Part shown: piece after piece, positions 1 through 64,000 of the stretch
How positions within the stretch are numbered: the stretch's first letter is position 1
How the letters are laid out: each line of letters begins with the position of its first letter
NCBI RefSeq assembly: GCF_036365525.1
Contig: NW_027140861.1
Location: forward strand, 186,001 to 250,000
DNA: 64,000 nt
From: Heterodontus francisci
Lineage: Eukaryota
Reading direction: 5' to 3'
Translations under genes and position numbers: made by a program
Notes under the pieces: model-generated
What the model was told of the DNA's origin: nothing
Seen by the model: only the letters and a program-made list of their open reading frames with translations
The model's database searches: none

Positions 1-2836
1 AAACATCAACCCCACAGAGAGAGAAAGAAATCAGGGCATGAACCCCAAATCAACAACCCCACACAGAGAGAGACATCAGGGCATGAACCCCAAAACATCA
101 ACCCCACAGAGAGAGAAAGAAATCAGGGCATGAACCCCAAATCAACAACCCCACACAGAGAGAGACATCAGGGCATGAACCCCAAAACATCAACCTCACA
201 GAGAGAGAGAGAGACATCAGGGCATGAACCCTAAAACATCAACCTCACAGAGAGAGAGAGACATCTGGGCATGAACCCCAAATCAACAACCCCACAGAGA
301 GAGAGACATCAGGGCATGAACCCCAAAACATCAACCCCACAGAGAAAGAAAGAAATCAGGGCATGAACCCCAAAACATCAACCTCACAGAGAGAGAGAGA
401 CATCTGGGCATGAACCCCAAATCAACAACCCCACAGAGAGAGAGACATCAGGGCATGAACCCCAAAACATCAACCTCACAGAGAGAGAGAGAGACATCTG
501 GGCATGAACCCCAAATCAACAACCCCACAGAGAGAGAGACATCAGGGCATGAACCCCAAAACATCAACCCCACAGAGAGAGAAAGACATCAGGGCATGAA
601 CCCCAAAACATTAACCCCACAGAGAGAGAAAGACATCAGGGCATGAACGCTAAAACACCAACCGCACAGAGAGACACATCAGGGCATGAACCCCAAAACA
701 CCAACCCCACAAAGAGAGAGAGAGAAAGACATCAGGGCATGAACCCCGAAATACCAACCCCACAGAGAAAGAGAGACATCAGGGCATGAACCCCAAATCA
801 CCAACCCCACAGAGAAAGAGAGACATCAGGGCATGAACCCCAAAACATCAACCCCACAGAGAGAGAGACATCAGGGCATGAACCCCAAAACATCAACCCC
901 ACAGAGATAGAGACATCAGGGCATGAACCCCAAAACATCAACCCCACAGAGAGAGAGAGAGACATCAGGGCATGAACCCCAAAACAACAACCCCACAGAG
1001 AGAGAGAGAGAGAGAGATCAGGGCATGAACCCCAAAACATCAACCCCACAGAGAGAGAAAGACATCAGGGCATGAACGCTAAAACACCAACCGCACAGGG
1101 AGACACATCAGGGCATGAACCCCAAATCACCAAACCCATGAGAGAGAGAGACATCAGGGCATGAACCCCAAAACACCAACCCCACAAAGAGAGAGAGAGA
1201 AAGACATCAGGGCATGAACCCCAAAATACCAACCCCACAGAGAAAGAGAGACATCAGGGCATGAACCCCAAATCACCAACCCCACAGAGAAAGAGAGACA
1301 TCAGGGCATGAACCCCAAAACACCAACCCCACAGAGAGAGAAAGAGACATCAGGGCATGAACCCCAAAACATCAACCCCACAGCGAGAGACAGACATCAG
1401 GGCATGAACCCCAAAACATCAACCCCACAGAGAGAGAGAGAGAGACATCAGGGCATGAACCCCAAAACATCAACCCCACAGAGAGAGAGAGAGAGACATC
1501 AGGGCATGAACCACAAAACATCAACCCCACAGAGTGAGAGAGAGACATCAGGGCATGAACCCCAAAACATCAACCCCACAGAGAGAGAGAGAGAGACATC
1601 AGGGCATGAACCCTAAAACACCAACCCCAGAGAGAGAAAGAGAGACATCAGGGCATGAACCCCAAAACACCAACCCCACAGAGAGAGATAGACATCAGGG
1701 CATGAACCCCAAAACACCAACCCCACAGAGAGAGAGAGAGAGACATCAGGGCATGAACCCCAAAACATCAACCCCACAGAGAGAGAGAGAGACATCAGGG
1801 CATGAACCCCAAAACATCAACCCCACAGAGAGAGAGAGAGAGACATCAGGGCATGAACCCCAAAACATCAACCCCAGAGAGAGAAAGAGAGAGAGATCAG
1901 GGCATGAACCCCAAAACACCAACCCCACAGAGAGAGATAGACATCTGGGCATGAACCCCAAAACACCAACCCCACAGAGAGAGACATCAGGGCATGAACC
2001 TCAAAACATCAACCCCACAGAGAGAGAGAGAGACATCAGGGCATGAACCCCAAAACACCAACCCCACAGAGAGAGAGAGAGAGACATCAGGGCATGAACC
2101 CCAAAACATCAACCCCACAGAGAGAGAGAGAGAGAGACATCAGGGCATGAACCCCAAAACACCAACCCCACAGAGAGAGAGAGAGAGACATCAGGGAATG
2201 AACCCCAAAACATCAACCCCACAGAGAGAGAGAGAGAGACATCAGGGCATGAACCCCAAAACATCAACCCCAGAGAGAGAGAGAGACATCAGGGCATGAA
2301 CCCTAAAACATCAACCCCACAGAGAGAGAGAGACATCAGGGCATGAACCCCAAAACATCAACCCCACAGAGAGAGAGAGAGAGACATCAGGGCACGAACC
2401 CCAAAACATCAACCCCACACAGAGAGAGAGAGAGACATCAGGGCATGAACCCCAAAACACCAACCCCACAGAGAGAGAGAGAGAGAGAGACATCAGGGCA
2501 TGAACCCCAAAACATCGACCCCACAGAGAGAGAGAGAGAGACAGAGAGACATCAGGGCATGAACCCCAAAACATCAACCCCAGAGAGAGAGAGAGAGAGA
2601 GAGACATCAGGGCATGAACCCTAAAACATCAACCCCACAGAGAGAGAGAGAGAGAGAGACATCAGGGCATGAACCCCAAAACATCGACCCCACAGAGAGA
2701 GAGAGAGAGAGAGACATCAGGGCATGAACCCCAAAACACCAACCCCAGAGCGAGAGAGAGAGAGACATCAGGGCATGAACCTCAAAACACCAACCCCAGA
2801 GAGAGAGAGAGAGAGAGACATCAGGGCATGAACCCC
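1..2836. repeat. Compound minisatellite, ~48-60 bp unit GACATCAGGGCATGAACCCCAAAACA(T/C)CAACCCCACA(GA)n, roughly 50-55 copies, truncated by window start
   Basis: Tandem units directly visible; unit length varies with the embedded (GA)n tract. Confidence 0.97.
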
Positions 2837-2999
2837 AAATCCTCAACTGCGCGCACACACAGACACCCCATCTCCCACAGATATCAGAGCATAAAGCCTA
2901 AAACAGCAATGCCATACATATATAGAGAGTGACATCAGGGCAAGAAGCCCAAACACAAAACCCACAGTGACAGTATATGAACCCAAAGATGCATCCAAG

Positions 3000-5272
3000 C
3001 AACACAACATAGAGCCCATATGAATAAACACCAACACAACACAGAGCCCCTGTAAATAAACCCCAACACAACACAGAGCCCCTGGAAATAAACACCGACA
3101 CAACGCAACATAGAGGCCCTGTAAATAAACCCCAACACAACACAGAGCCCCTGGAAATAAACACCCACACAACACAACATAGAGCCCCTGTAAATAAACA
3201 CCAACACAACACAGAGCCCCTGGAAATAAACACCAACACAACACAGAGCCCCTATAAATAAACACCAACACAACACAGAGCCCCTGTAAATAAACACCAA
3301 CACAACACAGAGCCCCTGTAAATAAACCCCAATAAAACACAGAGCCCCTATAAATAAACCCCAACATAACACAGAGCCCCTGGAAATTAACATCAATACA
3401 ACACAGAGCCCCTGTAAATAAACACCAACACAACACAGAGCCCCTGAAAATAAATCCCAATAAAACACAGATCCCCTATAAATAAACACCAACACAAAAC
3501 AGAGCCCCTGGAAATAAACCCCAACACAACACAGAGCCCCTATAAATAAACCTCAGCACAACACAGAGCCCCTGTAATTATACCCCAACACAACACAGAG
3601 CCCCTATAAATAAACCCCAACATAACACATAGCCCCTGGAAATTAACACCAATGCAACACAGAGCCCCTGTAAATAAACACCAACACAACACAGAGCCCC
3701 TGGAAATAAACCCCAATAAAACACAGAGCCCCTATAAATAAACACCAACACAAAACAGAGCCCCTGGAAATAAACCCCAACACAACACAGAGCCCTTATA
3801 AATAAACCCCAGCACAACACAGAGCCCCTATAAATAAACCCCAACATAACACAGAGCCCCTGGAAATTAACACCAATACAACACAGAGCCCCTGTAAATA
3901 AACACCAACACAACACAGAGCCCCTGTAAATAAACACAACACAACACAGAGCCCCTGTAAATAAACACAACACAACACAGAGCCCCTGTAAATAAACACC
4001 AACACAACACAGAGCCCCTGTAAATAAACCCCAGCACAACACAGAGCCCCTATAAATAAACACCAACACAACACAGAGCCCCTGTAAATAAACACAACAC
4101 AACACAGAGCCCCTGTAAATAAACACCAACACAACACAGAGCCCCTGTAAATAAACCCCAGCACAACACAGAGCCCCTATAAATAAACACCAACACAAAA
4201 CAGAGCCCCTGTAAATAAACCCCAACACAACACAGAGCCCTTATAAATAAACCCCAGCACAACACAGAGCCCCTATAAATAAACCCCAACATAACACAGA
4301 GCCCCTGGAAATTAACACCAATACAACACAGAGCCCCTGTAAATAAACACCAACACAACACAGAGCCCCTGTAAATAAACACAACACAACACAGAGCCCC
4401 TGTAAATAAACACAACACAACACAGAGCCCCTGTAAATAAACACCAACACAACACAGAGCCCCTGTAAATAAACCCCAGCACAACACAGAGCCCCTATAA
4501 ATAAACACCAACACAACACAGAGCCCCTGTAAATAAACACAACACAACACAGAGCCCCTGTAAATAAACACCAACACAACACAGAGCCCCTGTAAATAAA
4601 CCCCAGCACAACACAGAGCCCCTATAAATAAACACCAACACAACACAGAGCCCCTGTAAATAAACCCCAGCACAACACAGAGCCCCTGTAAATAAACCCC
4701 AGCACAACACAGAGCCCCTGTAAATAAACCCCAGCACAACACAGAGCCCCTGTAAATAAACCCCAACACAACACAGAGCCCCTATAAATAAACCCCAGCA
4801 CAACACAGAGCCCCTATAAATAAACCCCAACATAACACAGAGCCCCTGGAAATAAACACCAACACAACACAGAGCCCCTGGAAATGAACACCAACACAAC
4901 ACAGAGCCCCTATAAATAAACACCAACACAACACAGAGCCCCTGGAAATGAACACCAACACAACACAGAGCCCCTATAAATAAACCCCAGCACAACACAG
5001 AGCCCCTATAAATAAACCCCAACATAACACAGAGCCCCTGGAAATAAACACCAACACAACACAGAGCCCCTGGAAATGAACACCAACACAACACAGAGCC
5101 CCTGTAAATAAACACCAACACAACACATGGTCCCTGTAACTAAACCTCAACACAACAGAGCATCCTGTAAATAAAACCCAACATAACTCAGAGCCTCTGT
5201 AAATAAACCAGTACACATCACAGAGGGCCTGTCAATAAACCCCAACACAACACAACACAATACAGAGCCCCT
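3000..5272. repeat. 32-bp minisatellite CACCAACACAACACAGAGCCCCTGTAAATAAA (~70 copies, some 30-bp variants)
   Basis: Tandem units visible; minus-strand ORFs repeat every 32 aa (3 units); identical ORFs at 3796 and 4241 show a 445-bp higher-order duplication. Confidence 0.97.
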
Positions 5273-5281
5273 GTTATCCAT

Positions 5282-5752
5282 AGGGGTGGATTTATGCTCC
5301 AGCTGAACAGAGCTTTGGCTAGAGCACATCTGGAGAGCTGTGTTTAGTTCTGAACACTGCACCTCTGGAATGATCTATTGGGCTTGGAGTGGGTACAGGG
5401 CAGATTGATTGGGTTCAGGACAAATTTCTTAGATTTGGCTCATATTCTCTCGAGTTTAGAAGATTAAAGGGTGAATTATTGAAGTGATTAAAATGTTACA
5501 AGAATTTGATAGAATAGATACAGCAAAACTACTTCCTGATTGGGGGAATGACGAATATGGGGATATAGTCTTCACATTGGAGCTATGCCGTTCAGGGGTG
5601 ATGTCAAGAAAGACTTCTTCACACAAAGGCCAGTGGAAATTTGGAAATCGCTCGATCAAAAGGCTCTGGATGCTGGGGATCAATTGGAGTTTTCAAAATG
5701 AGAGATATTTGTTCACTAAGGGTATCAAGGGATAATGGAGCAAAGCTGGGAA
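5282..5752 (+). mobile_element. CR1 LINE 3' fragment (decayed RT C-terminus)
   Basis: Decayed MLQLxRALxRxHLE..V.F and MIKMLQEFDRID...FFTQR motifs typical of the CR1 ORF2 end. Confidence 0.8.
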
Positions 5753-6400
5753 ACAACAAGAACTTGTATTTATATAGTGCCTGTGACATTACACAATATC
5801 CCAAAGTGCTTCACAGGGGCATTACAAAACAAAATATGACAGAGGGCCACATAAGGAGATATTAGAACAGCGGATCAAAAGCTTGGTTAAAGAGGTAGGT
5901 TTTCAGGTGTGTCTTAAAGGAGGAAAGTGAGTTAGAGAGGTGGAGAGGTGTAGGGAGGGAATTCCAGAGCCTGAGGCCTTGTCAATCAAAGGTAAGGGCA
6001 CCAATGGTGGAACGTTTAAAATCAGGGATGTTCCAGAGGCCAGAATTAGAGCAGTACAGATATCTCAGAGGGTTGTGGAACCGGAGGGTGTTACAGAGGT
6101 TGGAAGGGACGAGGCCATGGAGGGATTTGAAAATATGGATGAGAATTTTCAAATTGATATTTGTTTAACTGGGTGCGAGTGTAGGTCAGTGAGCACAGGG
6201 GTGATGGGTGAATGGGATTTGGTGCAAGTTAGGAAATGGGCAGCAAGGTTTTGGATGACCGCAAGGTTACAGAGGGTAGAATGTGAGAGGCAAGTCAGGA
6301 ATGTGTTAGAATAGTGACGTCTGAAAGTAACAAAGACATGGATGAGGTTTCAGCAGCAGAAGAGCTGAGAGAGGGTGATATTACAGAGGTGGAAATGGTA
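5753..6400 (-). mobile_element. L2-like LINE 3' fragment
   Basis: Starts with ACAACAAGAACTTGTATTTATATAGTGCC...CCCAAAGTGCTTCACA, the reverse complement of the shark L2/DeuSINE-type tail, followed by GGAGGGAATTCCAGAG-type L2 body. Confidence 0.7.
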
Positions 6401-6532
6401 AATGAAGTTGAGGTACAAATCAATTATGATCAAATACAAATGCTGTTGCTATCGTTCTCTCTCTCTATCTCCATTCTGCAGTCCCATGTCCCTCACTCCC
6501 CCTAAAGTCTCTCTCCATTCTCCAGTCCCAGT

Positions 6533-6703
6533 GCCCAGTCTAGCACTGAAACCCTCTCAGAGCCCATTACTCACTGACCAAGGGTTAATGCCCCAGTACC
6601 CAGCCTGGCACTGAGTCCTCTCAGAGCCCATTACCCACTGACCAAGGGTTAATGCCCCAGTACCCAGCCTGGCACTGAGACCCTCTCAGTCCCCATTACT
6701 CAC
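6533..6703. repeat. 64-bp tandem repeat (~2.6 copies) at the start of intron 1, including the splice-donor sequence
   Basis: CCAAGGGTTAATGCCCCAGTACCCAGCCTGGCACTGAG recurs at 6578 and 6642. Confidence 0.9.
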
Positions 6704-6752
6704 CTGCAGAGACTCCTCCACACAGGAGGACCAGTTCTATCACTCCAATCAT
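6704..6752 (-). CDS. Signal-peptide exon 1, probably of an MHC class I heavy-chain gene (shark UBA-like leader); rest of gene lies left of the window
   Basis: ATG at 6752 with A at -3; 49 nt = MIGVIELVLLCGGVSA + G; consensus phase-1 donor CAG|GTGAGT. The LLCGGVSA ending resembles shark class I leaders as I recall them. Class I-type promoter lies upstream. Confidence 0.72.
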
Positions 6753-6814
6753 TGTTGCTTCCCTCAACAGTCTGGGATGAACAGTTTGTGGGGAATCCTT
6801 TTCCCAACTACTGT

Positions 6815-7110
6815 CTCGGGCTCTGTGAGCTGTGTCCAGTTCAGACTGTGTGATTCCTCTGCCCCGTGTTCTGGGTCTGTGAGCTGTGTCCAGTTCAGAC
6901 TGTGTGATTTCTCTGCCCCGTGTTCTGGGTCTGTGAGCTGTGTCCAGTTCAGACTGTGTGATTCCTCTGCCCCGTGTTCTGGGTCTGTGAGCTGTGTCCA
7001 GTTCAGACTGTGTGATTTCTCTGCCCCGTGTTCTGGGTCTGTGAGCTGTGTCCAGTTCAGACTGTGTGATTCCTCTGCCCCGTGTTCTGGGTCTGTGAGC
7101 TGTGCCCAGT
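6815..7110. repeat. 54-bp tandem repeat (~5.3 copies) between promoter and ATG (putative 5' UTR VNTR)
   Basis: Unit CTGTGAGCTGTGTCCAGTTCAGACTGTGTGATT(C/T)CTCTGCCCCGTGTTCTGGGT; 18-aa periodicity in ORF 6696..7121. Confidence 0.96.
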
Positions 7111-7114
7111 GCTG

Positions 7115-7270
7115 ATTGCATTAAATCAGAAGATGTTGTTGGTTATTCAGACTGCTGCATACTGATTGGTTCGTTAGCATATTTGTGTCCAATCAGAATA
7201 AAACTACAGTAGTCTCTGGGCGAAAAAGATTTAGAAACCAGGAGCTGTGAATTGAAAAAGGGAAAGGTTT
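7115..7270 (-). promoter_or_regulatory. MHC class I-type promoter: IRF/ISRE-like site, X-like box, Y box, CCAAT box, TATA-like
   Basis: Minus-strand order: CTTTCCCTTTTTC (7254-7266), CCCAGAGACTACTG (7220-7207), CTGATTGG (7196-7189), 19 nt, CCAATCAG (7169-7162), TTTAAT (~7125-7120). Confidence 0.65.
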
Positions 7271-7399
7271 GCAGAGTGAGTCTACCTCCAAGGAAGACCA
7301 GTGACACTCCAATGTCAATAAGCAGGATGGAAAATCAGTGTGGAGTGAATATTGGAAACTGTAAGATAAACAATGGGTTAAGGGAGAAGGTAGCTGTAA

Positions 7400-8286
7400 A
7401 AGTAACCTAAAGGATACACAGGCAACATTAAAGGCTGCACCACAGACTAAGTCAACCCCAGATACAGGAAACCACAAATAGTGTCAACAGGAACTCGTGT
7501 TTGCTCAGGTTTAAAGTAGACATGTAGAAGTGTGGTGGAACGGCGAATGGTCCAGGAGGGGCTGGAAGATGCAACTGATTGAGATGTTCCTGCTGACAAG
7601 GGCAATACTGACTATCTTAGGGATGGACCCTGCTTAACTATTAGCACAGGCGGGTGGAGTAAGACAAGGAGCCCTGAAACATTCTCGAGCATCTTTAACA
7701 TTTATATCTTGGGAGTAGGGGTGACAGGAGGAGAAGGGAAGTGAGCACCAGCCATGACAGACCCCAGATTTAAATCCTTATTCCTTGTTTGATTATCTCC
7801 CATTCTAAAGGAGAAGGTGGGAGTGTCGGTCCACAAAGGATTGGACTGGGAACAAGCTATATAAGAGGTGACACCAGGTTGGGATCATCCAGCAGGTGAG
7901 TGAGTTTGAGCAGCGGAGACTCAGAAAAGGCAGGTCTCAGCTGTGGACGAGCCTTGTCCCACTAGGGACAGAGACTGGGACTGAGCCAGTCCACAAGCGA
8001 GCCACACACAGTCTGAACTACTCGTACTGTGATAAACCAGGTCATGTGGACAGGAATTGGAGATCTGGGAGAGAAAGGGGGTCCACACTTTGGACGAGCA
8101 CCCTAGGGAGGAGATGGAGGAGAAAGTGATCACATTCACTGCTTTGGACAACAGATTGAGTGATTAGAAACTCTGCTGAACATGGAGAAGATTACTGAGA
8201 GAGTGGCTGCAGCAAGCTGAGGGCCTCCCATTATCCTAAAGTCAAGATCAACAGAAGGAGGCATGGCCAACAGAGAATCCCAATAG
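7400..8286 (+). pseudogene. gag: Decayed ERV gag (lokiretrovirus-like)
   Basis: NLKDTQATLKAA..DTGNHK*CQQE coiled-coil-like part (~7404); capsid-like MTDPRFKSLFLV*LSPILKEKVG..LDWEQAI (7754); broken zinc knuckle (Y)SYCDKPGHVDRN(W) at 8019-8060; stops and frameshifts throughout. Confidence 0.8.
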
Positions 8287-11200
8287 AGAAGGAGAGGACT
8301 CCTCATAGTCAGGAGTGAGGGTCCAATGTGATGGGTTAGGGAGGAGGGAGTGGTCTCCCCACAGTTGAGAGTGAGGGTCCGATGTGATGGGTTAGAGAGG
8401 CGGGAGTGGTCTCCCCACAGTTGGAGTGAGGGTCCGATGTGATAGGTTGGGGAGGAGGGAGTGGGCTCTTCACAGTTGAGAGTGAGGGTCCAATATGATG
8501 GGTTAGGAAGGAGGGACTGGTCTTCCCACAGTTGAGAGTGAGGGTCCGATGTGATAGATTAGGGAGGAGGGAGTGGGCTCCCCACAGTTGAGAGTGAGGG
8601 TCCGATGTGATGGGTTAGGGAGGAGGGAGTGGTCTCCCCACAGTTGGAGTGAGGGTCCGATGTGATGGGTTAGGGAGGAGGGAGTGGTCTCCCCACAGTT
8701 GGAGTGAGTGTCCGATGTGATGGGTTAGGGAGGAGGGAGTGGGCTCCCTACAGTTGGAGTGAGGGTCCGATGTGATAGGTTAGGGAGGAGGGAGTGGGCT
8801 CCCTACAGTTGGAGTGAGGGTCCGATGTGATAGGTTAGGGAGGAGGGAGTGGTCTCCCCACTGTTGAGAGTGAGGGTCCACTGTGATGGGTTAGGGAGGA
8901 GGGAGTGGTCTCCCCACAGTTGGAGTGAGTGTCCGATGTGATCGGTTAGGGAGGAGGGAGTGGTCTCCCCACAGTTGGAGTGAGTGTCCGATGTGATGGG
9001 TTAGGGAGGAGGGAGTGGGCTCCCTACAGTTGGAGTGAGGGTCCGATGTGATAGGTTAGGGAGGAGGGAGTGGGCTCCCTACAGTTGGAGTGAGGGTCCG
9101 ATGTGATAGGTTAGGGAGGAGGGAGTGGTCTCCCCACTGTTGAGAGTGAGGGTCCACTGTGATGGGTTAGGGAGGAGGGAGTGGACTCCCCACAGTTGGA
9201 GTGAGTGTCCGATGTGATCGGTTAGGGAGGAGGGAGTGGTCTCCCCACAGTTGGAGTGAGGGTCCAATGTGATAGGTTAGGGAGGAGGGAGTGGGCTCCC
9301 TACAGTTGGAGTTAGGGTCCGATGTGATAGGTTAGGGAGGAGGGAGTGGGCTCCCTACAGTTGGAGTGAGGGTCCGATGTGATAGGTTAGGGAGGAGGGA
9401 GTGGGCTCCCTGCGGTTGGAGTGAGGGTCCAATATGATGGGTTAGGGAGGAGGGAGTGGTCTCCCCACAGTTGAGAGTGAGGGTCCGATGTGATAGGTTA
9501 GGGAGGAGGGAGTGGTCTCCCCACAGTTGAGAGTGAGGGTCCAATATGATGGGTTAGGGAGGAGGGAGTGGGCTCCCTACAGTTGGAGTGAGGGTCCGAT
9601 GTGATAGGTTAGGGAGGAGGGAGTGGGCTCCCTACAGTTGGAGTGAGGGTCCGATGTGATAGGTTAGGGAGGAGGGAGTGGGCTCCCTACAGTTGGAGTG
9701 ACGGTCCAATGTGATAGGTTAGGGAGGAGCGAGTGGGCTCCCTACAGTTGGAGTGAGGGTCCGATGTGATAGGTTAGGGAGGAGGGAGTGGGCTCCCCAC
9801 AGTTGAGAGTGAGGGTCCGATGTGATAGGTTAGGGAGGAGGGAGTGGTCTCCCCACAGTTGAGAGTGAGGGTCCAATGTGATGGGTTAGGGAGGAGGGAG
9901 TGGTCTCCCCACAGTTGAGAGTGAGGGTCCGATGTGATAGGTTAGGGAGGAGGGAGTGGTCTCCCCACAGTTGAGAGTGAGTGTCTAATGTGATGGGTTA
10001 GGGAGGAGGGAGTGGGCTCCCTACAGTTGGAGTGACGGTCCAATGTGATAGGTTAGGGAGGAGCGAGTGGGCTCCCTACAGTTGGAGTGAGGGTCCGATG
10101 TGATAGGTTAGGGAGGAGGGAGTGGGCTCCCCACAGTTGAGAGTGAGGGTCCGATGTGATAGGTTAGGGAGGAGGGAGTGGTCTCCCCACAGTTGAGAGT
10201 GAGGGTCCAATGTGATGGGTTAGGGAGGAGGGAGTGGTGTCCCCACAGTTGGAGTGAGGGTCCAATGTGATGGGTTAGGGAGGAGGGAGTGGTCTCCCCA
10301 CAGTTGAGAGTGAGGGTCCAATGTGATGGGTTAGGGAGGAGGGAGTGGTCTCCCCACAGTTGAGAGTGAGGGTCCAATGTGATGGGTTAGGGAGGAGGGA
10401 GTGGGCTCCCTACAGTCGGAGTGAGGGTCCGATGTGATAGGGTAGGGAGGAGGGTGTGGGCTCCCCACAGTTGCGAGTGAGGGTCCGATGTGATAGGTTA
10501 GGGAGGAGGGAGTGGTCTCCCTGCAGTTGGAGTGAGGGTCTGATGTGATAGGTTAGGGAGGTGGGAGTGGTCTCCCCACAGTTGAGAGTGAGGGTCCAAT
10601 GTGATGAGTTAGGGAGGAGGGAGTGGTCTCCCCACAGTTGGAGTGTGTCCGATGTGATCGGTTAGGGAGGAGGGAGTGGTCTCCCCACAGTTGGAGTGAG
10701 GGTCCGATGTGATAGGTTAGGGAGGAGGGAGTGGTCTCCCCACAGTTGGAGTGAGTGTCCGATGTGATCGGTTAGGGAGGAGGGAGTGGTCTCCCCACAG
10801 TTGAGAGTGAGGGTCCGATGTGATAGGTTAGGGAGGAGGGAGTGGTCTCCCCACAGTTGAGAGTGAGGGTCCAATGTGATGGGTTAGGGAGGAGGGAGTG
10901 GGCTCCCCACAGTTGAGAGTGAGGGTCCAATGTGATGGGTTAGGGAGGAGGGAGTGGTCTCCCCACAGTTGGAGTGAGGGTCCAATGTGATGTTAGGGAG
11001 GAAGGAGTGGTCTCCCCACAGTTGGAGTGAGTGTCCGATGTGATTGGTTAGGGAGGAGGGAGTGGTCTCCCCACAGTTGGAGTGAGGGTCCGATGTGATC
11101 GGTTAGGGAGGAGGGAGTGGTGTCCCCACAGTTGGAGTGAGGGTCCAATGTGATGGGTTAGGGAGGAGGGAGTGGTCTCCCCACAGTTGGAGTGAGGGTC

Positions 11201-14200
11201 CGATGTGATCGGTTAGGGAGGAGGGAGTGGTCTCCCCACAGTTGGAGTGAGGGTCCAATCTGATGGAGGATTGAGGGAGGAGGGAGTGGTCTCCCCACAG
11301 TTGGAGTGAGGGTCCAATGTGATGGGTTAGGGAGGAGGGAGTGGTCTCCCCACAGTTGAGAGTGAGGGTCCAATGTGATGGGTTAGGGAGGAGGGAGTGG
11401 TCTCCCCACAGTTGAGAGTGAGGGTCCAATGTGATGGGTTAGGGAGGAGGGAGTGGGCTCCCTACAGTCGGAGTGAGGGTCCGATGTGATAGGGTAGGGA
11501 GGAGGGTGTGGGCTCCCCACAGTTGCGAGTGAGGGTCCGATGTGATAGGTTAGGGAGGAGGGAGTGGTCTCCCTGCAGTTGGAGTGAGGGTCTGATGTGA
11601 TAGGTTAGGGAGGAGGGAGTGGTCTCCCCACAGTTGAGAGTGAGGGTCCAATGTGATGAGTTAGGGAGGAGGGAGTGGTCTCCCCACAGTTGGAGTGTGT
11701 CCGATGTGATCGGTTAGGGAGGAGGGAGTGGTCTCCCCACAGTTGGAGTGAGGGTCCGATGTGATAGGTTAGGGAGGAGGGAGTGGTCTCCCCACAGTTG
11801 GAGTGAGTGTCCGATGTGATCGGTTAGGGAGGAGGGAGTGGTCTCCCCACAGTTGAGAGTGAGGGTCCGATGTGATAGGTTAGGGAGGAGGGAGTGGTCT
11901 CCCCACAGTTGAGAGTGAGGGTCCAATGTGATGGGTTAGGGAGGAGGGAGTGGGCTCCCCACAGTTGAGAGTGAGGGTCCAATGTGATGGGTTAGGGAGG
12001 AGGGAGTGGTCTCCCCACAGTTGGAGTGAGGGTCCAATGTGATGTTAGGGAGGAAGGAGTGGTCTCCCCACAGTTGGAGTGAGTGTCCGATGTGATCGGT
12101 TAGGGAGGAGGGAGTGGTCTCCCCACAGTTGGAGTGAGGGTCCGATGTGATCGGTTAGGGAGGAGGGAGTGGTGTCCCCACAGTTGGAGTGAGGGTCCAA
12201 TGTGATGGGTTAGGGAGGAGGGAGTGGTCTCCCCACAGTTGGAGCGAGGGTCCGATGTGATCGGTTAGGGAGGAGGGAGTGGTCTCCCCACAGTTGGAGT
12301 GAGGGTCCAATCTGATGGAGGATTGAGGGAGGAGGGAGTGGTCTCCCCACAGTTGGAGTGAGGGTCCAATCTGATGGAGAATTGAGGGAGGAGGGAGTGG
12401 GCTCCCCACAGTTGAGAGTGAGAGTCCAATGTGATGGGTTAGGGAGGAGGGAGTGGGCTCCCCACAGTTGAGAGTGAGGGTCCGATGTGATAGGTTAGGG
12501 AGGAGGGAGTGGTCTCCCCACAGTTGAGAGTGAGGGTCCAATGTGATGGGTTAGGGAGGAGGGAGTGGGCTCCCTACATTTGGAGTGAGGGTCCGATGTG
12601 ATAGGTTAGGGAGGAGGGAGTGGGCTCCCCACAGTTGAGAGTGAGGGTCCGATGTGATAGGTTAGGGAGGAGGGAGTGGTCTCCCCACAGTTGAGAGTGA
12701 GGGTCCAATGTGATGGGTTAGGGAGGAGGGAGTGGTCTCCCCACAGTTGGAGTGAGGGTCCGATGTGATAGGTTAGGGTGGAGGGAGTGGTCTCCCCACA
12801 GTTGGAGTGAGTGTCCGATGTGATCGGTTAGGGAGGAGGGAGTGGTCTCCCCACAGTTGGAGTGAGTGTCCGATGTGATGGGTTAGGGAGGAGAGAGTGG
12901 TCTCCCCACAGTTGGAGTGAGGGTCCGATGTGATGGGTTAGGGAGGAGGGAGTGGGCTCCCCACAGTTGGAGTGAGGGTCCGATGTGATAGGTTAGGGAG
13001 GAGGGAGTGGGCTCCCCACAGTTGGAGTGAGGGTCCGATGTGATCGGTTAGGGAGGAGGGAGTGGTCTCCCCACAGTTCCAGTGAGGGTCCGATGTGATC
13101 GGTTAGGGAGGAGGGAGTTGTCTCCCCACAGTTGGAGTGAGGGTCTGATGTGATCGGTTAGGGAGGAGGGAGTGGTCTCCCCACAGTCGGAGTGAGGGTC
13201 CGATGTGATCGGTTAGGGAGGAGGGAGTGGTGTCCCCACAGTTGGAGTGAGGGTCCAATGTGATGGGTTAGGGAGGAGGGAGTGGTCTCCCCACAGTTGG
13301 AGTGAGGGTCCGATGTGATCGGTTAGGGAGGAGGGAGTGGTCTCCCCACAGTTGGAGTGAGGGTCCAATCTGATGGAGGATTGAGGGAGGAGGGAGTGGT
13401 CTCCCCACAGTTGGAGTGAGGGTCCAATGTGATGGGTTAGGGAGGAGGGAGTGGTCTCCCCACAGTTGAGAGTGAGGGTCCAATGTGATGGGTTAGGGAG
13501 GAGGGAGTGGTCTCCCCACAGTTGAGAGTGAGGGTCCAATGTGATGGGTTAGGGAGGAGGGAGTGGGCTCCCTACAGTCGGAGTGAGGGTCCGATGTGAT
13601 AGGGTAGGGAGGAGGGTGTGGGCTCCCCACAGTTGCGAGTGAGGGTCCGATGTGATAGGTTAGGGAGGAGGGAGTGGTCTCCCTGCAGTTGGAGTGAGGG
13701 TCTGATGTGATAGGTTAGGGAGGAGGGAGTGGTCTCCCCACAGTTGAGAGTGAGGGTCCAATGTGATGAGTTAGGGAGGAGGGAGTGGTCTCCCCACAGT
13801 TGGAGTGTGTCCGATGTGATCGGTTAGGGAGGAGGGAGTGGTCTCCCCACAGTTGGAGTGAGGGTCCGATGTGATAGGTTAGGGAGGAGGGAGTGGTCTC
13901 CCCACAGTTGGAGTGAGTGTCCGATGTGATCGGTTAGGGAGGAGGGAGTGGTCTCCCCACAGTTGAGAGTGAGGGTCCGATGTGATAGGTTAGGGAGGAG
14001 GGAGTGGTCTCCCCACAGTTGAGAGTGAGGGTCCAATGTGATGGGTTAGGGAGGAGGGAGTGGGCTCCCCACAGTTGAGAGTGAGGGTCCAATGTGATGG
14101 GTTAGGGAGGAGGGAGTGGTCTCCCCACAGTTGGAGTGAGGGTCCAATGTGATGTTAGGGAGGAAGGAGTGGTCTCCCCACAGTTGGAGTGAGTGTCCGA

Positions 14201-16040
14201 TGTGATCGGTTAGGGAGGAGGGAGTGGTCTCCCCACAGTTGGAGTGAGGGTCCGATGTGATCGGTTAGGGAGGAGGGAGTGGTGTCCCCACAGTTGGAGT
14301 GAGGGTCCAATGTGATGGGTTAGGGAGGAGGGAGTGGTCTCCCCACAGTTGGAGCGAGGGTCCGATGTGATCGGTTAGGGAGGAGGGAGTGGTCTCCCCA
14401 CAGTTGGAGTGAGGGTCCAATCTGATGGAGGATTGAGGGAGGAGGGAGTGGTCTCCCCACAGTTGGAGTGAGGGTCCAATCTGATGGAGAATTGAGGGAG
14501 GAGGGAGTGGGCTCCCCACAGTTGAGAGTGAGAGTCCAATGTGATGGGTTAGGGAGGAGGGAGTGGGCTCCCCACAGTTGAGAGTGAGGGTCCGATGTGA
14601 TAGGTTAGGGAGGAGGGAGTGGTCTCCCCACAGTTGAGAGTGAGGGTCCAATGTGATGGGTTAGGGAGGAGGGAGTGGGCTCCCTACATTTGGAGTGAGG
14701 GTCCGATGTGATAGGTTAGGGAGGAGGGAGTGGGCTCCCCACAGTTGAGAGTGAGGGTCCGATGTGATAGGTTAGGGAGGAGGGAGTGGTCTCCCCACAG
14801 TTGAGAGTGAGGGTCCAATGTGATGGGTTAGGGAGGAGGGAGTGGTCTCCCCACAGTTGGAGTGAGGGTCCGATGTGATAGGTTAGGGTGGAGGGAGTGG
14901 TCTCCCCACAGTTGGAGTGAGTGTCCGATGTGATCGGTTAGGGAGGAGGGAGTGGTCTCCCCACAGTTGGAGTGAGTGTCCGATGTGATGGGTTAGGGAG
15001 GAGAGAGTGGTCTCCCCACAGTTGGAGTGAGGGTCCGATGTGATGGGTTAGGGAGGAGGGAGTGGGCTCCCCACAGTTGGAGTGAGGGTCCGATGTGATA
15101 GGTTAGGGAGGAGGGAGTGGGCTCCCCACAGTTGGAGTGAGGGTCCAATGTGATCGGTTAGGGAGGAGGGAGTGGTCTCCCCACAGTTCCAGTGAGGGTC
15201 CGATGTGATCGGTTAGGGAGGAGGGAGTTGTCTCCCCACAGTTGGAGTGAGGGTCTGATGTGATCGGTTAGGGAGGAGGGAGTGGTCTCCCCACAGTCGG
15301 AGTGAGGGTCCGATGTGATCGGTTAGGGAGGAGGGAGTGGTCTCCCCACAGTTGAGAGTGTGGGTCCGATATGATCGGTTAGGGAGGAGGGAGTGGTCTT
15401 CCCACAGTCGGAGTGAGGGTCCGATGTGATCGGTTAGGGAGGAGGGAGTGGTCTTTCCACAGTCGGAGTGTGGGTCCGATGTGATCGGTTAGGGAGGAGG
15501 GAGTTGTCTCCCCACAGTTGAGAGTGAGTGTCCAATCTGATGGAGGATTGAGGGAGGAGTGGTGTCCCTACAGCTGGTATAAGGGTCCAATGTGATGGGA
15601 GAGTGAGGTGGGGTGTTCTCCCCACAGTCGGAGTGAGGGTCTGATGTGATAGGGGCGTGAGGAGGGAGTGGTCTTCCCACAGTCGGAGTGAGGGCCTGAT
15701 GTGATAGGGGCGTGAGGAGGGAGTGGTCTTCCCACAGTCGGAGTGAGGGTCTGATGTGATAGGGGCGTGAGGAGGGAGTGGTCTTCCCACAGTCGGAGTG
15801 AGGGTCTGATGTGATAGGGGCGTGAGGAGGGAGTGGTCTTCCCACAGTCGGAGTGAGGGTCTGATGTGATAGGGCCGTGAGGAGGGAGTGGTCTCCCCAC
15901 AGTCGGAGTGAGGGTCCAATGTGATGGGTTAGGGAGGAGGGAGTGGTCTTCCCACAGTCGGAGTGAGGGTCCGATGTGATAGGGGCGTGAGGAGGGAGTG
16001 GTCTTCCCACAGTCGGAGTGAGGGTCTGATGTGATGGGGT
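8284..16040 (+). repeat. 55/56-bp G-rich minisatellite TTAGGGAGGAGGGAGTGGTCTCCCCACAGTTG(A)GAGTGAGGGTCCGATGTGATGGG, ~140 copies
   Basis: Tandem units visible; identical ORFs offset by 2110 bp (11103/13213, 11714/13824, 12155/14265) and 1052 bp (10662/11714). Confidence 0.98.
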
Positions 16041-16635
16041 TGCTCTACCCAGTTGTTCTGGTTGGCCACAGACAGGATTTATTGATAAACACTGGATCAT
16101 TATTGACCATCACACATACCTCACAGTGTCAAACCCAGCCAATGAGGAAAGGGAAACTTGCTTCACTTTCAGGCTTTAACAGGCTGGTTATCCCAGAATA
16201 TGAAGCTCAGTCATGTTACATAGAAATTGTAGACAGTTTATGGTTGTGGGTACAGGAGCCCATCCTGGTGACTATAACAGGAAACTCGGGTAAACTGGGC
16301 TCTGATGTGTTCTCTGTGGTGGGGATGTGTGTTAAATATATAATGGATAACTGCATCTACATGTTGTGTCAGGAAGGAATGTTGAAATGTCAGATGCTTA
16401 CAAGGTTTGTGCTGTTCAGAAACCTGAGGTCTCTCTGTTCCCAATGCACAGAGACAGAGCCCTATAAGAACATTGCAAAATACACCAGCAAGTTTGTTAA
16501 ACACAAACACAACTGCAGAAAGTTAGCAGGAGTGGAATACATAACAGGGTCACCTCACCAAACCCGAAAGGAATTCCCTATACCTGAGGAGAGTGAACCT
16601 CATTATCAAGACCAACCTTGATCTACTTTTTTCAG
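16031..16635 (+). pseudogene. pol: ERV protease plus N-terminus of reverse transcriptase, truncated
   Basis: LLINTGSLLTIT = aspartic protease DTG with D>N; flap-like LSGFN; LGSD motif; RT start FVKHKHNCRKLAGVEYITGSPHQTRKEFPIPEESE, then IIKTNLDLL in a shifted frame. Confidence 0.85.
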
Positions 16636-16680
16636 TCAAACCCACTGCACTGTCAGTGGAAATATTCTTTTTATGTGATG

Positions 16681-19600
16681 TCAGCTGGGCCTCGATGGTA
16701 GCACTCTCACCTCACAATCAGAATTTCCCAATCATTCAGCACAAAATCTAGGCTGATACTTTGGTGCAGTACTGAGGGAGTGCTGCACTGTCGGAGGGTC
16801 AGTACGGAGGGAGTGCTGCACAGTCGGAGGGTCGGTACTGAGAGAGCACAGCACTGTCGGAGGGGCAGTACTGAGGGAGTGCTGCACTGTCGGTGGGACA
16901 GTACTGAGGGAGTGCTGCACTGTCGGAGGGTCGGTACTGAGAGAGCACAGCACTGTCGGAGGGGCAGTACTGAGGGAGGGCTGCACTGTCAGAGGGTAAG
17001 TACTGAGGGAGGGCTGCACTGTCAGAGGGTAAGTACTGAGGGAGTGCTGTGCTGTCAGAGGGTAGGTACTGAGGGGCAGCTGCATTGTCGGTGGGTCAGC
17101 ACTGAGGGAAAGCTGCATTGTCAGAGGGTAAGTACTGAGGGAGGGCTGCACTGTCAGAGGGTAAGTACTGAGGGAGGGCTGCACAGTCGGTTGGTCAGTA
17201 CTGAGGGAAAGCTGCATTGTCAGAGGGTAAGTACTGAGGGAGAGCTGCACTGTCAGAGGGTAAGTACTGAGGGAGGGCTGCACTGTCAGAGGGTAAGTAC
17301 TGAGGGACAGCTGCATTGTCGGTGGGTCGGTACTGAGGGAGAGCTGCACTGTCGGTGGGTCAGTACTGAGGGAGAGCTGCATTGTCGGTGGGTCAGCATT
17401 GAGGGAAAGCTGCATTGTCAGAGGGTAAGTACTGAGGGAGGGCTGCACTGTCAGAGGGTAAGTACTGAGGGAGGGCTGCACTGTCAGAGGGTAAGTACTG
17501 AGGGACAGCTGCATTGTCGGTGGGTCGGTAGGGAGGGAGTGCTGCACTGTCGGTGGGTCAGTACTGAGGGAGTGCTGCATTGTCGGTGGGTCAGTACTGA
17601 GGGAGGTCTGCACTGTCAGAGGGTAAGTACTGAGGGAGTGCTGCACTGTCGGTGGGTCGGTACTGAGGGAGAGCTGCACTGTCGGTGGGTCAGTACTGAG
17701 GGAGGGCTGCACTGTCAGAGGATAAGTACTGAGGGAGTGCTGCACTGTCGGTGGGTCAGTACTGAGGGAGAGCTGCATTGTCAGTGGGTCGGTACTGAGG
17801 GAGTGCTGCATTGTCGGTGGGTCAGTCCTGAGGGAAAGCTGCAGTGTCGTTGGGTCAGTACTGAGGGAGTGCTGCACTGTCGGTGGGTCAGTACTGAGGG
17901 AGAGCTGCACTGTCGGTGGGTCGGTACAGAGGGTGAGCTGCATTGTCAGAGGGTCAATACTGAGGGAGGGCTGCACTGTCAGAGTAAGTACTGAGGGAGG
18001 GCTGCACTGTCAGAGGGTAAGTACTGAGGGAGGGCTGCACTGTCAGAGGGTAAGTACTGAGGGAGTGCTGCACTGTCGGTGGGTCAGTACTGAGGGAAAG
18101 CTGCATTGTCAGAGGGTAAGTACTGAGGGAGGGCTGCACTGTCAGAGGGTAAGTACTGAGGGAGGGCTGCACTGTCAGAGGGTAAGTACTGAGGGACAGC
18201 TGCATTGTCGGTGGGTCGGTACTGAGGGAGAGTTGCACTGTCGGTGGGTCAGTACTGAAGGAGTGCTGCATTGTCGGTGGGTCAGTATTGAGGGAAAGCT
18301 GCATTGTCAGAGGGTAGGTACTGAGGGAGGGCTGCACTGTCAGAGGGTAAGTACTGAGGGACAGCTGCATTGTCGGTGGGTCGGTACTGAGGGAGAGCTG
18401 CACTGTCGGTGGGTCAGTACTGAAGGAGTGCTGCATTGTCAGAGGGTCAGTACTGAGGGAGTGCTGCACTGTCATAGGGTCAATACTGAGGGAGGGCTGC
18501 ACTGTCAGAGGGTAAGTACTGAGGGACAGCTGCATTGTCGGTGGGTCGGTACTGAGGGAGAGCTGCACTGTCGGTGGGTCAGTACTGAGGGAGTGCTGCA
18601 CTGTCGGTGGGTCAGTACTGAGGGAGAGCTGCATTGTCAGAGGGTCAATACTGAGGGAGGGCTGCACTGTCAGAGGGTACGTACTGAGGGACAGCTGCAT
18701 TGTCGGTGGGTCGGTACTGAGGGAGAGCTGCACTGTCGGTGGGTCAGTACTGAGGGAGAGCTGCACGGTCAGTGGGTCGGTACTGAGGGAGTGCTGCATT
18801 GTCAGAGGGTCAGTACTGAGGGAGTGCTGCACTGTCGGTGGGTCAGTACTGAGGGAGTGCTGCACTGTCGGTGGGTCAGTACTGAGGGAGTGCTGCATTG
18901 TCGGTAGGTCGGTACTGAGGGAGAGCTGCACTGTCGGTGGGTCAGTACTGAGGGAGGGCTGCACTGTCAGAGGATAAGTACTGAGGGAGTGCTGCACTGT
19001 TGGTGGGTCAGTACTGAGGGAGAGCTGCATTGTCAGTGGGTCGGTACTGAGGGAGTGCTGCATTGTCGGTGGGTCAGTACTGAGGGAAAGCTGCAGTGTT
19101 GGTGGGTCAGTACTGAGGGAGTGCTGCACTGTCGGTGGGTCAGTACTGAGGGAGAGCTACACTGTCGGTGGGTCAGTACTGAGGGAGAGCTGCACTGTCG
19201 GTGGGTCGGTACAGAGGGTGAGCTGCATTGTCAGAGGGTCAATACTGAGGGCGGGCTGCACTGTCAGAGAGTAAGTACTGAGGGAGAGCTGCATTGTCAG
19301 AGGGTAAGTACTGAGGGAGGGCTGCACTGTCAGAGGGTAAGTACTGAGGGAGGGCTGCACAGTCGGTTGGTCAGTACTGAGGGAAAGCTGCATTGTCAGA
19401 GGGTAAGTACTGAGGGAGGGCTGCACTGTCAGAGGGTAAGTACTGAGGGAGGGCTGCACTGTCAGAGGGTAAGTACTGAGGGACAGCTGCATTGTCGGTG
19501 GGTCGGTACTGAGGGAGAGCTGCACTGTCGGTGGGTCAGTACTGAGGGAGAGCTGCATTGTCGGTGGGTCAGCATTGAGGGAAAGCTGCATTGTCAGAGG

Positions 19601-22600
19601 GTAAGTACTGAGGGAGGGCTGCACTGTCAGAGGGTAAGTACTGAGGGAGGTCTGCACTGTCAGAGGGTAAGTACTGAGGGACAGCTGCATTGTCGGTGGG
19701 TCGGTACTGAGGGAGAGCTGCACTGTCGGTGGGTCAGTACTGAGGGAGAGCTGCACTGTCGGTGGGTCAGTACTGAGGGAGAGCTGCACTGTCGTTGGGT
19801 CGGTACTGAGGGAGTGCTGCATTGTCAGAGGGTCAGTACTGAGGGAGTGCTGCACTGTCAGAGGGTCAGTACTGAGGGAGGGCTGCACTGTCAGAGGGTA
19901 AGTACTGAGGGACAGCTGCATTGTCGGTGGGTCAGTACTGAGGGAGTGCTGCACTGTCGGTGGGTCAGTACTGAGGGAGTGCTGCATTGTCGGTGGGTCA
20001 GTACTGAGGGAGGGCTGCACTGTCAGAGGGTAAGTACTGAGGGAGTGCTGCACTGTCGGTGGGTCGGTACTGAGGGAGAGCTGCACTGTCGGTGGGTCAG
20101 TACTGAGGGAGGGCTGCACTGTCAGAGGATAAGTACTGAGGGAGTGCTGCACTGTCGGTGGGTCAGTACTGAGGGAGAGCTGCATTGTCAGTGGGTCGGT
20201 ACTGAGGGAGTGCTGCATTGTCGGTGGGTCAGTCCTGAGGGAAAGCTGCAGTGTCGTTGGGTCAGTACTGAGGGAGTGCTGCACTGTCGGTAGGTCAGTA
20301 CTGAGGGAGAGCTGCACTGTCGGTGGGTCGGTACAGAGGGTGAGCTGCATTGTCAGAGGGTCAATACTGAGGGAGGGCTGCACTGTCAGAGAGTAAGTAC
20401 TGAGGGAGGGCTGCACTGTCAGAGGGTAAGTACTGAGGGAGGGCTGCACTGTCAGAGGGTAAGTACTGAGGGAGTGCTGCACTGTCGGTGGGTCAGTACT
20501 GAGGGAAAGCTGCATTGTCAGAGGGTAAGTACTGAGGGAGGGCTGCACTGTCAGAGGGTAAGTACTGAGGGAGGGCTGCACTGTCAGAGGGTAAGTACTG
20601 GGGGACAGCTGCATTGTCGGTGGGTCGGTACTGAGGGAGAGCTGCACTGTCGGTGGGTCAGTACTGAAGGAGTGCTGCATTGTCGGTGGGTCAGTATTGA
20701 GGGAAAGCTGCATTGTCAGAGGGTAAGTACTGAGGGAGGGCTGCACTGTCAGAGGGTAAGTACTGAGGGACAGCTGCATTGTCGGTGGGTCGGTACTGAG
20801 GGAGAGCTGCACTGTCGGTGGGTCAGTACTGAAGGAGTGCTGCATTGTCAGAGGGTCAGTACTGAGGGAGTGCTGCACTGTCATAGGGTCAATACTGAGG
20901 GAGGGCTGCACTGTCAGAGGGTAAGTACTGAGGGACAGCTGCATTGTCGGTGGGTCGGTACTGAGGGAGAGCTGCACTGTCGGTGGGTCAGTACTGAGGC
21001 AGTGCTGCACTGTCGGTGGGTCAGTACTGAGGGAGAGCTGCATTGTCAGAGGGTCAATACTGAGGGAGGGCTGCACTGTCAGAGGGTACGTACTGAGGGA
21101 CAGCTGCATTGTCGGTGGGTCGGTACTGAGGGAGAGCTGCACTGTCGGTGGGTCAGTACTGAGGGAGAGCTGCACGGTCAGTGGGTCGGTACTGAGGGAG
21201 TGCTGCATTGTCAGAGGGTCAGTACTGAGGGAGTGCTGCACTGTCGGTGGGTCAGTACTGAGGGAGTGCTGCACTGTCGGTGGGTCAGTACTGAGGGAGT
21301 GCTGCATTGTCGGTAGGTCGGTACTGAGGGAGAGCTGCACTGTCGGTGGGTCAGTACTGAGGGAGGGCTGCACTGTCAGAGGATAAGTACTGAGGGAGTG
21401 CTGCACTGTTGGTGGGTCAGTACTGAGGGAGAGCTGCATTGTCAGTGGGTCGGTACTGAGGGAGTGCTGCATTGTCGGTGGGTCAGTACTGAGGGAAAGC
21501 TGCAGTGTTGGTGGGTCAGTACTGAGGGAGTGCTGCACTGTCGGTGGGTCAGTACTGAGGGAGAGCTGCACTGTCGGTGGGTCAGTACTGAGGGAGAGCT
21601 TCACTGTCGGTGGGTCGGTACAGAGGGTGAGCTGCATTGTCAGAGGGTCAATACTGAGGGAGGGCTGCACTGTCAGAGAGTAAGTACTGAGGGACAGCTG
21701 CATTGTCAGAGGGTAAGTACTGAGGGAGGGCTGCACTGTCAGAGGGTAAGTACTGAGGGAGGGCTGCACAGTCGGTTGGTCAGTACTGAGGGAAAGCTGC
21801 ATTGTCAGAGGGTAAGTACTGAGGGAGGGCTGCACTGTCAGAGGGTAAGTACTGAGGGAGGGCTGCACTGTCAGAGGGTAAGTACTGAGGGACAGCTGCA
21901 TTGTCGGTGGGTCGGTACTGAGGGAGAGCTGCACTGTCGGTGGGTCAGTACTGAGGGAGAGCTGCATTGTCGGTGGGTCAGCATTGAGGGAAAGCTGCAT
22001 TGTCAGAGGGTAAGTACTGAGGGAGGGCTGCACTGTCAGAGGGTAAGTACTGAGGGAGGGCTGCACTGTCAGAGGGTAAGTACTGAGGGACAGCTGCATT
22101 GTCGGTGGGTCGGTACTGAGGGAGAGCTGCATTGTCAGTGGGTCGGTACTGAGGGAGTGCTGCATTGTCGGTGGGTCAGTCCTGAGGGAGAGCTGCAGTG
22201 TCGTTGGGTCAGTACTGAGGGAGTGCTGCACTGTCGGTAGGTCAGTACTGAGGGAGAGCTGCACTGTCGGTGGGTCGGTACAGAGGGTGAGCTGCATTGT
22301 CAGAGGGTCAATACTGAGGGAGGGCTGCACTGTCAGAGAGTAAGTACTGAGGGAGGGCTGCACTGTCAGAGGGTAAGTACTGAGGGAGGGCTGCACTGTC
22401 AGAGGGTAAGTACTGAGGGAGTGCTGCACTGTCGGTGGGTCAGTACTGAGGGAAAGCTGCATTGTCAGAGGGTAAGTACTGAGGGAGGGCTGCACTGTCA
22501 GAGGGTAAGTACTGAGGGAGGGCTGCATTGTCAGAGGGTAAGTACTGGGGGACAGCTGCATTGTCGGTGGGTCGGTACTGAGGGAGAGCTGCACTGTCGG

Positions 22601-25600
22601 TGGGTCAGTACTGAAGGAGTGCTGCATTGTCGGTGGGTCAGTATTGAGGGAAAGCTGCATTGTCAGAGGGTAAGTACTGAGGGAGGGCTGCACTGTCAGA
22701 GGGTAAGTACTGAGGGACAGCTGCATTGTCGGTGGGTCGGTACTGAGGGAGAGCTGCACTGTCGGTGGGTCAGTACTGAAGGAGTGCTGCATTGTCAGAG
22801 GGTCAGTACTGAGGGAGTGCTGCACTGTCATAGGGTCAATACTGAGGGAGGGCTGCACTGTCAGAGGGTAAGTACTGAGGGACAGCTGCATTGTCGGTGG
22901 GTCGGTACTGAGGGAGAGCTGCACTGTCGGTGGGTCAGTACTGAGGCAGTGCTGCACTGTCGGTGGGTCAGTACTGAGGGAGAGCTGCATTGTCAGAGGG
23001 TCAATACTGAGGGAGGGCTGCACTGTCAGAGGGTACGTACTGAGGGACAGCTGCATTGTCGGTGGGTCGGTACTGAGGGAGAGCTGCACTGTCGGTGGGT
23101 CAGTACTGAGGGAGAGCTGCACGGTCAGTGGGTCGGTACTGAGGGAGTGCTGCATTGTCAGAGGGTCAGTACTGAGGGAGTGCTGCACTGTCGGTGGGTC
23201 AGTACTGAGGGAGTGCTGCACTGTCGGTGGGTCAGTACTGAGGGAGTGCTGCATTGTCGGTAGGTCGGTACTGAGGGAGAGCTGCACTGTCGGTGGGTCA
23301 GTACTGAGGGAGGGCTGCACTGTCAGAGGATAAGTACTGAGGGAGTGCTGCACTGTTGGTGGGTCAGTACTGAGGGAGAGCTGCATTGTCAGTGGGTCGG
23401 TACTGAGGGAGTGCTGCATTGTCGGTGGGTCAGTACTGAGGGAAAGCTGCAGTGTTGGTGGGTCAGTACTGAGGGAGTGCTGCACTGTCGGTGGGTCAGT
23501 ACTGAGGGAGAGCTGCACTGTCGGTGGGTCAGTACTGAGGGAGAGCTTCACTGTCGGTGGGTCGGTACAGAGGGTGAGCTGCATTGTCAGAGGGTCAATA
23601 CTGAGGGAGGGCTGCACTGTCAGAGAGTAAGTACTGAGGGACAGCTGCATTGTCAGAGGGTAAGTACTGAGGGAGGGCTGCACTGTCAGAGGGTAAGTAC
23701 TGAGGGAGGGCTGCACAGTCGGTTGGTCAGTACTGAGGGAAAGCTGCATTGTCAGAGGGTAAGTACTGAGGGAGGGCTGCACTGTCAGAGGGTAAGTACT
23801 GAGGGACAGCTGCATTGTCGGTGGGTCGGTACTGAGGGAGAGCTGCACTGTCGGTGGGTCAGTACTGAGGGAGAGCTGCATTGTCGGTGGGTCAGCATTG
23901 AGGGAAAGCTGCATTGTCAGAGGGTAAGTACTGAGGGAGGGCTGCACTGTCAGAGGGTAAGTACTGAGGGAGGGCTGCACTGTCAGAGGGTAAGTACTGA
24001 GGGACAGCTGCATTGTCGGTGGGTCGGTACTGAGGGAGAGCTGCACTGTCGGTGGGTCAGTACTGAGGGAGAGCTGCACTGTCGGTGGGTCAGTACTGAG
24101 GGAGAGCTGCACTGTCGTTGGGTCGGTACTGAGGGAGTGCTGCATTGTCAGAGGGTCAGTACTGAGGGAGTGCTGCACTGTCAGAGGGTCAATACTGAGG
24201 GAGGGCTGCACTGTCAGAGGGTAAGTACTGAGGGACAGCTGCATTGTCGGTGGGTCAGTACTGAGGGAGTGCTGCACTGTCGGTGGGTCAGTACTGAGGG
24301 AGTGCTGCATTGTCGGTGGGTCAGTACTGAGGGAGGGCTGCACTGTCAGAGGGTAAGTACTGAGGGAGTGCTGCACTGTCGGTGGGTCGGTACTGAGGGA
24401 GAGCTGCACTGTCGGTGGGTCAGTACTGAGGGAGGGCTGCACTGTCAGAGGGTAAGTACTGAGGGAGGGCTGCACTGTCAGAGGATAAGTACTGAGGGAG
24501 TGCTGCACTGTCGGTGGGTCAGTACTGAGGGAGAGCTGCATTGTCAGTGGGTCGGTACTGAGGGAGTGCTGCATTGTCGGTGGGTCAGTCCTGAGGGAAA
24601 GCTGCAGTGTCGTTGGGTCAGTACTGAGGGAGTGCTGCACTGTCGGTGGGTCAGTACTGAGGGAGAGCTGCACTGTCGGTGGGTCGGTACAGAGGGTGAG
24701 CTGCATTGTCAGAGGGTCAATACTGAGGGAGGGCTGCACTGTCAGAGAGTAAGTACTGAGGGAGGGCTGCACTGTCAGAGGGTAAGTACTGAGGGAGGGC
24801 TGCACTGTCAGAGGGTAAGTACTGAGGGAGTGCTGCACTGTCGGTGGGTCAGTACTGAGGGAAAGCTGCATTGTCAGAGGGTAAGTACTGAGGGAGGGCT
24901 GCACTGTCAGAGGGTAAGTACTGAGGGAGGGCTGCACTGTCAGAGGGTAAGTACTGAGGGACAGCTGCATTGTCGGTGGGTCGGTACTGAGGGAGAGCTG
25001 CACTGTCGGTGGGTCAGTACTGAAGGAGTGCTGCATTGTCGGTGGGTCAGTATTGAGGGAAAGCTGCATTGTCAGAGGGTAAGTACTGAGGGAGGGCTGC
25101 ACTGTCAGAGGGTAAGTACTGAGGGACAGCTGCATTGTCGGTGGGTCGGTACTGAGGGAGAGCTGCACTGTCGGTGGGTCAGTACTGAAGGAGTGCTGCA
25201 TTGTCAGAGGGTCAGTACTGAGGGAGTGCTGCACTGTCATAGGGTCAATACTGAGGGAGGGCTGCACTGTCAGAGGGTAAGTACTGAGGGACAGCTGCAT
25301 TGTCGGTGGGTCGGTACTGAGGGAGAGCTGCACTGTCGGTGGGTCAGTACTGAGGGAGTGCTGCACTGTCGGTGGGTCAGTACTGAGGGAGAGCTGCATT
25401 GTCAGAGGGTCAATACTGAGGGAGGGCTGCACTGTCAGAGGGTACGTACTGAGGGACAGCTGCATTGTCGGTGGGTCGGTACTGAGGGAGAGCTGCACTG
25501 TCGGTGGGTCAGTACTGAGGGACAGCTGCATTGTCGGTGGGTCAGTACTGAGGGACAGCTGCACTGTCAGTGGGTCGGTCCTGAGGGAGTGCTGCACTGT

Positions 25601-26206
25601 CGGTGGGTCAGCACTGAGGGAGTGCTGCACTGTCGGTGGGTCAGTACTGAGGGAGGGCTGCACTGTCGGTGGGTCAGTACTGAGGGAGGGCTGCACTGTC
25701 AGAGGGTAAGTACTGAGGGAGTGCTGCATTGTCGGTGGGTCGGTACTGAGGGAGAGCTGCACTGTCGGTGGGTCTGTACTGAGGGAGGGCTGCACTGTCA
25801 GAGGGTAAGTACTGAGGGTGTGCTGCACTGTCGGTGGGTCAGTACTGAGGGAGAGCTGCATTGTCAGTGGTTCGGTACTGAGGGAGTGCTGCATTGTCGG
25901 TGGGTCAGTACTGAGGGAAAGCTGCAGTGTCAGTGAGTCAGTACTGAGGGAGAGCTGCATTGTCAGTGTGTCGGTACTGAGGGAGGGCTGCATTGTCAGA
26001 GGGTCAGTACTGAGGGAGTGCTGCACTGTCGGTGGGTCAGTACTGAGGGACAGCTGCATTGTCGGTGGGTCGGTACTGAGGGAGAGCTGCACTGTCGGTG
26101 GGTCAGTACTGAAGGAGAGCTGCACTGTCGGTGGGTCAGTACTGAGGGACAGCTGCACTGTCAGTGGGTCGGTCCTGAGGGAGTGCTGCAGTGTCGGAGG
26201 TGCCAT
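16681..26206 (+). mobile_element. DeuSINE (SacSINE1-like) remnant hosting the 33-bp array
   Basis: Head GGTAGCACTCTCACCTC...GCACAAAATCTAGGCTGATACT..GTGCAGTACTGAGGGAGTGCTGCACTGTCGGAGG before the array; SINE continuation CGGAGGTGCC right after it. Confidence 0.75.
16766..26200 (+). repeat. 33-bp minisatellite AGTACTGAGGGAGTGCTGCACTGTCGGTGGGTC, ~285 copies, with higher-order blocks
   Basis: 11-aa periodic ORFs on both strands; identical 280-aa ORFs at 20474 and 22421 (offset 1947 = 59 units). Confidence 0.98.
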
Positions 26207-26410
26207 ATACAGGTTAAGAGAGTGGATGATGCTGTGGTAAATGGTGTTTAATGTGGGGAAGTGAGTCGTCATCCACTTTGGACACAACAAAGATAAATGG
26301 TGAAAAACTCAGGACTATTGAGAATCAAAGCGATTTGTTTTAAAAAACAAGAAATGCTGGAAATGTTCAGCCGATCAGGCAGCATCAGTGGTGAGAAAAA
26401 CCACGTTAAT
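26207..26410. mobile_element. Short CR1 RT fragment (+) followed by a decayed Penelope-terminus fragment (-)
   Basis: TTTAATGTGGGGAAGTG..GTCATCCACTTTGG (FNVGK..V.HFG); AAAAACAAGAAATGCTGGAAATGTTCAG..TCAGGCAGCATC. Confidence 0.6.
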
Positions 26411-27044
26411 AATCCGGTGTTTACTGAGGTGGGATTTTCTAGCTGGGGAGAAGAGTTCAGACTGGGTAACCCCTGACTCCATATTTAGATGGCAGCGTGG
26501 AGTTTTAACTACACATTGTGCATTTGTTTTTTTAACAGGTTCCCTGCCCCAATCCCCAGTCTGATTGACAGGCTCAGCTCTCTGGAGGGAGTGAAACACT
26601 GCAGAAAGGCTCGAGCTCAGGAGCAGGAAGTTTCATGCTGCTTAGGGTAAAGATTGCAGGGTCACAGAGGGTGGGGTGGGGGGCGGGTGAGGGGGGTTAC
26701 AGCAAGGTGTCGAGGGTCCGGGTGGGATCGTGTGGGGGATGGGGGTCAGAGAGAGATGGGGCAGAGATGGTGGATCAGAGACAATACAGAATGATCAGAG
26801 GGGAGGGTGTGTCATATATCAGAGAAAGAGAAGGAAAGGGTCAAGGAGCAATCATAGAGGAATTAGAGGGAATACAGATAGAGATCAGAGGGAGAAATCT
26901 GAGGGAGAGTTTGGTGGGAGAAATTGGTAGGGGGCCTATGGGAGATCAGAGGGAGATTTTGGAGGGGGATCAGGGTGAGATTGGAGCGGTGGGGGATAAA
27001 TCTGAGGGAGATTTTGGAGGGAACTGGGTGAGATTGGAGGAATG

Positions 27045-30000
27045 TCACAGAGAGATTGGAGGGTGTGGTCACAGAGAGATCAGAGGGAGAGATTGGAGGG
27101 TGTGGTCACAGAGAGATCAGAGAGAGAGATTGGAGGGTGTGGTCACAGAGAGATCAGAGAGAGAGATTGGAGGGTGTGGTCACTGAGAGATCAGAGGGAG
27201 AGATTGGAGGGTGTGGTCACAGAGAGATCAGAGGGAGAGATTGGAGGGTGTGGTCACAGAGAGATCAGAGGGAGAGATTGGAGGGTGTGGTCACAGAGAG
27301 ATCAGAGGGAGAGATTGGAGGGTGTGGTCACAGAGAGATCAGAGAGAGTGATTGGAGGGTGTGGTCACAGAGAGATCAAAGGGAGAGATTGGAGGGTGTG
27401 GTCACAGAGAGATCAGAGGGAGAGATTGGAGGGTGTGGTCACAGAGAGATCAGAGAGAGTGATTGGAGGGTGTGGTCACAGAGAGATCAGAGGGAGAGAT
27501 TGGTGGGTGTGGTCACAGAGAGATCAGAGGGAGAGATTGGAGGGTGTGGTCACAGAGAGATCAGAGGGAGAGATTGGTGGGTGTGGTCACTGAGAGATCA
27601 GAGGGAGAGATTGGAGGGTGTGGTCACAGAGAGATCAGAGAGAGAGATTGGAGTGTGTGGTCACAGAGAGATCAGAGGGAAAGATTGGAGTGTGTGGTCA
27701 CAGAGAGATCAGAGAGAGTGATTGGAGGGTGTGGTCACAGAGAGCTCAGAGGGAGAGATTGGTGGGTGTGGTCACAGAGAGATCAGAGAGAGAGATTGGA
27801 GGGTGTGGTCACAGAGAGATCAGAGGGAAAGATTGGAGTGTGTGGTCACAGAGAGATCAGAGAGAGAGATTGGAGAGTGTGGTCACAGAGAGATCAGAGG
27901 GAGAGATTGGTGGGTGTGGTCACTGAGAGATCAGAGGGAGGGATTGGAGGGTGTGGTCACAGAGAGATCAGAGAGAGAGATTGGAGGGTGTGGTCACAGA
28001 GAGCTCAGAGGGAGAGATTGGAGGGTGTGGTCACAGAGAGCTCAGAGGGAGAGATTGGAGGGTGTGGTCACTGAGAGATCTGAGGGAGAGATTGGTGGGT
28101 GTGGTCACAGAGAGATCAGAGGGAAAGATTGGAGGGTGTGGTCACAGAGAGATCAGAGAGAGTGATTGGAGGGTGTGGTCACAGAGAGATCAGAGAGAGA
28201 GATTGGAGGGTGTGGTCACAGAGAGATCAGAGGGAGAGATTGGAGGGTGTGGTCACAGAGAGATCAGAGGGAGAGATTGGAGGGTGTGGTCACAGAGAGA
28301 TCAGAGGGAGAGATTGGAGGGTGTGGTCACAGAGAGATCAGAGGGAGAGATTGGAGGGTGTGGTCACAGAGAGCTCAGAGGGAGAGATTGGAGGGTGTGG
28401 TCACAGAGAGATCAGAGGGAGAGATTGTAGGGTGTGGTCACAGAGAGGTCAGAGGGAGAGATTGGTGGGATGTCACAGACAGATCAGAGGGAGAGATTGG
28501 AGGGTGTGGTCACAGAGAGATCAGAGGGAGAGATTGGAGGGTGTGGTCACAGAGAGATCAGAGGGAGAGATTGGAGGGTGTGGTCACAGAGAGATCAGAG
28601 GGAGAGATTGGAGGGTGTGGTCACAGAGAGATCAGAGAGAGAGATTGGAGTGTGTGGTCACAGAGAGATCAGATGGAAAGATTGGAGTGTGTGGTCACAG
28701 AGAGATCAGAGAGAGTGATTGGAGGGTGTGGTCACAGAGAGCTCAGAGGGAGAGATTGGTGGGTGTGGTCACAGAGAGATCAGAGAGAGAGATTGGAGGG
28801 TGTGGTCACAGAGAGATCAGAGGGAAAGATTGGAGTGTGTGGTCACAGAGAGATCAGAGAGAGAGATTGGAGAGTGTGGTCACAGAGAGATCAGAGGGAG
28901 AGATTGGTGGGTGTGGTCACTGAGAGATCAGAGGGAGGGATTGGAGGGTGTGGTCACAGAGAGATCAGAGAGAGAGATTGGAGGGTGTGGTCACAGAGAG
29001 CTCAGAGGGAGAGATTGGAGGGTGTGGTCACAGAGAGCTCAGAGGGAGAGATTGGAGGGTGTGGTCACTGAGAGATCAGAGGGAGAGATTGGTGGGTGTG
29101 GTCACAGAGAGATCAGAGGGAAAGATTGGAGGGTGTGGTCACAGAGAGATCAGAGAGAGTGATTGGAGGGTGTGGTCACAGAGAGATCAGAGAGAGAGAT
29201 TGGAGGGTGTGGTCACAGAGAGATCAGAGGGAGAGATTGGTGGGTGTGGTCACAGAGAGATCAGAGGGAGAGATTGGAGGGTGTGGTCACAGAGAGATCA
29301 GAGGGAGAGATTGGAGGGTGTGGTCACAGAGAGCTCAGAGGGAGAGATTGGAGGGTGTGGTCACAGAGAGATCAGAGGGAGAGATTGTAGGGTGTGGTCA
29401 CAGAGAGGTCAGAGGGAGAGATTGGTGGGATGTCACAGAGAGATCAGAGGGAGAGATTGGAGGGTGTGGTCACAGAGAGATCAGAGGGAGAGATTGGAGG
29501 GTGTGGTCACAGAGAGATCAGAGGGAGAGATTGGAGGGTGTGGTCACAGAGAGATCAGAGGGAGAGATTGGTGGGTGTGGTCACAGAGAGATCAGAGGGT
29601 GAGATTGGAGGGTGTGGTCACAGAGAGATCAGAGGGAGAGATTGGTGGGTGCGGTCACAGAGAGCTCAGAGGGAGGGATTGGAGGGTGTGGTCACAGAGA
29701 GATCAGAGGGAGAGATTGGTGGGTGTGGTCACAGAGAGGTCAGAGGGAGGGATTGGAGGGTGTGGTCACAGAGAGGTCAGAGGGAGAGATTGGTGGGATG
29801 TCACAGAGAGATCAGAGGGAGAGATTGGAGGGTGTGGTCACAGAGAGATCAGAGGGAGAGATTGGAGGGTGTGGTCACAGAGAGCTCAGAGGGAGAGATT
29901 GGAGGTTGTGGTCACAGAGAGATCAGAGGGAGAGATTGGAGGGTGTGGTCACAGAGAAATCAGAGGGAGAGATTGGAGGGTGTGGTCACAGAGAGATCAG

Positions 30001-33000
30001 AGGGAGAGATTGGAGGGTCTGGTCACAGAGAGATCAGAGGGAAAGATTGGAGGGTCTGGTCACAGAGAGATCAGAGGGAGAAATTGGAGGGTGTGGTCAC
30101 AGAGAGATCAGAGGGAAAGATTGGAGGGTGTGGTCACAGAGAGGTCAGAGGGAGAGATTGGAGGGTGTGGTCACAGAGAGATCAGAGAGAGAGATTGGAG
30201 GGTGTGGTCACAGAGAGGTCAGAGGGAGAGATTGGAGGGTGTGGTCACAGAGAGATCAGAGGGAGAGATTGGAGGGTCTGGTCACAGAGAGATCAGAGAG
30301 AGAGATTGGAGGGTCTGGTCACAGAGAGATCAGAGGGAGAGATTGGAGGGTGTGGTCACAGAGAGATCAGAGGAAGAGATTGGAGGGTGTGGTCACAGAG
30401 AGATCAGAGGGAGAGATTGGAGGGTGTGGTCACAGAGAGATCAGAGGGAGAGATTGGAGGGTGTGGTCACAGAGAGATCAGAGGGAGAGATTGGAGGGTG
30501 TGGTCACAGAGAGGTCAGAGGGAGAGATTGGAGGGTGTGGTCACAGAGAGATCAGAGGGAGAGGTTGGAGGGTGTGGTCACAGAGAGATCAGAGGGAGAG
30601 ATTGGAGGGTGTGGTCACAGAGAGATCAGAGGGAAAGATTGGAGGGTGTGGTCACAGAGAGATCAGAGAGAGTGATTGGAGGGTGTGGTCACAGAGAGAT
30701 CAGAGGGAGAGATTGGAGGGTGTGGTCACAGAGAGATCAGAGGGAGAGATTGGTGGGTGTGGTCACAGAGAGATCAGAGGGAGAGATTGGAGGGTGTGGT
30801 CACAGAGAGCTCAGAGGGAGAGATTGGAGGGTGTGGTCACAGAGAGATCAGAGGGAGAGATTGTAGGGTGTGGTCACAGAGAGGTCAGAGGGAGAGATTG
30901 GTGGGATGTCATAGAGAGATCAGAGGGAGAGATTGGAGGGTGTGGTCACAGAGAGATCAGAGGGAGAGATTGGAGGGTGTGGTCACAGAGAGATCAGAGG
31001 GAGAGATTGGAGGGTGTGGTCACAGAGAGATCAGAGGGAGAGATTGGTGGGTGTGGTCACAGAGAGATCAGAGGGAGAGATTGGAGGGTGTGGTCACAGA
31101 GAGATCAGAGGGAGAGATTGGTGGGTGTGGTCACAGAGAGCTCAGAGGGAGGGATTGGAGGGTGTGGTCACAGAGAGATCAGAGGGAGAGATTGGTGGGT
31201 GTGGTCACAGAGAGGTCAGAGGGAGGGATTGGAGGGTGTGGTCACAGAGAGGTCAGAGGGAGAGATTGGTGGGATGTCACAGAGAGATCAGAGGGAGAGA
31301 TTGGAGGGTGTGGTCACAGAGAGATCAGAGGGAGAGATTGGAGGGTGTGGTCACAGAGAGCTCAGAGGGAGAGATTGGAGGTTGTGGTCACAGAGAGATC
31401 AGAGGGAGAGATTGGAGGGTGTGGTCACAGAGAAATCAGAGGGATAGATTGGAGGGTGTGGTCACAGAGAGATCAGAGGGAGAGATTGGAGGGTCTGGTC
31501 ACAGAGAGATCAGAGGGAAAGATTGGAGGGTCTGGTCACAGAGAGATCAGAGGGAGAAATTGGAGGGTGTGGTCACAGAGAGATCAGAGGGAAAGATTGG
31601 AGGGTGTGGTCACAGAGAGGTCAGAGTGAGAGATTGGAGGGTGTGGTCACAGAGAGATCAGAGAGAGAGATTGGAGGGTGTGGTCACAGAGAGGTCAGAG
31701 GGAGAGATTGGAGGGTGTGGTCACAGAGAGATCAGAGGGAGAGATTGGAGGGTCTGGTCACAGAGAGATCAGAGAGAGAGATTGGAGGGTCTGGTCACAG
31801 AGAGATCAGAGGGAGAGATTGGAGGGTGTGGTCACAGAGAGATCAGAGGAAGAGATTGGAGGGTGTGGTCACAGAGAGATCAGAGGGAGAGATTGGAGGG
31901 TGTGGTCACAGAGAGATCAGAGGGAGAGATTGGAGGGTGTGGTCACAGAGAGATCAGAGGGAGAGATTGGAGGGTGTGGTCACAGAGAGGTCAGAGGGAG
32001 AGATTGGAGGGTGTGGTCACAGAGAGATCAGAGGGAGAGGTTGGAGGGTGTGGTCACAGAGAGATCAGAGGGAGAGATTGGAGGGTGTGGTCACAGAGAA
32101 ATCAGAGGGAGAGATTGGAGGGTGTGGTCACAGAGAGATCAGAGGGAGAGATTGGAGGGTCTGGTCACAGAGAGATCAGAGGGAAAGATTGGAGGGTCTG
32201 GTCACAGAGAGATCAGAGGGAGAGATTGGTGGGTCTGGTCACAGAGAGATCAGAGGGAAATATTGGAGGGTGTGGTCACAGAGAGGTCAGAGGGAGAGAT
32301 TGGAGGGTGTGGTGACAGAGAGATCAGAGGGAGAGATTGGAGGTTGTGGTCACAGAGAGGTCAGAGGGAGAGATTGGAGGGTGTGGTCACAGAGAGATCA
32401 GAGGGAGAGATTGGAGGGTCTGGTCACAGAGAGATCAGAGAGAGAGATTGGAGGGTCTGGTCACAGAGAGATCAGAGGGAGAGATTGGAGGGTGTGGTCA
32501 CAGAGAGATCAGAGGGAAAGATTGGAGGGTGTGGTCACAGAGAGATCAGAGAGAGTGATTGGAGGGTGTGGTCACAGAGAGATCAGAGAGAGAGATTGGA
32601 GGGTGTGGTCACAGAGAGATCAGAGGGAGAGATTGGTGGGTGTGGTCACAGAGAGATCAGAGGGAGAGATTGGAGGGTGTGGTCACAGAGAGCTCAGAGG
32701 GAGAGATTGGAGGGTGTGGTCACAGAGAGATCAGAGGGAGAGATTGTAGGGTGTGGTCACAGAGAGGTCAGAGGGAGAGATTGGTGGGATGTCACAGAGA
32801 GATCAGAGGGAGAGATTGGAGGGTGTGGTCACAGAGAGATCAGAGGGAGAGATTGGAGGGTGTGGTCACAGAGAGATCAGAGGGAGAGATTGGAGGGTGT
32901 GGTCACAGAGAGATCAGAGGGAGAGATTGGAGGGTGTGGTCACAGAGAGATCAGAGGGAGAGATTGGTGGGTGTGGTCACAGAGAGATCAGAGGGAGAGA

Positions 33001-34855
33001 TTGGAGGGTGTGGTCACAGAGAGATCAGAGGGAGAGATTGGTGGGTGTGGTCACAGAGAGCTCAGAGGGAGGGATTGGAGGGTGTGGTCACAGAGAGATC
33101 AGAGGGAGAGATTGGTGGGTGTGGTCACAGAGAGGTCAGAGGGAGGGATTGGAGGGTGTGGTCACAGAGAGGTCAGAGGGAGAGATTGGTGGGATGTCAC
33201 AGAGAGATCAGAGGGAGAGATTGGAGGGTGTGGTCACAGAGAGATCAGAGGGAGAGATTGGAGGGTGTGGTCACAGAGAGCTCAGAGGGAGAGATTGGAG
33301 GTTGTGGTCACAGAGAGATCAGAGGGAGAGATTGGAGGGTGTGGTCACAGAGAAATCAGAGGGAGAGATTGGAGGGTGTGGTCACAGAGAGATCAGAGGG
33401 AGAGATTGGAGGGTCTGGTCACAGAGAGATCAGAGGGAAAGATTGGAGGGTCTGGTCACAGAGAGATCAGAGGGAGAAATTGGAGGGTGTGGTCACAGAG
33501 AGATCAGAGGGAAAGATTGGAGGGTGTGGTCACAGAGAGGTCAGAGGGAGAGATTGGAGGGTGTGGTCACAGAGAGATCAGAGAGAGAGATTGGAGGGTG
33601 TGGTCACAGAGAGGTCAGAGGGAGAGATTGGAGGGTGTGGTCACAGAGAGATCAGAGGGAGAGATTGGAGGGTCTGGTCACAGAGAGATCAGAGAGAGAG
33701 ATTGGAGGGTCTGGTCACAGAGAGATCAGAGGGAGAGATTGGAGGGTGTGGTCACAGAGAGATCAGAGGAAGAGATTGGAGGGTGTGGTCACAGAGAGAT
33801 CAGAGGGAGAGATTGGAGGGTGTGGTCACAGAGAGATCAGAGGGAGAGATTGGAGGGTGTGGTCACAGAGAGATCAGAGGGAGAGATTGGAGGGTGTGGT
33901 CACAGAGAGGTCAGAGGGAGAGATTGGAGGGTGTGGTCACAGAGAGATCAGAGGGAGAGGTTGGAGGGTGTGGTCACAGAGAGATCAGAGGGAGAGATTG
34001 GAGGGTGTGGTCACAGAGAAATCAGAGGGAGAGATTGGAGGGTGTGGTCACAGAGAGATCAGAGGGAGAGATTGGAGGGTCTGGTCACAGAGAGATCAGA
34101 GGGAAAGATTGGAGGGTCTGGTCACAGAGAGATCAGAGGGAGAGATTGGTGGGTCTGGTCACAGAGAGATCAGAGGGAAAGATTGGAGGGTGTGGTCACA
34201 GAGAGGTCAGAGGGAGAGATTGGAGGGTGTGGTCACAGAGAGATCAGAGAGAGAGATTGGAGGTTGTGGTCACAGAGAGGTCAGAGGGAGAGATTGGAGG
34301 GTGTGGTCACAGAGAGATCAGAGGGAGAGATTGGAGGGTCTGGTCACAGAGAGATCAGAGAGAGAGATTGGAGGGTCTGGTCACAGAGAGATCAGAGGGA
34401 GAGATTGGAGGGTGTGGTCACAGAGAGATCAGAGGGAGAGATTGGAGGGTCTGGTCACAGAGAGATCAGAGAGAGAGATTGGAGGGTGTGGTCACAGAGA
34501 GGTCAGAGGGAGAGATTGGAGGGTGTGGTCACAGAGAGATCAGAGGGAGAGATTGGAGGGTGTGGTCACAGAGAGATCAGAGAGAGAGATTGGAGGGTGT
34601 GGTCACAGAGAGATCAGAGGGAGAGATTTGAGGGTCTGGTCACAGAGAGATCAGAGAGAGAGATTGGAGGGTGTGGTCACAGAGAGGTCAGAGGGAGAGA
34701 TTGGAGGGTGTGGTCACAGAGAGATCAGAGGGAGAGATTGGAGGGTGTGGTCACAGAGAGATCAGAGAGAGAGAGTGGAGGGTGTGGTCACAGAGAGATC
34801 AGAGAGAGAGATGGGAGGGTCTGGTCACAGAGAGATCAGAGAGAGAGATTGGAGG
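27045..34855 (+). repeat. 37-bp purine-rich minisatellite GATTGGAGGGTGTGGTCACAGAGAGATCAGAGGGAGA, ~210 copies, with degenerate GA-rich flanks (26740-27045, 34855-35115)
   Basis: 37-aa periodic ORFs in all three + frames; 1920-bp near-perfect duplication (e.g. 31081 = 33001) and a 997-bp duplication (27722/28719). Confidence 0.98.
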
Positions 34856-35115
34856 CAGGTCAGGGAGTGATCCAAAGAAGAGTTTGGAAGGGGTCAGGGA
34901 CAGATCGAAGGGAGAGATTAGAGGGAGACTGGAGGGAGAAATTCGAAGGAGGTTTCGGGGAGACTGGAGGGAGAGATAGGAGGGAGGTTGGTGTGAGATT
35001 GGAGGGAGAGATCAGAGGGAGGATAGGGGTGAAATTGGAAGGAGAGATTGGAGGGAACAATCGGAGGGAGAGACTGGAAGGAGGTCAGTGTGAGATTGGA
35101 GAGAGCGATCAGGGG

Positions 35116-35283
35116 AGGTTCTGGGACAACTCAGAATGCACCTATTCAAGAATAGACCAACCTCCACTCAACAGAACGCCTCAAGAAAGAAGACGGTGCC
35201 ACAGCAGCTCGGGAAGCAAGGACCAAGGACACCCTATATCCTGCTGCACAACTACTGCTGTTGGTTAAGTATTGCTTGTATAT
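35116..35283 (+). mobile_element. Partial LTR related to the LTR at 40358-40653
   Basis: 35116-35217 aligns without gaps to 40416-40517, 79/102 identical by hand count; similarity continues with indels to ~35283. Confidence 0.75.
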
Positions 35284-36669
35284 TATTATTGTAAATCTCC
35301 AAGGACCACTTGGGTGAAGACCTGTGGGATCCCCTCCCCCTAATCTTCCTGTTAATGTGGTTTTGAAGATTTTAAATCAAGCGGGACAGCAGACAGGAAC
35401 TATCTCCCGATCCCAGCCCCTGAGCCCAAGTGATTTCCAAGCCTGGGTCCATGAGATAGGCACTGTTGAAATGGGGACTTAGTGTGAATTGAGAATTTTG
35501 GAACTTGAAATAGATTGCCCATGAGGAAGAATGGATAAAAGGAAAAGAAATGATGATAGCCCATCGTAAAGGTTAGGACGGTGTGTGAGCGACCGGATTG
35601 GTCGTGATAAGAAGTTCAAGTTGAAACTGTCACTGCTCAGCTATCCAGCTCAGCTCCTGTGTCGAGACATTTAAACCAAGAGTAACTCCTGTCTGTGTGA
35701 TTCTGTATGTGTGTGTGCTCAGTGTCCTGTATCACTGAAATGTAGATTAATTAACCCTCTTTAGTCCAGTTTTGCATGCTGTTTTCAAGTTATTGCTTGT
35801 TTAATGTGTGTACTGCATACATTTGTATCAATGTTGGGTTAAACAAGAAAAGGATAAGTTCTGTTGAAATGAAGGAGAACGGAAGATGTGAAGTTTTCGT
35901 GTTCTGTCCCTTTAAGAATCTCCCTGTGACTGAAAGCCCTGCTTAACAGGCTGCAAAAGGTTTGCTGGGTGATTTTCTTTTTGGGCTATTAATGTTGAAT
36001 GCTTCCTTTTGGTTTGTGGAATTAAATCTTTAGTTATTGCAGCATTTATAAAAGGTACCTGAAGAAAGAAGACAAGTGATGTAATTTATTTTCTTCTTTT
36101 CCCTTTTAAAGGAAAAGTATGTGTTTATTCTGTTCTGTGTTTAGTTGATAAGTAGGTTTAAGTTATTAAAGTTGAAAAGACCCAGAGTGGCTGCAGTGTA
36201 TGTGAGAGGAAGCTTCCGAATTTCTGAATGAAAGACCTTTTCTCAGTTTGGGTTTGTGCGCGATTCTTTTGTTTGAATGTTTTTTGTGTGTCCTCTTCAC
36301 TGCAGTGAACTGAAAGCTGTTTAACCCTTTCTGGTCTGGAGTGCAACTTGTTTTAAATTGTCTGTTTCATGTGTGTGTGCATTTGTAATAATTATTTTTT
36401 AATTATCCATAGAACTCGCAATCTGCGATAGATTTGGCACTTTGTGTTAAATATGCGAATTATAAGCAGTCTAAAGGGATGGGGAATTAATAAAGTAAAC
36501 CATTTTAAGTTGTGAAATTCATTGGTGCTCACAGTGACATTCTAGTTATGATGATAAAACGTGAGAATTTTATTCCGATACAAATCCACACATGTTAGAA
36601 TGGGATGGTTTTAATGTTAGACAGTGTAAATTGCATTTTGGGTTGTTTGAAGCGTTTATGATTAATAAT

Positions 36670-36805
36670 AAATAAAAGCAAAATACTGCGGATGCTGGAA
36701 ATCTGAAATAAAAACAGAACGTGCTGGAAATACTCAGCAGGTCTGGCAGCATCTATGGAGAGAGAAGCAGAGTTCATGGTTTCAGGTCAGTGACCTTTCA
36801 TCAGA
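36670..36805 (-). mobile_element. Solo Penelope-type terminal unit with a hammerhead ribozyme motif
   Basis: Minus strand CTGATGA-A-AGGTC ACT GACCT-GAAAC ... GATGCTGCCAGACCTGCTGAGTATTTCCAGC ... TTTTATTT; possible TSD TAATAAAT/TAATGAAT. Confidence 0.75.
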
Positions 36806-38164
36806 TAATGAATGTCGAGTTGTTCTTGGGTTAGAGACATTTTCACAAAAGTTAAAAGTTTCTTTTTGGGAATCATTGGAGTTCTTGCTCTGAAATAGTT
36901 GTGAAAAGGAATTCAGTAAAAGTTTAAAAAGCCTTTCTTTGTTCAGAAGAAAACAGGTTGAATTGGTTTGTCTAATCATCAAATGCATTTGTTTCTAGAT
37001 TTAAAAAAAGAGAGGGCTTGGAATGTTGGAGCAAATAAAGTGAGCATAACGTTCTGAAATCTGAGCAAGTTTTAGGGGGAAAGAAAAGATATCACAAGAG
37101 TTTGAAATAAAAGAACAGTCTCATAGGAAAAATTCAGGTATTTACTTTGTGAAAAAAAACCCAGTTCAAACTAGCCAAAGCACATGGCAATGCCTTTGTT
37201 ATTTTCTTTTTTTTTGAAAGGAGGGTGATGATAACATCAAGGGTCCATCTGCGAGTTTTTGTTCAAAGCAGCAGAGAGTTAACCCCCTCCGCCAGCAGCT
37301 TAGCTCACTGCACAACCTTTAGTTCATTGAAGATTTATATGCAGTATATGGGCATTATGAAATTTTAAGTTGATAAATTAACAAATATGATTCGACATCA
37401 TAACCCATTGGGATCCTAACCAGAACCAAATGGATTCTCTGTTTTTGTTAAAGAGGTGATGCTGGTATAGCAAGAACAGCAAGAAATCATAGAATGAACA
37501 AGAAATGTGAAGGTCGCCTCTAAACACATGCAAGCACTTTTGTCTGATATAAAAGCACCATTTAAAACCACCAAGCCTGGGGATAATTATTTCTAAAATA
37601 GGAATTGATAAAACAAATTGGGATAAACAAAATTTTAATTTTCAAAAAATAAACTACACTTATGCCTGCTGGTAAACTGTTACTGGGTAAGGTGTTGTGT
37701 AGGTGAGGGCTACCACGACAGTGAGATAGTGATTAAGGGTCTGTCTGATGCCTGTTTTAAAGACAGGTGGGTAATGGACTGTAGAGGTTCTCCAGGGCTC
37801 AGAAATAAAAGAGAATTATAATTAATGAGAATTCGAAATAAAAATCTGGCTGGTGCGAGAGGTAATAAAGGAATGTTAGGGACAAAAAATGGCAGAATCA
37901 GAATTCAAACTAATGTTCATAATTTCCAGGAAGTCCAGAATTTTCCAGTAAGAGTTAGGAAAGTGTAGTTAAGAATTATAAATTGATAGCTTTCCCTTGG
38001 AGATTTGTGTCCTTGCCTACGTTGTTTTTTAAGAGAACTGATTGACATTCTGGCCACTACCCAAAGCATTCAGACCATGCAGGGGGAGATGAACAAGGCT
38101 CTCGAGACACCTTCCCACCACCTCCCCTTTTTCATCTTGTGTTAAGATCACCAGAGAGTCAGGA

Positions 38165-38501
38165 ATTTATTTATTTATTCAGAGATACAGCACTGAAACA
38201 GGCCCTTGGGCACACCGAGTCTGTGCCGACCAACAACCACCCATTTATACTAATCTTACATTAACCCTATATTCTCTACCACATCCCCACCATTCTCCTA
38301 CCACCTACCTACACGAGGGGCAATTTACTAATCAACCTGCAAGTCTTTGGCTGTGGGAAGAAACCGGAGCACCCGGCGGAAACCCACACAGACACAAGGA
38401 GAACTTGCAAACTCCGCACAGGCAGTACCCAGAACTGAACCCGGGTCGCTGGAGCTGTGAGGCTGGGCTGTGGTGCTAACCACTGCGCCACTGTGCCACC
38501 C
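38165..38501 (-). mobile_element. HE1-type tRNA-derived shark SINE
   Basis: Head GGGTGGCACAGTGGCGCAGTGGTTAGCAC, core GGGTGCTCCGGTTTCTTCCCACA, CR1-like tail GGGCCTGTTTCAGTGCTGTATCTCT(AATA)n. Confidence 0.9.
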
Positions 38502-38689
38502 ATGTGTGACATGATATTGGGACACTGGTGTAAGTGTGCAAATGTGATGTGTTACGGGTAAACTAACATGCAGAATGCACAATGCAATGCACTGAAGAAC
38601 AGGTCTCTGACAGGTTCACCTACTCCACAGGGAATGGTTAACGTGGCCAATAGAGTGAAACATGTTTTAAATTGTCAAGGCATTGTCAC

Positions 38690-39761
38690 ATATTCCATAG
38701 AGTAACTGACTTTAAAACAATTAGAATAGAATTAAACACACTGGAAATGGGCAGAAGTAGTAAGATGAAAGTTCAGAGAGACAGTTGAAGGGCTAGGAAT
38801 GATCCACATGATGGATATGGTAAAGAGAGAGCTGGAGAATCATTCAAGTCCATGCCTGATCTGTTACTTGAAACAAAAGTACTGAGAACAGGACAATCAT
38901 TTAGAATTAACAAGCTTCAGCAAAAGAATAAAGTATTGATCTTGGGAATCTTGAATTACTGCAACAGTTGTTAAGGAACAGATAATAATGAGGAATCACA
39001 TTGTTAGATACAAAAATCCACCTATTTATATCTCCCTGATCAATGAAACCACCTGGGTTGCCCCTGACTTGTCTGGGGGTCTCCAGTCAGAGGATGTCTT
39101 TGTTTGCCCATATGATATTGTAGAAAACTCTGCTCCAGCATGTGGATTTACCTGGAACAAAGATCCCCTCAACTGTACAATGGAAATAGTGAGTGGAGAG
39201 GAGTTCCCCAATCACTCTGTCTACCAAGGTGAGGGAAGTTATTGTGTTGTTACTACCCACACAGAGTATACATATGACAGTTTAATGTGTCAAATAAAGA
39301 AGGGAGAATTTTGTTTTAGTCCCTCTCTAAGGGCTCAGATAGTAAACAAGGTCCTATTCAGTATAAGGAATCATCAGCAAATAAATATCACTGTTAAAGA
39401 TGACCTCAAGGAGCAGTTATATCAATATGTCAGTAGATTTGTTTATGGCATTCCCCCTTTTCCTGAACATCTGACTGAGCTATTGCAAAGACTCAATACA
39501 TCCAACAAACACTTTTATGTCCTGCAACAATAAAATGAGGAAATTAAAAAGGAAATCCCTGAGATAGGGGATGAGAGTCACTGGTGTGACATTGAAATAC
39601 CCCCTTGGATCAGGATTATTTCCCATGTCTTTGTAATCGTTCAATAGGTGATAATTCTGATTTTGGTGTGTGCGTTAAGACAAATCATGGGGATGATAAA
39701 GAAAATGAGAATTAGACAGGAGACCATGAAAGAATATGCCCCACTTAAGGGTAATGTATGA
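38690..39761 (+). pseudogene. env: ERV env remnant, class I fusion protein of paramyxo/pneumovirus-F type (lokiretrovirus-like)
   Basis: ORF 38988-39533 is a Cys-rich ectodomain (PDLSG.LQSEDVFVCP...ACG...NCTMEIVSG...GSYCV). Reading through the stops gives heptad NEEIKKEI, W-containing linker, TM PPWIRIISHVFVIVQ*VIILILVCAL and a basic tail ending TGA 39759-39761. Confidence 0.8.
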
Positions 39762-40340
39762 GGGATCAATGCCATCTGGTATTTTACCCTCACAGTGGGC
39801 ACTGTAGGAACTAAGGGGTTAACTGCCATGTTTAATCTGTTGGATGAATCTGTGCGAGTTGTGGCCTGATACAATTCACATGAGGTGCTATGTTTTAAAG
39901 TAGAATAATTTGAAATGATATTGTGGTTATGTTCAGGAATAGTTATACTTTGTATATGTATCAATGTATTATATTAGAATTAAGTTCTGGACCTTGTGTT
40001 TGGAATCATGTTGTTATGTGAAATGTATATTTGTACGCTGTATTGGAGAGATGGTGGAAGACGGTTTAACTGTAACAACAATAGTTTAAGTGACTTTGCG
40101 ATGAGACAGGATGTTTTGATAAGTACCTTACTGCATTTCAATTAAGACAGGCTCAGGGTCGGAATAATTGATAGACTTGTCGGCCTCATGATGGAAATGT
40201 AAATAAAGGTGTTCGGAGACTATTCATGACTGGAATGTTTATGAGGATAGCAAACATTCCCCATTGTGTGACAATGACTTAGGCCATCAAGCTATCTTCA
40301 GAGACAATGTATGAAAGGTGAGGTCATACCTGATCAATCG

Positions 40341-40653
40341 AAAGGGTTCAGGTGGAATGTAACCTAATATGGAATGAAGGAACCGTCGGAGGATCAGGGT
40401 GCGGGTATAAATGAAAGGTGCTGAGAGACATCAGCACACACAGATTTGAGAAGAGACCATCCTGCAGTCAACAGAACACCTCAAGAGAGAAGACTTCACC
40501 ACAACAGCTCGGGAAGCCAAACTGAGGGCACTCTGCTGTTTAACTACTGCCATTGGTTTAGAATTGTTTGCAAATCCTTGCTGTGCTTAATGAACTCACT
40601 ATCTTGACTTAAGAATACAGAGAAAGAACCTGGTTGGTTAAAAGCGAGTTACA
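40341..40653 (+). mobile_element. Polypurine tract plus 3' LTR (~296 bp)
   Basis: AAAGGGTTCAGGTGGAA directly before TGTAAC (40358); GTTACA at 40648-40653; GGTATAAATG TATA box ~40404; 3' end tentative because there is no perfect AATAAA. Confidence 0.7.
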
Positions 40654-40689
40654 TCCAGCACAAACACACAAAAATCATACCGAGGTCCC

Positions 40690-42510
40690 TCTTCTTCTTC
40701 TTTTTCTTATTTGGCCTCTTTGTTTTGAGAGACAATGGGTAAGTGCCTGGAGGTGGTCAGTGGTTTGTGAAGCAACGCCTGGTGTGGCTCTTAAGGCCAA
40801 TTCTAGAGTGACAGACTCTTCCACAGGCGCTGCAGATAAAATTGGTTGTCGGGGCTGTTACACAGTTGGCTCTCCCCTTGCGTTTTTCTTTTTTCCTGCC
40901 AATTGCTAAGTCTCTTCGACTCGCCACTCTTTAGCCCCGCCTTTATGGCTGTCTGCCAGCTCTGGCGATCACGGGTAACTGACTCCCACAACTTGTAATC
41001 AATGTCACAATACTTCATGTCGCGTTTTGAGACGTCTTTGAAGCGGAGACATGGACGGCCGGCGGGTCTGATACCAGTGGCGAGCTCGCTGTACAATGTG
41101 TCTTTGGGGATCCTGCCATCTTCCATGTGGCTCACATGGCCAAGCCATCTCAAGCGCCGCTGGCTCAGTAGGGTGTATATGCTGGGCATGTTGGCCGTCT
41201 CGAGGACTTCTGTGTTGGAGATACGGTCCTGCCACCTGATGCCAAGGATACTCTGGAGGCAGCGAAGATGGAATGAATTGAGACGTCGCTTTTGACTGAC
41301 ATACGTTGTCCAGGCCTCGCTGCCGTAGAGCAAGGTACTGAGGACACAGGCTTCATACACTCGGACTTTTGTGTTCCATGTCAGTGCGCCATTTTCCCAC
41401 AATCTCTTGGCCAGTCTGGACATAGCAGTGGAAGCCTTTCCCATGTGCTTGTTGATTTCTGCATCGAGAGACAGGTTACTGGTGATAGTTGAGCTTAGGT
41501 AGGTAAACTCTTGAACCACTTCCAGAGCGTGGTCATCGATATTGATGGATGGAGCATTTCTGTCATCCTGTCCCATGATGTTCATTTTCTTGAGGCTGAT
41601 GTTTAGGCCAAATTTGTTGCAGGCAGCCGTAATCCTGTCGATGAGACTCTGCAGACACACTTCATTGTGGGATGTTAATGCAGCATCGTCAGCAAAGAGG
41701 AGTTCCCTGATGAGGACTTTCCGTACTTTGGTCTTCGCTCTTAGACGGGCAAGGTTGAACAACCTGCCATCTGATCTTGTGTGGAGGAAAATTCCTTCTT
41801 CTGAAGATTTGAATGCATGTGAGAGCAGCAGGGAGAAGAAGATCCCAAACAGTGTAAGTGCGAAAACACAGCCCTGTTTCACGCCACTCAGGATAGGAAA
41901 GGGGTCTGATGAGGCGCTGCTATGTTGAATTGTGCCTTTCATATTGTCATGGAATGAGGTGATGATACTTAGTAGCTTTGGTGGACATCCAATCTTTTCT
42001 AGTAGTCTGAAGAGACCACGTCTGCTGACGAGGTCAAAGGCTTTGGTGAGATCTATGAAAGCAACGTAGAGGGGCATCTGTTGTTCACGGCATTTCTCCT
42101 GCAGCTGGCGAAGGGAGAACATCATGTCAGTGGTAGATCTCTCTGCTCGAAAGCCACACTGTGCCTCAGGGTAGATGCGCTCAGACAGCTTCTGGAGTCT
42201 GTTTAAAGCAACTCGAGCGAAGACCTTCCCCACTATGCTGAGCAGGGAGATTCCACGGTAGTTGTTGCAGTCACCGCGGTCACCCTTGTTCTAATAGAGG
42301 GTGATGATGTTGGTATTGCGCATGTCCTGTGGTACTGCTCCCTCATCCCAGCACAGGCAAAGCAGTTCGTTGAGTGCTGAGAGTATAGCAGGCTTTGCAC
42401 TCTTGATTATTTCAGGTGTAATGCCGTCCTTCCCAAGGGGCTTTTCCACTGGCTAGAGAATCAATGGCATCACTGAGTTCCGATTTTGTTGGCTTTTCGT
42501 CCAGCTCGTG
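40690..42510 (-). mobile_element. RTE-clade LINE, 5'-truncated; 476-aa open RT region
   Basis: QCGFRAERST, FIDLTKAFD, GVKQGC, LFADD, RRLRWLGHV; (GAA)n tail at ~40691; stop and frameshift upstream of 42233. Confidence 0.93.
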
Positions 42511-42959
42511 CTTCTCTTACCCTCCTATAATATCAGGAAATTTTACATCAAACACTAAGTGATTGTTGGCACTATCCATTTTCCAGGAGGTGTCATTGTC
42601 CATGGATCTATATTCAGAATGAGTCAGTGTCTGTATCTCTATCAGGGAAGTGTTCGGTAACTGACGTGACCTTCTTGCTCAGGTTTAAGGAAGGAGAAGG
42701 TTAAATAAACTTGTTAAACTGACTCTCCCTCAGAGATACAATCATCTGTGACAATCAATCCATTTAACTGCTTCCAAACTGCTTTTGTTCAGAAATATTT
42801 GCCCAGGTTTGGAAAGTGCAGGGTAAGTAAGGTCATTAAATTGATGTTAACGGGGAGGTTGATATCATAATGAGGACATCTAGCAATCACTATTAATGTC
42901 AACAGTTATTCCAACTCCAGACTCATTTCCTTGTCCATATGCTTGTGAAATCCTCGAAA

Positions 42960-43850
42960 CGCTTCCCTTTCCTTCATTATCCTCTCGCTCTTAATATATT
43001 GAAAAAAATCTTTGTTTTTTCCTTGGTTTTCCTGCCAATAATTTTTCATGTCCTCTCTTTTCTTTCCTAGTTTCCTTTTTTACTTCACCCCTGCACTTTC
43101 TAGACTCCTCTACGCTTTCTAAAGTATTAAGTTTTTTGTGGCTGTTATAAGCTTTCTTTTTCTGCTTAATCTTACTCTGTCTGCTTCTAGATAATCAGGG
43201 GGCTCTAGATTTGGCCGTGCCACCCTTTATCTTTGTGGGGACACATCTACACTGTGCCTGTAGAATCTCGCTTTTGAATGCCTCGCACTGGTTTGCCATT
43301 GATTTTCCTTCAAGTAGCTGTATCCAGTCCACTTTCGCCAGATCACCTCAGTTTTGTAAAATTTGCTTTACCCCAATTTAGAACTTTTTACTCCTGTTTT
43401 ATCTTTGTCCTTTTCCATGATTATGCTTAAACTAAGTGTATTATGGTCACTATCTCCAAAATGGTCACCCACTGGTACTTCATCCACTTGCCCAGCTATT
43501 ACTGAAGACTAAATCTAGAATTACACCCCCTCTCGTGCTTGTTACGTATTGGCTACAAAAGTTCTCTTGAATCAGTTCAAGAATTTTGTGCTCTCTGTGC
43601 CCTTCACATTGTTTTTATCCCAGTTGATATTCAGGTAGTTGAAATTCCCACTATTATTGCCCTATTGTTTTTGCACTCAGAAATTTGCCTATATATTTGC
43701 CACTCGGCCGAGCTGTCCTGCCATGCCTGTGATTTACGAACTAATTATCGCTAGCGTAATAAGTGTAATAAATAGAATAACTTACCAGTTACTCGCCAAT
43801 TAGCTTCTTCCCCTGTACTGTGGAGGCTGAAAAAACAGAAAAGAAAAGCA
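42960..43850 (-). mobile_element. CR1 LINE fragment (endonuclease/linker region, possibly with 5' UTR piece)
   Basis: Reverse strand reads ..GNFNYLNINW, LDLVF, GDHFGDSDHNTL, NWGKANF, RAPxL motifs. Confidence 0.7.
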
Positions 43851-43859
43851 AGAAACTAG

Positions 43860-44620
43860 AGAGCTTAGAGAGCGGAAAACAGCGAGAGTGGAGCCGGAGA
43901 ATAAAGAGAGCGGGAGAGAGAACGAGAGTTCACTCAGAGAGTGGGAAACAGCGAGAGCGGAGCCGGAGCAGTAAGAGACCGGGAGAGAGAGCAAGAGTTC
44001 ACACAGAGAGCAGGAAACAGATAGAGTGGAGCCGGAGAATAAAGAGACCGGGAGAGAGAGTGAGAGTTCAATCAGAGAGTGGGAAACACGAGAGTGGAGC
44101 CGGAGCATAAAGAGACCGGGAGAGAGAACGAGAGTTCACTCAGAGAGTGGGAAATAGCGAGAGCGGAGCCGGAGCAGTAAGAGACCGGGAGAGAGAGCGA
44201 GAGTTCACTCAGAGAGTGGGAAACAGCGAGAGCGGAGCCGGAGCAGTAAGAGACCGGGAGAGAGAGCGAGAGTTCACTCAGAGAGTGGGAAACAGCGAGA
44301 GCGGAGCCGGAGCAGTAAGAGACCGGGAGAGAGAGCAAGAGTTCACTCAGAGAGCAGGAAACAGATAGAGTGGAGCCGGAGCATAAAGAGACCGGGAGAG
44401 AGAGTGAGAGTTCACTCAGCGAGTGGGAAACACGAGAGTGGAGCCGGAGCATAAAGAGAGTGGGAGGGAGAGTGAGAGTTCACTCAGCGAGTGGGAAACA
44501 GCGAGAGCGGAGCCGGAGCAGAAAGAGACCGGGAGAGAGAACGAGAGCTCAATCAGAGAGTGGGAAACACGAGATTGGAGCCGGAGCATAAAGAGAGTGG
44601 GAGAGGGAGCGAGAGTTCAC
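43860..44620 (+). repeat. 68/69-bp purine-rich, CpG-containing minisatellite (~11 copies)
   Basis: Unit GAGAGTGGGAAACAGCGAGAGCGGAGCCGGAGCAGTAAGAGACCGGGAGAGAGAGCGAGAGTTCACTCA; 23-aa periodicity. Confidence 0.95.
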
Positions 44621-45523
44621 GGGTAGGCGGTGGCGTAGTGGTATTATCTCTGGACTAGTAATCCAGAAACCCATGGTATTTCTCTGGGGACATGGGTTCG
44701 AATCCCACCACAGCAGAAGGTGGAATGTTAATTTAATTAATAAATCTGGAATTAAAAGCTAGTCTAATGATGGCCATGAAACCATTGTCAATTGTTGTAA
44801 AAACCCATCTGGTTCACTAATGTCCTTTAGGGAAGGAAATCTGCTGTCTTTACCTGGTCTGGCCTACATGTGACTCCAGACCCACAGCAATGTGGTTAAC
44901 TCTTACATGCCCTCTGAAATGGCCTAGCAAGACACTCAGTTGTACCTAACCGCTACGAAGTCAATAAAAAGGAATGAAACCGGACGGACCACCCGGCATC
45001 GACCAAGGCACCGGAAACGACAACAGCAAACCCAGCCCTGTCGACCCTGCAAAGTCCTCCTTACTAACATCTGGGGGCTTGTGCCAAAGTTGGGAGAGCT
45101 GTCCCACAGACTAGTCAAGCAACAGCCTGACATAGTCATACTCACGGAATCATACCTTACAGACAATGTCCCAGACACTGCCATCACCATCCCCGTGTAT
45201 GTCCTGTCCCATCGGCAGGACAGATCCAGCAGAGGTGGCGGGACAGTGGTATACAGTCAGGAGGGAGTTGTCCTGGGAGTCCTTAACATCGACTCCGGAC
45301 CCCATGAAGTCTCATGGCATCAGGTCAAACATGGACAAGGTAACCTCCGACAGATTACCACCTACCGCCCTCCCTCAGCTGATGACTCAGTACTCCACCA
45401 TGTTGAACACCATTTGGAGTAAGCACTGAGGGTGGCAAGGGCACAAAATGTACTCTGGGTGGGGGACTTCAATGTCCATCACCAACAGTGGCTCGGTAAC
45501 ACCACTACTGACCGAGCTGGCGG
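44621..45523 (+). mobile_element. tRNA-headed non-LTR element: Pol III A/B-box head joined to an APE endonuclease frame, 3'-truncated
   Basis: A box TGGCGTAGTGG 44631, B box GGTTCGAATCC 44695; then LLTNIWGL..PDIVILTES..QDR..RGGG..YRPP..GDFNVHH. Confidence 0.85.
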
Positions 45524-46212
45524 ACACCCTGGGCCACTCCTCTATTACCTCCGACACCTCGTCCCCTTCCCATGGCACCTTCCCCTGCATTCGCAGGAGG
45601 TGTAATACCTGCCCATTCACCTCCTCTCTCCTCATTATTCAAGGCCCGAAATACGCCTTTCGGGTGATGCAGCTTGTACTTCTTTCAATGTAGTATACTG
45701 TATTCACTGCTCACAATGTAGTCTTCACTATATTGGGGAGACCAAATGCAGACTGGGTGACGGCTTTGCAGAACACCTCCGCTCAGTCCAAAAGCATGAC
45801 CCTGAGCTTCCGGTTGCTGGGCATTTCAACACACACCCCCTGCTCTCATGTCTATATATCTGTCCTGGGCTTGCTGCAGTGTTCCAGTGAACATCAATGC
45901 AAGCTCGAGAAACAGCATTTCATTTACCGATTAGGCACGCTACAGCCTGCCGGACTGAACATTGAGTTCAATAATTTCAGAGCATGACGGGCCCCACTTT
46001 TTATTTTCAGCTATTTTCTTTCTTTTTATTTGTTTATTTTATTTAATTTTGTTTCATAATTCATTTTTTTTTACCATGTGCCTACCCACTTATTTTTGTC
46101 ATGTTTGTGCTTTGGGCCAGGTTGTTCTATGTTTCTGTCAATTAACACTCTCTCTCTAGTAACGTTATGTCTTTCACCACACTATTAACATACTGTTTGC
46201 CTTTGTTCCATA
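45524..46212 (+). mobile_element. Penelope-like element fragment (GIY-YIG endonuclease plus T-rich 3' region)
   Basis: GTFPCxRRRCNTCP, NVVYCIHCSQC..YIGETKCRLG..FAEHL, LEKQHFIYRLGTLQPAGLNIEF. Confidence 0.88.
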
Positions 46213-46214
46213 AC

Positions 46215-48013
46215 AAGTGGTAGAAGTGTCAGTGGGAGGACATTACGGTGATTGTGACCATAACTCTGTACGATTTAAGGTAGTTATGGAAAATGGCAAA
46301 GATGGACCGGAAATAAAGGTACTGAATTGGGGGAAGGCCGATTTCAATATGATAAAACAGGATCTGGCCAAAGTGGACTGGGAGCATCTACTTGTAGGAA
46401 AGTCTACATCAGACCAGTGGGAATCAGTCAAAAAGGAAATAGTGAGAGTTCAGGGCCAACATGTTCCAGTAAAGGTGAAGGGTAGGACCAACAGGTCCAG
46501 GGAACCCTGGATGTCAAGGGGGAAAGAGGATTGGATGAGAAAAAAAAGGAGGCTTATGGCAAATTCAGAGGGTGGAAAACAGCAGAGGCCCTAGAGGAGT
46601 TTAGAAAGTGTAGAGGCGTACTTAAAAAAGTAATTAGGAGAGGGGGCATGAAAAAACACTGGTGTGCAAGATAAAGGAAAATCCTAAGGTGTTTTATAAG
46701 TACATTAAGGGCAAGAGGATAACCAGGGAAAGAGTAGGGCCCATTACAAAGTGGCAATTTGTATGTGGAGCTGGAGAACATAGGTGAGGCTTTGAATGAT
46801 TACTTTTCATCTGTGTTCACTATGGAGAAGGATGATGTAAGTGGAGGAGGATTTGATATACTTGAACAAATTAGCACTGAAAGGGAGGAGGTATTAGTGG
46901 TTTTAGCGGGCTTAAAAGTGGATAAATCCCCAGGCCCAGATGAGATGTATACCAGGCTGCTATGTGAGGCAAGGGAGGATATTTCGGAGGCTCTGACACA
47001 AATTTTCAAATCCTCTCTAGCCACAGGAGAGTTGCCAGAGGACTGGAGGACAGTGAATGTGGTATCATTATTCAAGAAAGGTAGTAGGGATAAACCAGGT
47101 AATTACAGGCCAGTGAGTCTAACATCAGTGGTAGGGAAACTATTGGAAAATATTCTGAGGGACAGGATTAATCTCCACTTGGAGAGGCAGGAATTAATCA
47201 AGAATAGTCAGCACGGCTTTGTCGGGGAGATCATGTCTAAGAAATCTGACTGAATTTTTCGAGGAGGTGATTAGATGTGTAGATAAGGGTAAAGTAGTTG
47301 ATGTAGTATACGTGGACTTCAGTAAGGCTTTTGATAAGGTCCCGCATGGGAGATTATTCAAGAAGATAAGAGCCCATGGGATCCAGGGCAATTTGGCAAA
47401 CTGGATCCAAAATTGACTCCGTGCAGGAGGCAGAGGGTGTTGGTGGATTGGTGTTTTGTGATTGGAAGCCTGTGACCAGTTATGTACCGCAGGGATCGTG
47501 CTATTTGTGCTGTTTGTCGTGTACATTAATGATTTAGACATGAATATAGGAGGTATGATCAGTAAGTTCGCAGATAACACTAAAATTGGTGGTGTCGTAA
47601 ATAGTGAGGAGGAAAGTCTTAGATTACAGGATGATATAGATGGGCCGGTAAGATGGGCAGAGCAGTGGCAAATGGAATTTAATCCTGAGAAGTGCGAGGT
47701 GATGCATTTTGGGAGGACTAACAAGTCATGGGAATATACAATGGATGCTAGGTCCCTAGGAAGAACAGAGGGTCAGAGGGACCTTTGTGTACTTGCCCAT
47801 AGATCACTGAACGCAACAGCACAGGTAGATAAGGTAATAAGGGATACTTGCATTATTTGGCCAAGGCATAGAATAGAAGAGCAGGGAGGTTATGATGGAG
47901 CTGTATAAAACGCTAGTCAGGCCACAGCAGGAGTACTGTGTACAGTTCTGGTCACCACACTATATGAAGGATGTGATTGAACTGGAGAGGGTGCAGCTGA
48001 GATTCACCAGGAT
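46215..48013 (+). mobile_element. CR1 LINE ORF2 fragment (EN end to RT), frameshifted
   Basis: DCDHNSV, KSPGPD, PGNYRPVSLTSVVGK, QHGF, DFSKAFDKVPH, SKFADN, LYKTLVRP. Confidence 0.93.
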
Positions 48014-48767
48014 TGTAAGAGGTTCCGTTCCCGTACCCCCTTACTACAGTTCTTGGAATTTGGGAATGACAAGAACAAAATTGCACACGACACAGGATTA
48101 GGCTGAACCACAAATTTGTTTATTTAAAAAAACAAAAACCCTCCGAACACCCTGTTACAAAGACTTCTAAACTAATTTAAAGGACACCGTACGACACCTT
48201 GATTGGTTAGTCAGATTTAAATCCCTCCACGATTTCACCCTCAGCGCTCACCCAAACACACAGGTCACCATAACTTATAAAATAAACCTTTTAGAAAAAC
48301 AAACACAGGCAAAATTCCACGTTTCTGCCCCAAATTCACTCAATTCAAAACCCAAACCCTCCCAGGATTTGGTTGCTACACTTAAAATTGTTTTAAAACT
48401 CTCAGCCTCAAATACCCCTTGGATTTGGCTGATAATTTATAATCCTCACATCTCCTGAAGCCATCCTGCTGGATGGTCAGCACTTAGCACCTTTTAATCC
48501 TTTTCCTCTGTTACCTGCCTGGTCCAAACACATCCATTTAGTGCTGATGTGATTTCCCTGACCGAGAACAATGAATTCCACCAAGGTGAGGTAATCCAGG
48601 CTCCAAAGCTAATATCCATGAAAGAGGTTTCTCTCCTGTCTTGACAGGAGTGAATGCTATGCTCTGGGGTCGGCTAGTTGTAACAATGGCTTTCCCAATC
48701 AATTAACATGATGGCAGTTCTCTTGTGTCACTGTTATAATAATGTCCCAAATTCCAGTCCTTTCACA
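48014..48767 (-). mobile_element. Putative solo LTR (Gypsy/ERV type), 754 bp
   Basis: TGTAAGAGG...CCTTTCACA imperfect inverted ends; flanks GGAT/GTAT; TTTATT (AATAAA on minus) ~48119; CR1 stops abruptly at its left edge. Confidence 0.5.
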
Positions 48768-48879
48768 GTATGAGTTCTGTTGTGATGTTGGAATGTTTGT
48801 AAATTGACCCACAGGAATGCAGCCTGCCTCTGTGTGCTTTGCGCTGAGGTTTGGCTCTTTGGCTCACAGTACTAGTGTC

Positions 48880-50425
48880 CAAGGGGGTTGGGATACCTTC
48901 CCCATACTGTACAAAGTCCAGTTGAGGGGGAGGCATTTCGATCCCACAGTTCGGACACAGGCCACATTTTGTGGCCCAGGTCTGACTTTTGTACGCCGTG
49001 GCAGAGTGTCTGATCAAAGTTAACAGGTCCTTGATGGCACTCCTTCGCTTTGGTAGAGGAGTATCTCAGGGATGTCCCATGTCCAGCCAATTATCTCCCA
49101 TCTGTGTGGAGCCATTCCTGTGCCTGCTTCGCAGTAGATTGACAGGTTTGGCTCTGAGCAGGCCGCGCATGTGGGTCGTCCTCTCAGCTTACGTCGAAGA
49201 TGTGCTCCTCGCGGTCACAAATCCCATTGACTTGCGGAGGATGCACGACTGACATCAGACTTTTTATGCCTCATCCTCTGTGAGGATCAAATGGGGAAAA
49301 TGTTCAGGTCTCCTGGTGGGTCAGTGGCGGGTGGAGCCCCTGCTGGAGGAGTTAATGAGTTTTGCATGGAGACCACGCACTTCCTCTATTTGGGAGTCCA
49401 CCTTAGCCCCACTGAGGAATCCTGGCTGGCAAACTGGGAGGAGTTGGAAGCGACAGCCATTACTGGGTTAGGGCTCTGGACAGGACTGCTCTGAATGCTT
49501 TCCTACAGGGGACGAGCACTGGTCATAAACCAGCTGGTGGCCTCAATGTTGTGATACCGATTGGTCACTTTGGTCCTGTCCCCTGCATTGCCACCAAGAT
49601 TCAGAAGAAGCTCGTCAATTTCTTCTGGAGCAAGAGAAAACTCTGGGTCTCTGCCGCGGTCCTGTGTCTCCCGATTGCGGAGGGCGGCCAGTCGCTGGTG
49701 TGCGTCCGCACCAGACTGCGACTCTCCACCTTCAGACCCCGCAGAGATACCTGTATGTCGAGTGTCCTCCCAGATTGTATGCACTGGTCTTGTTTTTTTT
49801 CTGCCAGGGGCACTGCCTTCAAGACAACACACAGCTCTCGGTGGGGAATGTTAGCTCCGCCTCCCTGAGGGAGTTGCCTGTCTTTTACTGCGATCTATTC
49901 AGAGTCTGGAACATGGTCACCTCCAGTCGGGGCACCCACCTGCTGGCAGAGGAACGGGCCTTGGCTGTCGGGTCAGCCAGCTCTGGGGATGGACCGACGG
50001 GTGGAGGGGTAGCTGAAGCCCCCGGCACACCCCTCACTGTGGGTGACATTGGGGCTCGGGAGTATGGAGCACTCCCAGCCGAGCTGACCCCCGCTCAGCC
50101 AGAACTGCTCATCGGTCCGGGGCACCGAAACCCTCCTCGGGAGCCTGTCCCGCACAACCTGAGCCACCTCTCGAAAATGCCCTCTGTGCCATTCCACACC
50201 ACGCGGAGGGGTTTCCTGTACGGGCTGCTCCTGCTCACTCTCCACTTCCTCACCCTCGTCTGCCACCTGGACATGCTTTTGCGACCCTTATTACCAGCTG
50301 GGGGTGAGGGGAAACCCCGTGGAGGTCTCTCTACGTGGGAAACTTCACCCTTTACATCGGGGTGCAGGGTGCTGCACAGGGCAGTCCCGTGCAACAGACT
50401 GTTAAATAGGTACACGGACTGTCCA
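48880..50425 (+). mobile_element. Tx1-clade LINE ORF2 3' half (RT to zf-RVT region), decayed
   Basis: GRGVSQGCPMS, SAYVEDV (from YADD), YLGVHL, GRALVINQL, EGGQSLVC, RVLHRAVPCNR. Confidence 0.88.
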
Positions 50426-50429
50426 GGCC

Positions 50430-51850
50430 GATGTGAAGCAAGGGGAGGCCTCACAGTGTGAGCACACAGTGCAATGCACTTCACTGTTTATCAACACAGA
50501 GATGATGGACTGGGGGAGGCCTCACTGTGTGAACACAGTGTGAAATATACACAATGTTTATAAACATACACATAAATGAGGGAGGTGGTGGTGTAGTGGT
50601 TATGTCACTGGACTAGTAATCCAGAGACCAGGCTAATGCTCTGGAGGCATGGGGTTCGAATCCCACCATGACAGATGGTGAAGTTTAAATTCAATTTATA
50701 AATCTGGAATTAAAAGCTGGTCTAATGGTGACCATGAAACCATTATCGATTGTTATAAAAACCCATTTGGTTCACTAATGTCCTTTACAGAAGGAAATCT
50801 GCCGTCCTTACTCGGTCTGGCTGACATGTGACTCCAGACACACAGCAATGTGGTTGAATTGTAAATGGCCACTGAAATGGCCCAGCAAGACACTCAGTAC
50901 AACAACAATAAATGCTGGTCTAGTCAGTGATGCCCACATTCCACAAAAATACAAATAAATAAAACAGAGAGATGATCGACCAGGGGAGACCTCACAGTGT
51001 GAACACAGGGTGATGTACACTTAGTGTTTATAAACACAGAGAGATGATCGACCAGGGGAGACCTCACAGTGTGAACACAGGGTGATGTACACTCAGTGTT
51101 TATAAACACAGAGAGATAATCGACCAGGGGAGACCTCACAGTGTGAACACAGGGTGATGTACACTCAGTGTTTATAAACGCAGAAAGATGATAGACCAGG
51201 GGAGGCCTCACAGTGCGAACACAGGGTGATGTGCACTCAGTGTTTACGAACACAGAGAGATGATCGACAAGGGGAGGCCTCACAGTGCGAACACAGGGTG
51301 ATGTGCACTCAGTGTTTATAAACACAGAGAGATGATAGACCAGGGGAGGCCTCACAGTGCGAACACAGGGTGATGTGCACTCAGTGTTTACAAACACAGA
51401 GAGATGATCGACCAGGGGAGGCCTCACAGTGCGAACACAGGGTGATGTGCACTCAGTGTTTACAAACACAGAGAGATGATAGACCAGGGGAGGCCTCACA
51501 GTGCGAACACAGGGTGATGTGCACTCAGTGTTTACAAACACAGAGAGATGATCGACCAGGGGAGGCCTCACTGTGCGAACACAGGGTGATGTACACTCAA
51601 TGTTTATAAACACAGAGAGATGATAGACCAGGGGAGGCCTCACAGTGTGAACACAGGGTGATGTGCACTCAGTGTTTATAAACACAGAGAGATGATAGAC
51701 CAGGGGAGGCCTCACAGTGTGAACACAGGGTGATGTGCACTCAGTGTTTACAAACACAGAGAGATGATCGACCAGGGGAGGCCTCACAGTGTGAACACAG
51801 GGTGATGTACACTCAGTGTTTATAAACACAGAGAGATGATAGACCAGGGG
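50430..51850. repeat. 72-bp minisatellite (~12 good copies 50965-51850 plus ~2 degenerate copies left of a SINE insertion)
   Basis: Unit GAGAGATGATCGACCAGGGGAGGCCTCACAGTGTGAACACAGGGTGATGTACACTCAGTGTTTATAAACACA; 24-aa periodicity. Confidence 0.95.
50580..50960 (+). mobile_element. tRNA-derived SINE, shortest form of the 44621 family
   Basis: Same head (TGGTGTAGTGG, GGTTCGAATCC) and core, joined directly to the tail CAATAAATGCTGG...GATGCCCACAT. Confidence 0.88.
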
Positions 51851-51861
51851 TTGGTATCACA

Positions 51862-53897
51862 GTGTTCAAAGAAGCGCACTTGCAATGCTCCGGGCCTGGG
51901 CGCGTCCAGTTTCACATAGTGGAGCGGCACACTCCCCAGGCGAACAGCGAGGTGGAGCAAGCAGCCCAGCACCAGCTCCTTGACCCCCAAGATTCCTGGC
52001 TGAAAAGTCGGGGCCAACAAGATAGCCACCCCACTAGAAATAGGGGTGAGGTGACTCATGCAGACCCCACCCTGCCACTCCAGGGGCCAGGTGGCTACGT
52101 CTCCCGGAACGGTGTGGATTTCCTGCAGAAAGCTCACTGCGTATCTCCCTTCCCTGAGGACTGAGAGATTGTGAAATCTGCGGTGAGACCCCCTGCTGCC
52201 ATTGATGTTGAGGCTGGCTATGGTTATCTTCATGTCAAAGGTAGTTAAAAACCATCACCAACACCTCACTGTGAGGAGGCAGTGGAAGTGCACCTGGCCT
52301 TCCACTCCTCCTGCAACCCATTGAGGAACGCTTTAAACCGGTGCCTCTCATGCCCGTGCCCTTCCCCACTTTCTGGAGGGTGGCACGGACAGACCGGATG
52401 AATAGCGCCAGATTCAACCAACGGCCGAGGACCAGCTTAACTTTATTGCGGCAACCCCTGCATGCTGCGAGAAAATCTCGGAGTTTCGCTGTGGGGATGA
52501 GAGGAGACTCAGTGGGAGGCACGAGGGACTCCATCACCTCACTGGTGATGGAATCAAGATAGTCCTCCGTGCCCCACATCGAGTCCCTATCCTCCTCTGG
52601 GTCGTCACCGCCAGCAGCCGACACACCCACCACACACTGTGGAACGGACATCCTGCTGAGCCAGCTGGTTCCGCCTCTGTCACGATCCCACCCCCAGGAT
52701 CGATGGCGGAGGAGTCCTCTCTGGGTTCTACTGTGACACTGGAGCCTTTGGGCGCCAATGGTTCAGGACCCCCCTCCACCTCCGTCCCCAGGCCAATGAG
52801 CGTTCCAGGGGAGACGGAAGTTCCCGACTCCAGAAATACAGCCGGAGCCGAGACCAGAGGTGGAGAGAGGATGTCATCTCCTGCCCTGCCTGTGTCCACA
52901 GGCCCAGCAGACGGGGCATCATTTTCAACTATCACTGGGTCTGGCATGTCCTGATTGAGTGTGGATTTCGGCTGGGAGTGCCGACCCTTTGGGGCCTTGT
53001 CCTCCTCTCCATTCCGGACACCCGACCCAGTGACAGAAAGGGAGACGTCCCCAGGCTCCCCCACCACAAGCAGGGCTCCACTTGCTCCTTCAGGAGGGGC
53101 TGCATGTACAGGAGCTTCCCCCTCCCCTCCATCCTGAGGGCCAGAGAGCTCCTGCCCAGGCTTTACAGCCTTGATGGTGGTGGTGGCAGGGGGAACCTGG
53201 GGACCTGAACCAGGAGACAGCTCCCCTCCAACAGATGGGTCCTGCTCCACAGGGCCCTGATTTACCTCCGTGGAGGGGTGCCTTCTCCTCTTTTTCCTAC
53301 TGGGGTGCAGAGGCGCAGAGACCTCCACGTCATCAGGGGCCTTCGCCTCCACAACCTCCTTTTGCCTGGTCACCCTGGGCCTGAGCCCAGCCCTGGGGCA
53401 GGTGGATTTCCCGTGAGCGGGCCTTGAGCTGAGCCGAGGCTCGGGTTGTGTCATGGTGTCCAGGGGACGCACTTCTCGGTGTTTAATTTTCCTCCACGCC
53501 TTCCTTCCACTCGGACGGGCACACCGCCCCCCCACCCCACCGGAGGCCGTGAAAACCACACCATCTGGAACCGATTGAGCGGAATCTTTAGGAGGTGTAG
53601 GGGGAGTGGGAGGAGGTGCAGCGGTGCCACCCTGGGCCGCCGAGGTGGAGTTGGTAGCCGGGAGGTTGGGGCATTTCTTACAAACATTCCCCACCCCCTT
53701 GCAGACATGGCACCGCACCTCGTCCACGGAGCAGAAGATTCGGTAGGTCTTCCCCTGGTACTCTACATTGAAATGGCCATCTGTGACCTCCTCCCACACC
53801 AGCTGCATAAATAACTGGCGGCGGAAGGAGTACACATGCCGGAGGCTTTTCTCCTGAAGACCGAGCGGGACTGCGGTGAGCCCTGTCTTTACTTCCC
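51862..53897 (-). mobile_element. Tx1-clade LINE 5' half: ORF1 (zinc knuckle) and ORF2 APE N-terminus
   Basis: ORF1 YSFRRQLFM..RCHVCKGVGNVCKKCP; ORF2 starts MKITIASLNINGSR..FLQEIH..SSGVAILL at 52233. Confidence 0.9.
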
Positions 53898-53900
53898 TAC

Positions 53901-54305
53901 ATAGCAGATGGTGAAATTTGAATTTAATTTCTGAATCTGGAATCTAATGATGACCATGAAACCATTGTCAATTGTTGTAAAAACCCATCTTGGTCAATAA
54001 TGTCCTTTCGGGAAGGAAATCTGCTGTTCTTACCTGGTCTGGCCTACATGTGACTCCAGACCCACAGCAATGTGGTTAACCCTTACATGCCCTCTGAAAT
54101 GGCCTAGCAAGTCACTCAGTTGTATCTAACCGCTACGAAGTCAATAAAAAGGAATGCCTAACATCACTGTGGGTGCACCTACCCCACATTGACTGCAGCA
54201 GTTCAAGAAAGCCACAACCACACCACCTTCTCAAGGGTAATTAGGGACGGGCAATAAATGCTGGCCCGGCCAGTGATGCCCACATCCCATGAATGAATAA
54301 AAAAT
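53901..54305 (+). mobile_element. 5'-truncated SINE-like derivative of the 44621 family with a longer 3' LINE tail
   Basis: Matches ~44710-44976, then jumps to CCTAACATCACTGTGGG...CACCACCTTCTCAAGGG...CAATAAATGCTGGCC...CCCATGAATGAATAAAAAA. Confidence 0.85.
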
Positions 54306-54309
54306 AACT

Positions 54310-56050
54310 TCCAAATTCATCTTAAATGTTTGAATAATTGTCAGCCAGTTGCTGCTGATGTGCTGAGTGTATTTCCATATTGGGCACAAATGCCTCGGGG
54401 AGTGTGGATCACAGTCAGGTTAAAAAACAGGGAAAAGGCCATTGTACAAACTACCTAATAGTAGAAGGGGATTCGTGGAAATTATGTAGCAAAGCTCTGA
54501 AATAAGTAAAATTTATAGCAGAAAAATCATGGGAAATGTCAACTCCAGCAATGATGTGGGAAGAAGATGTAGAGAAAGGGGAAAAGGTAATGGAGTATTT
54601 ACAGTGTGTTCAGGACACAATTCCTACCCAGTAGATCAAAGTTCACCAAGGGTGGATCCAGTCACTGAAAATAAACCAGAGCAGATATGAAAAGTAAACT
54701 TGGGTGAGAATTGAGGCAATATCAATGACAACATAATAAGCTTTAAGGCAATGATTCAGATCGATATCAGTAAGAAAAGCCAAAAATAATCGATTAGAAA
54801 AAGCTGATTTTTGGGAGTTGAAATTGCAACTGGTGAAGATTAACTGGAACAGAATATTAACAAAGAGAGAGAACAGTGCTGGAGAATTATTAAAAAGGTG
54901 ACCAATAGACTTCAGCAGAAATATATTCCACTCAAAAAGAACAGATTGGCCTTTTATGAATCACTAGGGACGAATAAAGGGATAAGTACAAAATTGAAAC
55001 TAAAGTAAAAATCATGTACCTAATATATTAGCAATAAAGGAGAGGATGACAAATAGTGAAATCAAAGAGATTAGGAATGAAGTCAAAAAATTATGAAGGC
55101 AAAGAACAGCAGAAAATATAAATAGTCAAGGAATATGAAAAATATGAAAGTACCAAACAGACACATATAAATAATAAAAGGGAATTCAGAATAGGGACAG
55201 AGTCACTGAAGGATTAGATTAGATTAGATTAGAGATACAGCACTGAAACAGGCCCTTCGGCCCACCGAGTCTGTGCCGACCATCAACCACCCATTTATAC
55301 TAATCCTACACTAATCCCATATTCCTACCAAACATCCCCACCTGCCCCTGTATTTCCCTACCACCTACCTATACTAGTGACAATTTTTTATAATGGCCAA
55401 TTTACCTACCAACCTGCAAGTCTTTTGGCTTGTGGGAGGAAACCGGAGCACCCGGAGAAAACCCACGCAGACACAGGGAGAACTTGCAAACTCCACACAG
55501 GCAGTACCCAGAATCGAACCCGGGTCCCTGGAGCTGTGAGGCTGCGGTGCTAACCACTGCGCCACTGTGCCGCCCTAGGATGTACGAGAACAACTCACAG
55601 GTAATGATAGAGTTCATTAGTTTGCCTCAGTTTTTACCAGCTGGACTAACAATGTGAACTAGACAGCATTACAAATAGATATTAAAATATATAGAATAGA
55701 AAGGACAGGATACCAGTAAATATTAGAGAAAATAAACTCTTGGAACTGGATGAGTTACATCTGCATCGGTCAATGGAAGACTCCATTGAGAGCATCACAT
55801 ACAGTTCTGGACCTAACACCTAAAGAATGATGTTTTAGATTTGGAGGGGGTGAAACATACATTCACCAGAATGAAGATCGGGCTGAAAGGTTTAAATAAT
55901 AAGGATAAGTTTTACAGACGAGTCTTGCATCCCCTTGACCAGAGAAGATTAAGGGGTGATATTTTCAAGGGTCTCTGAGGATTAAAAGGATTAGATCGGA
56001 TAGGTAGAGGGAAACTAACTCCTCTGGCAGCTTATCCTGAATATTAGAGA
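54310..56050 (+). repeat. Copy 1 of an old tandem duplication made of a decayed, internally deleted CR1
   Basis: Colinear with 56989-58235 (e.g. TTTGCCTCAGTTTTTACCAGCTGGACTAACAA in both). Confidence 0.8.
55215..55575 (-). mobile_element. HE1-type SINE, full length, young
   Basis: GGGCGGCACAGTGGCGCAGTGG head, B box GGTTCGATTCT, (TAATC)n tail, AGGAT on both sides. Confidence 0.93.
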
Positions 56051-56584
56051 AAGGCCTCTCATCTCTCTGCTCTATTACTTCTCTCTCTTTCACTTTGTCT
56101 TTCCCACCTCATTCCCTCTCACTATTTTGCCTCTGTTTCTTGGTCCCTCTCATTGCCTCAGTCTCTTGGCCCTCTCTCCACCTCCATCACCTTTCTCCCC
56201 TCTCTCTTCTGCAATCTCTATTTCTCACCTTCTGTGTCACTATCTCCTCTTCTTTGCTCCCTTTCTCCCAACACAAACACCACTCACAATCCCAGCCTGA
56301 ATTCTGAATACATTCTGATATATTATTCCATACTGAATATACTGTATCAGCTGATTTCAACATCTACACTCCCAGTTTTTTAAATGATCTGTGAATGTGC
56401 CAGGCTCCATCAGTGGTTTTGAGTCTGGCAAGATTTTGCTGATAATCTGGAGGGGAAATTGCCTTTGCTTTTGTACTCGGAAGCAGCTCTGCCTCCCATC
56501 TCACCCAGTCCTCTTCATAAACTCATTTTATCACGTTTCATCTTGCAGTGACATATCCACCTGCTGAAGTATATACACTAGCTG

Positions 56585-56890
56585 TAGAGTCTAGAACTAG
56601 GAGACACAGTCTCTGAATAAGGGTCAACCAACTAGGACTAAGATGAGGAGGAATTTCTTCCCCCAAAGGGTTTTGGATCTGGAATTCTCTACCCCAGAGG
56701 GCTGTGGATGCTCAGACATTGAGTATATTCAAAGCAGAGATTGATTGATTTTTAGACAATGAGGGATTAAGGGATATGGAGATGGTGTGTGAAGGTGGAA
56801 TGAAGGTAACAGATCAGCCAAAAACATATGAACCGGTGGAGCAAGTTCCAATGGCCGAGTGGCCTACTCCTGCTCCTATATCTAGTGTTC
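56585..56890 (+). mobile_element. CR1 3' end fragment
   Basis: GAGTCTAGAACTAGG..GATGAGGAGGAATTTCTTC..GGCCGAGTGGCCTACTCCTGCTCCTAT. Confidence 0.85.
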
Positions 56891-56988
56891 ATATACCTGC
56901 AATGTGCTCCACTCTGTAAATCTTCTGGACCTTGTTTTTCCTTATTTCTGACAACCTGTCTTTGTAACTGAAGCTATTTGGTCAGTTT

Positions 56989-58235
56989 CCAAATTTATCT
57001 TAAACATTTGAGTAATTGGCAAGCAATTGCTGCTGATCTTATAAAGACATTTCCAGATAGGACATCGATACCTCAGAGGAATGTGGATCCAGTCAGGTTA
57101 AATAATGTAACAAAGGTTATTCTACAGACCACCTAATAGTGGAAGAGATCGAAAGGAAAATATACAAAGCTATGAAACAAGTTAAATTCATAGCATCGTA
57201 ATCATGGAATATTTCATAGCAAATAATCTGGCAAGAAGAGGAAGGAAAAGGGGATAAAAGGGAATGGAGCAGTTTCCCTGTGTTCCGGACATCTTTCCTC
57301 CCCAGTACATAAGAAGCCCAACAAGAGAGGAATCACTGATGGATCAAGCAATATAAAATGCACCAGAGCAGATAAAAGTTGGAGATTTCGGAGAAACACA
57401 TTGGAATATCAATCAGAACAGAATATAGTTTAAGGTAATGTTTGAGAAAGATGTAACTAAGAAAAGGCAAAAAATAATAGAATGTAAAACGCTGACTGGG
57501 GGGATGAAAATGGAAGTTGTGAAAATAAACTGGAACAAAATATTGATGAACAAAGATGGATCAGCAGTGGAAAATATGTAAAAAAGGGGATCGAAAATTC
57601 CACGAAAACAAGAACCAATTTAACAAATTATGAAACAGCATAAATGAAAGAAGGGATAAGTGTGAAACTGAAATGAAAGTCAAAGGCAGGTAATAAGTAT
57701 ATTGAGAATAAGGGAGAGGATGACGAAAACCAAAATCAGGAGGTGAGGGAACATGTTCAAAAAGTAAAACAAAGAGAAACTGTGAAATTAAATTCTGAAG
57801 AAATATAAAAAGAAATATTAAAATATCCTAGACACATAAATAACAGAAAGGTAAATTCGAATAGGGATAAAGTCAATGTCGGCTGCACAGGAAAAACTCA
57901 CAGGTAATGAGGAGAGATGGCAGAAAGATTGGAGAATTACTTTGCCTCAGTTTTACCAGCTGGACTAACAAGGTGGATTTGACATCATTCCAGGTAGATA
58001 TTAAAACATTTAAAACAGAAAGGAGGGGATAGCAGTAAAACCTAGAGATGATAAATTCTGGAAACTGGATGAATTGCATCCGTGTATACTAAAACAGGCA
58101 AGGGAAGACCCCATTGAGAGTGATGTATTCAGTTCTGGACCCTACACCTCAAGAATGATGTATTAGTTTAGGATGGGGTGCAGCACCTATTCACCAGAAT
58201 AATACTGAAGCTACAAGGGTTAACCTGTGAGGACT
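56989..58235 (+). repeat. Copy 2 of the old tandem duplication (decayed CR1)
   Basis: Colinear with 54310-55905, lacks the HE1 insertion. Confidence 0.8.
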
Positions 58236-59643
58236 GATTTTTTAAATTATTTGTTTGTGATATTGTGGGCGTCGCTTACTAGGCCAGCATTTGAGATATG
58301 CCTGGTGCTGCTCTTGCCATGTCCTCCTGCAATCTTCATTGAACCAGGATTGGTCCCCCAGCTTGTTGGTAATGGTGGAGTGGGGGATATGCCGGGCCAT
58401 GAGGTGACAGCTTGTGGTTGAGTACAATTCTGCTGTTGCTGATGGCCCACAGCACCTCAAGGAAGCCCAGTTTTGAGTTGCTAGATCTGTTTGAAATCTA
58501 TCCCATTTAGCATGGTGATAGTGTCACACAACACGATGGAGGATATCCTCAATGTGAAGACAAGACTTTGTCTCCACAAGGACTGTGTGGTGGTCACTCC
58601 TATCAATACAGTCATGGACAGATGCATTTGCAACAGCTAGATTGCTGAGGACGAGGTCAAGTTGGCTTTGCCCTCTTGTTGGTTCCCTCACCACCTGCTG
58701 TAGACCCAGTCTAGCATCTCTATCCTTTAGGACTCGGCCAGCTCGGTCAGTGATGGTGCTCCCAAGCCATTCTTGGTGACGCACATTGAAGTCTCCCACT
58801 CAGAGTATATTCTGCACCCTTTCCACCCTCAGTGCTTCTTCCAATTGGTGTTCAACATGGAGGAGTAATGAATCATCAGCTGAGTGGGGGGGGGGGGCGG
58901 TAGGTGGTAATCAGCAGGAGGTTTCCTTGCCCATATTTGACCTGATGCCATGAGACTTCATGGGGTCTGGAGTCGATGTTGATGACTCCCAGGGCAACTC
59001 CCTCCTGACTGTATACCACTGTGCCGTCACCTCTGGTGGGTCTGTCCTGCCAGTGGGACAGAAAGTACCCAGGGATGGTGATGGTCATGTCCTGGACATT
59101 GTCTGTTAGGTATGATTCCGTGAGTATGACTGTGTCAGGCTGTTGCTCGATTAGTCTGTGGGACAGCTCTCCCAACTTTGGCACAAGCCCCCAGATGTTA
59201 GTAAGGAGGACTTTGCAGGGTTGACAGGGCTGGATGTGCTGTTGTCATTTCCGATGTCTTGGTCAATGCTGGGTGATCTGTCTGGTTTCATTTCTTTTTA
59301 GACTTTTCTCTAGTGGTTAGGTACAACTGAGTCGGCCATTTCAGAGGGTGTTTAAGAGTCAACCACATTATTGTTTGTCTGGAGTCACATGTAGGCCAGA
59401 CTGGCTCAGAGCAGCAGATTTCCTTCCCTGAAGGACATTAGTGAACCAGATGGGTGTTTACAACAATCGACAATGGTTTCATGGTCACCATTACTGAGGC
59501 TAGCTTTTTTCTAAATTCCACATTGATTCATTGTATTTAAATTCCACCAGCTGCCATGGTGGGATTTGAAGCCATGTCCCCAGAGCATTAGCCTGGGCCT
59601 CAGGATTGCTAGTCCAGTGACATTACCACCACGCCACCTCCCC
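58236..59643 (-). mobile_element. tRNA-headed non-LTR element with full APE domain, internally deleted, 3' tail retained
   Basis: Head at 59643; PKLGELSHRL..YRPP, GDFNVRHQEWLGS..EPTRG..LDLVL..SDHHTV; then joins the tail AAATGCTGGCCTAGTAAGCGACGCCCAC. Confidence 0.88.
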
Positions 59644-59649
59644 CACACT

Positions 59650-60120
59650 CAATACCTCTGTTTCTGAAGCCCAAAATCCCAGAGGTGTTGATAATTACTG
59701 CTCAATATGCCCTGTCACTTTCAAAGATCTATACACATGAATCCCCATGTCCGTCTGTTCTTGCACATGCTTTAGAAATGTGCCATTAAGTCTATATTAC
59801 CTTTCCCTATCCCTTCTGCCAAAATGTATCAATTCACACTGCTCCATATTAAATTCCATCTGGCACTCGTCTTCCCACTCTGCTAGCCGATCAATGTCCT
59901 GTTGCAGTCGATTTGTATCATCCTCACTGTTTGCCACAACTTCAAGTTTGATATCACCAGCACATTTTCAAATGTTACTCTGCATTCCAATATCCATGTC
60001 AATTATATGTATAATATATCAAAACAATTAGTAGATCTAACACTGACTGTAATGGAACACCACTGTCTAATATGCTCCAGTCTGAAATACAGCCTTTCAC
60101 CTCAAATCACTGTTTTCATC
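59650..60120 (-). mobile_element. CR1 RT fragment, decayed
   Basis: Reverse strand NRLQQDIDRLAEW...QMEFN motif. Confidence 0.75.
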
Positions 60121-60299
60121 CAGTGAGAGAGGATTTGAGGAAAGTAGCAGGAGCAATGCAGAGAATGATGAAATATACTCATTCAGGGACTTGCAGCTAC
60201 GGAGAGATGGCAGGAGTGAGAATAAGTACAGGGCTGAATGGAAGGGGACACTGATTGAGCACAGTGCATCCCAGTATGTGTACAGCAGCAGTAATGGTG

Positions 60300-60471
60300 A
60301 GTGTGCACCACCTGATGTTTTAATATACAAGGTGCATGTTATCAGGTTGTGTTACTATTAAGTGTGTGGGTGCACCCACTGGAGGTTTAATATACATGTT
60401 ACATTTCAGTAATTCTGCAATGCAAATTAGGGAGAGTGTGTGCCACCTTGTGGCTGAATGCAGAAACTGCG
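60300..60471 (-). promoter_or_regulatory. Candidate CTCF site with upstream motif, two weaker same-orientation CTCF-like sites and an octamer
   Basis: Minus strand CGCAGTTTC-N6-CAGCCACAAGGTGGCAC (60471-60440); ATGCAAAT 60420-60427. Confidence 0.5.
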
Positions 60472-60472
60472 A

Positions 60473-61800
60473 TTTAGAATCAGAATGGTCCAGCACAGAA
60501 TGAGGCAATTCAGCTCATCGTGTCTGTGTTGGGACTTCAGATTTCTCTTTAGATAATTATCCAATTCTCTTTTGAAAGCTACTAATGACTCTGCCTCCAC
60601 AACACTCTCATGCAGTGCATTCCAGATCCCAACTATTGGCTGCAAACGTTTTTCCGCAAGTTACCTTTGGTTCATTTCCCATCCACTTTAAATCAGTATC
60701 CACTCGTTCTCGACCCTTCCACAAATGGGAAAGGTTTCTCCCTATCTACTCTGTCTAAACTCCTCATTATTTTGAACAGCTATGTCAAATCTCCGAACAA
60801 CCTTCTCTTGTCCAAAGAGAGCAGTCTCAGCTTCTCCAATCTATCCATGTAACTGAGTCCCCTCATCCTTGGAACCATTCTGATAAATCTTTATTACACC
60901 CTCTCTAACACCTTCACATTCCTCCTACTGTGTGGTGCCCAGAATTGGACACAATATCCCAGTTGAGGCCGAACCAGTGTTTCATAAAGGTTCCGATGAA
61001 AAGTCAGAAATGTTAACTTTGTTTCTCTCTCCTTAGATGCTACCACACCTGTGAAGTGTTTCAAGCATTTTCTGTTTTCATTCCAGATTTCCAGCATCCA
61101 CAGTATTTCACTCTTGTTTTATGAAGGTTCACCATAACCTCTTTGTGTTTGTACTCTATGTCTCTATTTATACAGCCCAGGAACACTTACACCTTAGTAA
61201 CCACTTTCTCAACCTGACCTGTACCTTCAACAATATGTACACATTTACCCCCAGGTCCTGCTGCTCCTGTTCCCCCTTTACAATTGTATCCTGTTTCTTC
61301 TATTGCCTCTGCTTCTGACCAAAATATGTCACTTTGCACTTTTCTGTGTTAAATTTAATCTGCCAGTTCCCTTCCCATTCCACCAGCCTATGTCTGCTTG
61401 AATTTATCACTATCATCCTCACTGTTCACCCTACTTCCAAGTTTGTGTCATATGCAAATTTTCAAATTGTGCATTGACCAAGTCTTGGTCATTAATATAG
61501 ATTAATAAAAGCAGTGCTCCTGCTAATGATCCTGGGGAACTCCACTATGTACCATCCTCCAATCCAAAGTATAACCATTCACAAATACTCTCTGTTTCCT
61601 GTCACTCAGCCAACTATCCATGCTGTCAATGTCCCTTTTATTTCACAGGCTTCAACTTTGCTGACAGGCCTATTATGTGTCACTTTATTCACCCTTTTTT
61701 GCAAGTCCATGTACACCGATCAACCACATTACCATTATCAACCCTCTCTGTTATCTCACCAATAAAACTCAATCAAGTTAGTTAAATATGATTCACCTTT
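60473..61800 (-). mobile_element. CR1 LINE 3' portion, interrupted at ~60994
   Basis: IWNALHESVVEAESLVAFKRELD; LYETLVRPQLGYCVQFWAPH. Confidence 0.85.
60994..61114 (+). mobile_element. Solo Penelope-type terminal unit with a decayed hammerhead, flanked by a 16-bp TSD
   Basis: TGTTTCATAAAGGTTC (60978-60993) and TGTTTTATGAAGGTTC (61115-61130), 14/16 identical. Confidence 0.72.
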
Positions 61801-61802
61801 AA

Positions 61803-63100
61803 TAAAATAGAAACAGAAAATGCTGGAAATACTCAGCAGGTCAGAGAGATGATAGAAACATAGAAAATAGGAGCAGGAGTAGGCCATTCGGCCCTTCGAG
61901 CCTGCTCCGTCATTCATTATGATCATGGCTGATCATCCAACTCTATAACCTGTTCCTGCTTTCCTCCCATATCCTTTGATCCCTTTCTCCCCAATCTAAC
62001 TCCTTGAAAACATACAATGTTTTGGCCTCAACTGCTTTCTGTGATAGCGAATTCTACAGGCTCACCACTTTCTGAGTGAAGTAATTTCTCCGCATCTCAG
62101 TCCTGAAAGGTTTACCCCGTATCATTAGACTATGACCCCTGGTTCTGGACTCCCCCACCATCGGGAACATCCTTCCTGTATCTACCCTGTCAAGTCCTGT
62201 TAGAATTTTATAGGTTTCTATATGTGGAGAGAAAAACAGAGCTAACATTTCAGGTCAATGACCTTTCATCAGACCTGGGAAAAATTAGAAATATAATAGG
62301 ATTTAAGTAGGTGAAATGGGAGAGGATGGAAAAAGAACAAAAGTGAAGTTCTGTGACAGGGAGACATTAAAGGTTAATACAGTTTGTGTTGCAAGGACAA
62401 AGGGAGTTGTCATGGGAACAAGTAAAGAAACAGAAAGTATGTCCAGAGGAACTGTAAATGACAGAATAATGAACAGCTGCTGTCTGAAATCAAAAACAGG
62501 AGAAAAACAAAACTAAGACCAAAACATGTAAAGAAAATGAAACAAAAAGGGGAGAGAGATTATGTTCTGAAATTGTTGAACTCAGTGTTGAGTCCGGAGG
62601 GCTGTAAACTCTCCAGTCAAAAGATGATCTGCTGTTCCCTGAGCTTACATTGAGCTTCATTCGAACACTGCAGCAGGTCAAGGACAGAGGTCAGTGTGAG
62701 AGCAATGTGGAGAATTAAAATGACAGGACACCGGAAGCTCAGGGTCATGCTGCAGATTGAAGAGAGATGTTCTGTAATGTGGTGACTGAATCTGTGTTTG
62801 GTCTCCCCAATGAAGAGCAGATCACATTGTGAGCAGTAAATGCAGTATACTACATTGAAAGAAGTACATGTAAATCACTGTTTCAACTGCAAGGAGTGCT
62901 CGGGGCCTTGGATGGTGAGGAGAGAGGAGGTAAAAGGGCAGGTGTTGCAACTCCTGTACTTGCATGGGAAGTTGTTGTGAGAAGTGGACAGGGTATTGGG
63001 GGTTATTAAGTAGTGGACCAGAGTGTTGCAGAAGGAACGGTCTCCTCAGAATGCTGAAAGTGTAGGTGAGGGGAAGATGTGTTTGGTGGTGACATCACAC
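61803..63100 (-). mobile_element. Penelope-like element 3' part (GIY-YIG plus terminal repeat with hammerhead), split by a CR1 insertion
   Basis: GIY-YIG remnant 62560-62970; CTGATGAAAGGTCATTGACCTGAAATGTT at 62272-62244; terminus resumes at 61803-61845. Confidence 0.82.
61851..62222 (-). mobile_element. CR1 3' end fragment nested in the Penelope terminus
   Basis: IETYKILTGLDRVD..GESRTRGHSL..FRTEMRRNYFTQ; (TTCTATGT)n tail. Confidence 0.9.
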
Positions 63101-63104
63101 TCAT

Positions 63105-64000
63105 TAGATCATAAGAAATAGGAGTAGGAGTGGGTCATTTGTCCCCTTGAGTCTGCTCCACCATTCAATAAGATCATGACTGATCTGAGTGTGGCCTTAA
63201 CTCCACTTTCCTGCCTGACCCCATCACCCTTGACTCTCTTGTAGGTCAAAACTCTGTCTAACTCAGTTTTGAATATATTCAATGACCCAGCCTCCACTGC
63301 TTGCTGGGGAAGAGAATTCCAAACACTAACAACCCTCTGAGGGAAGAAATTCCTCCTCATCTCCATCTTACAAGGAAAACCACTTATTTGGAAACTGAAC
63401 ACCCAAGTTCTAGATTCCCCCAAGAGGGAAAACATCTTCTCAGCATCCACCCTGTCATTACACCTCAGAATCTTCAGAAGATCACCTCTCATTCTTCTAA
63501 ACTCCAATGTGTACAGGACAACCTGTTCAACCTTTCTTCAAAAGACAATCCCTTCCTCCCAGGAATCAGTCCAGTGAACCTTCTTTGAACTGCTTCCAAT
63601 GCAAGTATATCCCTCCTTAAATAAGGAGATGAAAATTGTACAGTACTCTAGGTGCAGTCTCACCAATGCCCTGAACAGGTGTAGCAAGACTTCTCTACTT
63701 TTATACACCATCCCCCTTGCAATAAATGCCAACATTCCATTGTCCTTCCTAATTACATGCTATACCTGCAAGCTAACTTTTTGTTACTCATGTACGAGGA
63801 TACCCAGATCCCTCTGTACGACAGCATTCTGCAATCTCTCTCCATTTAAATAATATTTTGCCTTTCTATTCTTCCCACCAAAGTGGATAACCTCACATTT
63901 CCCACATTATCCTCCCTCTGCCAAATTTTTGCCCTCTCAGTCAACCAGTCTATGTGTCTTTACATGTTGTGTCCTCCTCACAACTTGCTTTCCTACTTAG
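63105..64000 (-). mobile_element. CR1 LINE 3' portion, runs off the window
   Basis: MLAFIARG..YKSREVLL..RALVR; EFRRMRGDL..MRRNFFPQRVV. Confidence 0.92.

Follow-up and report, generated by a model that had tools for sequence, protein, structure and literature searches.

An MHC class I gene of the horn shark Heterodontus francisci belonging to a multicopy, class Ia-like shark lineage with a conserved groove

Gene structure, transcription and start codon

The window analysed here is the whole 64,000-nt stretch C815:186001-250000 of the horn shark (Heterodontus francisci) assembly, C815 being an unplaced contig. The region at window positions 7270-6704 is the promoter and exon 1 of an intact MHC class I gene read on the minus strand (Table 1). 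The coding part of exon 1 consists of 49 nt (6752-6704), reads MIGVIELVLLCGGVSA followed by G, and is succeeded by the donor GTGAGT. A leader exon of this length with a consensus donor had been proposed in an earlier sequence-only reading and was borne out by the gene structure and by splicing to alpha-1. Class I exons had also been expected on the minus strand left of the window. The alpha-1 exon was located there at C815:184872-184612, followed by the alpha-2, alpha-3, transmembrane and two cytoplasmic exons, and Pfam MHC_I matches could be found at C815:184607-184873 and 177319-177585. The observed alpha-1 start, GSHSLRY, agrees with the predicted (D/G)xHSLRY, and intron 1, which had been expected to exceed 6.7 kb, places alpha-1 7,831 nt 3' of the leader exon. 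The gene has seven exons, all with GT-AG junctions, spans 25,842 nt and encodes one open frame of 355 amino acids, and thus follows the exon plan of class I heavy chains, with phase 1 exons and an open frame.

Table 1. Coordinates of the features of the gene and its promoter in the window
Feature	Window position	Strand	Remarks
Intron 1, window part	1..6703	-	7,831 nt overall; carries 64-, 32- and 47-bp tandem arrays
Coding part of exon 1	6704..6752	-	16-residue signal peptide, then base 1 of the following codon; phase 1
141-aa upstream-ATG ORF	6696..7121	-	RefSeq start; probably not the functional start
54-bp variable tandem repeat	6822..7110	-	5.4 units; transcribed 5' leader region; copies differ in length
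CCAAT box CCAATCAG	7162..7169	-	inverted partner of the Y box
Y box CTGATTGG	7189..7196	-	conserved in paralogues
X1-like box CCCAGAGAC	7212..7220	-	27 nt before ATTGG
Possible degenerate S box	7234..7242	-	by-eye comparison with paralogue promoters; weak
IRF-like box of the sequence-only reading	7254..7268	-	without ISRE core, not conserved; not accepted

The spliced product differed by 1 residue from the RefSeq protein P0033 and contained the Pfam domains MHC_I and C1-set. The best structure match of the predicted P0033 model (mean pLDDT 77.3) was the shark class I structure 6LUP, with an E value of 7e-35. Both the exon and the gene are already in RefSeq and hence known to databases, and the exon in itself is ordinary. 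The RefSeq models of Heterodontus francisci describe the same locus and the same protein; they are 100% identical in alpha-3, and three of them sit on contig C815. The RefSeq entry carries a generic name without a lineage, whereas the gene is placed in a lineage here. The models P0002, P0003 and P0025 on C815 represent predicted isoforms without alpha-2, without alpha-1, or stopping after alpha-3, the last of which is possibly a soluble product; such an isoform set recalls that of HLA-G. Two extra cysteines (LCC, DTCS) were observed in the alpha-3 exon (C815:176762-176487), both absent from five aligned orthologues, and the second one is replaced in one copy.

Transcription was evaluated in four of the five runs that contain part of this stretch, the four representing one sample from one study whose RNA status was guessed. 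In 4/4 runs examined, RNA contigs broke off at 6703 and continued into the start of alpha-1 at high depth, and they extended over the 54-bp repeat to at least 7097. At position 6808, all four runs gave contigs with A, as in the other 8 copies of the gene and unlike C815. The splicing of the leader to alpha-1 at 6704 is thereby shown at the level of the family, on contigs that carry the base of the sister copies.

As the sequence-only reading had it, the leader is hidden at the end of a repeat-derived frame of 141 amino acids, which begins with an ATG at 7121 and runs through the 54-bp repeat. The three RefSeq models on C815 start 123 codons upstream, inside the repeat, and of the 15 members listed from the 39-member cluster, 8 use the leader Met as their start and 7 an upstream position. 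The upstream extension measures 69, 87 or 123 residues, as set by the repeat number, and the upstream ORF is in frame in 5/9 copies and frameshifted in 4/9. With this variable length and the loss of frame in four copies, the 123-residue extension was ruled out as a conserved feature. Position -3 is A at the leader ATG and T at the upstream ATG. From this we infer that translation begins at the leader ATG, and the start codon of several RefSeq models is likely wrong. Translation from the leader ATG could proceed by leaky scanning or from a downstream start site, and the signal peptide would be cleaved after VSA.

A Glu residue in the hydrophobic core of the leader had earlier been suspected of weakening the signal peptide or of marking a decaying paralog, and neither suspicion held. 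The best 8-residue hydropathy of the leader was 2.91 compared to 2.56 in a Triakis class I leader, so the core is no weaker. The Glu is present in 9/9 recent copies, in 3/20 other loci and in 3 Mustelus proteins. Decay was rejected on the recurrence of the residue in paralogues and Mustelus, the intact frame and the transcription of the family; the Glu is a tolerated, recurring variant.

Promoter

The arrangement ATTGG-N19-CCAAT, which had been noted in the sequence-only reading, is present at 7193-7165 as the only match in the window, where 0.06 would be expected; at least one match was seen in 6/100 shuffles, and the match count in the window alone is weak evidence. Comparison was extended to 29 leader loci out of 51 matches, many of the matches being repeat fragments. 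The arrangement precedes the leader in all 9 recent copies and in 9 of the 20 diverged paralogues, with N18 in 3 more; of these 20 loci, one has no located leader, one has its match at a distance of 1,263 nt, and near-duplicates make up two pairs. Among the paralogues, the exact N19 spacing is kept while the spacer sequence varies.

Eight of the nine diverged loci with N19 have an X2-like core and four have an X1-like box. The distance from X1 to ATTGG is 37-38 nt in the diverged paralogues compared to 27 nt in all nine recent copies, and no X2 core was found in any of these nine, this locus included. The shorter spacing and the missing core show that X2 was lost in the recent-copy subfamily by a 10-nt deletion. 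No ISRE core (TTTCnnTTTC or GAAAnnGAAA) was found within 900 nt in the nine recent copies, and the IRF/ISRE box at 7268-7254, which lacks the core and is not conserved in paralogues, was not accepted. Of the boxes that the sequence-only reading had set against the ISRE-SXY-CCAAT promoter of class I genes, the X-like box and the ATTGG/CCAAT pair stand and the IRF-like one does not; the deletion of X2 had been missed. Of the elements of an SXY module, Y and X1-like boxes are present at this locus, S is at best degenerate, and X2 and an ISRE core are absent. The parts of PMC7922096 consulted define the module as S, X1, X2 and Y, give a more relaxed X-Y spacing at NLRC5 sites and describe the ISRE as variable. 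The present promoter may be driven by RFX and two NF-Y sites, without an X2 factor. In one class I paralogue (L084, C29:32203400-32206600), a strong X1 box CCATGGCAAC, an X2-like core and a Y box could be seen, 675 nt before its ATG.

Copies and their genomic setting

Leader matches at 99-100% identity numbered nine, seven on the chromosome C29 and one each on C1655 and C815, and matches of alpha-2 plus alpha-3 added C1290, giving 10 copies, of which the three unplaced ones may be alleles. The copies differ by 0-5 nt and by at most 2 residues per domain. The multicopy shark class I cluster that had been postulated is thus real, with about ten near-identical members. Intron 1 varies from about 6.1 to 18.4 kb among nine otherwise 99% identical copies. 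Upstream satellites are common to the copies, and the first 10 kb upstream is shared with the other 8 copies; the satellites were therefore duplicated with the gene. Five copies further share an element 21-44 kb upstream. The C815 copy resembles the 62.8-Mb copy in its upstream spacing and the 59.2-Mb copy at its 3' end, and has private differences from every other copy.

On C29, class II alpha lies at 51.97 and 53.92 Mb, the class I copies at 57.4-62.8 Mb, ABC-transporter exons at 65.1-65.7 Mb, a proteasome beta exon at 65.9 Mb and further (UAA-type) class I genes at 66.3-67.0 Mb. From their position, the ABC-transporter and proteasome exons are inferred to be TAP and PSMB8/9. The seven chromosome copies lie 2.3-7.7 Mb from the TAP-like exons, which other class I genes adjoin. 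C4-like exons are present at 30.9-31.8 and 46.1 Mb, the nearest copy being 11 Mb away. A leader-like exon with an in-frame stop (L076, C29:64124857-64125003) is a probable pseudogene remnant.

The setting had been called a repeat desert, and tandem repeats indeed cover 83% of window 1-37,000. Long tandem arrays occupy 8312-35000, with a 55-bp unit at 8312-16038 and further arrays beyond. A repeated element at 38700-39900 contains a 192-aa open frame without a Pfam match. It occurs in at least 40 places of the genome at 92-100% identity; of the 41 matches listed, 31 fall in C29 54.6-63.7 Mb and all others on unplaced contigs. It is an element amplified locally, in the part of C29 that also holds the class I copies. 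LINE-type reverse transcriptase frames (Pfam RVT_1) were observed at 40803-42290 (minus strand) and 46738-47908 (plus strand). A scan of C815 for the zinc-finger linker motif revealed none.

Lineage, groove conservation and function

A protein search with alpha-1/2 returned 184 proteins, of which the best 120 were considered. Among the matches listed, the best non-self single-groove proteins, at 79-83%, came from two Chiloscyllium species, Stegostoma and two Scyliorhinus species, and the other class I genes of the horn shark reached at most 71% to this groove. A groove tree was built from 61 sequences, 58 from stored cartilaginous fish proteins and 3 outgroups, leaving aside tandem-fused models and most ray paralogues. 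Six sequences from three orders, those of horn shark, catsharks and carpet sharks, formed a clade (support 100/97) that branched by species and fell among UAA-like sequences, outside an 18-row clade with nurse shark O19479 and horn shark O19480. We take the latter clade to be the UBA lineage, and a sister relation of the two was compatible with an AU test (p 0.142). In an alpha-3 tree made by a quick method from 60 rows and 88 columns, the lineage fell into an 11-row clade (support 99) whose other members come from Squalus, Heptranchias, Pristiophorus and, with one gene, the horn shark; UAA of nurse shark and Triakis, about 40% identical to the lineage in alpha-3, lay elsewhere.

All ten classical peptide-end anchors (Y7, Y59, R84, Y123, T143, K146, W147, Y159, W167, Y171) are kept, in HLA-A2 numbering placed by motif. 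The groove comparison used one horn shark assembly and orthologues from the database proteins of five other species. In the lineage, the 31 pocket sites that normally vary had a mean pairwise identity of 0.89, compared to 0.83 for the remaining alpha-1/2 sites and 0.72 for alpha-3. Four Triakis sequences, alleles of one species, showed the reverse order, with 0.62, 0.88 and 0.99, respectively, and four class Ia-region genes of the horn shark had a pocket-site identity of 0.34. Invariant sites in the lineage made up 24/31 of the pocket and 91/137 of the other sites, a difference that is not significant (Fisher p 0.29). Squalus, Heptranchias and Pristiophorus genes whose grooves vary share this alpha-3 type, as does a horn shark gene beside TAP, and the I33/D34 motif recurs in two further genes of the horn shark and in one sequence from Triakis. 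Given this distribution, exchange with classical genes is likely.

These comparisons lead us to favour, with moderate confidence, a class Ia-like shark lineage that is likely a nonclassical, fixed-groove presenter of peptides, working in the manner of teleost Z or HLA-E. The chain would pair with beta-2-microglobulin and load a narrow, conserved set of short peptides; the acidic residues D34 and E116 would, as a prediction from sequence only, favour basic anchor residues. The peptides may be shown to an invariant innate-like T or NK-type receptor, and the copies would raise dosage and not repertoire. A more specific version is held tentatively, at somewhat less than an even chance: a shark class Ib counterpart of HLA-E/Z with one conserved peptide and an invariant receptor, which would be X2-less and amplified about tenfold in the horn shark, its variable-repeat leader tuning dosage.

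HLA-E, like Qa-1 a nonclassical class I molecule with a conserved groove, is read by a fixed receptor. The likeness of the shark lineage to them and to typical Z molecules, for which reading by a fixed receptor has been proposed in the portions of PMC6523485 consulted, is functional: they have in common a class I frame that binds peptide, a groove that is conserved and a copy number of 1 to about 10. As in Z, distant species agree in their pocket residues, here at 0.89 across three orders. The lineages are not homologous as such: the shark lineage is UAA-like and keeps W167 and Y171, and its conservation is seen in three galeomorph shark orders only.

The extracts of PMC10751288 (Verissimo et al. 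2023) used here describe a single Ia gene by TAP/PSMB and, as unpublished data, extra 'MHC-Ia-like' genes of elasmobranchs. Like this cluster, these are UAA-like extras near class Ia in variable number, described in those extracts without the groove analysis given here. The catshark 'MHC-Ia like' gene LOC119976219 is placed there between class II and TAP1, the same arrangement as the horn shark cluster; no link was found between this gene id and the catshark orthologue XP_038672470.

Classical UAA offers the strongest rival, though we regard it as unlikely: an ancient allelic lineage of this gene, or a second locus of it, recently amplified in this haplotype and presenting ordinary peptides to CD8 T cells. 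It would account for the ten anchors, for the place of the groove among UAA-like sequences, for an alpha-3 type in common with Squalus Q8HWH7 and other squalomorph genes, and for the deep RNA contigs, a depth equally expected of a classical gene; for shark class II, allelic lineages of great age are reported (PMC8010645). Classical UAA (nurse shark UAA*01, PDB 6LUP; Triakis UAA) shares the fold, exon plan and anchors, with 6LUP 60% identical in alpha-1 and 71% in alpha-2. However, alpha-3 is unlike that of nurse shark or Triakis UAA, being only 40% identical with a 4-residue insertion in the horn shark lineage, the X2 box is lost, and the same groove recurs in database proteins of five other species, conserved between species where that of UAA varies within one. 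High allelic polymorphism of the groove would be expected of a classical gene; the copies and the cross-species data suggest low variation. A classical gene is a single gene closely linked to TAP and PSMB8/9, whereas about ten near-identical copies stand here, those on the chromosome 2.3-7.7 Mb from TAP-like exons that other class I genes adjoin.

That the C815 copy of a functional lineage is itself silent, or a redundant haplotype of a chromosome copy, is improbable. The base at 6808 in 4/4 runs and the unplaced contig, with its mixed resemblance to the 62.8-Mb and 59.2-Mb copies, would suit this explanation, but the copy has an undamaged frame, splice sites and promoter boxes, rare variants are dropped from contigs, C815 carries RefSeq models, and the private differences set this copy apart from all others. 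Membership in the known multicopy nonclassical UBA lineage is very improbable: the multicopy state, the similar leader and the AU result speak for it, and UBA is likewise MHC-linked and derived from UAA-like stock (in the passages of PMC12562908 consulted), but the gene falls outside the clade with O19479 and O19480, keeps Y59, T143 and K146, anchors that the UBA clade mostly loses, has a different alpha-3 type and is not beside the C4-like genes, UBA being placed between c4 and rxrb in the extracts of PMC10751288.

The shark class Ib lineages given in those same passages of PMC12562908 are UBA, UEA, UDA, UFA and UGA only. A literature search, whose reach did not include the main shark class Ib papers, found no paper describing the present lineage. 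The present analysis contributes the contrast at pocket sites, the type of alpha-3, the deletion of X2 and the problem of the start codon. The UEA, UCA, UDA and UFA lineages have a divergent groove with anchors replaced. The horn shark lineage is unlike them by its intact anchors, the tree being one without labelled references of those lineages. The shark nonclassical families known so far are characterised by divergent grooves, whereas this lineage keeps the classical anchors and freezes its pockets, a pattern that points to a conserved peptide read by a fixed receptor in the oldest MHC-bearing animals. In a class I gene next to the class Ia region, at C29:66469195-66574957 (L012, L090, L056; P0007), the alpha-3 type of the present lineage and a Glu leader were observed together with a divergent groove carrying F7, F59, E146 and F171.

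Follow-up and report, generated by a model that had tools for sequence, protein, structure and literature searches.

In the 64,000-nucleotide stretch of Heterodontus francisci analysed here (the window; contig NW_027140861.1, positions 186,001 to 250,000), a tandem array of about 7.7 kb, made mostly of 55/56-bp units, is flanked by a gag remnant on its 5′ side and a protease remnant on its 3′ side. This arrangement raises the question of whether a foreign repeat entered a retroviral copy, or whether the element's own gag-stop/protease junction was amplified in place, as a first-pass annotation had proposed. Our analysis favours the latter: the unit is very probably the gag-stop/protease junction of this retroviral family, and the array very probably grew by tandem duplication inside a dead integrated copy.

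The array, its flanks and its ten genomic copies

TRF delimits the array at 8312-16038, with a period of 55, 139.4 copies and 92% matches. The 140 unit anchors are spaced by 55 (n=81), 56 (n=45), 53 (n=6), 59 (n=4), 60 (n=2) and 54 (n=1), and the borders of the unit are the stop at one end and the end of the hairpin at the other. Specifically, gag ends at CAA-TAG (8281-8286, with TAG at 8284), the left flank is itself a shorter, degenerate unit, the last unit passes straight into LLYPVVLVGHRQDLLINTGS inside the stop-free frame 16022-16621, and a natural 55-bp unit at 8616 has the translation ascribed to it; on all these points the first-pass annotation was accurate. Head-to-tail joints were present in the raw reads of X9, a different sample labelled as this species (37 reads, scored as 'goes back 55'), and the repeat is therefore not an assembly artefact. 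The unit numbers per locus reported below are counts in assembled sequence. In addition, the window contains many unrelated G-skewed satellites. A single contig guessed as RNA, at depth 2, was uninformative on array expression.

Table 1. Positions of the features in and around the array
Feature	Position	Strand	Description
Host flank	6507..7202		Common to other C29 duplicated-block copies, most without the retroviral piece
gag remnant	7225..8283	+	Broken by stops and frame changes
Zinc-knuckle remnant	8025..8060	+	Degenerate; relatives carry a CCHC-type knuckle
Minisatellite, 140 units	8284..16038	+	Stop triplet, purine-rich spacer, C tract, hairpin with G-rich loop
First unit	8284..8336	+	Degenerate and shorter; begins at TAG
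Higher-order duplication within the array	11079..15146	+	1958 identical bases at period 2110
Protease and start of RT	16040..16660	+	Stop-free frame ends at about 16618-16621; rest of pol absent

The retroviral nature of both flanks, also claimed at first pass, was borne out. On the left, the degenerate knuckle is accompanied by a single match of 44 aa (36%, E 0.002) with L088, a relative, in its gag frame, where a control stretch of the window gave none; in the relatives a CCHC-type knuckle stands 270-550 nt upstream of the junction in 13 of 23, and Pfam zf-CCHC is recognised in L088. On the right, the flank matches residues 1-176 of X. tropicalis pol at 24%, as well as 41 other places of the retroviral family. 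The protease frame of the window alone gave no Pfam and no PDB match, and its assignment therefore rests on the relatives; the catalytic-motif position is not Asp, either here or in the eight young paralogs. No 5′ LTR was seen before the gag remnant, and positions 6705-6830 were rejected as a candidate LTR, being present only in C29 blocks. Searches against Rfam returned nothing within window positions 7000-10000 and, for four relative loci, one match only, at chance level (E 0.95).

All 286 exact motif matches genome-wide (173+113) fall within the ten copies of a single duplicated block (173+113), located on C29 or unplaced contigs, so that the array is absent away from the ERV, as expected at first pass. 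The copies hold 34, 38, 41, 58, 58, 59, 66, 88, 140 and 167 units. The flanks of the nine young copies are 97-99% identical, yet their arrays range from 34 to 167 units; the insertion breakpoints are identical in these nine and partly so in the tenth. The latter (C29:54.515-54.520 Mb) shows 84% unit identity, has the same unit phase as the others and shares one odd variant unit with the young copies; the host flank of the other copies lies about 1.6 kb before its array, and an RT remnant follows about 590 bp past it. SINE-like insertions are seen within its array. The host flank itself has 24 matches, all on C29 or unplaced contigs, and the similarity to blocks L163, L164, L165 and L115 ends at 7202-7203. 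The first-pass account holds for the junction origin; it had missed the duplicated block with its ten copies of varying length.

Homology of the unit to the junction of related elements

Three natural units were compared with the 150 nt before the protease of 27 relatives, and p<=0.05 was reached in 12, 9 and 15 of them; in the same test, four other satellites of the window reached it in 0, 0, 1 and 0 relatives. The mean unit-junction score was attained by none of 1000 dinucleotide shuffles. When whole loci were searched, the best match fell at the junction in 7/29 and 8/29 loci, and in 0/29 for three control satellites. Only the unit's 3′ half shows strong similarity, the 5′ half aligning loosely; 12-18 of the 27 relatives are individually non-significant, the reversed unit reached a weak Fisher P of 0.024, and the combined P values overstate the evidence since the relatives are kin. 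The nearest relatives, L084 and L085, have lost the junction, and no close relative with an undamaged one was found, so that copies with 23-33% protease identity had to serve for the comparison; a DNA search with the RT stretch of the tenth locus retrieved only an inserted common repeat and no closer relatives.

The expectation that relatives carry a single copy of the unit at the gag stop was confirmed, as 28 of the 29 junction regions showed no tandem repeat and the single call was a poly-G tract. Similarly, none of 11 pattern-found loci has a repeat over the junction motif, though in one of them an 18-bp repeat lies immediately upstream. The last unit lies 61 nt from the protease motif, compared to a mode of 72 nt in the relatives (8/16), indicating that the 3′ junction has lost sequence too. 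In conclusion, the unit-junction homology, the single copy in relatives and the confinement to one block make amplification in place, and the derivation of the unit from the element's own junction, well supported.

The retroviral family and its candidate read-through signal

The first-pass annotation had linked the junction to the UAG-G signal of gamma/epsilonretroviruses, and this part did not hold. At the junction of the relatives TGA is found in 19/23 and TAG in 0/23, TAG being confined to array units; the layout of the predicted helices is unlike that of the MuLV pseudoknot; and, in a quick tree with our own labels and no named epsilon reference, the family RT falls outside the clade of mammalian gamma-like ERVs. 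Membership of the gamma/epsilon group was rejected on the stop and on the RT. In the quick tree RTs of this genome group with an X. tropicalis pol (99 SH-aLRT), and the element groups with Xenopus and coelacanth foamy-like pol genes; the best PDB matches of a family RT stretch are foamy Pol. RT_RNaseH followed by RNase_H was recognised in L097, and RNase_H also in L100 and L102, with the same domains in database relatives; the second RNase H after the tether points to an ERV rather than a Gypsy retrotransposon. After the integrase, the relatives carry a Cys-rich, env-like ORF with a hydrophobic tail, for which we found no Pfam match, no database homolog among longer proteins and only Atlas leads below 0.9. 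PF00523 (paramyxovirus F-like Env) gave no match in a strict search in which the controls were silent as well. Lokiretrovirus, whose RT clade is marked by a CPFG motif in the part of the source available, was rejected because the family motif is LPQG and the RT lies outside the CPFG clade.

The TAG of the first unit occupies the site of the family TGA after a CCCAA context (context in L090, L091, L095 and L104). TGA precedes the anchor triplet by 33 or 30 nt in 15/23 relatives, and the first-unit TAG precedes it by 31 nt; for this reason that TAG may be the original stop or may have arisen as the copy decayed. The TAG of the array as a whole may be a decay product. The relatives' copies are all decayed: pol is in the junction frame in 9/16, with a modal stop-protease motif spacing of 72 nt, and the gag frame is the junction frame in 7/13. 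L088 retains a 617-aa stop-free frame with zf-CCHC, which terminates at TGA.

Downstream of the stop, one hairpin pair covaries (U-A 9, G-C 6, G-U 2, A-U 1, unpaired 3, of 21). Cells of the hairpin are paired in 87.8%, compared to 31-53% when slid, and 7/9 further loci pair at a position outside the search pattern. Both sides vary in just two pairs, where shuffles expect 2.6 and 483/500 shuffles are as high, and one of these two pairs is explicable by CpG decay. RNAalifold returned the C-tract helix only, without covariation, and folds of single sequences showed no gain in stability over shuffles (z -1.6 to +0.6). Two crossing helices are possible in the relatives' junction, one covarying and the other nearly invariant. 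Taken together, the in-frame stop, spacer, C tract and covarying hairpin suggest that the relatives' junction is a UGA read-through signal.

Origin of the array and its place among known systems

We propose that the 55/56-bp junction was duplicated in tandem inside one already integrated, dead copy, that the array would then have grown and shrunk, likely by slippage and unequal exchange, and that the surrounding block would meanwhile have been duplicated to ten loci, the array probably being older than the split of the tenth. G-quadruplex motifs may have helped to destabilise it: pattern prediction finds 43 G4-like motifs in the array, 60 in the tenth copy and none in 29 single junction regions, the motifs being created by the head-to-tail joint of units. 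Such motifs are a likely driver of the expansion in our model; the adjoining 33- and 37-bp satellites are equally long without a G4-like motif, hence satellites in this region can expand without G4. As to the array itself, it is probably neutral and without function.

Other origins of the repeat fare poorly. A G-rich minisatellite of foreign origin that landed at the junction and resembles it by chance could draw on the wealth of unrelated G-skewed satellites in the window, on the loose 5′-half alignment and on TAG in place of TGA; it is largely refuted already, and most improbable, given the position-specific similarity with its negative controls, the lack of the motif away from the element and the unit borders at stop and hairpin end. 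Equally slight is the chance that the repeat was already present in the replicating element and that the ten loci are separate insertions. The tenth locus, 16-20% diverged and with a different neighbourhood right beside its array, would suit that history; against it stand the location of all ten copies on C29 or unplaced contigs, their common host flank, an env-like remnant that 8/9 young copies share 14-38 kb downstream, the missing 5′ LTR, and the block to pol that repeated stops between gag and pol would impose. Co-option of the array, for instance as a transcribed structured RNA or as a recombination or chromatin signal of the block, with retention by selection, is very unlikely: retention in ten loci across 16% divergence and at least four of five hairpin pairs kept in 132/140 units would fit, while most C29 blocks lack the array, copy number varies fivefold, the tenth array took in SINE-like insertions, and homogenisation accounts for the unit similarity.

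What the junction did in the virus is a separate matter. That the unit is a complete recoding element, amplified at most 167-fold, and that it directs UGA read-through by a two-helix switch or unusual pseudoknot in a basal foamy-like lineage with a CCHC gag, is a tentative reading to which we give slightly less than an even chance. An origin from a junction conserved instead as the protease N-terminus or for another RNA role (packaging, splicing, frameshift), with pol produced by a different route, is unlikely, with a good deal more weight than the alternatives above. Foamy viruses express pol via spliced RNA; moreover, L087 and L088 encode a conserved peptide, WSEVGFRRD, at the junction, gag and pol are both in frame in only 2/9 decayed copies with both motifs, and the two helices cross without a 3′-side linker, unlike the classical H-type layout. 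Read-through is in turn favoured by a TGA at a fixed in-frame distance in 15/23 otherwise decaying copies, by the position of the covarying pair at synonymous positions of Ser and Arg codons, and by the relatives' contexts UGA-CGG, UGA-CGA and UGA-AGA, which are those listed for type II read-through, zebrafish ERV and SSSV (PMC13517186).

The family shares with the MoMLV UAG pseudoknot an in-frame stop between zinc knuckle and protease motif, a purine-rich spacer and downstream G/C-rich helices (PMC13517186). It differs in having UGA instead of UAG, a first helix starting about 12 rather than 8 nt after the stop, crossing helices that lack the long loop seen in the MoMLV knot and, in the quick tree, an RT placed outside the gamma-containing clade. 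UGA at gag-pro is also found in SSSV and in ERVs of zebrafish and frog, which are described as distant relatives of epsilonretroviruses; for epsilon-like and unclassified aquatic retroviruses, a 2026 review describes the read-through cis-elements as unknown (PMC13517186). The family shares their gag-pro UGA with an AGA/CGA-type context; unlike them, it groups elsewhere and shows a covarying hairpin. For CmiFLERV and XtrFLERV, from shark and frog, the available part of the source reports RTs that cluster together and only pol (PMC5512871). The foamy Pol matches and the grouping with X. tropicalis pol recall these elements; in contrast to their pol-only record in that part, our family has a CCHC gag, in-frame UGA, LTRs and an env-like ORF.

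Minisatellites derived from TEs are already known and common. Cases in the available parts of the sources include mouse Ms6-hm (MaLR LTR), soybean Gmr9/Ogre and Alu-derived human arrays (PMC6947457), and 23% of human mini/satellites are reported to derive from TEs (PMC3389668). The array resembles them in that a short segment of an integrated element was amplified locally in tandem and later varied in length, and it shows same-position homology, a single copy in relatives and variable copy number. The cases listed there involve LTRs, SINEs and non-coding parts, whereas our unit is a coding gag-stop/protease junction and matches the predicted recoding element almost exactly in size. Our literature search, which reached few subscription papers, found no satellite from a gag-pol recoding junction. 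The array also resembles the human minisatellites CEB1 and CEB25, reportedly G4-unstable (PMC2673046, PMC3486850), in its G-rich strand, G4-like motifs in tandem units and length instability; it differs from them in its retroviral origin and in a G4 predicted from pattern only.

The birth of this satellite is traceable, as its single-copy source survives in dozens of relatives, its borders match a predicted functional RNA element, and ten divergence-dated copies record the expansion. If the proposed mechanism is true, the element's own structure, a hairpin together with a G4 formed on duplication only, would have seeded the satellite. In addition, more than 30 natural junctions are available in the family, in which UGA is conserved and a hairpin covaries, a by-product that may outweigh the array itself in importance; if read-through is true, pol of a foamy-like lineage would be made through read-through and not through splicing.

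The array and its surroundings

The array lies where the first-pass annotation had put it, between remnants of gag and protease. TRF delimits it at 8312-16038 (period 55, 139.4 copies), and single-motif anchoring resolves 140 units, mostly of 55 or 56 bp. The first unit, shorter and degenerate, opens with the TAG at 8284, and the last one leads directly into a stop-free frame (16022-16621) with an aspartic protease-like start and an end resembling the start of RT. Pfam and PDB searches with this frame gave no match; it shows a 24% match to residues 1-176 of an X. tropicalis pol, and is matched at at least 51 genomic places (150 of 366 candidates scored). On the left, the flanking sequence is a disrupted gag that retains a degenerate zinc knuckle (8025) and weakly matches the gag frame of one relative, i.e. 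another copy of the family in this genome. Head-to-tail unit joints are present in raw reads from a different sample. TTAGGG, the vertebrate telomere repeat, occurs at the joint of many young-array units (e.g. window 8665-8675) and is absent from most joints of an older array, the tenth locus described below.

About half of the window is minisatellite, and no host genes were identified within it. The 64-bp repeat is also expanded in other blocks of contig C29. A second family remnant has LTR-like pieces matching the LTRs of four relatives (L118, L092, L093 and L097) and an env-like Cys-rich frame (38955-39530) followed by a hydrophobic tail. Since most of its dozens of copies on C29 are without the gag-array piece, it is likely a separate insertion.

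Further features of the window
Feature	Coordinates	Strand	Remarks
Tandem array	1-2847		period 47 bp
Tandem array	3000-5254		period 32 bp
Tandem array	6527-6703		period 64 bp
Tandem array	6822-7110		period 54 bp
Tandem array	16767-26197		period 33 bp
Tandem array	27050-34855		period 37 bp
Tandem array	43867-44620		period 69 bp
Tandem array	50959-51850		period 72 bp
Second family remnant	35115-40650	+	LTR-like pieces ~35115-35293 and 40000-40650
Non-LTR retrotransposon-like remnants (RT, ORF1/endonuclease)	40803-42290 and 49400-53950	-	long frames, by eye

Comparison of the unit with the gag-protease junction of relatives

Of the 41 other places matched by the protease frame, 30 were examined (26 as 10-kb and 4 as 3.5-kb loci); the 11 omitted lie on unplaced contigs and are seemingly near-copies of one locus, L089. 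A protease alignment was obtained for 29 of the 30. When whole loci were searched on both strands without any anchor, the best match of two natural units fell at the junction, the border between gag stop and protease, in 7/29 and 8/29 loci, compared to 0/29 for three other satellites and 0-2 for 20 shuffles. Against the 150 nt preceding protease, three natural units reached p<=0.05 in 12, 9 and 15 of 27 relatives (two near-duplicates removed), four control satellites in 0, 0, 1 and 0, and the reversed unit in a single one; the natural mean score was reached by 0 of 1000 dinucleotide shuffles. The relatives are kin, so that Fisher values are too small, and the control satellites are subject to the same kinship. 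The alignment is close in the 3' half of the unit and loose in the 5' half.

As had been anticipated, 28 of the 29 relatives carry no tandem repeat at the junction, the remaining one having a poly-G tract. The nearest relatives of the flanks, L084 (G000:C13 ~45.110 Mb) and L085 (G000:C17 ~93.044 Mb), share 68-81% DNA identity. The junction is missing from both, owing to a deletion that runs from late gag into RT in one case and to a LINE-like insertion in the other. In conclusion, these alignments identify the unit as a homologue of the junction; its loss in the two closest relatives is the chief weakness of this argument.

Stop codon, predicted structure and lineage of the family

The first-pass annotation had read the unit as a gamma/epsilonretroviral UAG-G readthrough signal, an assignment that fails on both the stop codon and the RT. 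The anchor, a motif of junction and unit from which distances are counted, was found in 26/29 relatives, and removal of one false anchor and two near-duplicates left 23. TGA precedes it by 21-36 nt in 19/23, and TAG in 0/23; in 15/23 the TGA is in frame at 33 or 30 nt. In relative L088, a 617-aa stop-free frame with Pfam zf-CCHC terminates at this TGA. Of the 16 relatives with a protease motif, 9 have it in the frame of the anchor (modal distance 72 nt, 8 relatives), and 7 of the 13 with a zinc knuckle have the knuckle in that frame; among 9 relatives with both motifs, 2 have the two in frame. Relatives L036 (2065-2142, minus strand) and L092 (6306-6383, minus strand) have a sense codon in place of the TGA. 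In the array, TAG stands 33 nt from the anchor in 77 units and 34 nt in 44. The first-unit TAG is 31 nt ahead of the anchor and the protease motif 61 nt from the last unit, so neither array edge keeps the spacing of the family. The array TAG may be the original stop of the window copy or a product of decay.

Two crossing helices are possible in the 21 junctions left after removing two more for spacer deletions. In the first, formed by a C tract and the G-rich loop, 92% of cells are paired, with no double changes; in the second, a 7-pair hairpin, 86%. One hairpin pair, at synonymous codon positions, is U-A in 9 junctions, G-C in 6, G-U in 2, A-U in 1 and unpaired in 3, and 7/9 further loci, searched with the partner left free, also pair there. 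Among the array units, 132/140 retain four or more of five hairpin pairs. Changes on both sides are seen in no more than two pairs, a number that shuffles also reach, and CpG decay can mimic the second; RNAalifold predicted the C-tract helix and not the hairpin, single-sequence folds of the junctions were not unusually stable, and Rfam gave no match. For these reasons, UGA read-through is the best reading of the junction, a prediction and not a result. The consulted portion of PMC13517186 describes UGA junctions in SSSV, a zebrafish ERV and a frog ERV, with epsilonretroviral read-through and cis-elements unverified; the parts covered of PMC5210030 hold nothing on pol expression.

The relatives carry protease, RT, tether-like RNase H, a second RNase H and integrase, some with LTR-like direct repeats; an env-like ORF follows integrase, for which database searches gave no support. 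Among database proteins, the closest are unnamed pols from X. tropicalis, coelacanth and frogs (42-50%). The best solved structures for a family RT stretch were foamy, then MLV; the Xenopus pol scored about equally with Ty3, foamy and MLV. A quick tree of 68 RT rows, with clade labels of our own and no named foamy or epsilon sequences, places 16 sequences of this genome (two of 18 were excluded for shortness) with the Xenopus pol (support 99) inside the LPQG retroviral clade; the tenth locus stands for the window element, whose own RT is absent. The family rows lie outside the clade that contains the gamma-like ERVs of mammals, arguing against gamma membership, and outside the CPFG clade, arguing against lokiretroviruses; the latter clade agrees with lokiretrovirus sequences in the supplement of PMC7947760, as far as consulted. 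This grouping is reminiscent of the shark-plus-frog foamy-like cluster, found as pol only, in the part used of PMC5512871. Elephant shark has SnRV- and epsilon-like ERVs, according to the section consulted of PMC4422223.

Duplication of the locus and probable growth of the array

Both array flanks occur together, at 97-99% identity, in nine places (C815, C1655 and seven on C29 at 57.4-62.8 Mb), each enclosing an array of 34 to 167 units. The tenth, older array (C29:54.515-54.520 Mb) has 66 units with 84% identity to those of the window, an identical phase and one odd variant unit in common; upstream it keeps the host flank and downstream a remnant of RT, with other repeats in place of gag and protease. 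Genome-wide mapping, proposed earlier, gave 173 forward and 113 reverse matches of an exact 21-letter pattern in the 6.0-Gb assembly, and the ten loci account for exactly these, although such a pattern could miss more diverged arrays. Because the sequence upstream of gag is host flank confined to the repeated C29 blocks, the ten loci are, on this flank evidence, duplications of one insertion. C29 has a large region (~32-65 Mb) of repeated blocks at 80-99% identity.

Unit scores against controls, single-copy relatives and confinement to ten loci all uphold the earlier central inference that a junction was amplified in place. Within the tenth array, a 365-bp SINE-like insertion is present twice (L086 6390-6751 and 8027-8388, period ~1640 bp; G000:C29 ~54.516-54.518 Mb), marking an exchange after insertion; together with an exact repeat of 1958 bases (period 2110) inside the window array, it shows unequal exchange. 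Only about one base is shared at the unit joint, which juxtaposes four G-runs, and G4-like motifs number 43 in the window array, 60 in the tenth and 0 in 29 single junction regions. Such joint-made motifs may have favoured slippage, by analogy with CEB1/CEB25 (PMC2673046, PMC3486850), G4 being here a sequence motif only; neighbouring satellites equally long without them count against this role.

Minisatellites of transposon origin are common, according to the portions consulted of PMC3389668 and PMC6947457, and our literature search found none born from a gag-pol recoding junction. The likely course starts with a single integration into a C29 block, after which that copy was stripped of its 5' end and the larger part of pol. 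Head-to-tail duplication would then have involved 55/56 bp reaching from the stop triplet to slightly beyond the hairpin, and block duplication would afterwards have produced the ten loci.

What the first reader, a model, noticed from the sequence alone, without database searches (positions are those of the whole stretch)
7400..40653. Lokiretrovirus-like endogenous retrovirus scattered over 33 kb by satellite expansion
Seen: gag (capsid-like segment, broken CCHC), protease (NTG), RT start (KHKHNC..ITG..RKEFPIP), env with TM, PPT and a TG..CA LTR, all on + and in canonical order, separated by ~25 kb of three satellites. Known: lokiretroviruses are a sister lineage of retroviruses whose Env resembles Mononegavirales fusion proteins. 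Inference: this belongs to that group. Standard LTR/ERV finders would probably miss it because of the spacing.
Basis: partly seen in the sequence, partly recalled or inferred. Interest (0 to 1): 0.8.

Follow-up and report, generated by a model that had tools for sequence, protein, structure and literature searches.

The report
Shark retrovirus fossil split by satellites
These are broken remains of an ancient retrovirus, probably in a shark genome and pulled apart by large tandem repeats; they most likely belong to the snakehead-retrovirus group rather than to lokiretroviruses, and the envelope gene is of a little-annotated type that folds like paramyxovirus fusion proteins.

Summary
The pieces are mostly real: three arrays (24,964 bp), a degraded gag, a protease/RT-start frame, the 3' half of an env and an LTR-like end, all on +. 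The env has 24 hits among 1.84 billion proteins; 12 of 14 named ones are from sharks or rays, 2 from frogs. A full-length homolog folds like paramyxo/pneumovirus F.

The lokiretrovirus label is not supported. The F-like fold is shared with foamy Env and weakly with walleye epsilonretrovirus Env. The cysteine pattern differs from 12 of 12 published Loki Envs read. By eye, the RT start matches the published SnRV-related shark ERV (18 of 37 columns, same protease-RT spacing), not Loki or epsilon-like shark ERVs.

'One provirus over 33 kb' is doubtful. Gag and protease flank array 1 and probably belong together. But RT core, RNase H, integrase, 5' env and a 5' LTR were not found, and a 75%-identical LTR-like piece lies at 35.1 kb, so the env block may be a second insertion.

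Best reading: dead SnRV-clade (class III) ERV remains carrying an F-like Env. No RT tree was possible.

The parts
7180..8308 (+). Degraded gag-like region: capsid-like segments in shifting frames, broken CCHC knuckle near 8024-8065, frame ending in TAG at 8306-8308. The 5' limit is a by-eye estimate.
   Evidence: Translations; Pfam PF16588 E 0.064; by-eye likeness to CmiERV lineage I gag. Weak.
8312..16038 (.). Array 1, 55-bp unit, about 139 copies, lying exactly between the gag-like stop and the protease start
   Evidence: Unit not found elsewhere in the window; flank-resembles-unit test weak (left 15 of 793 tiles score as high, right 76 of 793).
16040..16621 (+). Protease (catalytic triad reads NTG at 16088) plus about 40 residues of RT start (HKH at 16502), then a stop; the rest of pol was not found
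   Evidence: Atlas lead to retroviral aspartyl proteases, score 0.87; 18 of 37 columns identical to CmiERV lineage I by hand comparison.
16767..26197 (.). Array 2, 33-bp unit, about 286 copies; it lies inside what I recall as a shark SINE (about 16680-26203), not in viral sequence
   Evidence: The SINE label is recalled and comes from no call.
26198..27049 (+). Non-viral interval: LINE RT fragment (about 26210-26300), a short host repeat (26343-26399), an exon-like stretch and purine-rich DNA
   Evidence: LINE piece scores 71 against the RVT_1-positive frame at 47462-47905 (0 of 500 shuffles reach it); the repeat matches 36710-36766.
27050..34855 (.). Array 3, 37-bp unit, about 211 copies, grading into degenerate purine-rich repeats on both sides (to 35118)
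35116..35292 (+). Second LTR-like piece, matching 40416-40584 of the 3' LTR (126 of 169 aligned bases identical, K2P 0.32); lacks U3/TATA and the LTR end
   Evidence: score 150; best of 30 shuffles 39.
35293..38987 (+). Unassigned 3.7 kb: possible second capsid-start fragment at about 35340-35570, AT-rich DNA, host repeats at 36670-36805 and 38181-38501; no detectable 5' env
   Evidence: The second-gag signal is marginal.
38988..39746 (+). 3' half of an F-like env: cysteine-rich domain, heptad, transmembrane helix, short tail. One frame, stops at 39531 and 39645.
   Evidence: fold shown through homolog P0011.
39755..40653 (+). Candidate 3' LTR, 899 bp, TG..CA, TATAA at 40406, preceded by a weak purine tract
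   Evidence: No full paired copy in the window; target-site duplication untestable.

Best explanation
Dead endogenous retrovirus remains of the snakehead-retrovirus clade (class III, clade Huo) in a cartilaginous fish. Shown: the pieces, their order, the env family and that family's F-like fold. Inferred: (1) gag and protease-RT start are one insertion, with array 1 amplified or inserted at their junction. (2) The source virus made Gag-Pol by reading through an amber stop, as SnRV does. (3) It entered cells with a furin-cleaved, paramyxovirus-F-like (class Ib) fusion protein, possibly with an N-terminal Ig-like domain. (4) After integration most of pol and 5' env were lost, host repeats inserted, and arrays grew by unequal exchange or slippage. 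The env-LTR block is either the far end of the same provirus or a second, related insertion; I put these near even. Nothing here can encode a working protein of the virus.
For: RT start: 18 of 37 columns identical to CmiERV scaffold 2, and about 137 versus 138 codons from the protease triad to HKH (hand-translated). Han 2015 places that element with SnRV. The two epsilon-like CmiERVs lack the motif. Loki-Str has a different motif and a spacer of roughly 550 residues; Loki-Tfu shares the Loki motif. SnRV uses UAG readthrough; a TAG sits at 8306-8308 next to array 1. Env: 24 hits, best E 2.6e-38; 12 of 14 named hits chondrichthyan, 2 anuran. The P0011 model matches Newcastle disease virus F (Foldseek E 5.9e-10; Z 10.6, rmsd 19.4, 363 aligned). 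Window env is 31% identical to P0011 over 228 aa. No ISD or CX6CC in 17 of 17 rows.
Against: The lineage call rests on about 40 residues and one reference, compared by eye with no statistic and no tree. No database search gave a significant hit for protease or gag. The published shark SnRV-related element carries a gamma-type env, not this one (by eye). No SnRV Env row appears in the 50 BFVD rows shown, three of which have no name. The window's own env model gave no fold match at E<=0.001 (best: a henipavirus-like F, E 0.086). A foamy-like lineage was not excluded by direct comparison. The host is inferred, not identified.
Confidence: 0.62

Rival explanations
1. One lokiretrovirus provirus stretched over 33 kb. 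It would be the first Loki element in cartilaginous fish.
For: The Env family is F-like. By eye it shares overall layout with Loki Env. Canonical gene order on one strand. None of the 6 chondrichthyan assemblies found in the Loki paper's table carries the asterisk that marks positive hosts there (meaning of the asterisk inferred), so a gap exists.
Against: No PF00523 hit for the window env or any of 26 proteins scanned (24 hits and 2 cluster members), whereas Loki Env hits it at 2.2e-7. 12 of 12 Loki Envs read across the cysteine-rich domain lack the three later cysteines of the window env. RT-start motif and spacing differ from Loki. No 5' LTR; an LTR-like piece lies inside.
Confidence: 0.07
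2. Two or more neighbouring insertions: an SnRV-like gag-pro fragment (7.2-16.6 kb) and a separate, internally deleted LTR-leader-env-LTR element (35.1-40.65 kb) whose pol lineage is unknown. This is compatible with the best explanation for the gag-pro block but leaves the env unlinked to it.
For: LTR-like piece at 35116-35292. A possible second capsid start just after it (score 46, 0 of 500 shuffles under one scoring scheme). Only 1,257 non-array bases lie between the RT stop and that piece, and those identified are host repeats. Gag looks far more decayed than env.
Against: At K2P 0.32 the two LTR-like copies are too divergent to be the pair of one insertion, given only 2 stops and no frameshift in 253 env codons. 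The second-gag signal fades under two other schemes (24 and 22 of 500) and is uncorrected p about 0.01 among 54 frame pairs. Same strand and correct order favour one element.
Confidence: 0.45
3. A foamy-like (clade Tu) shark ERV.
For: Foamy Env shares the F core and scores Z 8.5 and 8.2 against the homolog model. Shark foamy-like ERVs are known from pol only in the study read.
Against: A CCHC-like knuckle is present (weak), whereas spumavirus Gag lacks one. Homolog Envs are 580-750 aa without a large insertion. The RT start matches CmiERV lineage I closely.
Confidence: 0.15
4. The gag-pro piece is a Gypsy/Metaviridae retrotransposon fragment and only the env block is retroviral.
For: The nearest Atlas clusters for the protease are generic retropepsins, several from arthropods or plants. 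No RT core is present to test.
Against: Close match of the RT start and spacing to a published retrovirus. The Atlas scores are under 0.9 and are not a taxonomic tool.
Confidence: 0.08

Closest known systems
CmiERV lineage I, scaffold 2 (Han 2015, PMC4422223), SnRV-related; clade Huo of Xu et al. 2018 (PMC6001957)
   Same: RT-start motif (18 of 37 columns), protease-to-RT spacing, single CCHC gag, cartilaginous-fish host (inferred).
   Different: CmiERV-I is complete with paired LTRs and has a gamma-type env (ISD and CX6CC-like motif, by eye). The window is fragmentary and its env is F-like.
Lokiretroviruses (Wang and Han 2021, PMC7947760)
   Same: F-like Env with similar overall layout; retroviral gene order.
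   Different: Env cysteine pattern, no PF00523 hit, short protease-RT spacer, different RT-start motif; not reported from Chondrichthyes in that paper.
Foamy virus Env and paramyxo/pneumovirus F, 'class Ib' (Fernandez et al. 2024, PMC11468914)
   Same: Shared structural core by model of homolog P0011.
   Different: 10-14% identity; no large receptor-binding insertion in the homologs; several homologs have an N-terminal extension that may be Ig-like (UniRef label; V-set E 0.045; unresolved in the model).
Walleye epsilonretrovirus Env (WEHV1, WDSV)
   Same: BFVD fold match to the homolog model, E 4.4e-8 and 8.3e-7.
   Different: Much longer proteins and low TM-scores (0.24/0.15 and 0.10/0.07); the epsilon-like shark RT starts do not match the window.

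Membership tests
Lokiretrovirus | RT groups in the Loki clade, sister to other retroviruses | not testable with these tools
   RT core is absent from the window; reference sequences could only be read, not aligned.
Lokiretrovirus | Loki-type protease-to-RT spacer and RT-start motif | tested here: not met
   138 codons here versus roughly 550 residues in Loki-Str (counted by eye; 1 of 24 Loki Pols read in full). Motif differs from Loki-Str and Loki-Tfu.
Lokiretrovirus | Env related to Mononegavirales F | tested here: met
   Met through homolog P0011. The window's own model is inconclusive. The feature is shared with foamy Env, so it is not diagnostic.
Lokiretrovirus | Env of the Loki sequence family (PF00523 hit; Loki cysteine pattern) | tested here: not met
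   No PF00523 hit. 12 of 12 Loki Envs read over this domain lack the three later cysteines; a 13th is truncated, and 10 of the 23 listed were not read.
Lokiretrovirus | Signal peptide, RXKR site, fusion peptide, coiled coil in Env | tested here: inconclusive
   5' env not found in the window. 5 of 6 longer homologs checked have a basic furin-like site.
Lokiretrovirus | Tether plus RNase H; CGIN1-like integrase | not testable with these tools
   These domains were not found in the window.
Lokiretrovirus | gag-pol-env flanked by two LTRs | tested here: not met
   No match to the 3' LTR in 5255-7500 above shuffles (38 versus shuffle maximum 50); the only second copy is internal and partial.
SnRV clade (class III, clade Huo) | RT start and protease-RT spacing like CmiERV lineage I | tested here: met
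   18 of 37 columns, about 137 versus 138 codons; hand comparison with one reference. A proxy, not the defining tree.
SnRV clade (class III, clade Huo) | RT/Pol phylogeny with SnRV | not testable with these tools
   No RT core in the window.
SnRV clade (class III, clade Huo) | Gag with one zinc knuckle; Gag-Pol by amber readthrough | tested here: inconclusive
   Knuckle E 0.064; TAG at 8306-8308, but the array hides the junction. SnRV features.
SnRV clade (class III, clade Huo) | Env homologous to SnRV Env | not tested
   A resemblance is recalled only; no SnRV Env sequence was on hand.
Gamma-type Env ERVs (Chen et al., 10.1101/2021.11.23.469661) | ISD and CX6CC in the TM ectodomain | tested here: not met
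   Neither motif in 17 of 17 C-terminal stretches, the window's included.
Epsilon-like shark ERVs (CmiERV II/III) | RT-start motif and long protease-RT insert | tested here: not met
   By eye, neither of the 2 published elements has the HKH motif, and both have longer spacers.
Foamy-like ERVs | RT in clade Tu; Gag without zinc knuckle | tested here: inconclusive
   Weak knuckle present; no foamy-like RT start was on hand to compare.
Metaviridae (Gypsy) | RT groups with Ty3/Gypsy | not testable with these tools
   No RT core; only indirect evidence against.

The most novel reading that the evidence does not exclude
The env marks an unannotated family of F-like (class Ib) retroviral envelopes, some with an N-terminal Ig-like domain, spread through sharks, rays and frogs and belonging to SnRV-clade viruses. 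With foamy, Loki and walleye epsilonretrovirus Env also F-like, this fold would sit on every deep branch of the Retroviridae. That would make it the ancestral retroviral Env and gamma/beta-type Env the later replacement (scenario 3 or 1 of Wang and Han).
Probability: 0.3. Interest if true: 0.72.

Novelty: new member of a known kind. Interest (0 to 1): 0.4.

Why it matters
The locus itself is a dead fragment of a clade already known from sharks, and tandem repeats tied to transposable elements have precedent (PMC3389668, search listing only). Its value is as a pointer. (1) It leads to a family of F-like Env proteins that databases list as 'uncharacterized'. (2) It shows that an F-like Env should not be used to call a lokiretrovirus. 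(3) If this Env is tied to SnRV-clade pol, the open question of which Env the first retroviruses carried becomes testable from existing shark and frog assemblies. (4) RT-seeded and LTR-pair ERV screens would miss such loci, since the RT core and the LTR pair are absent (inference).

Tried and rejected
Word-indexed homolog searches found nothing: env, 0 of 392 candidates; protease-RT against longer proteins, 0 of 511; env alignment against 1312-3745 aa proteins, meant to find pol-env fusions, 0 of 2890. PDB sequence searches: one irrelevant hit for env, only weak helical matches for the profile, none for protease. Pfam gave nothing for 6 of 7 window pieces and one irrelevant weak hit. The fold search with the window's own env model gave no hit at E<=0.001 and only single helices in the wide search.

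Frameshift-aware scoring of 16 upstream homolog parts against 35293-38990: best 40 versus shuffle maxima 34-42, with only 6 shuffles each; 1 of 16 exceeded its own maximum, and that match fell in a host repeat. The CmiERV-I primer-binding motif had 0 matches with up to 3 mismatches. Rfam had 0 hits. In-situ origin of arrays from their flanks was only weakly supported. The env tree (17 rows; of the 24 hits, P0010, P0015, P0021, P0022, P0024, P0026, P0028, P0031 and P0032 were left out, P0033 standing in for P0010) puts the window among mostly chondrichthyan rows with no supported sister. P0026 was dropped as a fibronectin-repeat false positive. P0001 was a wrong frame.

Literature: no paper describing this Env family, or an F-like SnRV or epsilon Env, appeared in searches. 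The library lacks most subscription papers, PMC9972966 on cartilaginous-fish foamy viruses was not held, and bioRxiv supplements were closed.
Full report
Observation. Tandem Repeats Finder confirms three arrays between the viral-looking pieces: 8312-16038 (55 bp, 139 copies), 16767-26197 (33 bp, 286) and 27050-34855 (37 bp, 211), 24,964 bp in all. Translation shows a gag-like region broken by stops and frame changes, a stop-free frame at 16022-16621 with NTG at 16088 and HKH at 16502, and an env-like frame with a hydrophobic helix at 39615-39671. A TG..CA segment of 899 bp spans 39755-40653, with TATAA at 40406 and only a weak purine tract before it (8 of 15 bases).

Env. phmmer of the single-frame env translation against 1.84 billion representatives gave 24 hits, best E 2.6e-38; one is a fibronectin-repeat false positive. 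I looked up 20 of the 24: 14 carry names, 12 from sharks or rays (Heptranchias, Chiloscyllium, Pristiophorus, Heterodontus, Rhinoraja) and 2 from frogs (Pelodytes, Xenopus); none is annotated as an envelope. This is my main basis for a cartilaginous-fish host. The homologs match only 38988-39746; the cleavage site, fusion peptide and first heptad were not found upstream, even with frameshift-aware scoring. The stretch has 2 stops in 253 codons and no frameshift. It lacks the ISD and CX6CC of gamma-type Env, as do the 16 homolog stretches checked.

Fold. The window's own model (mean pLDDT 60) gave no significant match; the top row was a henipavirus-like F at E 0.086. The full-length Chiloscyllium homolog P0011, 31% identical to the window env over 228 residues, gave a model (pLDDT 60, residues 1-179 unresolved) that matches Newcastle disease virus, RSV, hPIV3 and hMPV F at E down to 6e-10. 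In the wide search the top 13 rows are all F proteins or foamy Env: NDV F Z 10.6 (rmsd 19.4, 363 aligned), measles F 9.0, foamy Env 8.5 and 8.2. The Atlas agrees (top cluster 0.95, 21% PF00523). So the Env family is F-like.

Why that does not make it Loki. Foamy Env shares the F core (PMC11468914, abstract and one results section read). BFVD also lists WEHV1 Env (E 4.4e-8), WDSV Env (8.3e-7) and feline foamy Env (2.7e-5), with low TM-scores. Loki Env hits PF00523 (PMC7947760, three of four parts of the main text and supplement passages read), but neither the window env nor 26 related proteins do. In 12 of 12 published Loki Envs that I could read across the cysteine-rich domain, the three later cysteines of the window env (in YCV, a single C, and FCF) are absent; 10 of 23 were not read. 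By eye the two families share a layout, so they are probably distant homologs.

Pol. No database search gave a significant hit; the Atlas points to retropepsins at 0.87, a lead only. The informative comparison was by hand. Han 2015 (PMC4422223, first of two parts of the text and the sequence supplement read) gives three elephant-shark ERVs, lineage I clustering with snakehead retrovirus. Its RT start aligns with the window's at 18 of 37 columns with one gap, and the distance from the protease triad is about 137 codons against 138 here. The two epsilon-like elements lack the motif and have longer spacers. Loki-Str has about 550 residues in that interval and a different motif, which Loki-Tfu shares. 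This favours the SnRV clade, which occurs in all major vertebrate lineages (PMC6001957, passages). It is one reference, about 40 residues, and no tree. CmiERV-I has a gamma-type env, and Pol-Env mismatches are common in anamniote ERVs (10.1101/2021.11.23.469661, three of six parts read). I recall that SnRV's own Env resembles this family, but that was not tested.

Gag. Evidence is weak: a zinc-knuckle hit at E 0.064 and by-eye likeness to CmiERV-I capsid segments. A gag-like frame ends in TAG at 8306-8308, three bases before array 1, and the protease starts at the array's other edge. SnRV reads through a UAG between gag and pol (PMC13517186, passages). I infer that gag and protease are one insertion split at this junction; the test that the array unit came from its flanks was weak.

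One provirus or two. No copy of the LTR lies upstream of gag. The only second copy is internal: 35116-35292 matches 40416-40584 at 126 of 169 bases, K2P 0.32. That is too divergent to be the partner LTR of an env so little decayed, so it may be a piece of a related family. Only 1,257 non-array bases separate the RT stop from it, and those I could identify are a LINE RT fragment and a host repeat; array 2 lies in what I recall as a shark SINE. A possible second capsid start at 35340-35570 is marginal. RT core, RNase H and integrase were not found. One heavily deleted provirus and two adjacent insertions are about equally open.

Mechanism. Shown: inert fragments, an F-like Env family, arrays with long exact internal duplications (1958 bp at lag 2110 in array 1, 1278 bp at lag 1947 in array 2, 971 bp at lag 3396 in array 3), which fit recent unequal exchange or assembly duplication. 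Inferred: an SnRV-clade virus with amber readthrough and a furin-cleaved class Ib fusogen integrated in the germ line, lost most of pol and 5' env, gathered host repeats, and was spread apart by array growth.

Novelty. SnRV-related ERVs in sharks are known, so the element is a new member of a known kind. I found no description of this Env family in nine searches, within a library that lacks most subscription journals; bioRxiv supplements could not be seen. Viro3D (10.1101/2024.12.19.629443, two passages) already finds this fold in reverse-transcribing viruses and expects more in Retroviridae, so the broad idea is anticipated. Other papers consulted as passages only: PMC13709493 (plus one section), 10.1101/2023.10.26.564294, PMC5512871, PMC10699275 (first part), 10.1101/2024.03.17.585361, PMC12193657, PMC2717909, PMC12456133.

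Verdict. Observation partly confirmed; Loki label unlikely (0.07); SnRV-clade remains with an F-like Env most likely (0.62); linkage of env to gag-pro unresolved. Interest 0.4; 0.72 if the ancestral-Env reading holds (probability 0.3).

Noticed in passing
window 8312-16038, 16767-26197, 27050-34855: Each array holds a near-kb or longer exact internal duplication (1958, 1278 and 971 bp): recent higher-order expansion or assembly artefact.
   Followed up: partly
window 26520-26650: Pyrimidine tract plus AG, a 35-codon open stretch and a GT donor-like end; could be a host exon on +. No Pfam hit.
   Followed up: partly
window 1-5254, 6527-6703, 6822-7110, 43867-44620, 50959-51850: Five or more further tandem arrays (47, 32, 64, 54, 69, 72 bp units). 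The whole region is array-prone, not only the ERV.
   Followed up: no
window 40803-42290 (-), 44928-45422 (+), 46738-47908 (+), 58876-59244 (-): LINE remains: RVT_1 hits (E 5.6e-28, 1e-4, 7e-4) and endonuclease hits. The first begins about 150 bp after the LTR end.
   Followed up: partly
window 44627-44715 and 50582-50673: ARAGORN calls tRNA-Thr; both lie in a repeat with several copies in the window, so probably tRNA-derived SINE heads.
   Followed up: partly
proteins P0014 and P0020: Database gene models fuse this env family to a cadherin-related gene (Pristiophorus) and to fbxo15 (Heterodontus): mis-annotation or exonisation.
   Followed up: no
proteins P0011, P0017, P0030: Long, apparently intact Env open frames of 723-749 aa in a shark, a frog and an unnamed record: candidates for young or co-opted env genes.
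   Followed up: partly
rank 1: The best BFVD match to the homolog model is the glycoprotein of Wenling thamnaconus septentrionalis filovirus, a fish filovirus (E 1.3e-12), ahead of paramyxovirus F.
   Followed up: no
window 52534-53943 (-) and 48800-50460 (+): A 469-codon GC-rich open frame and a degraded coding region that I recall as Tx1-like LINE parts; no significant Pfam hit.
   Followed up: no
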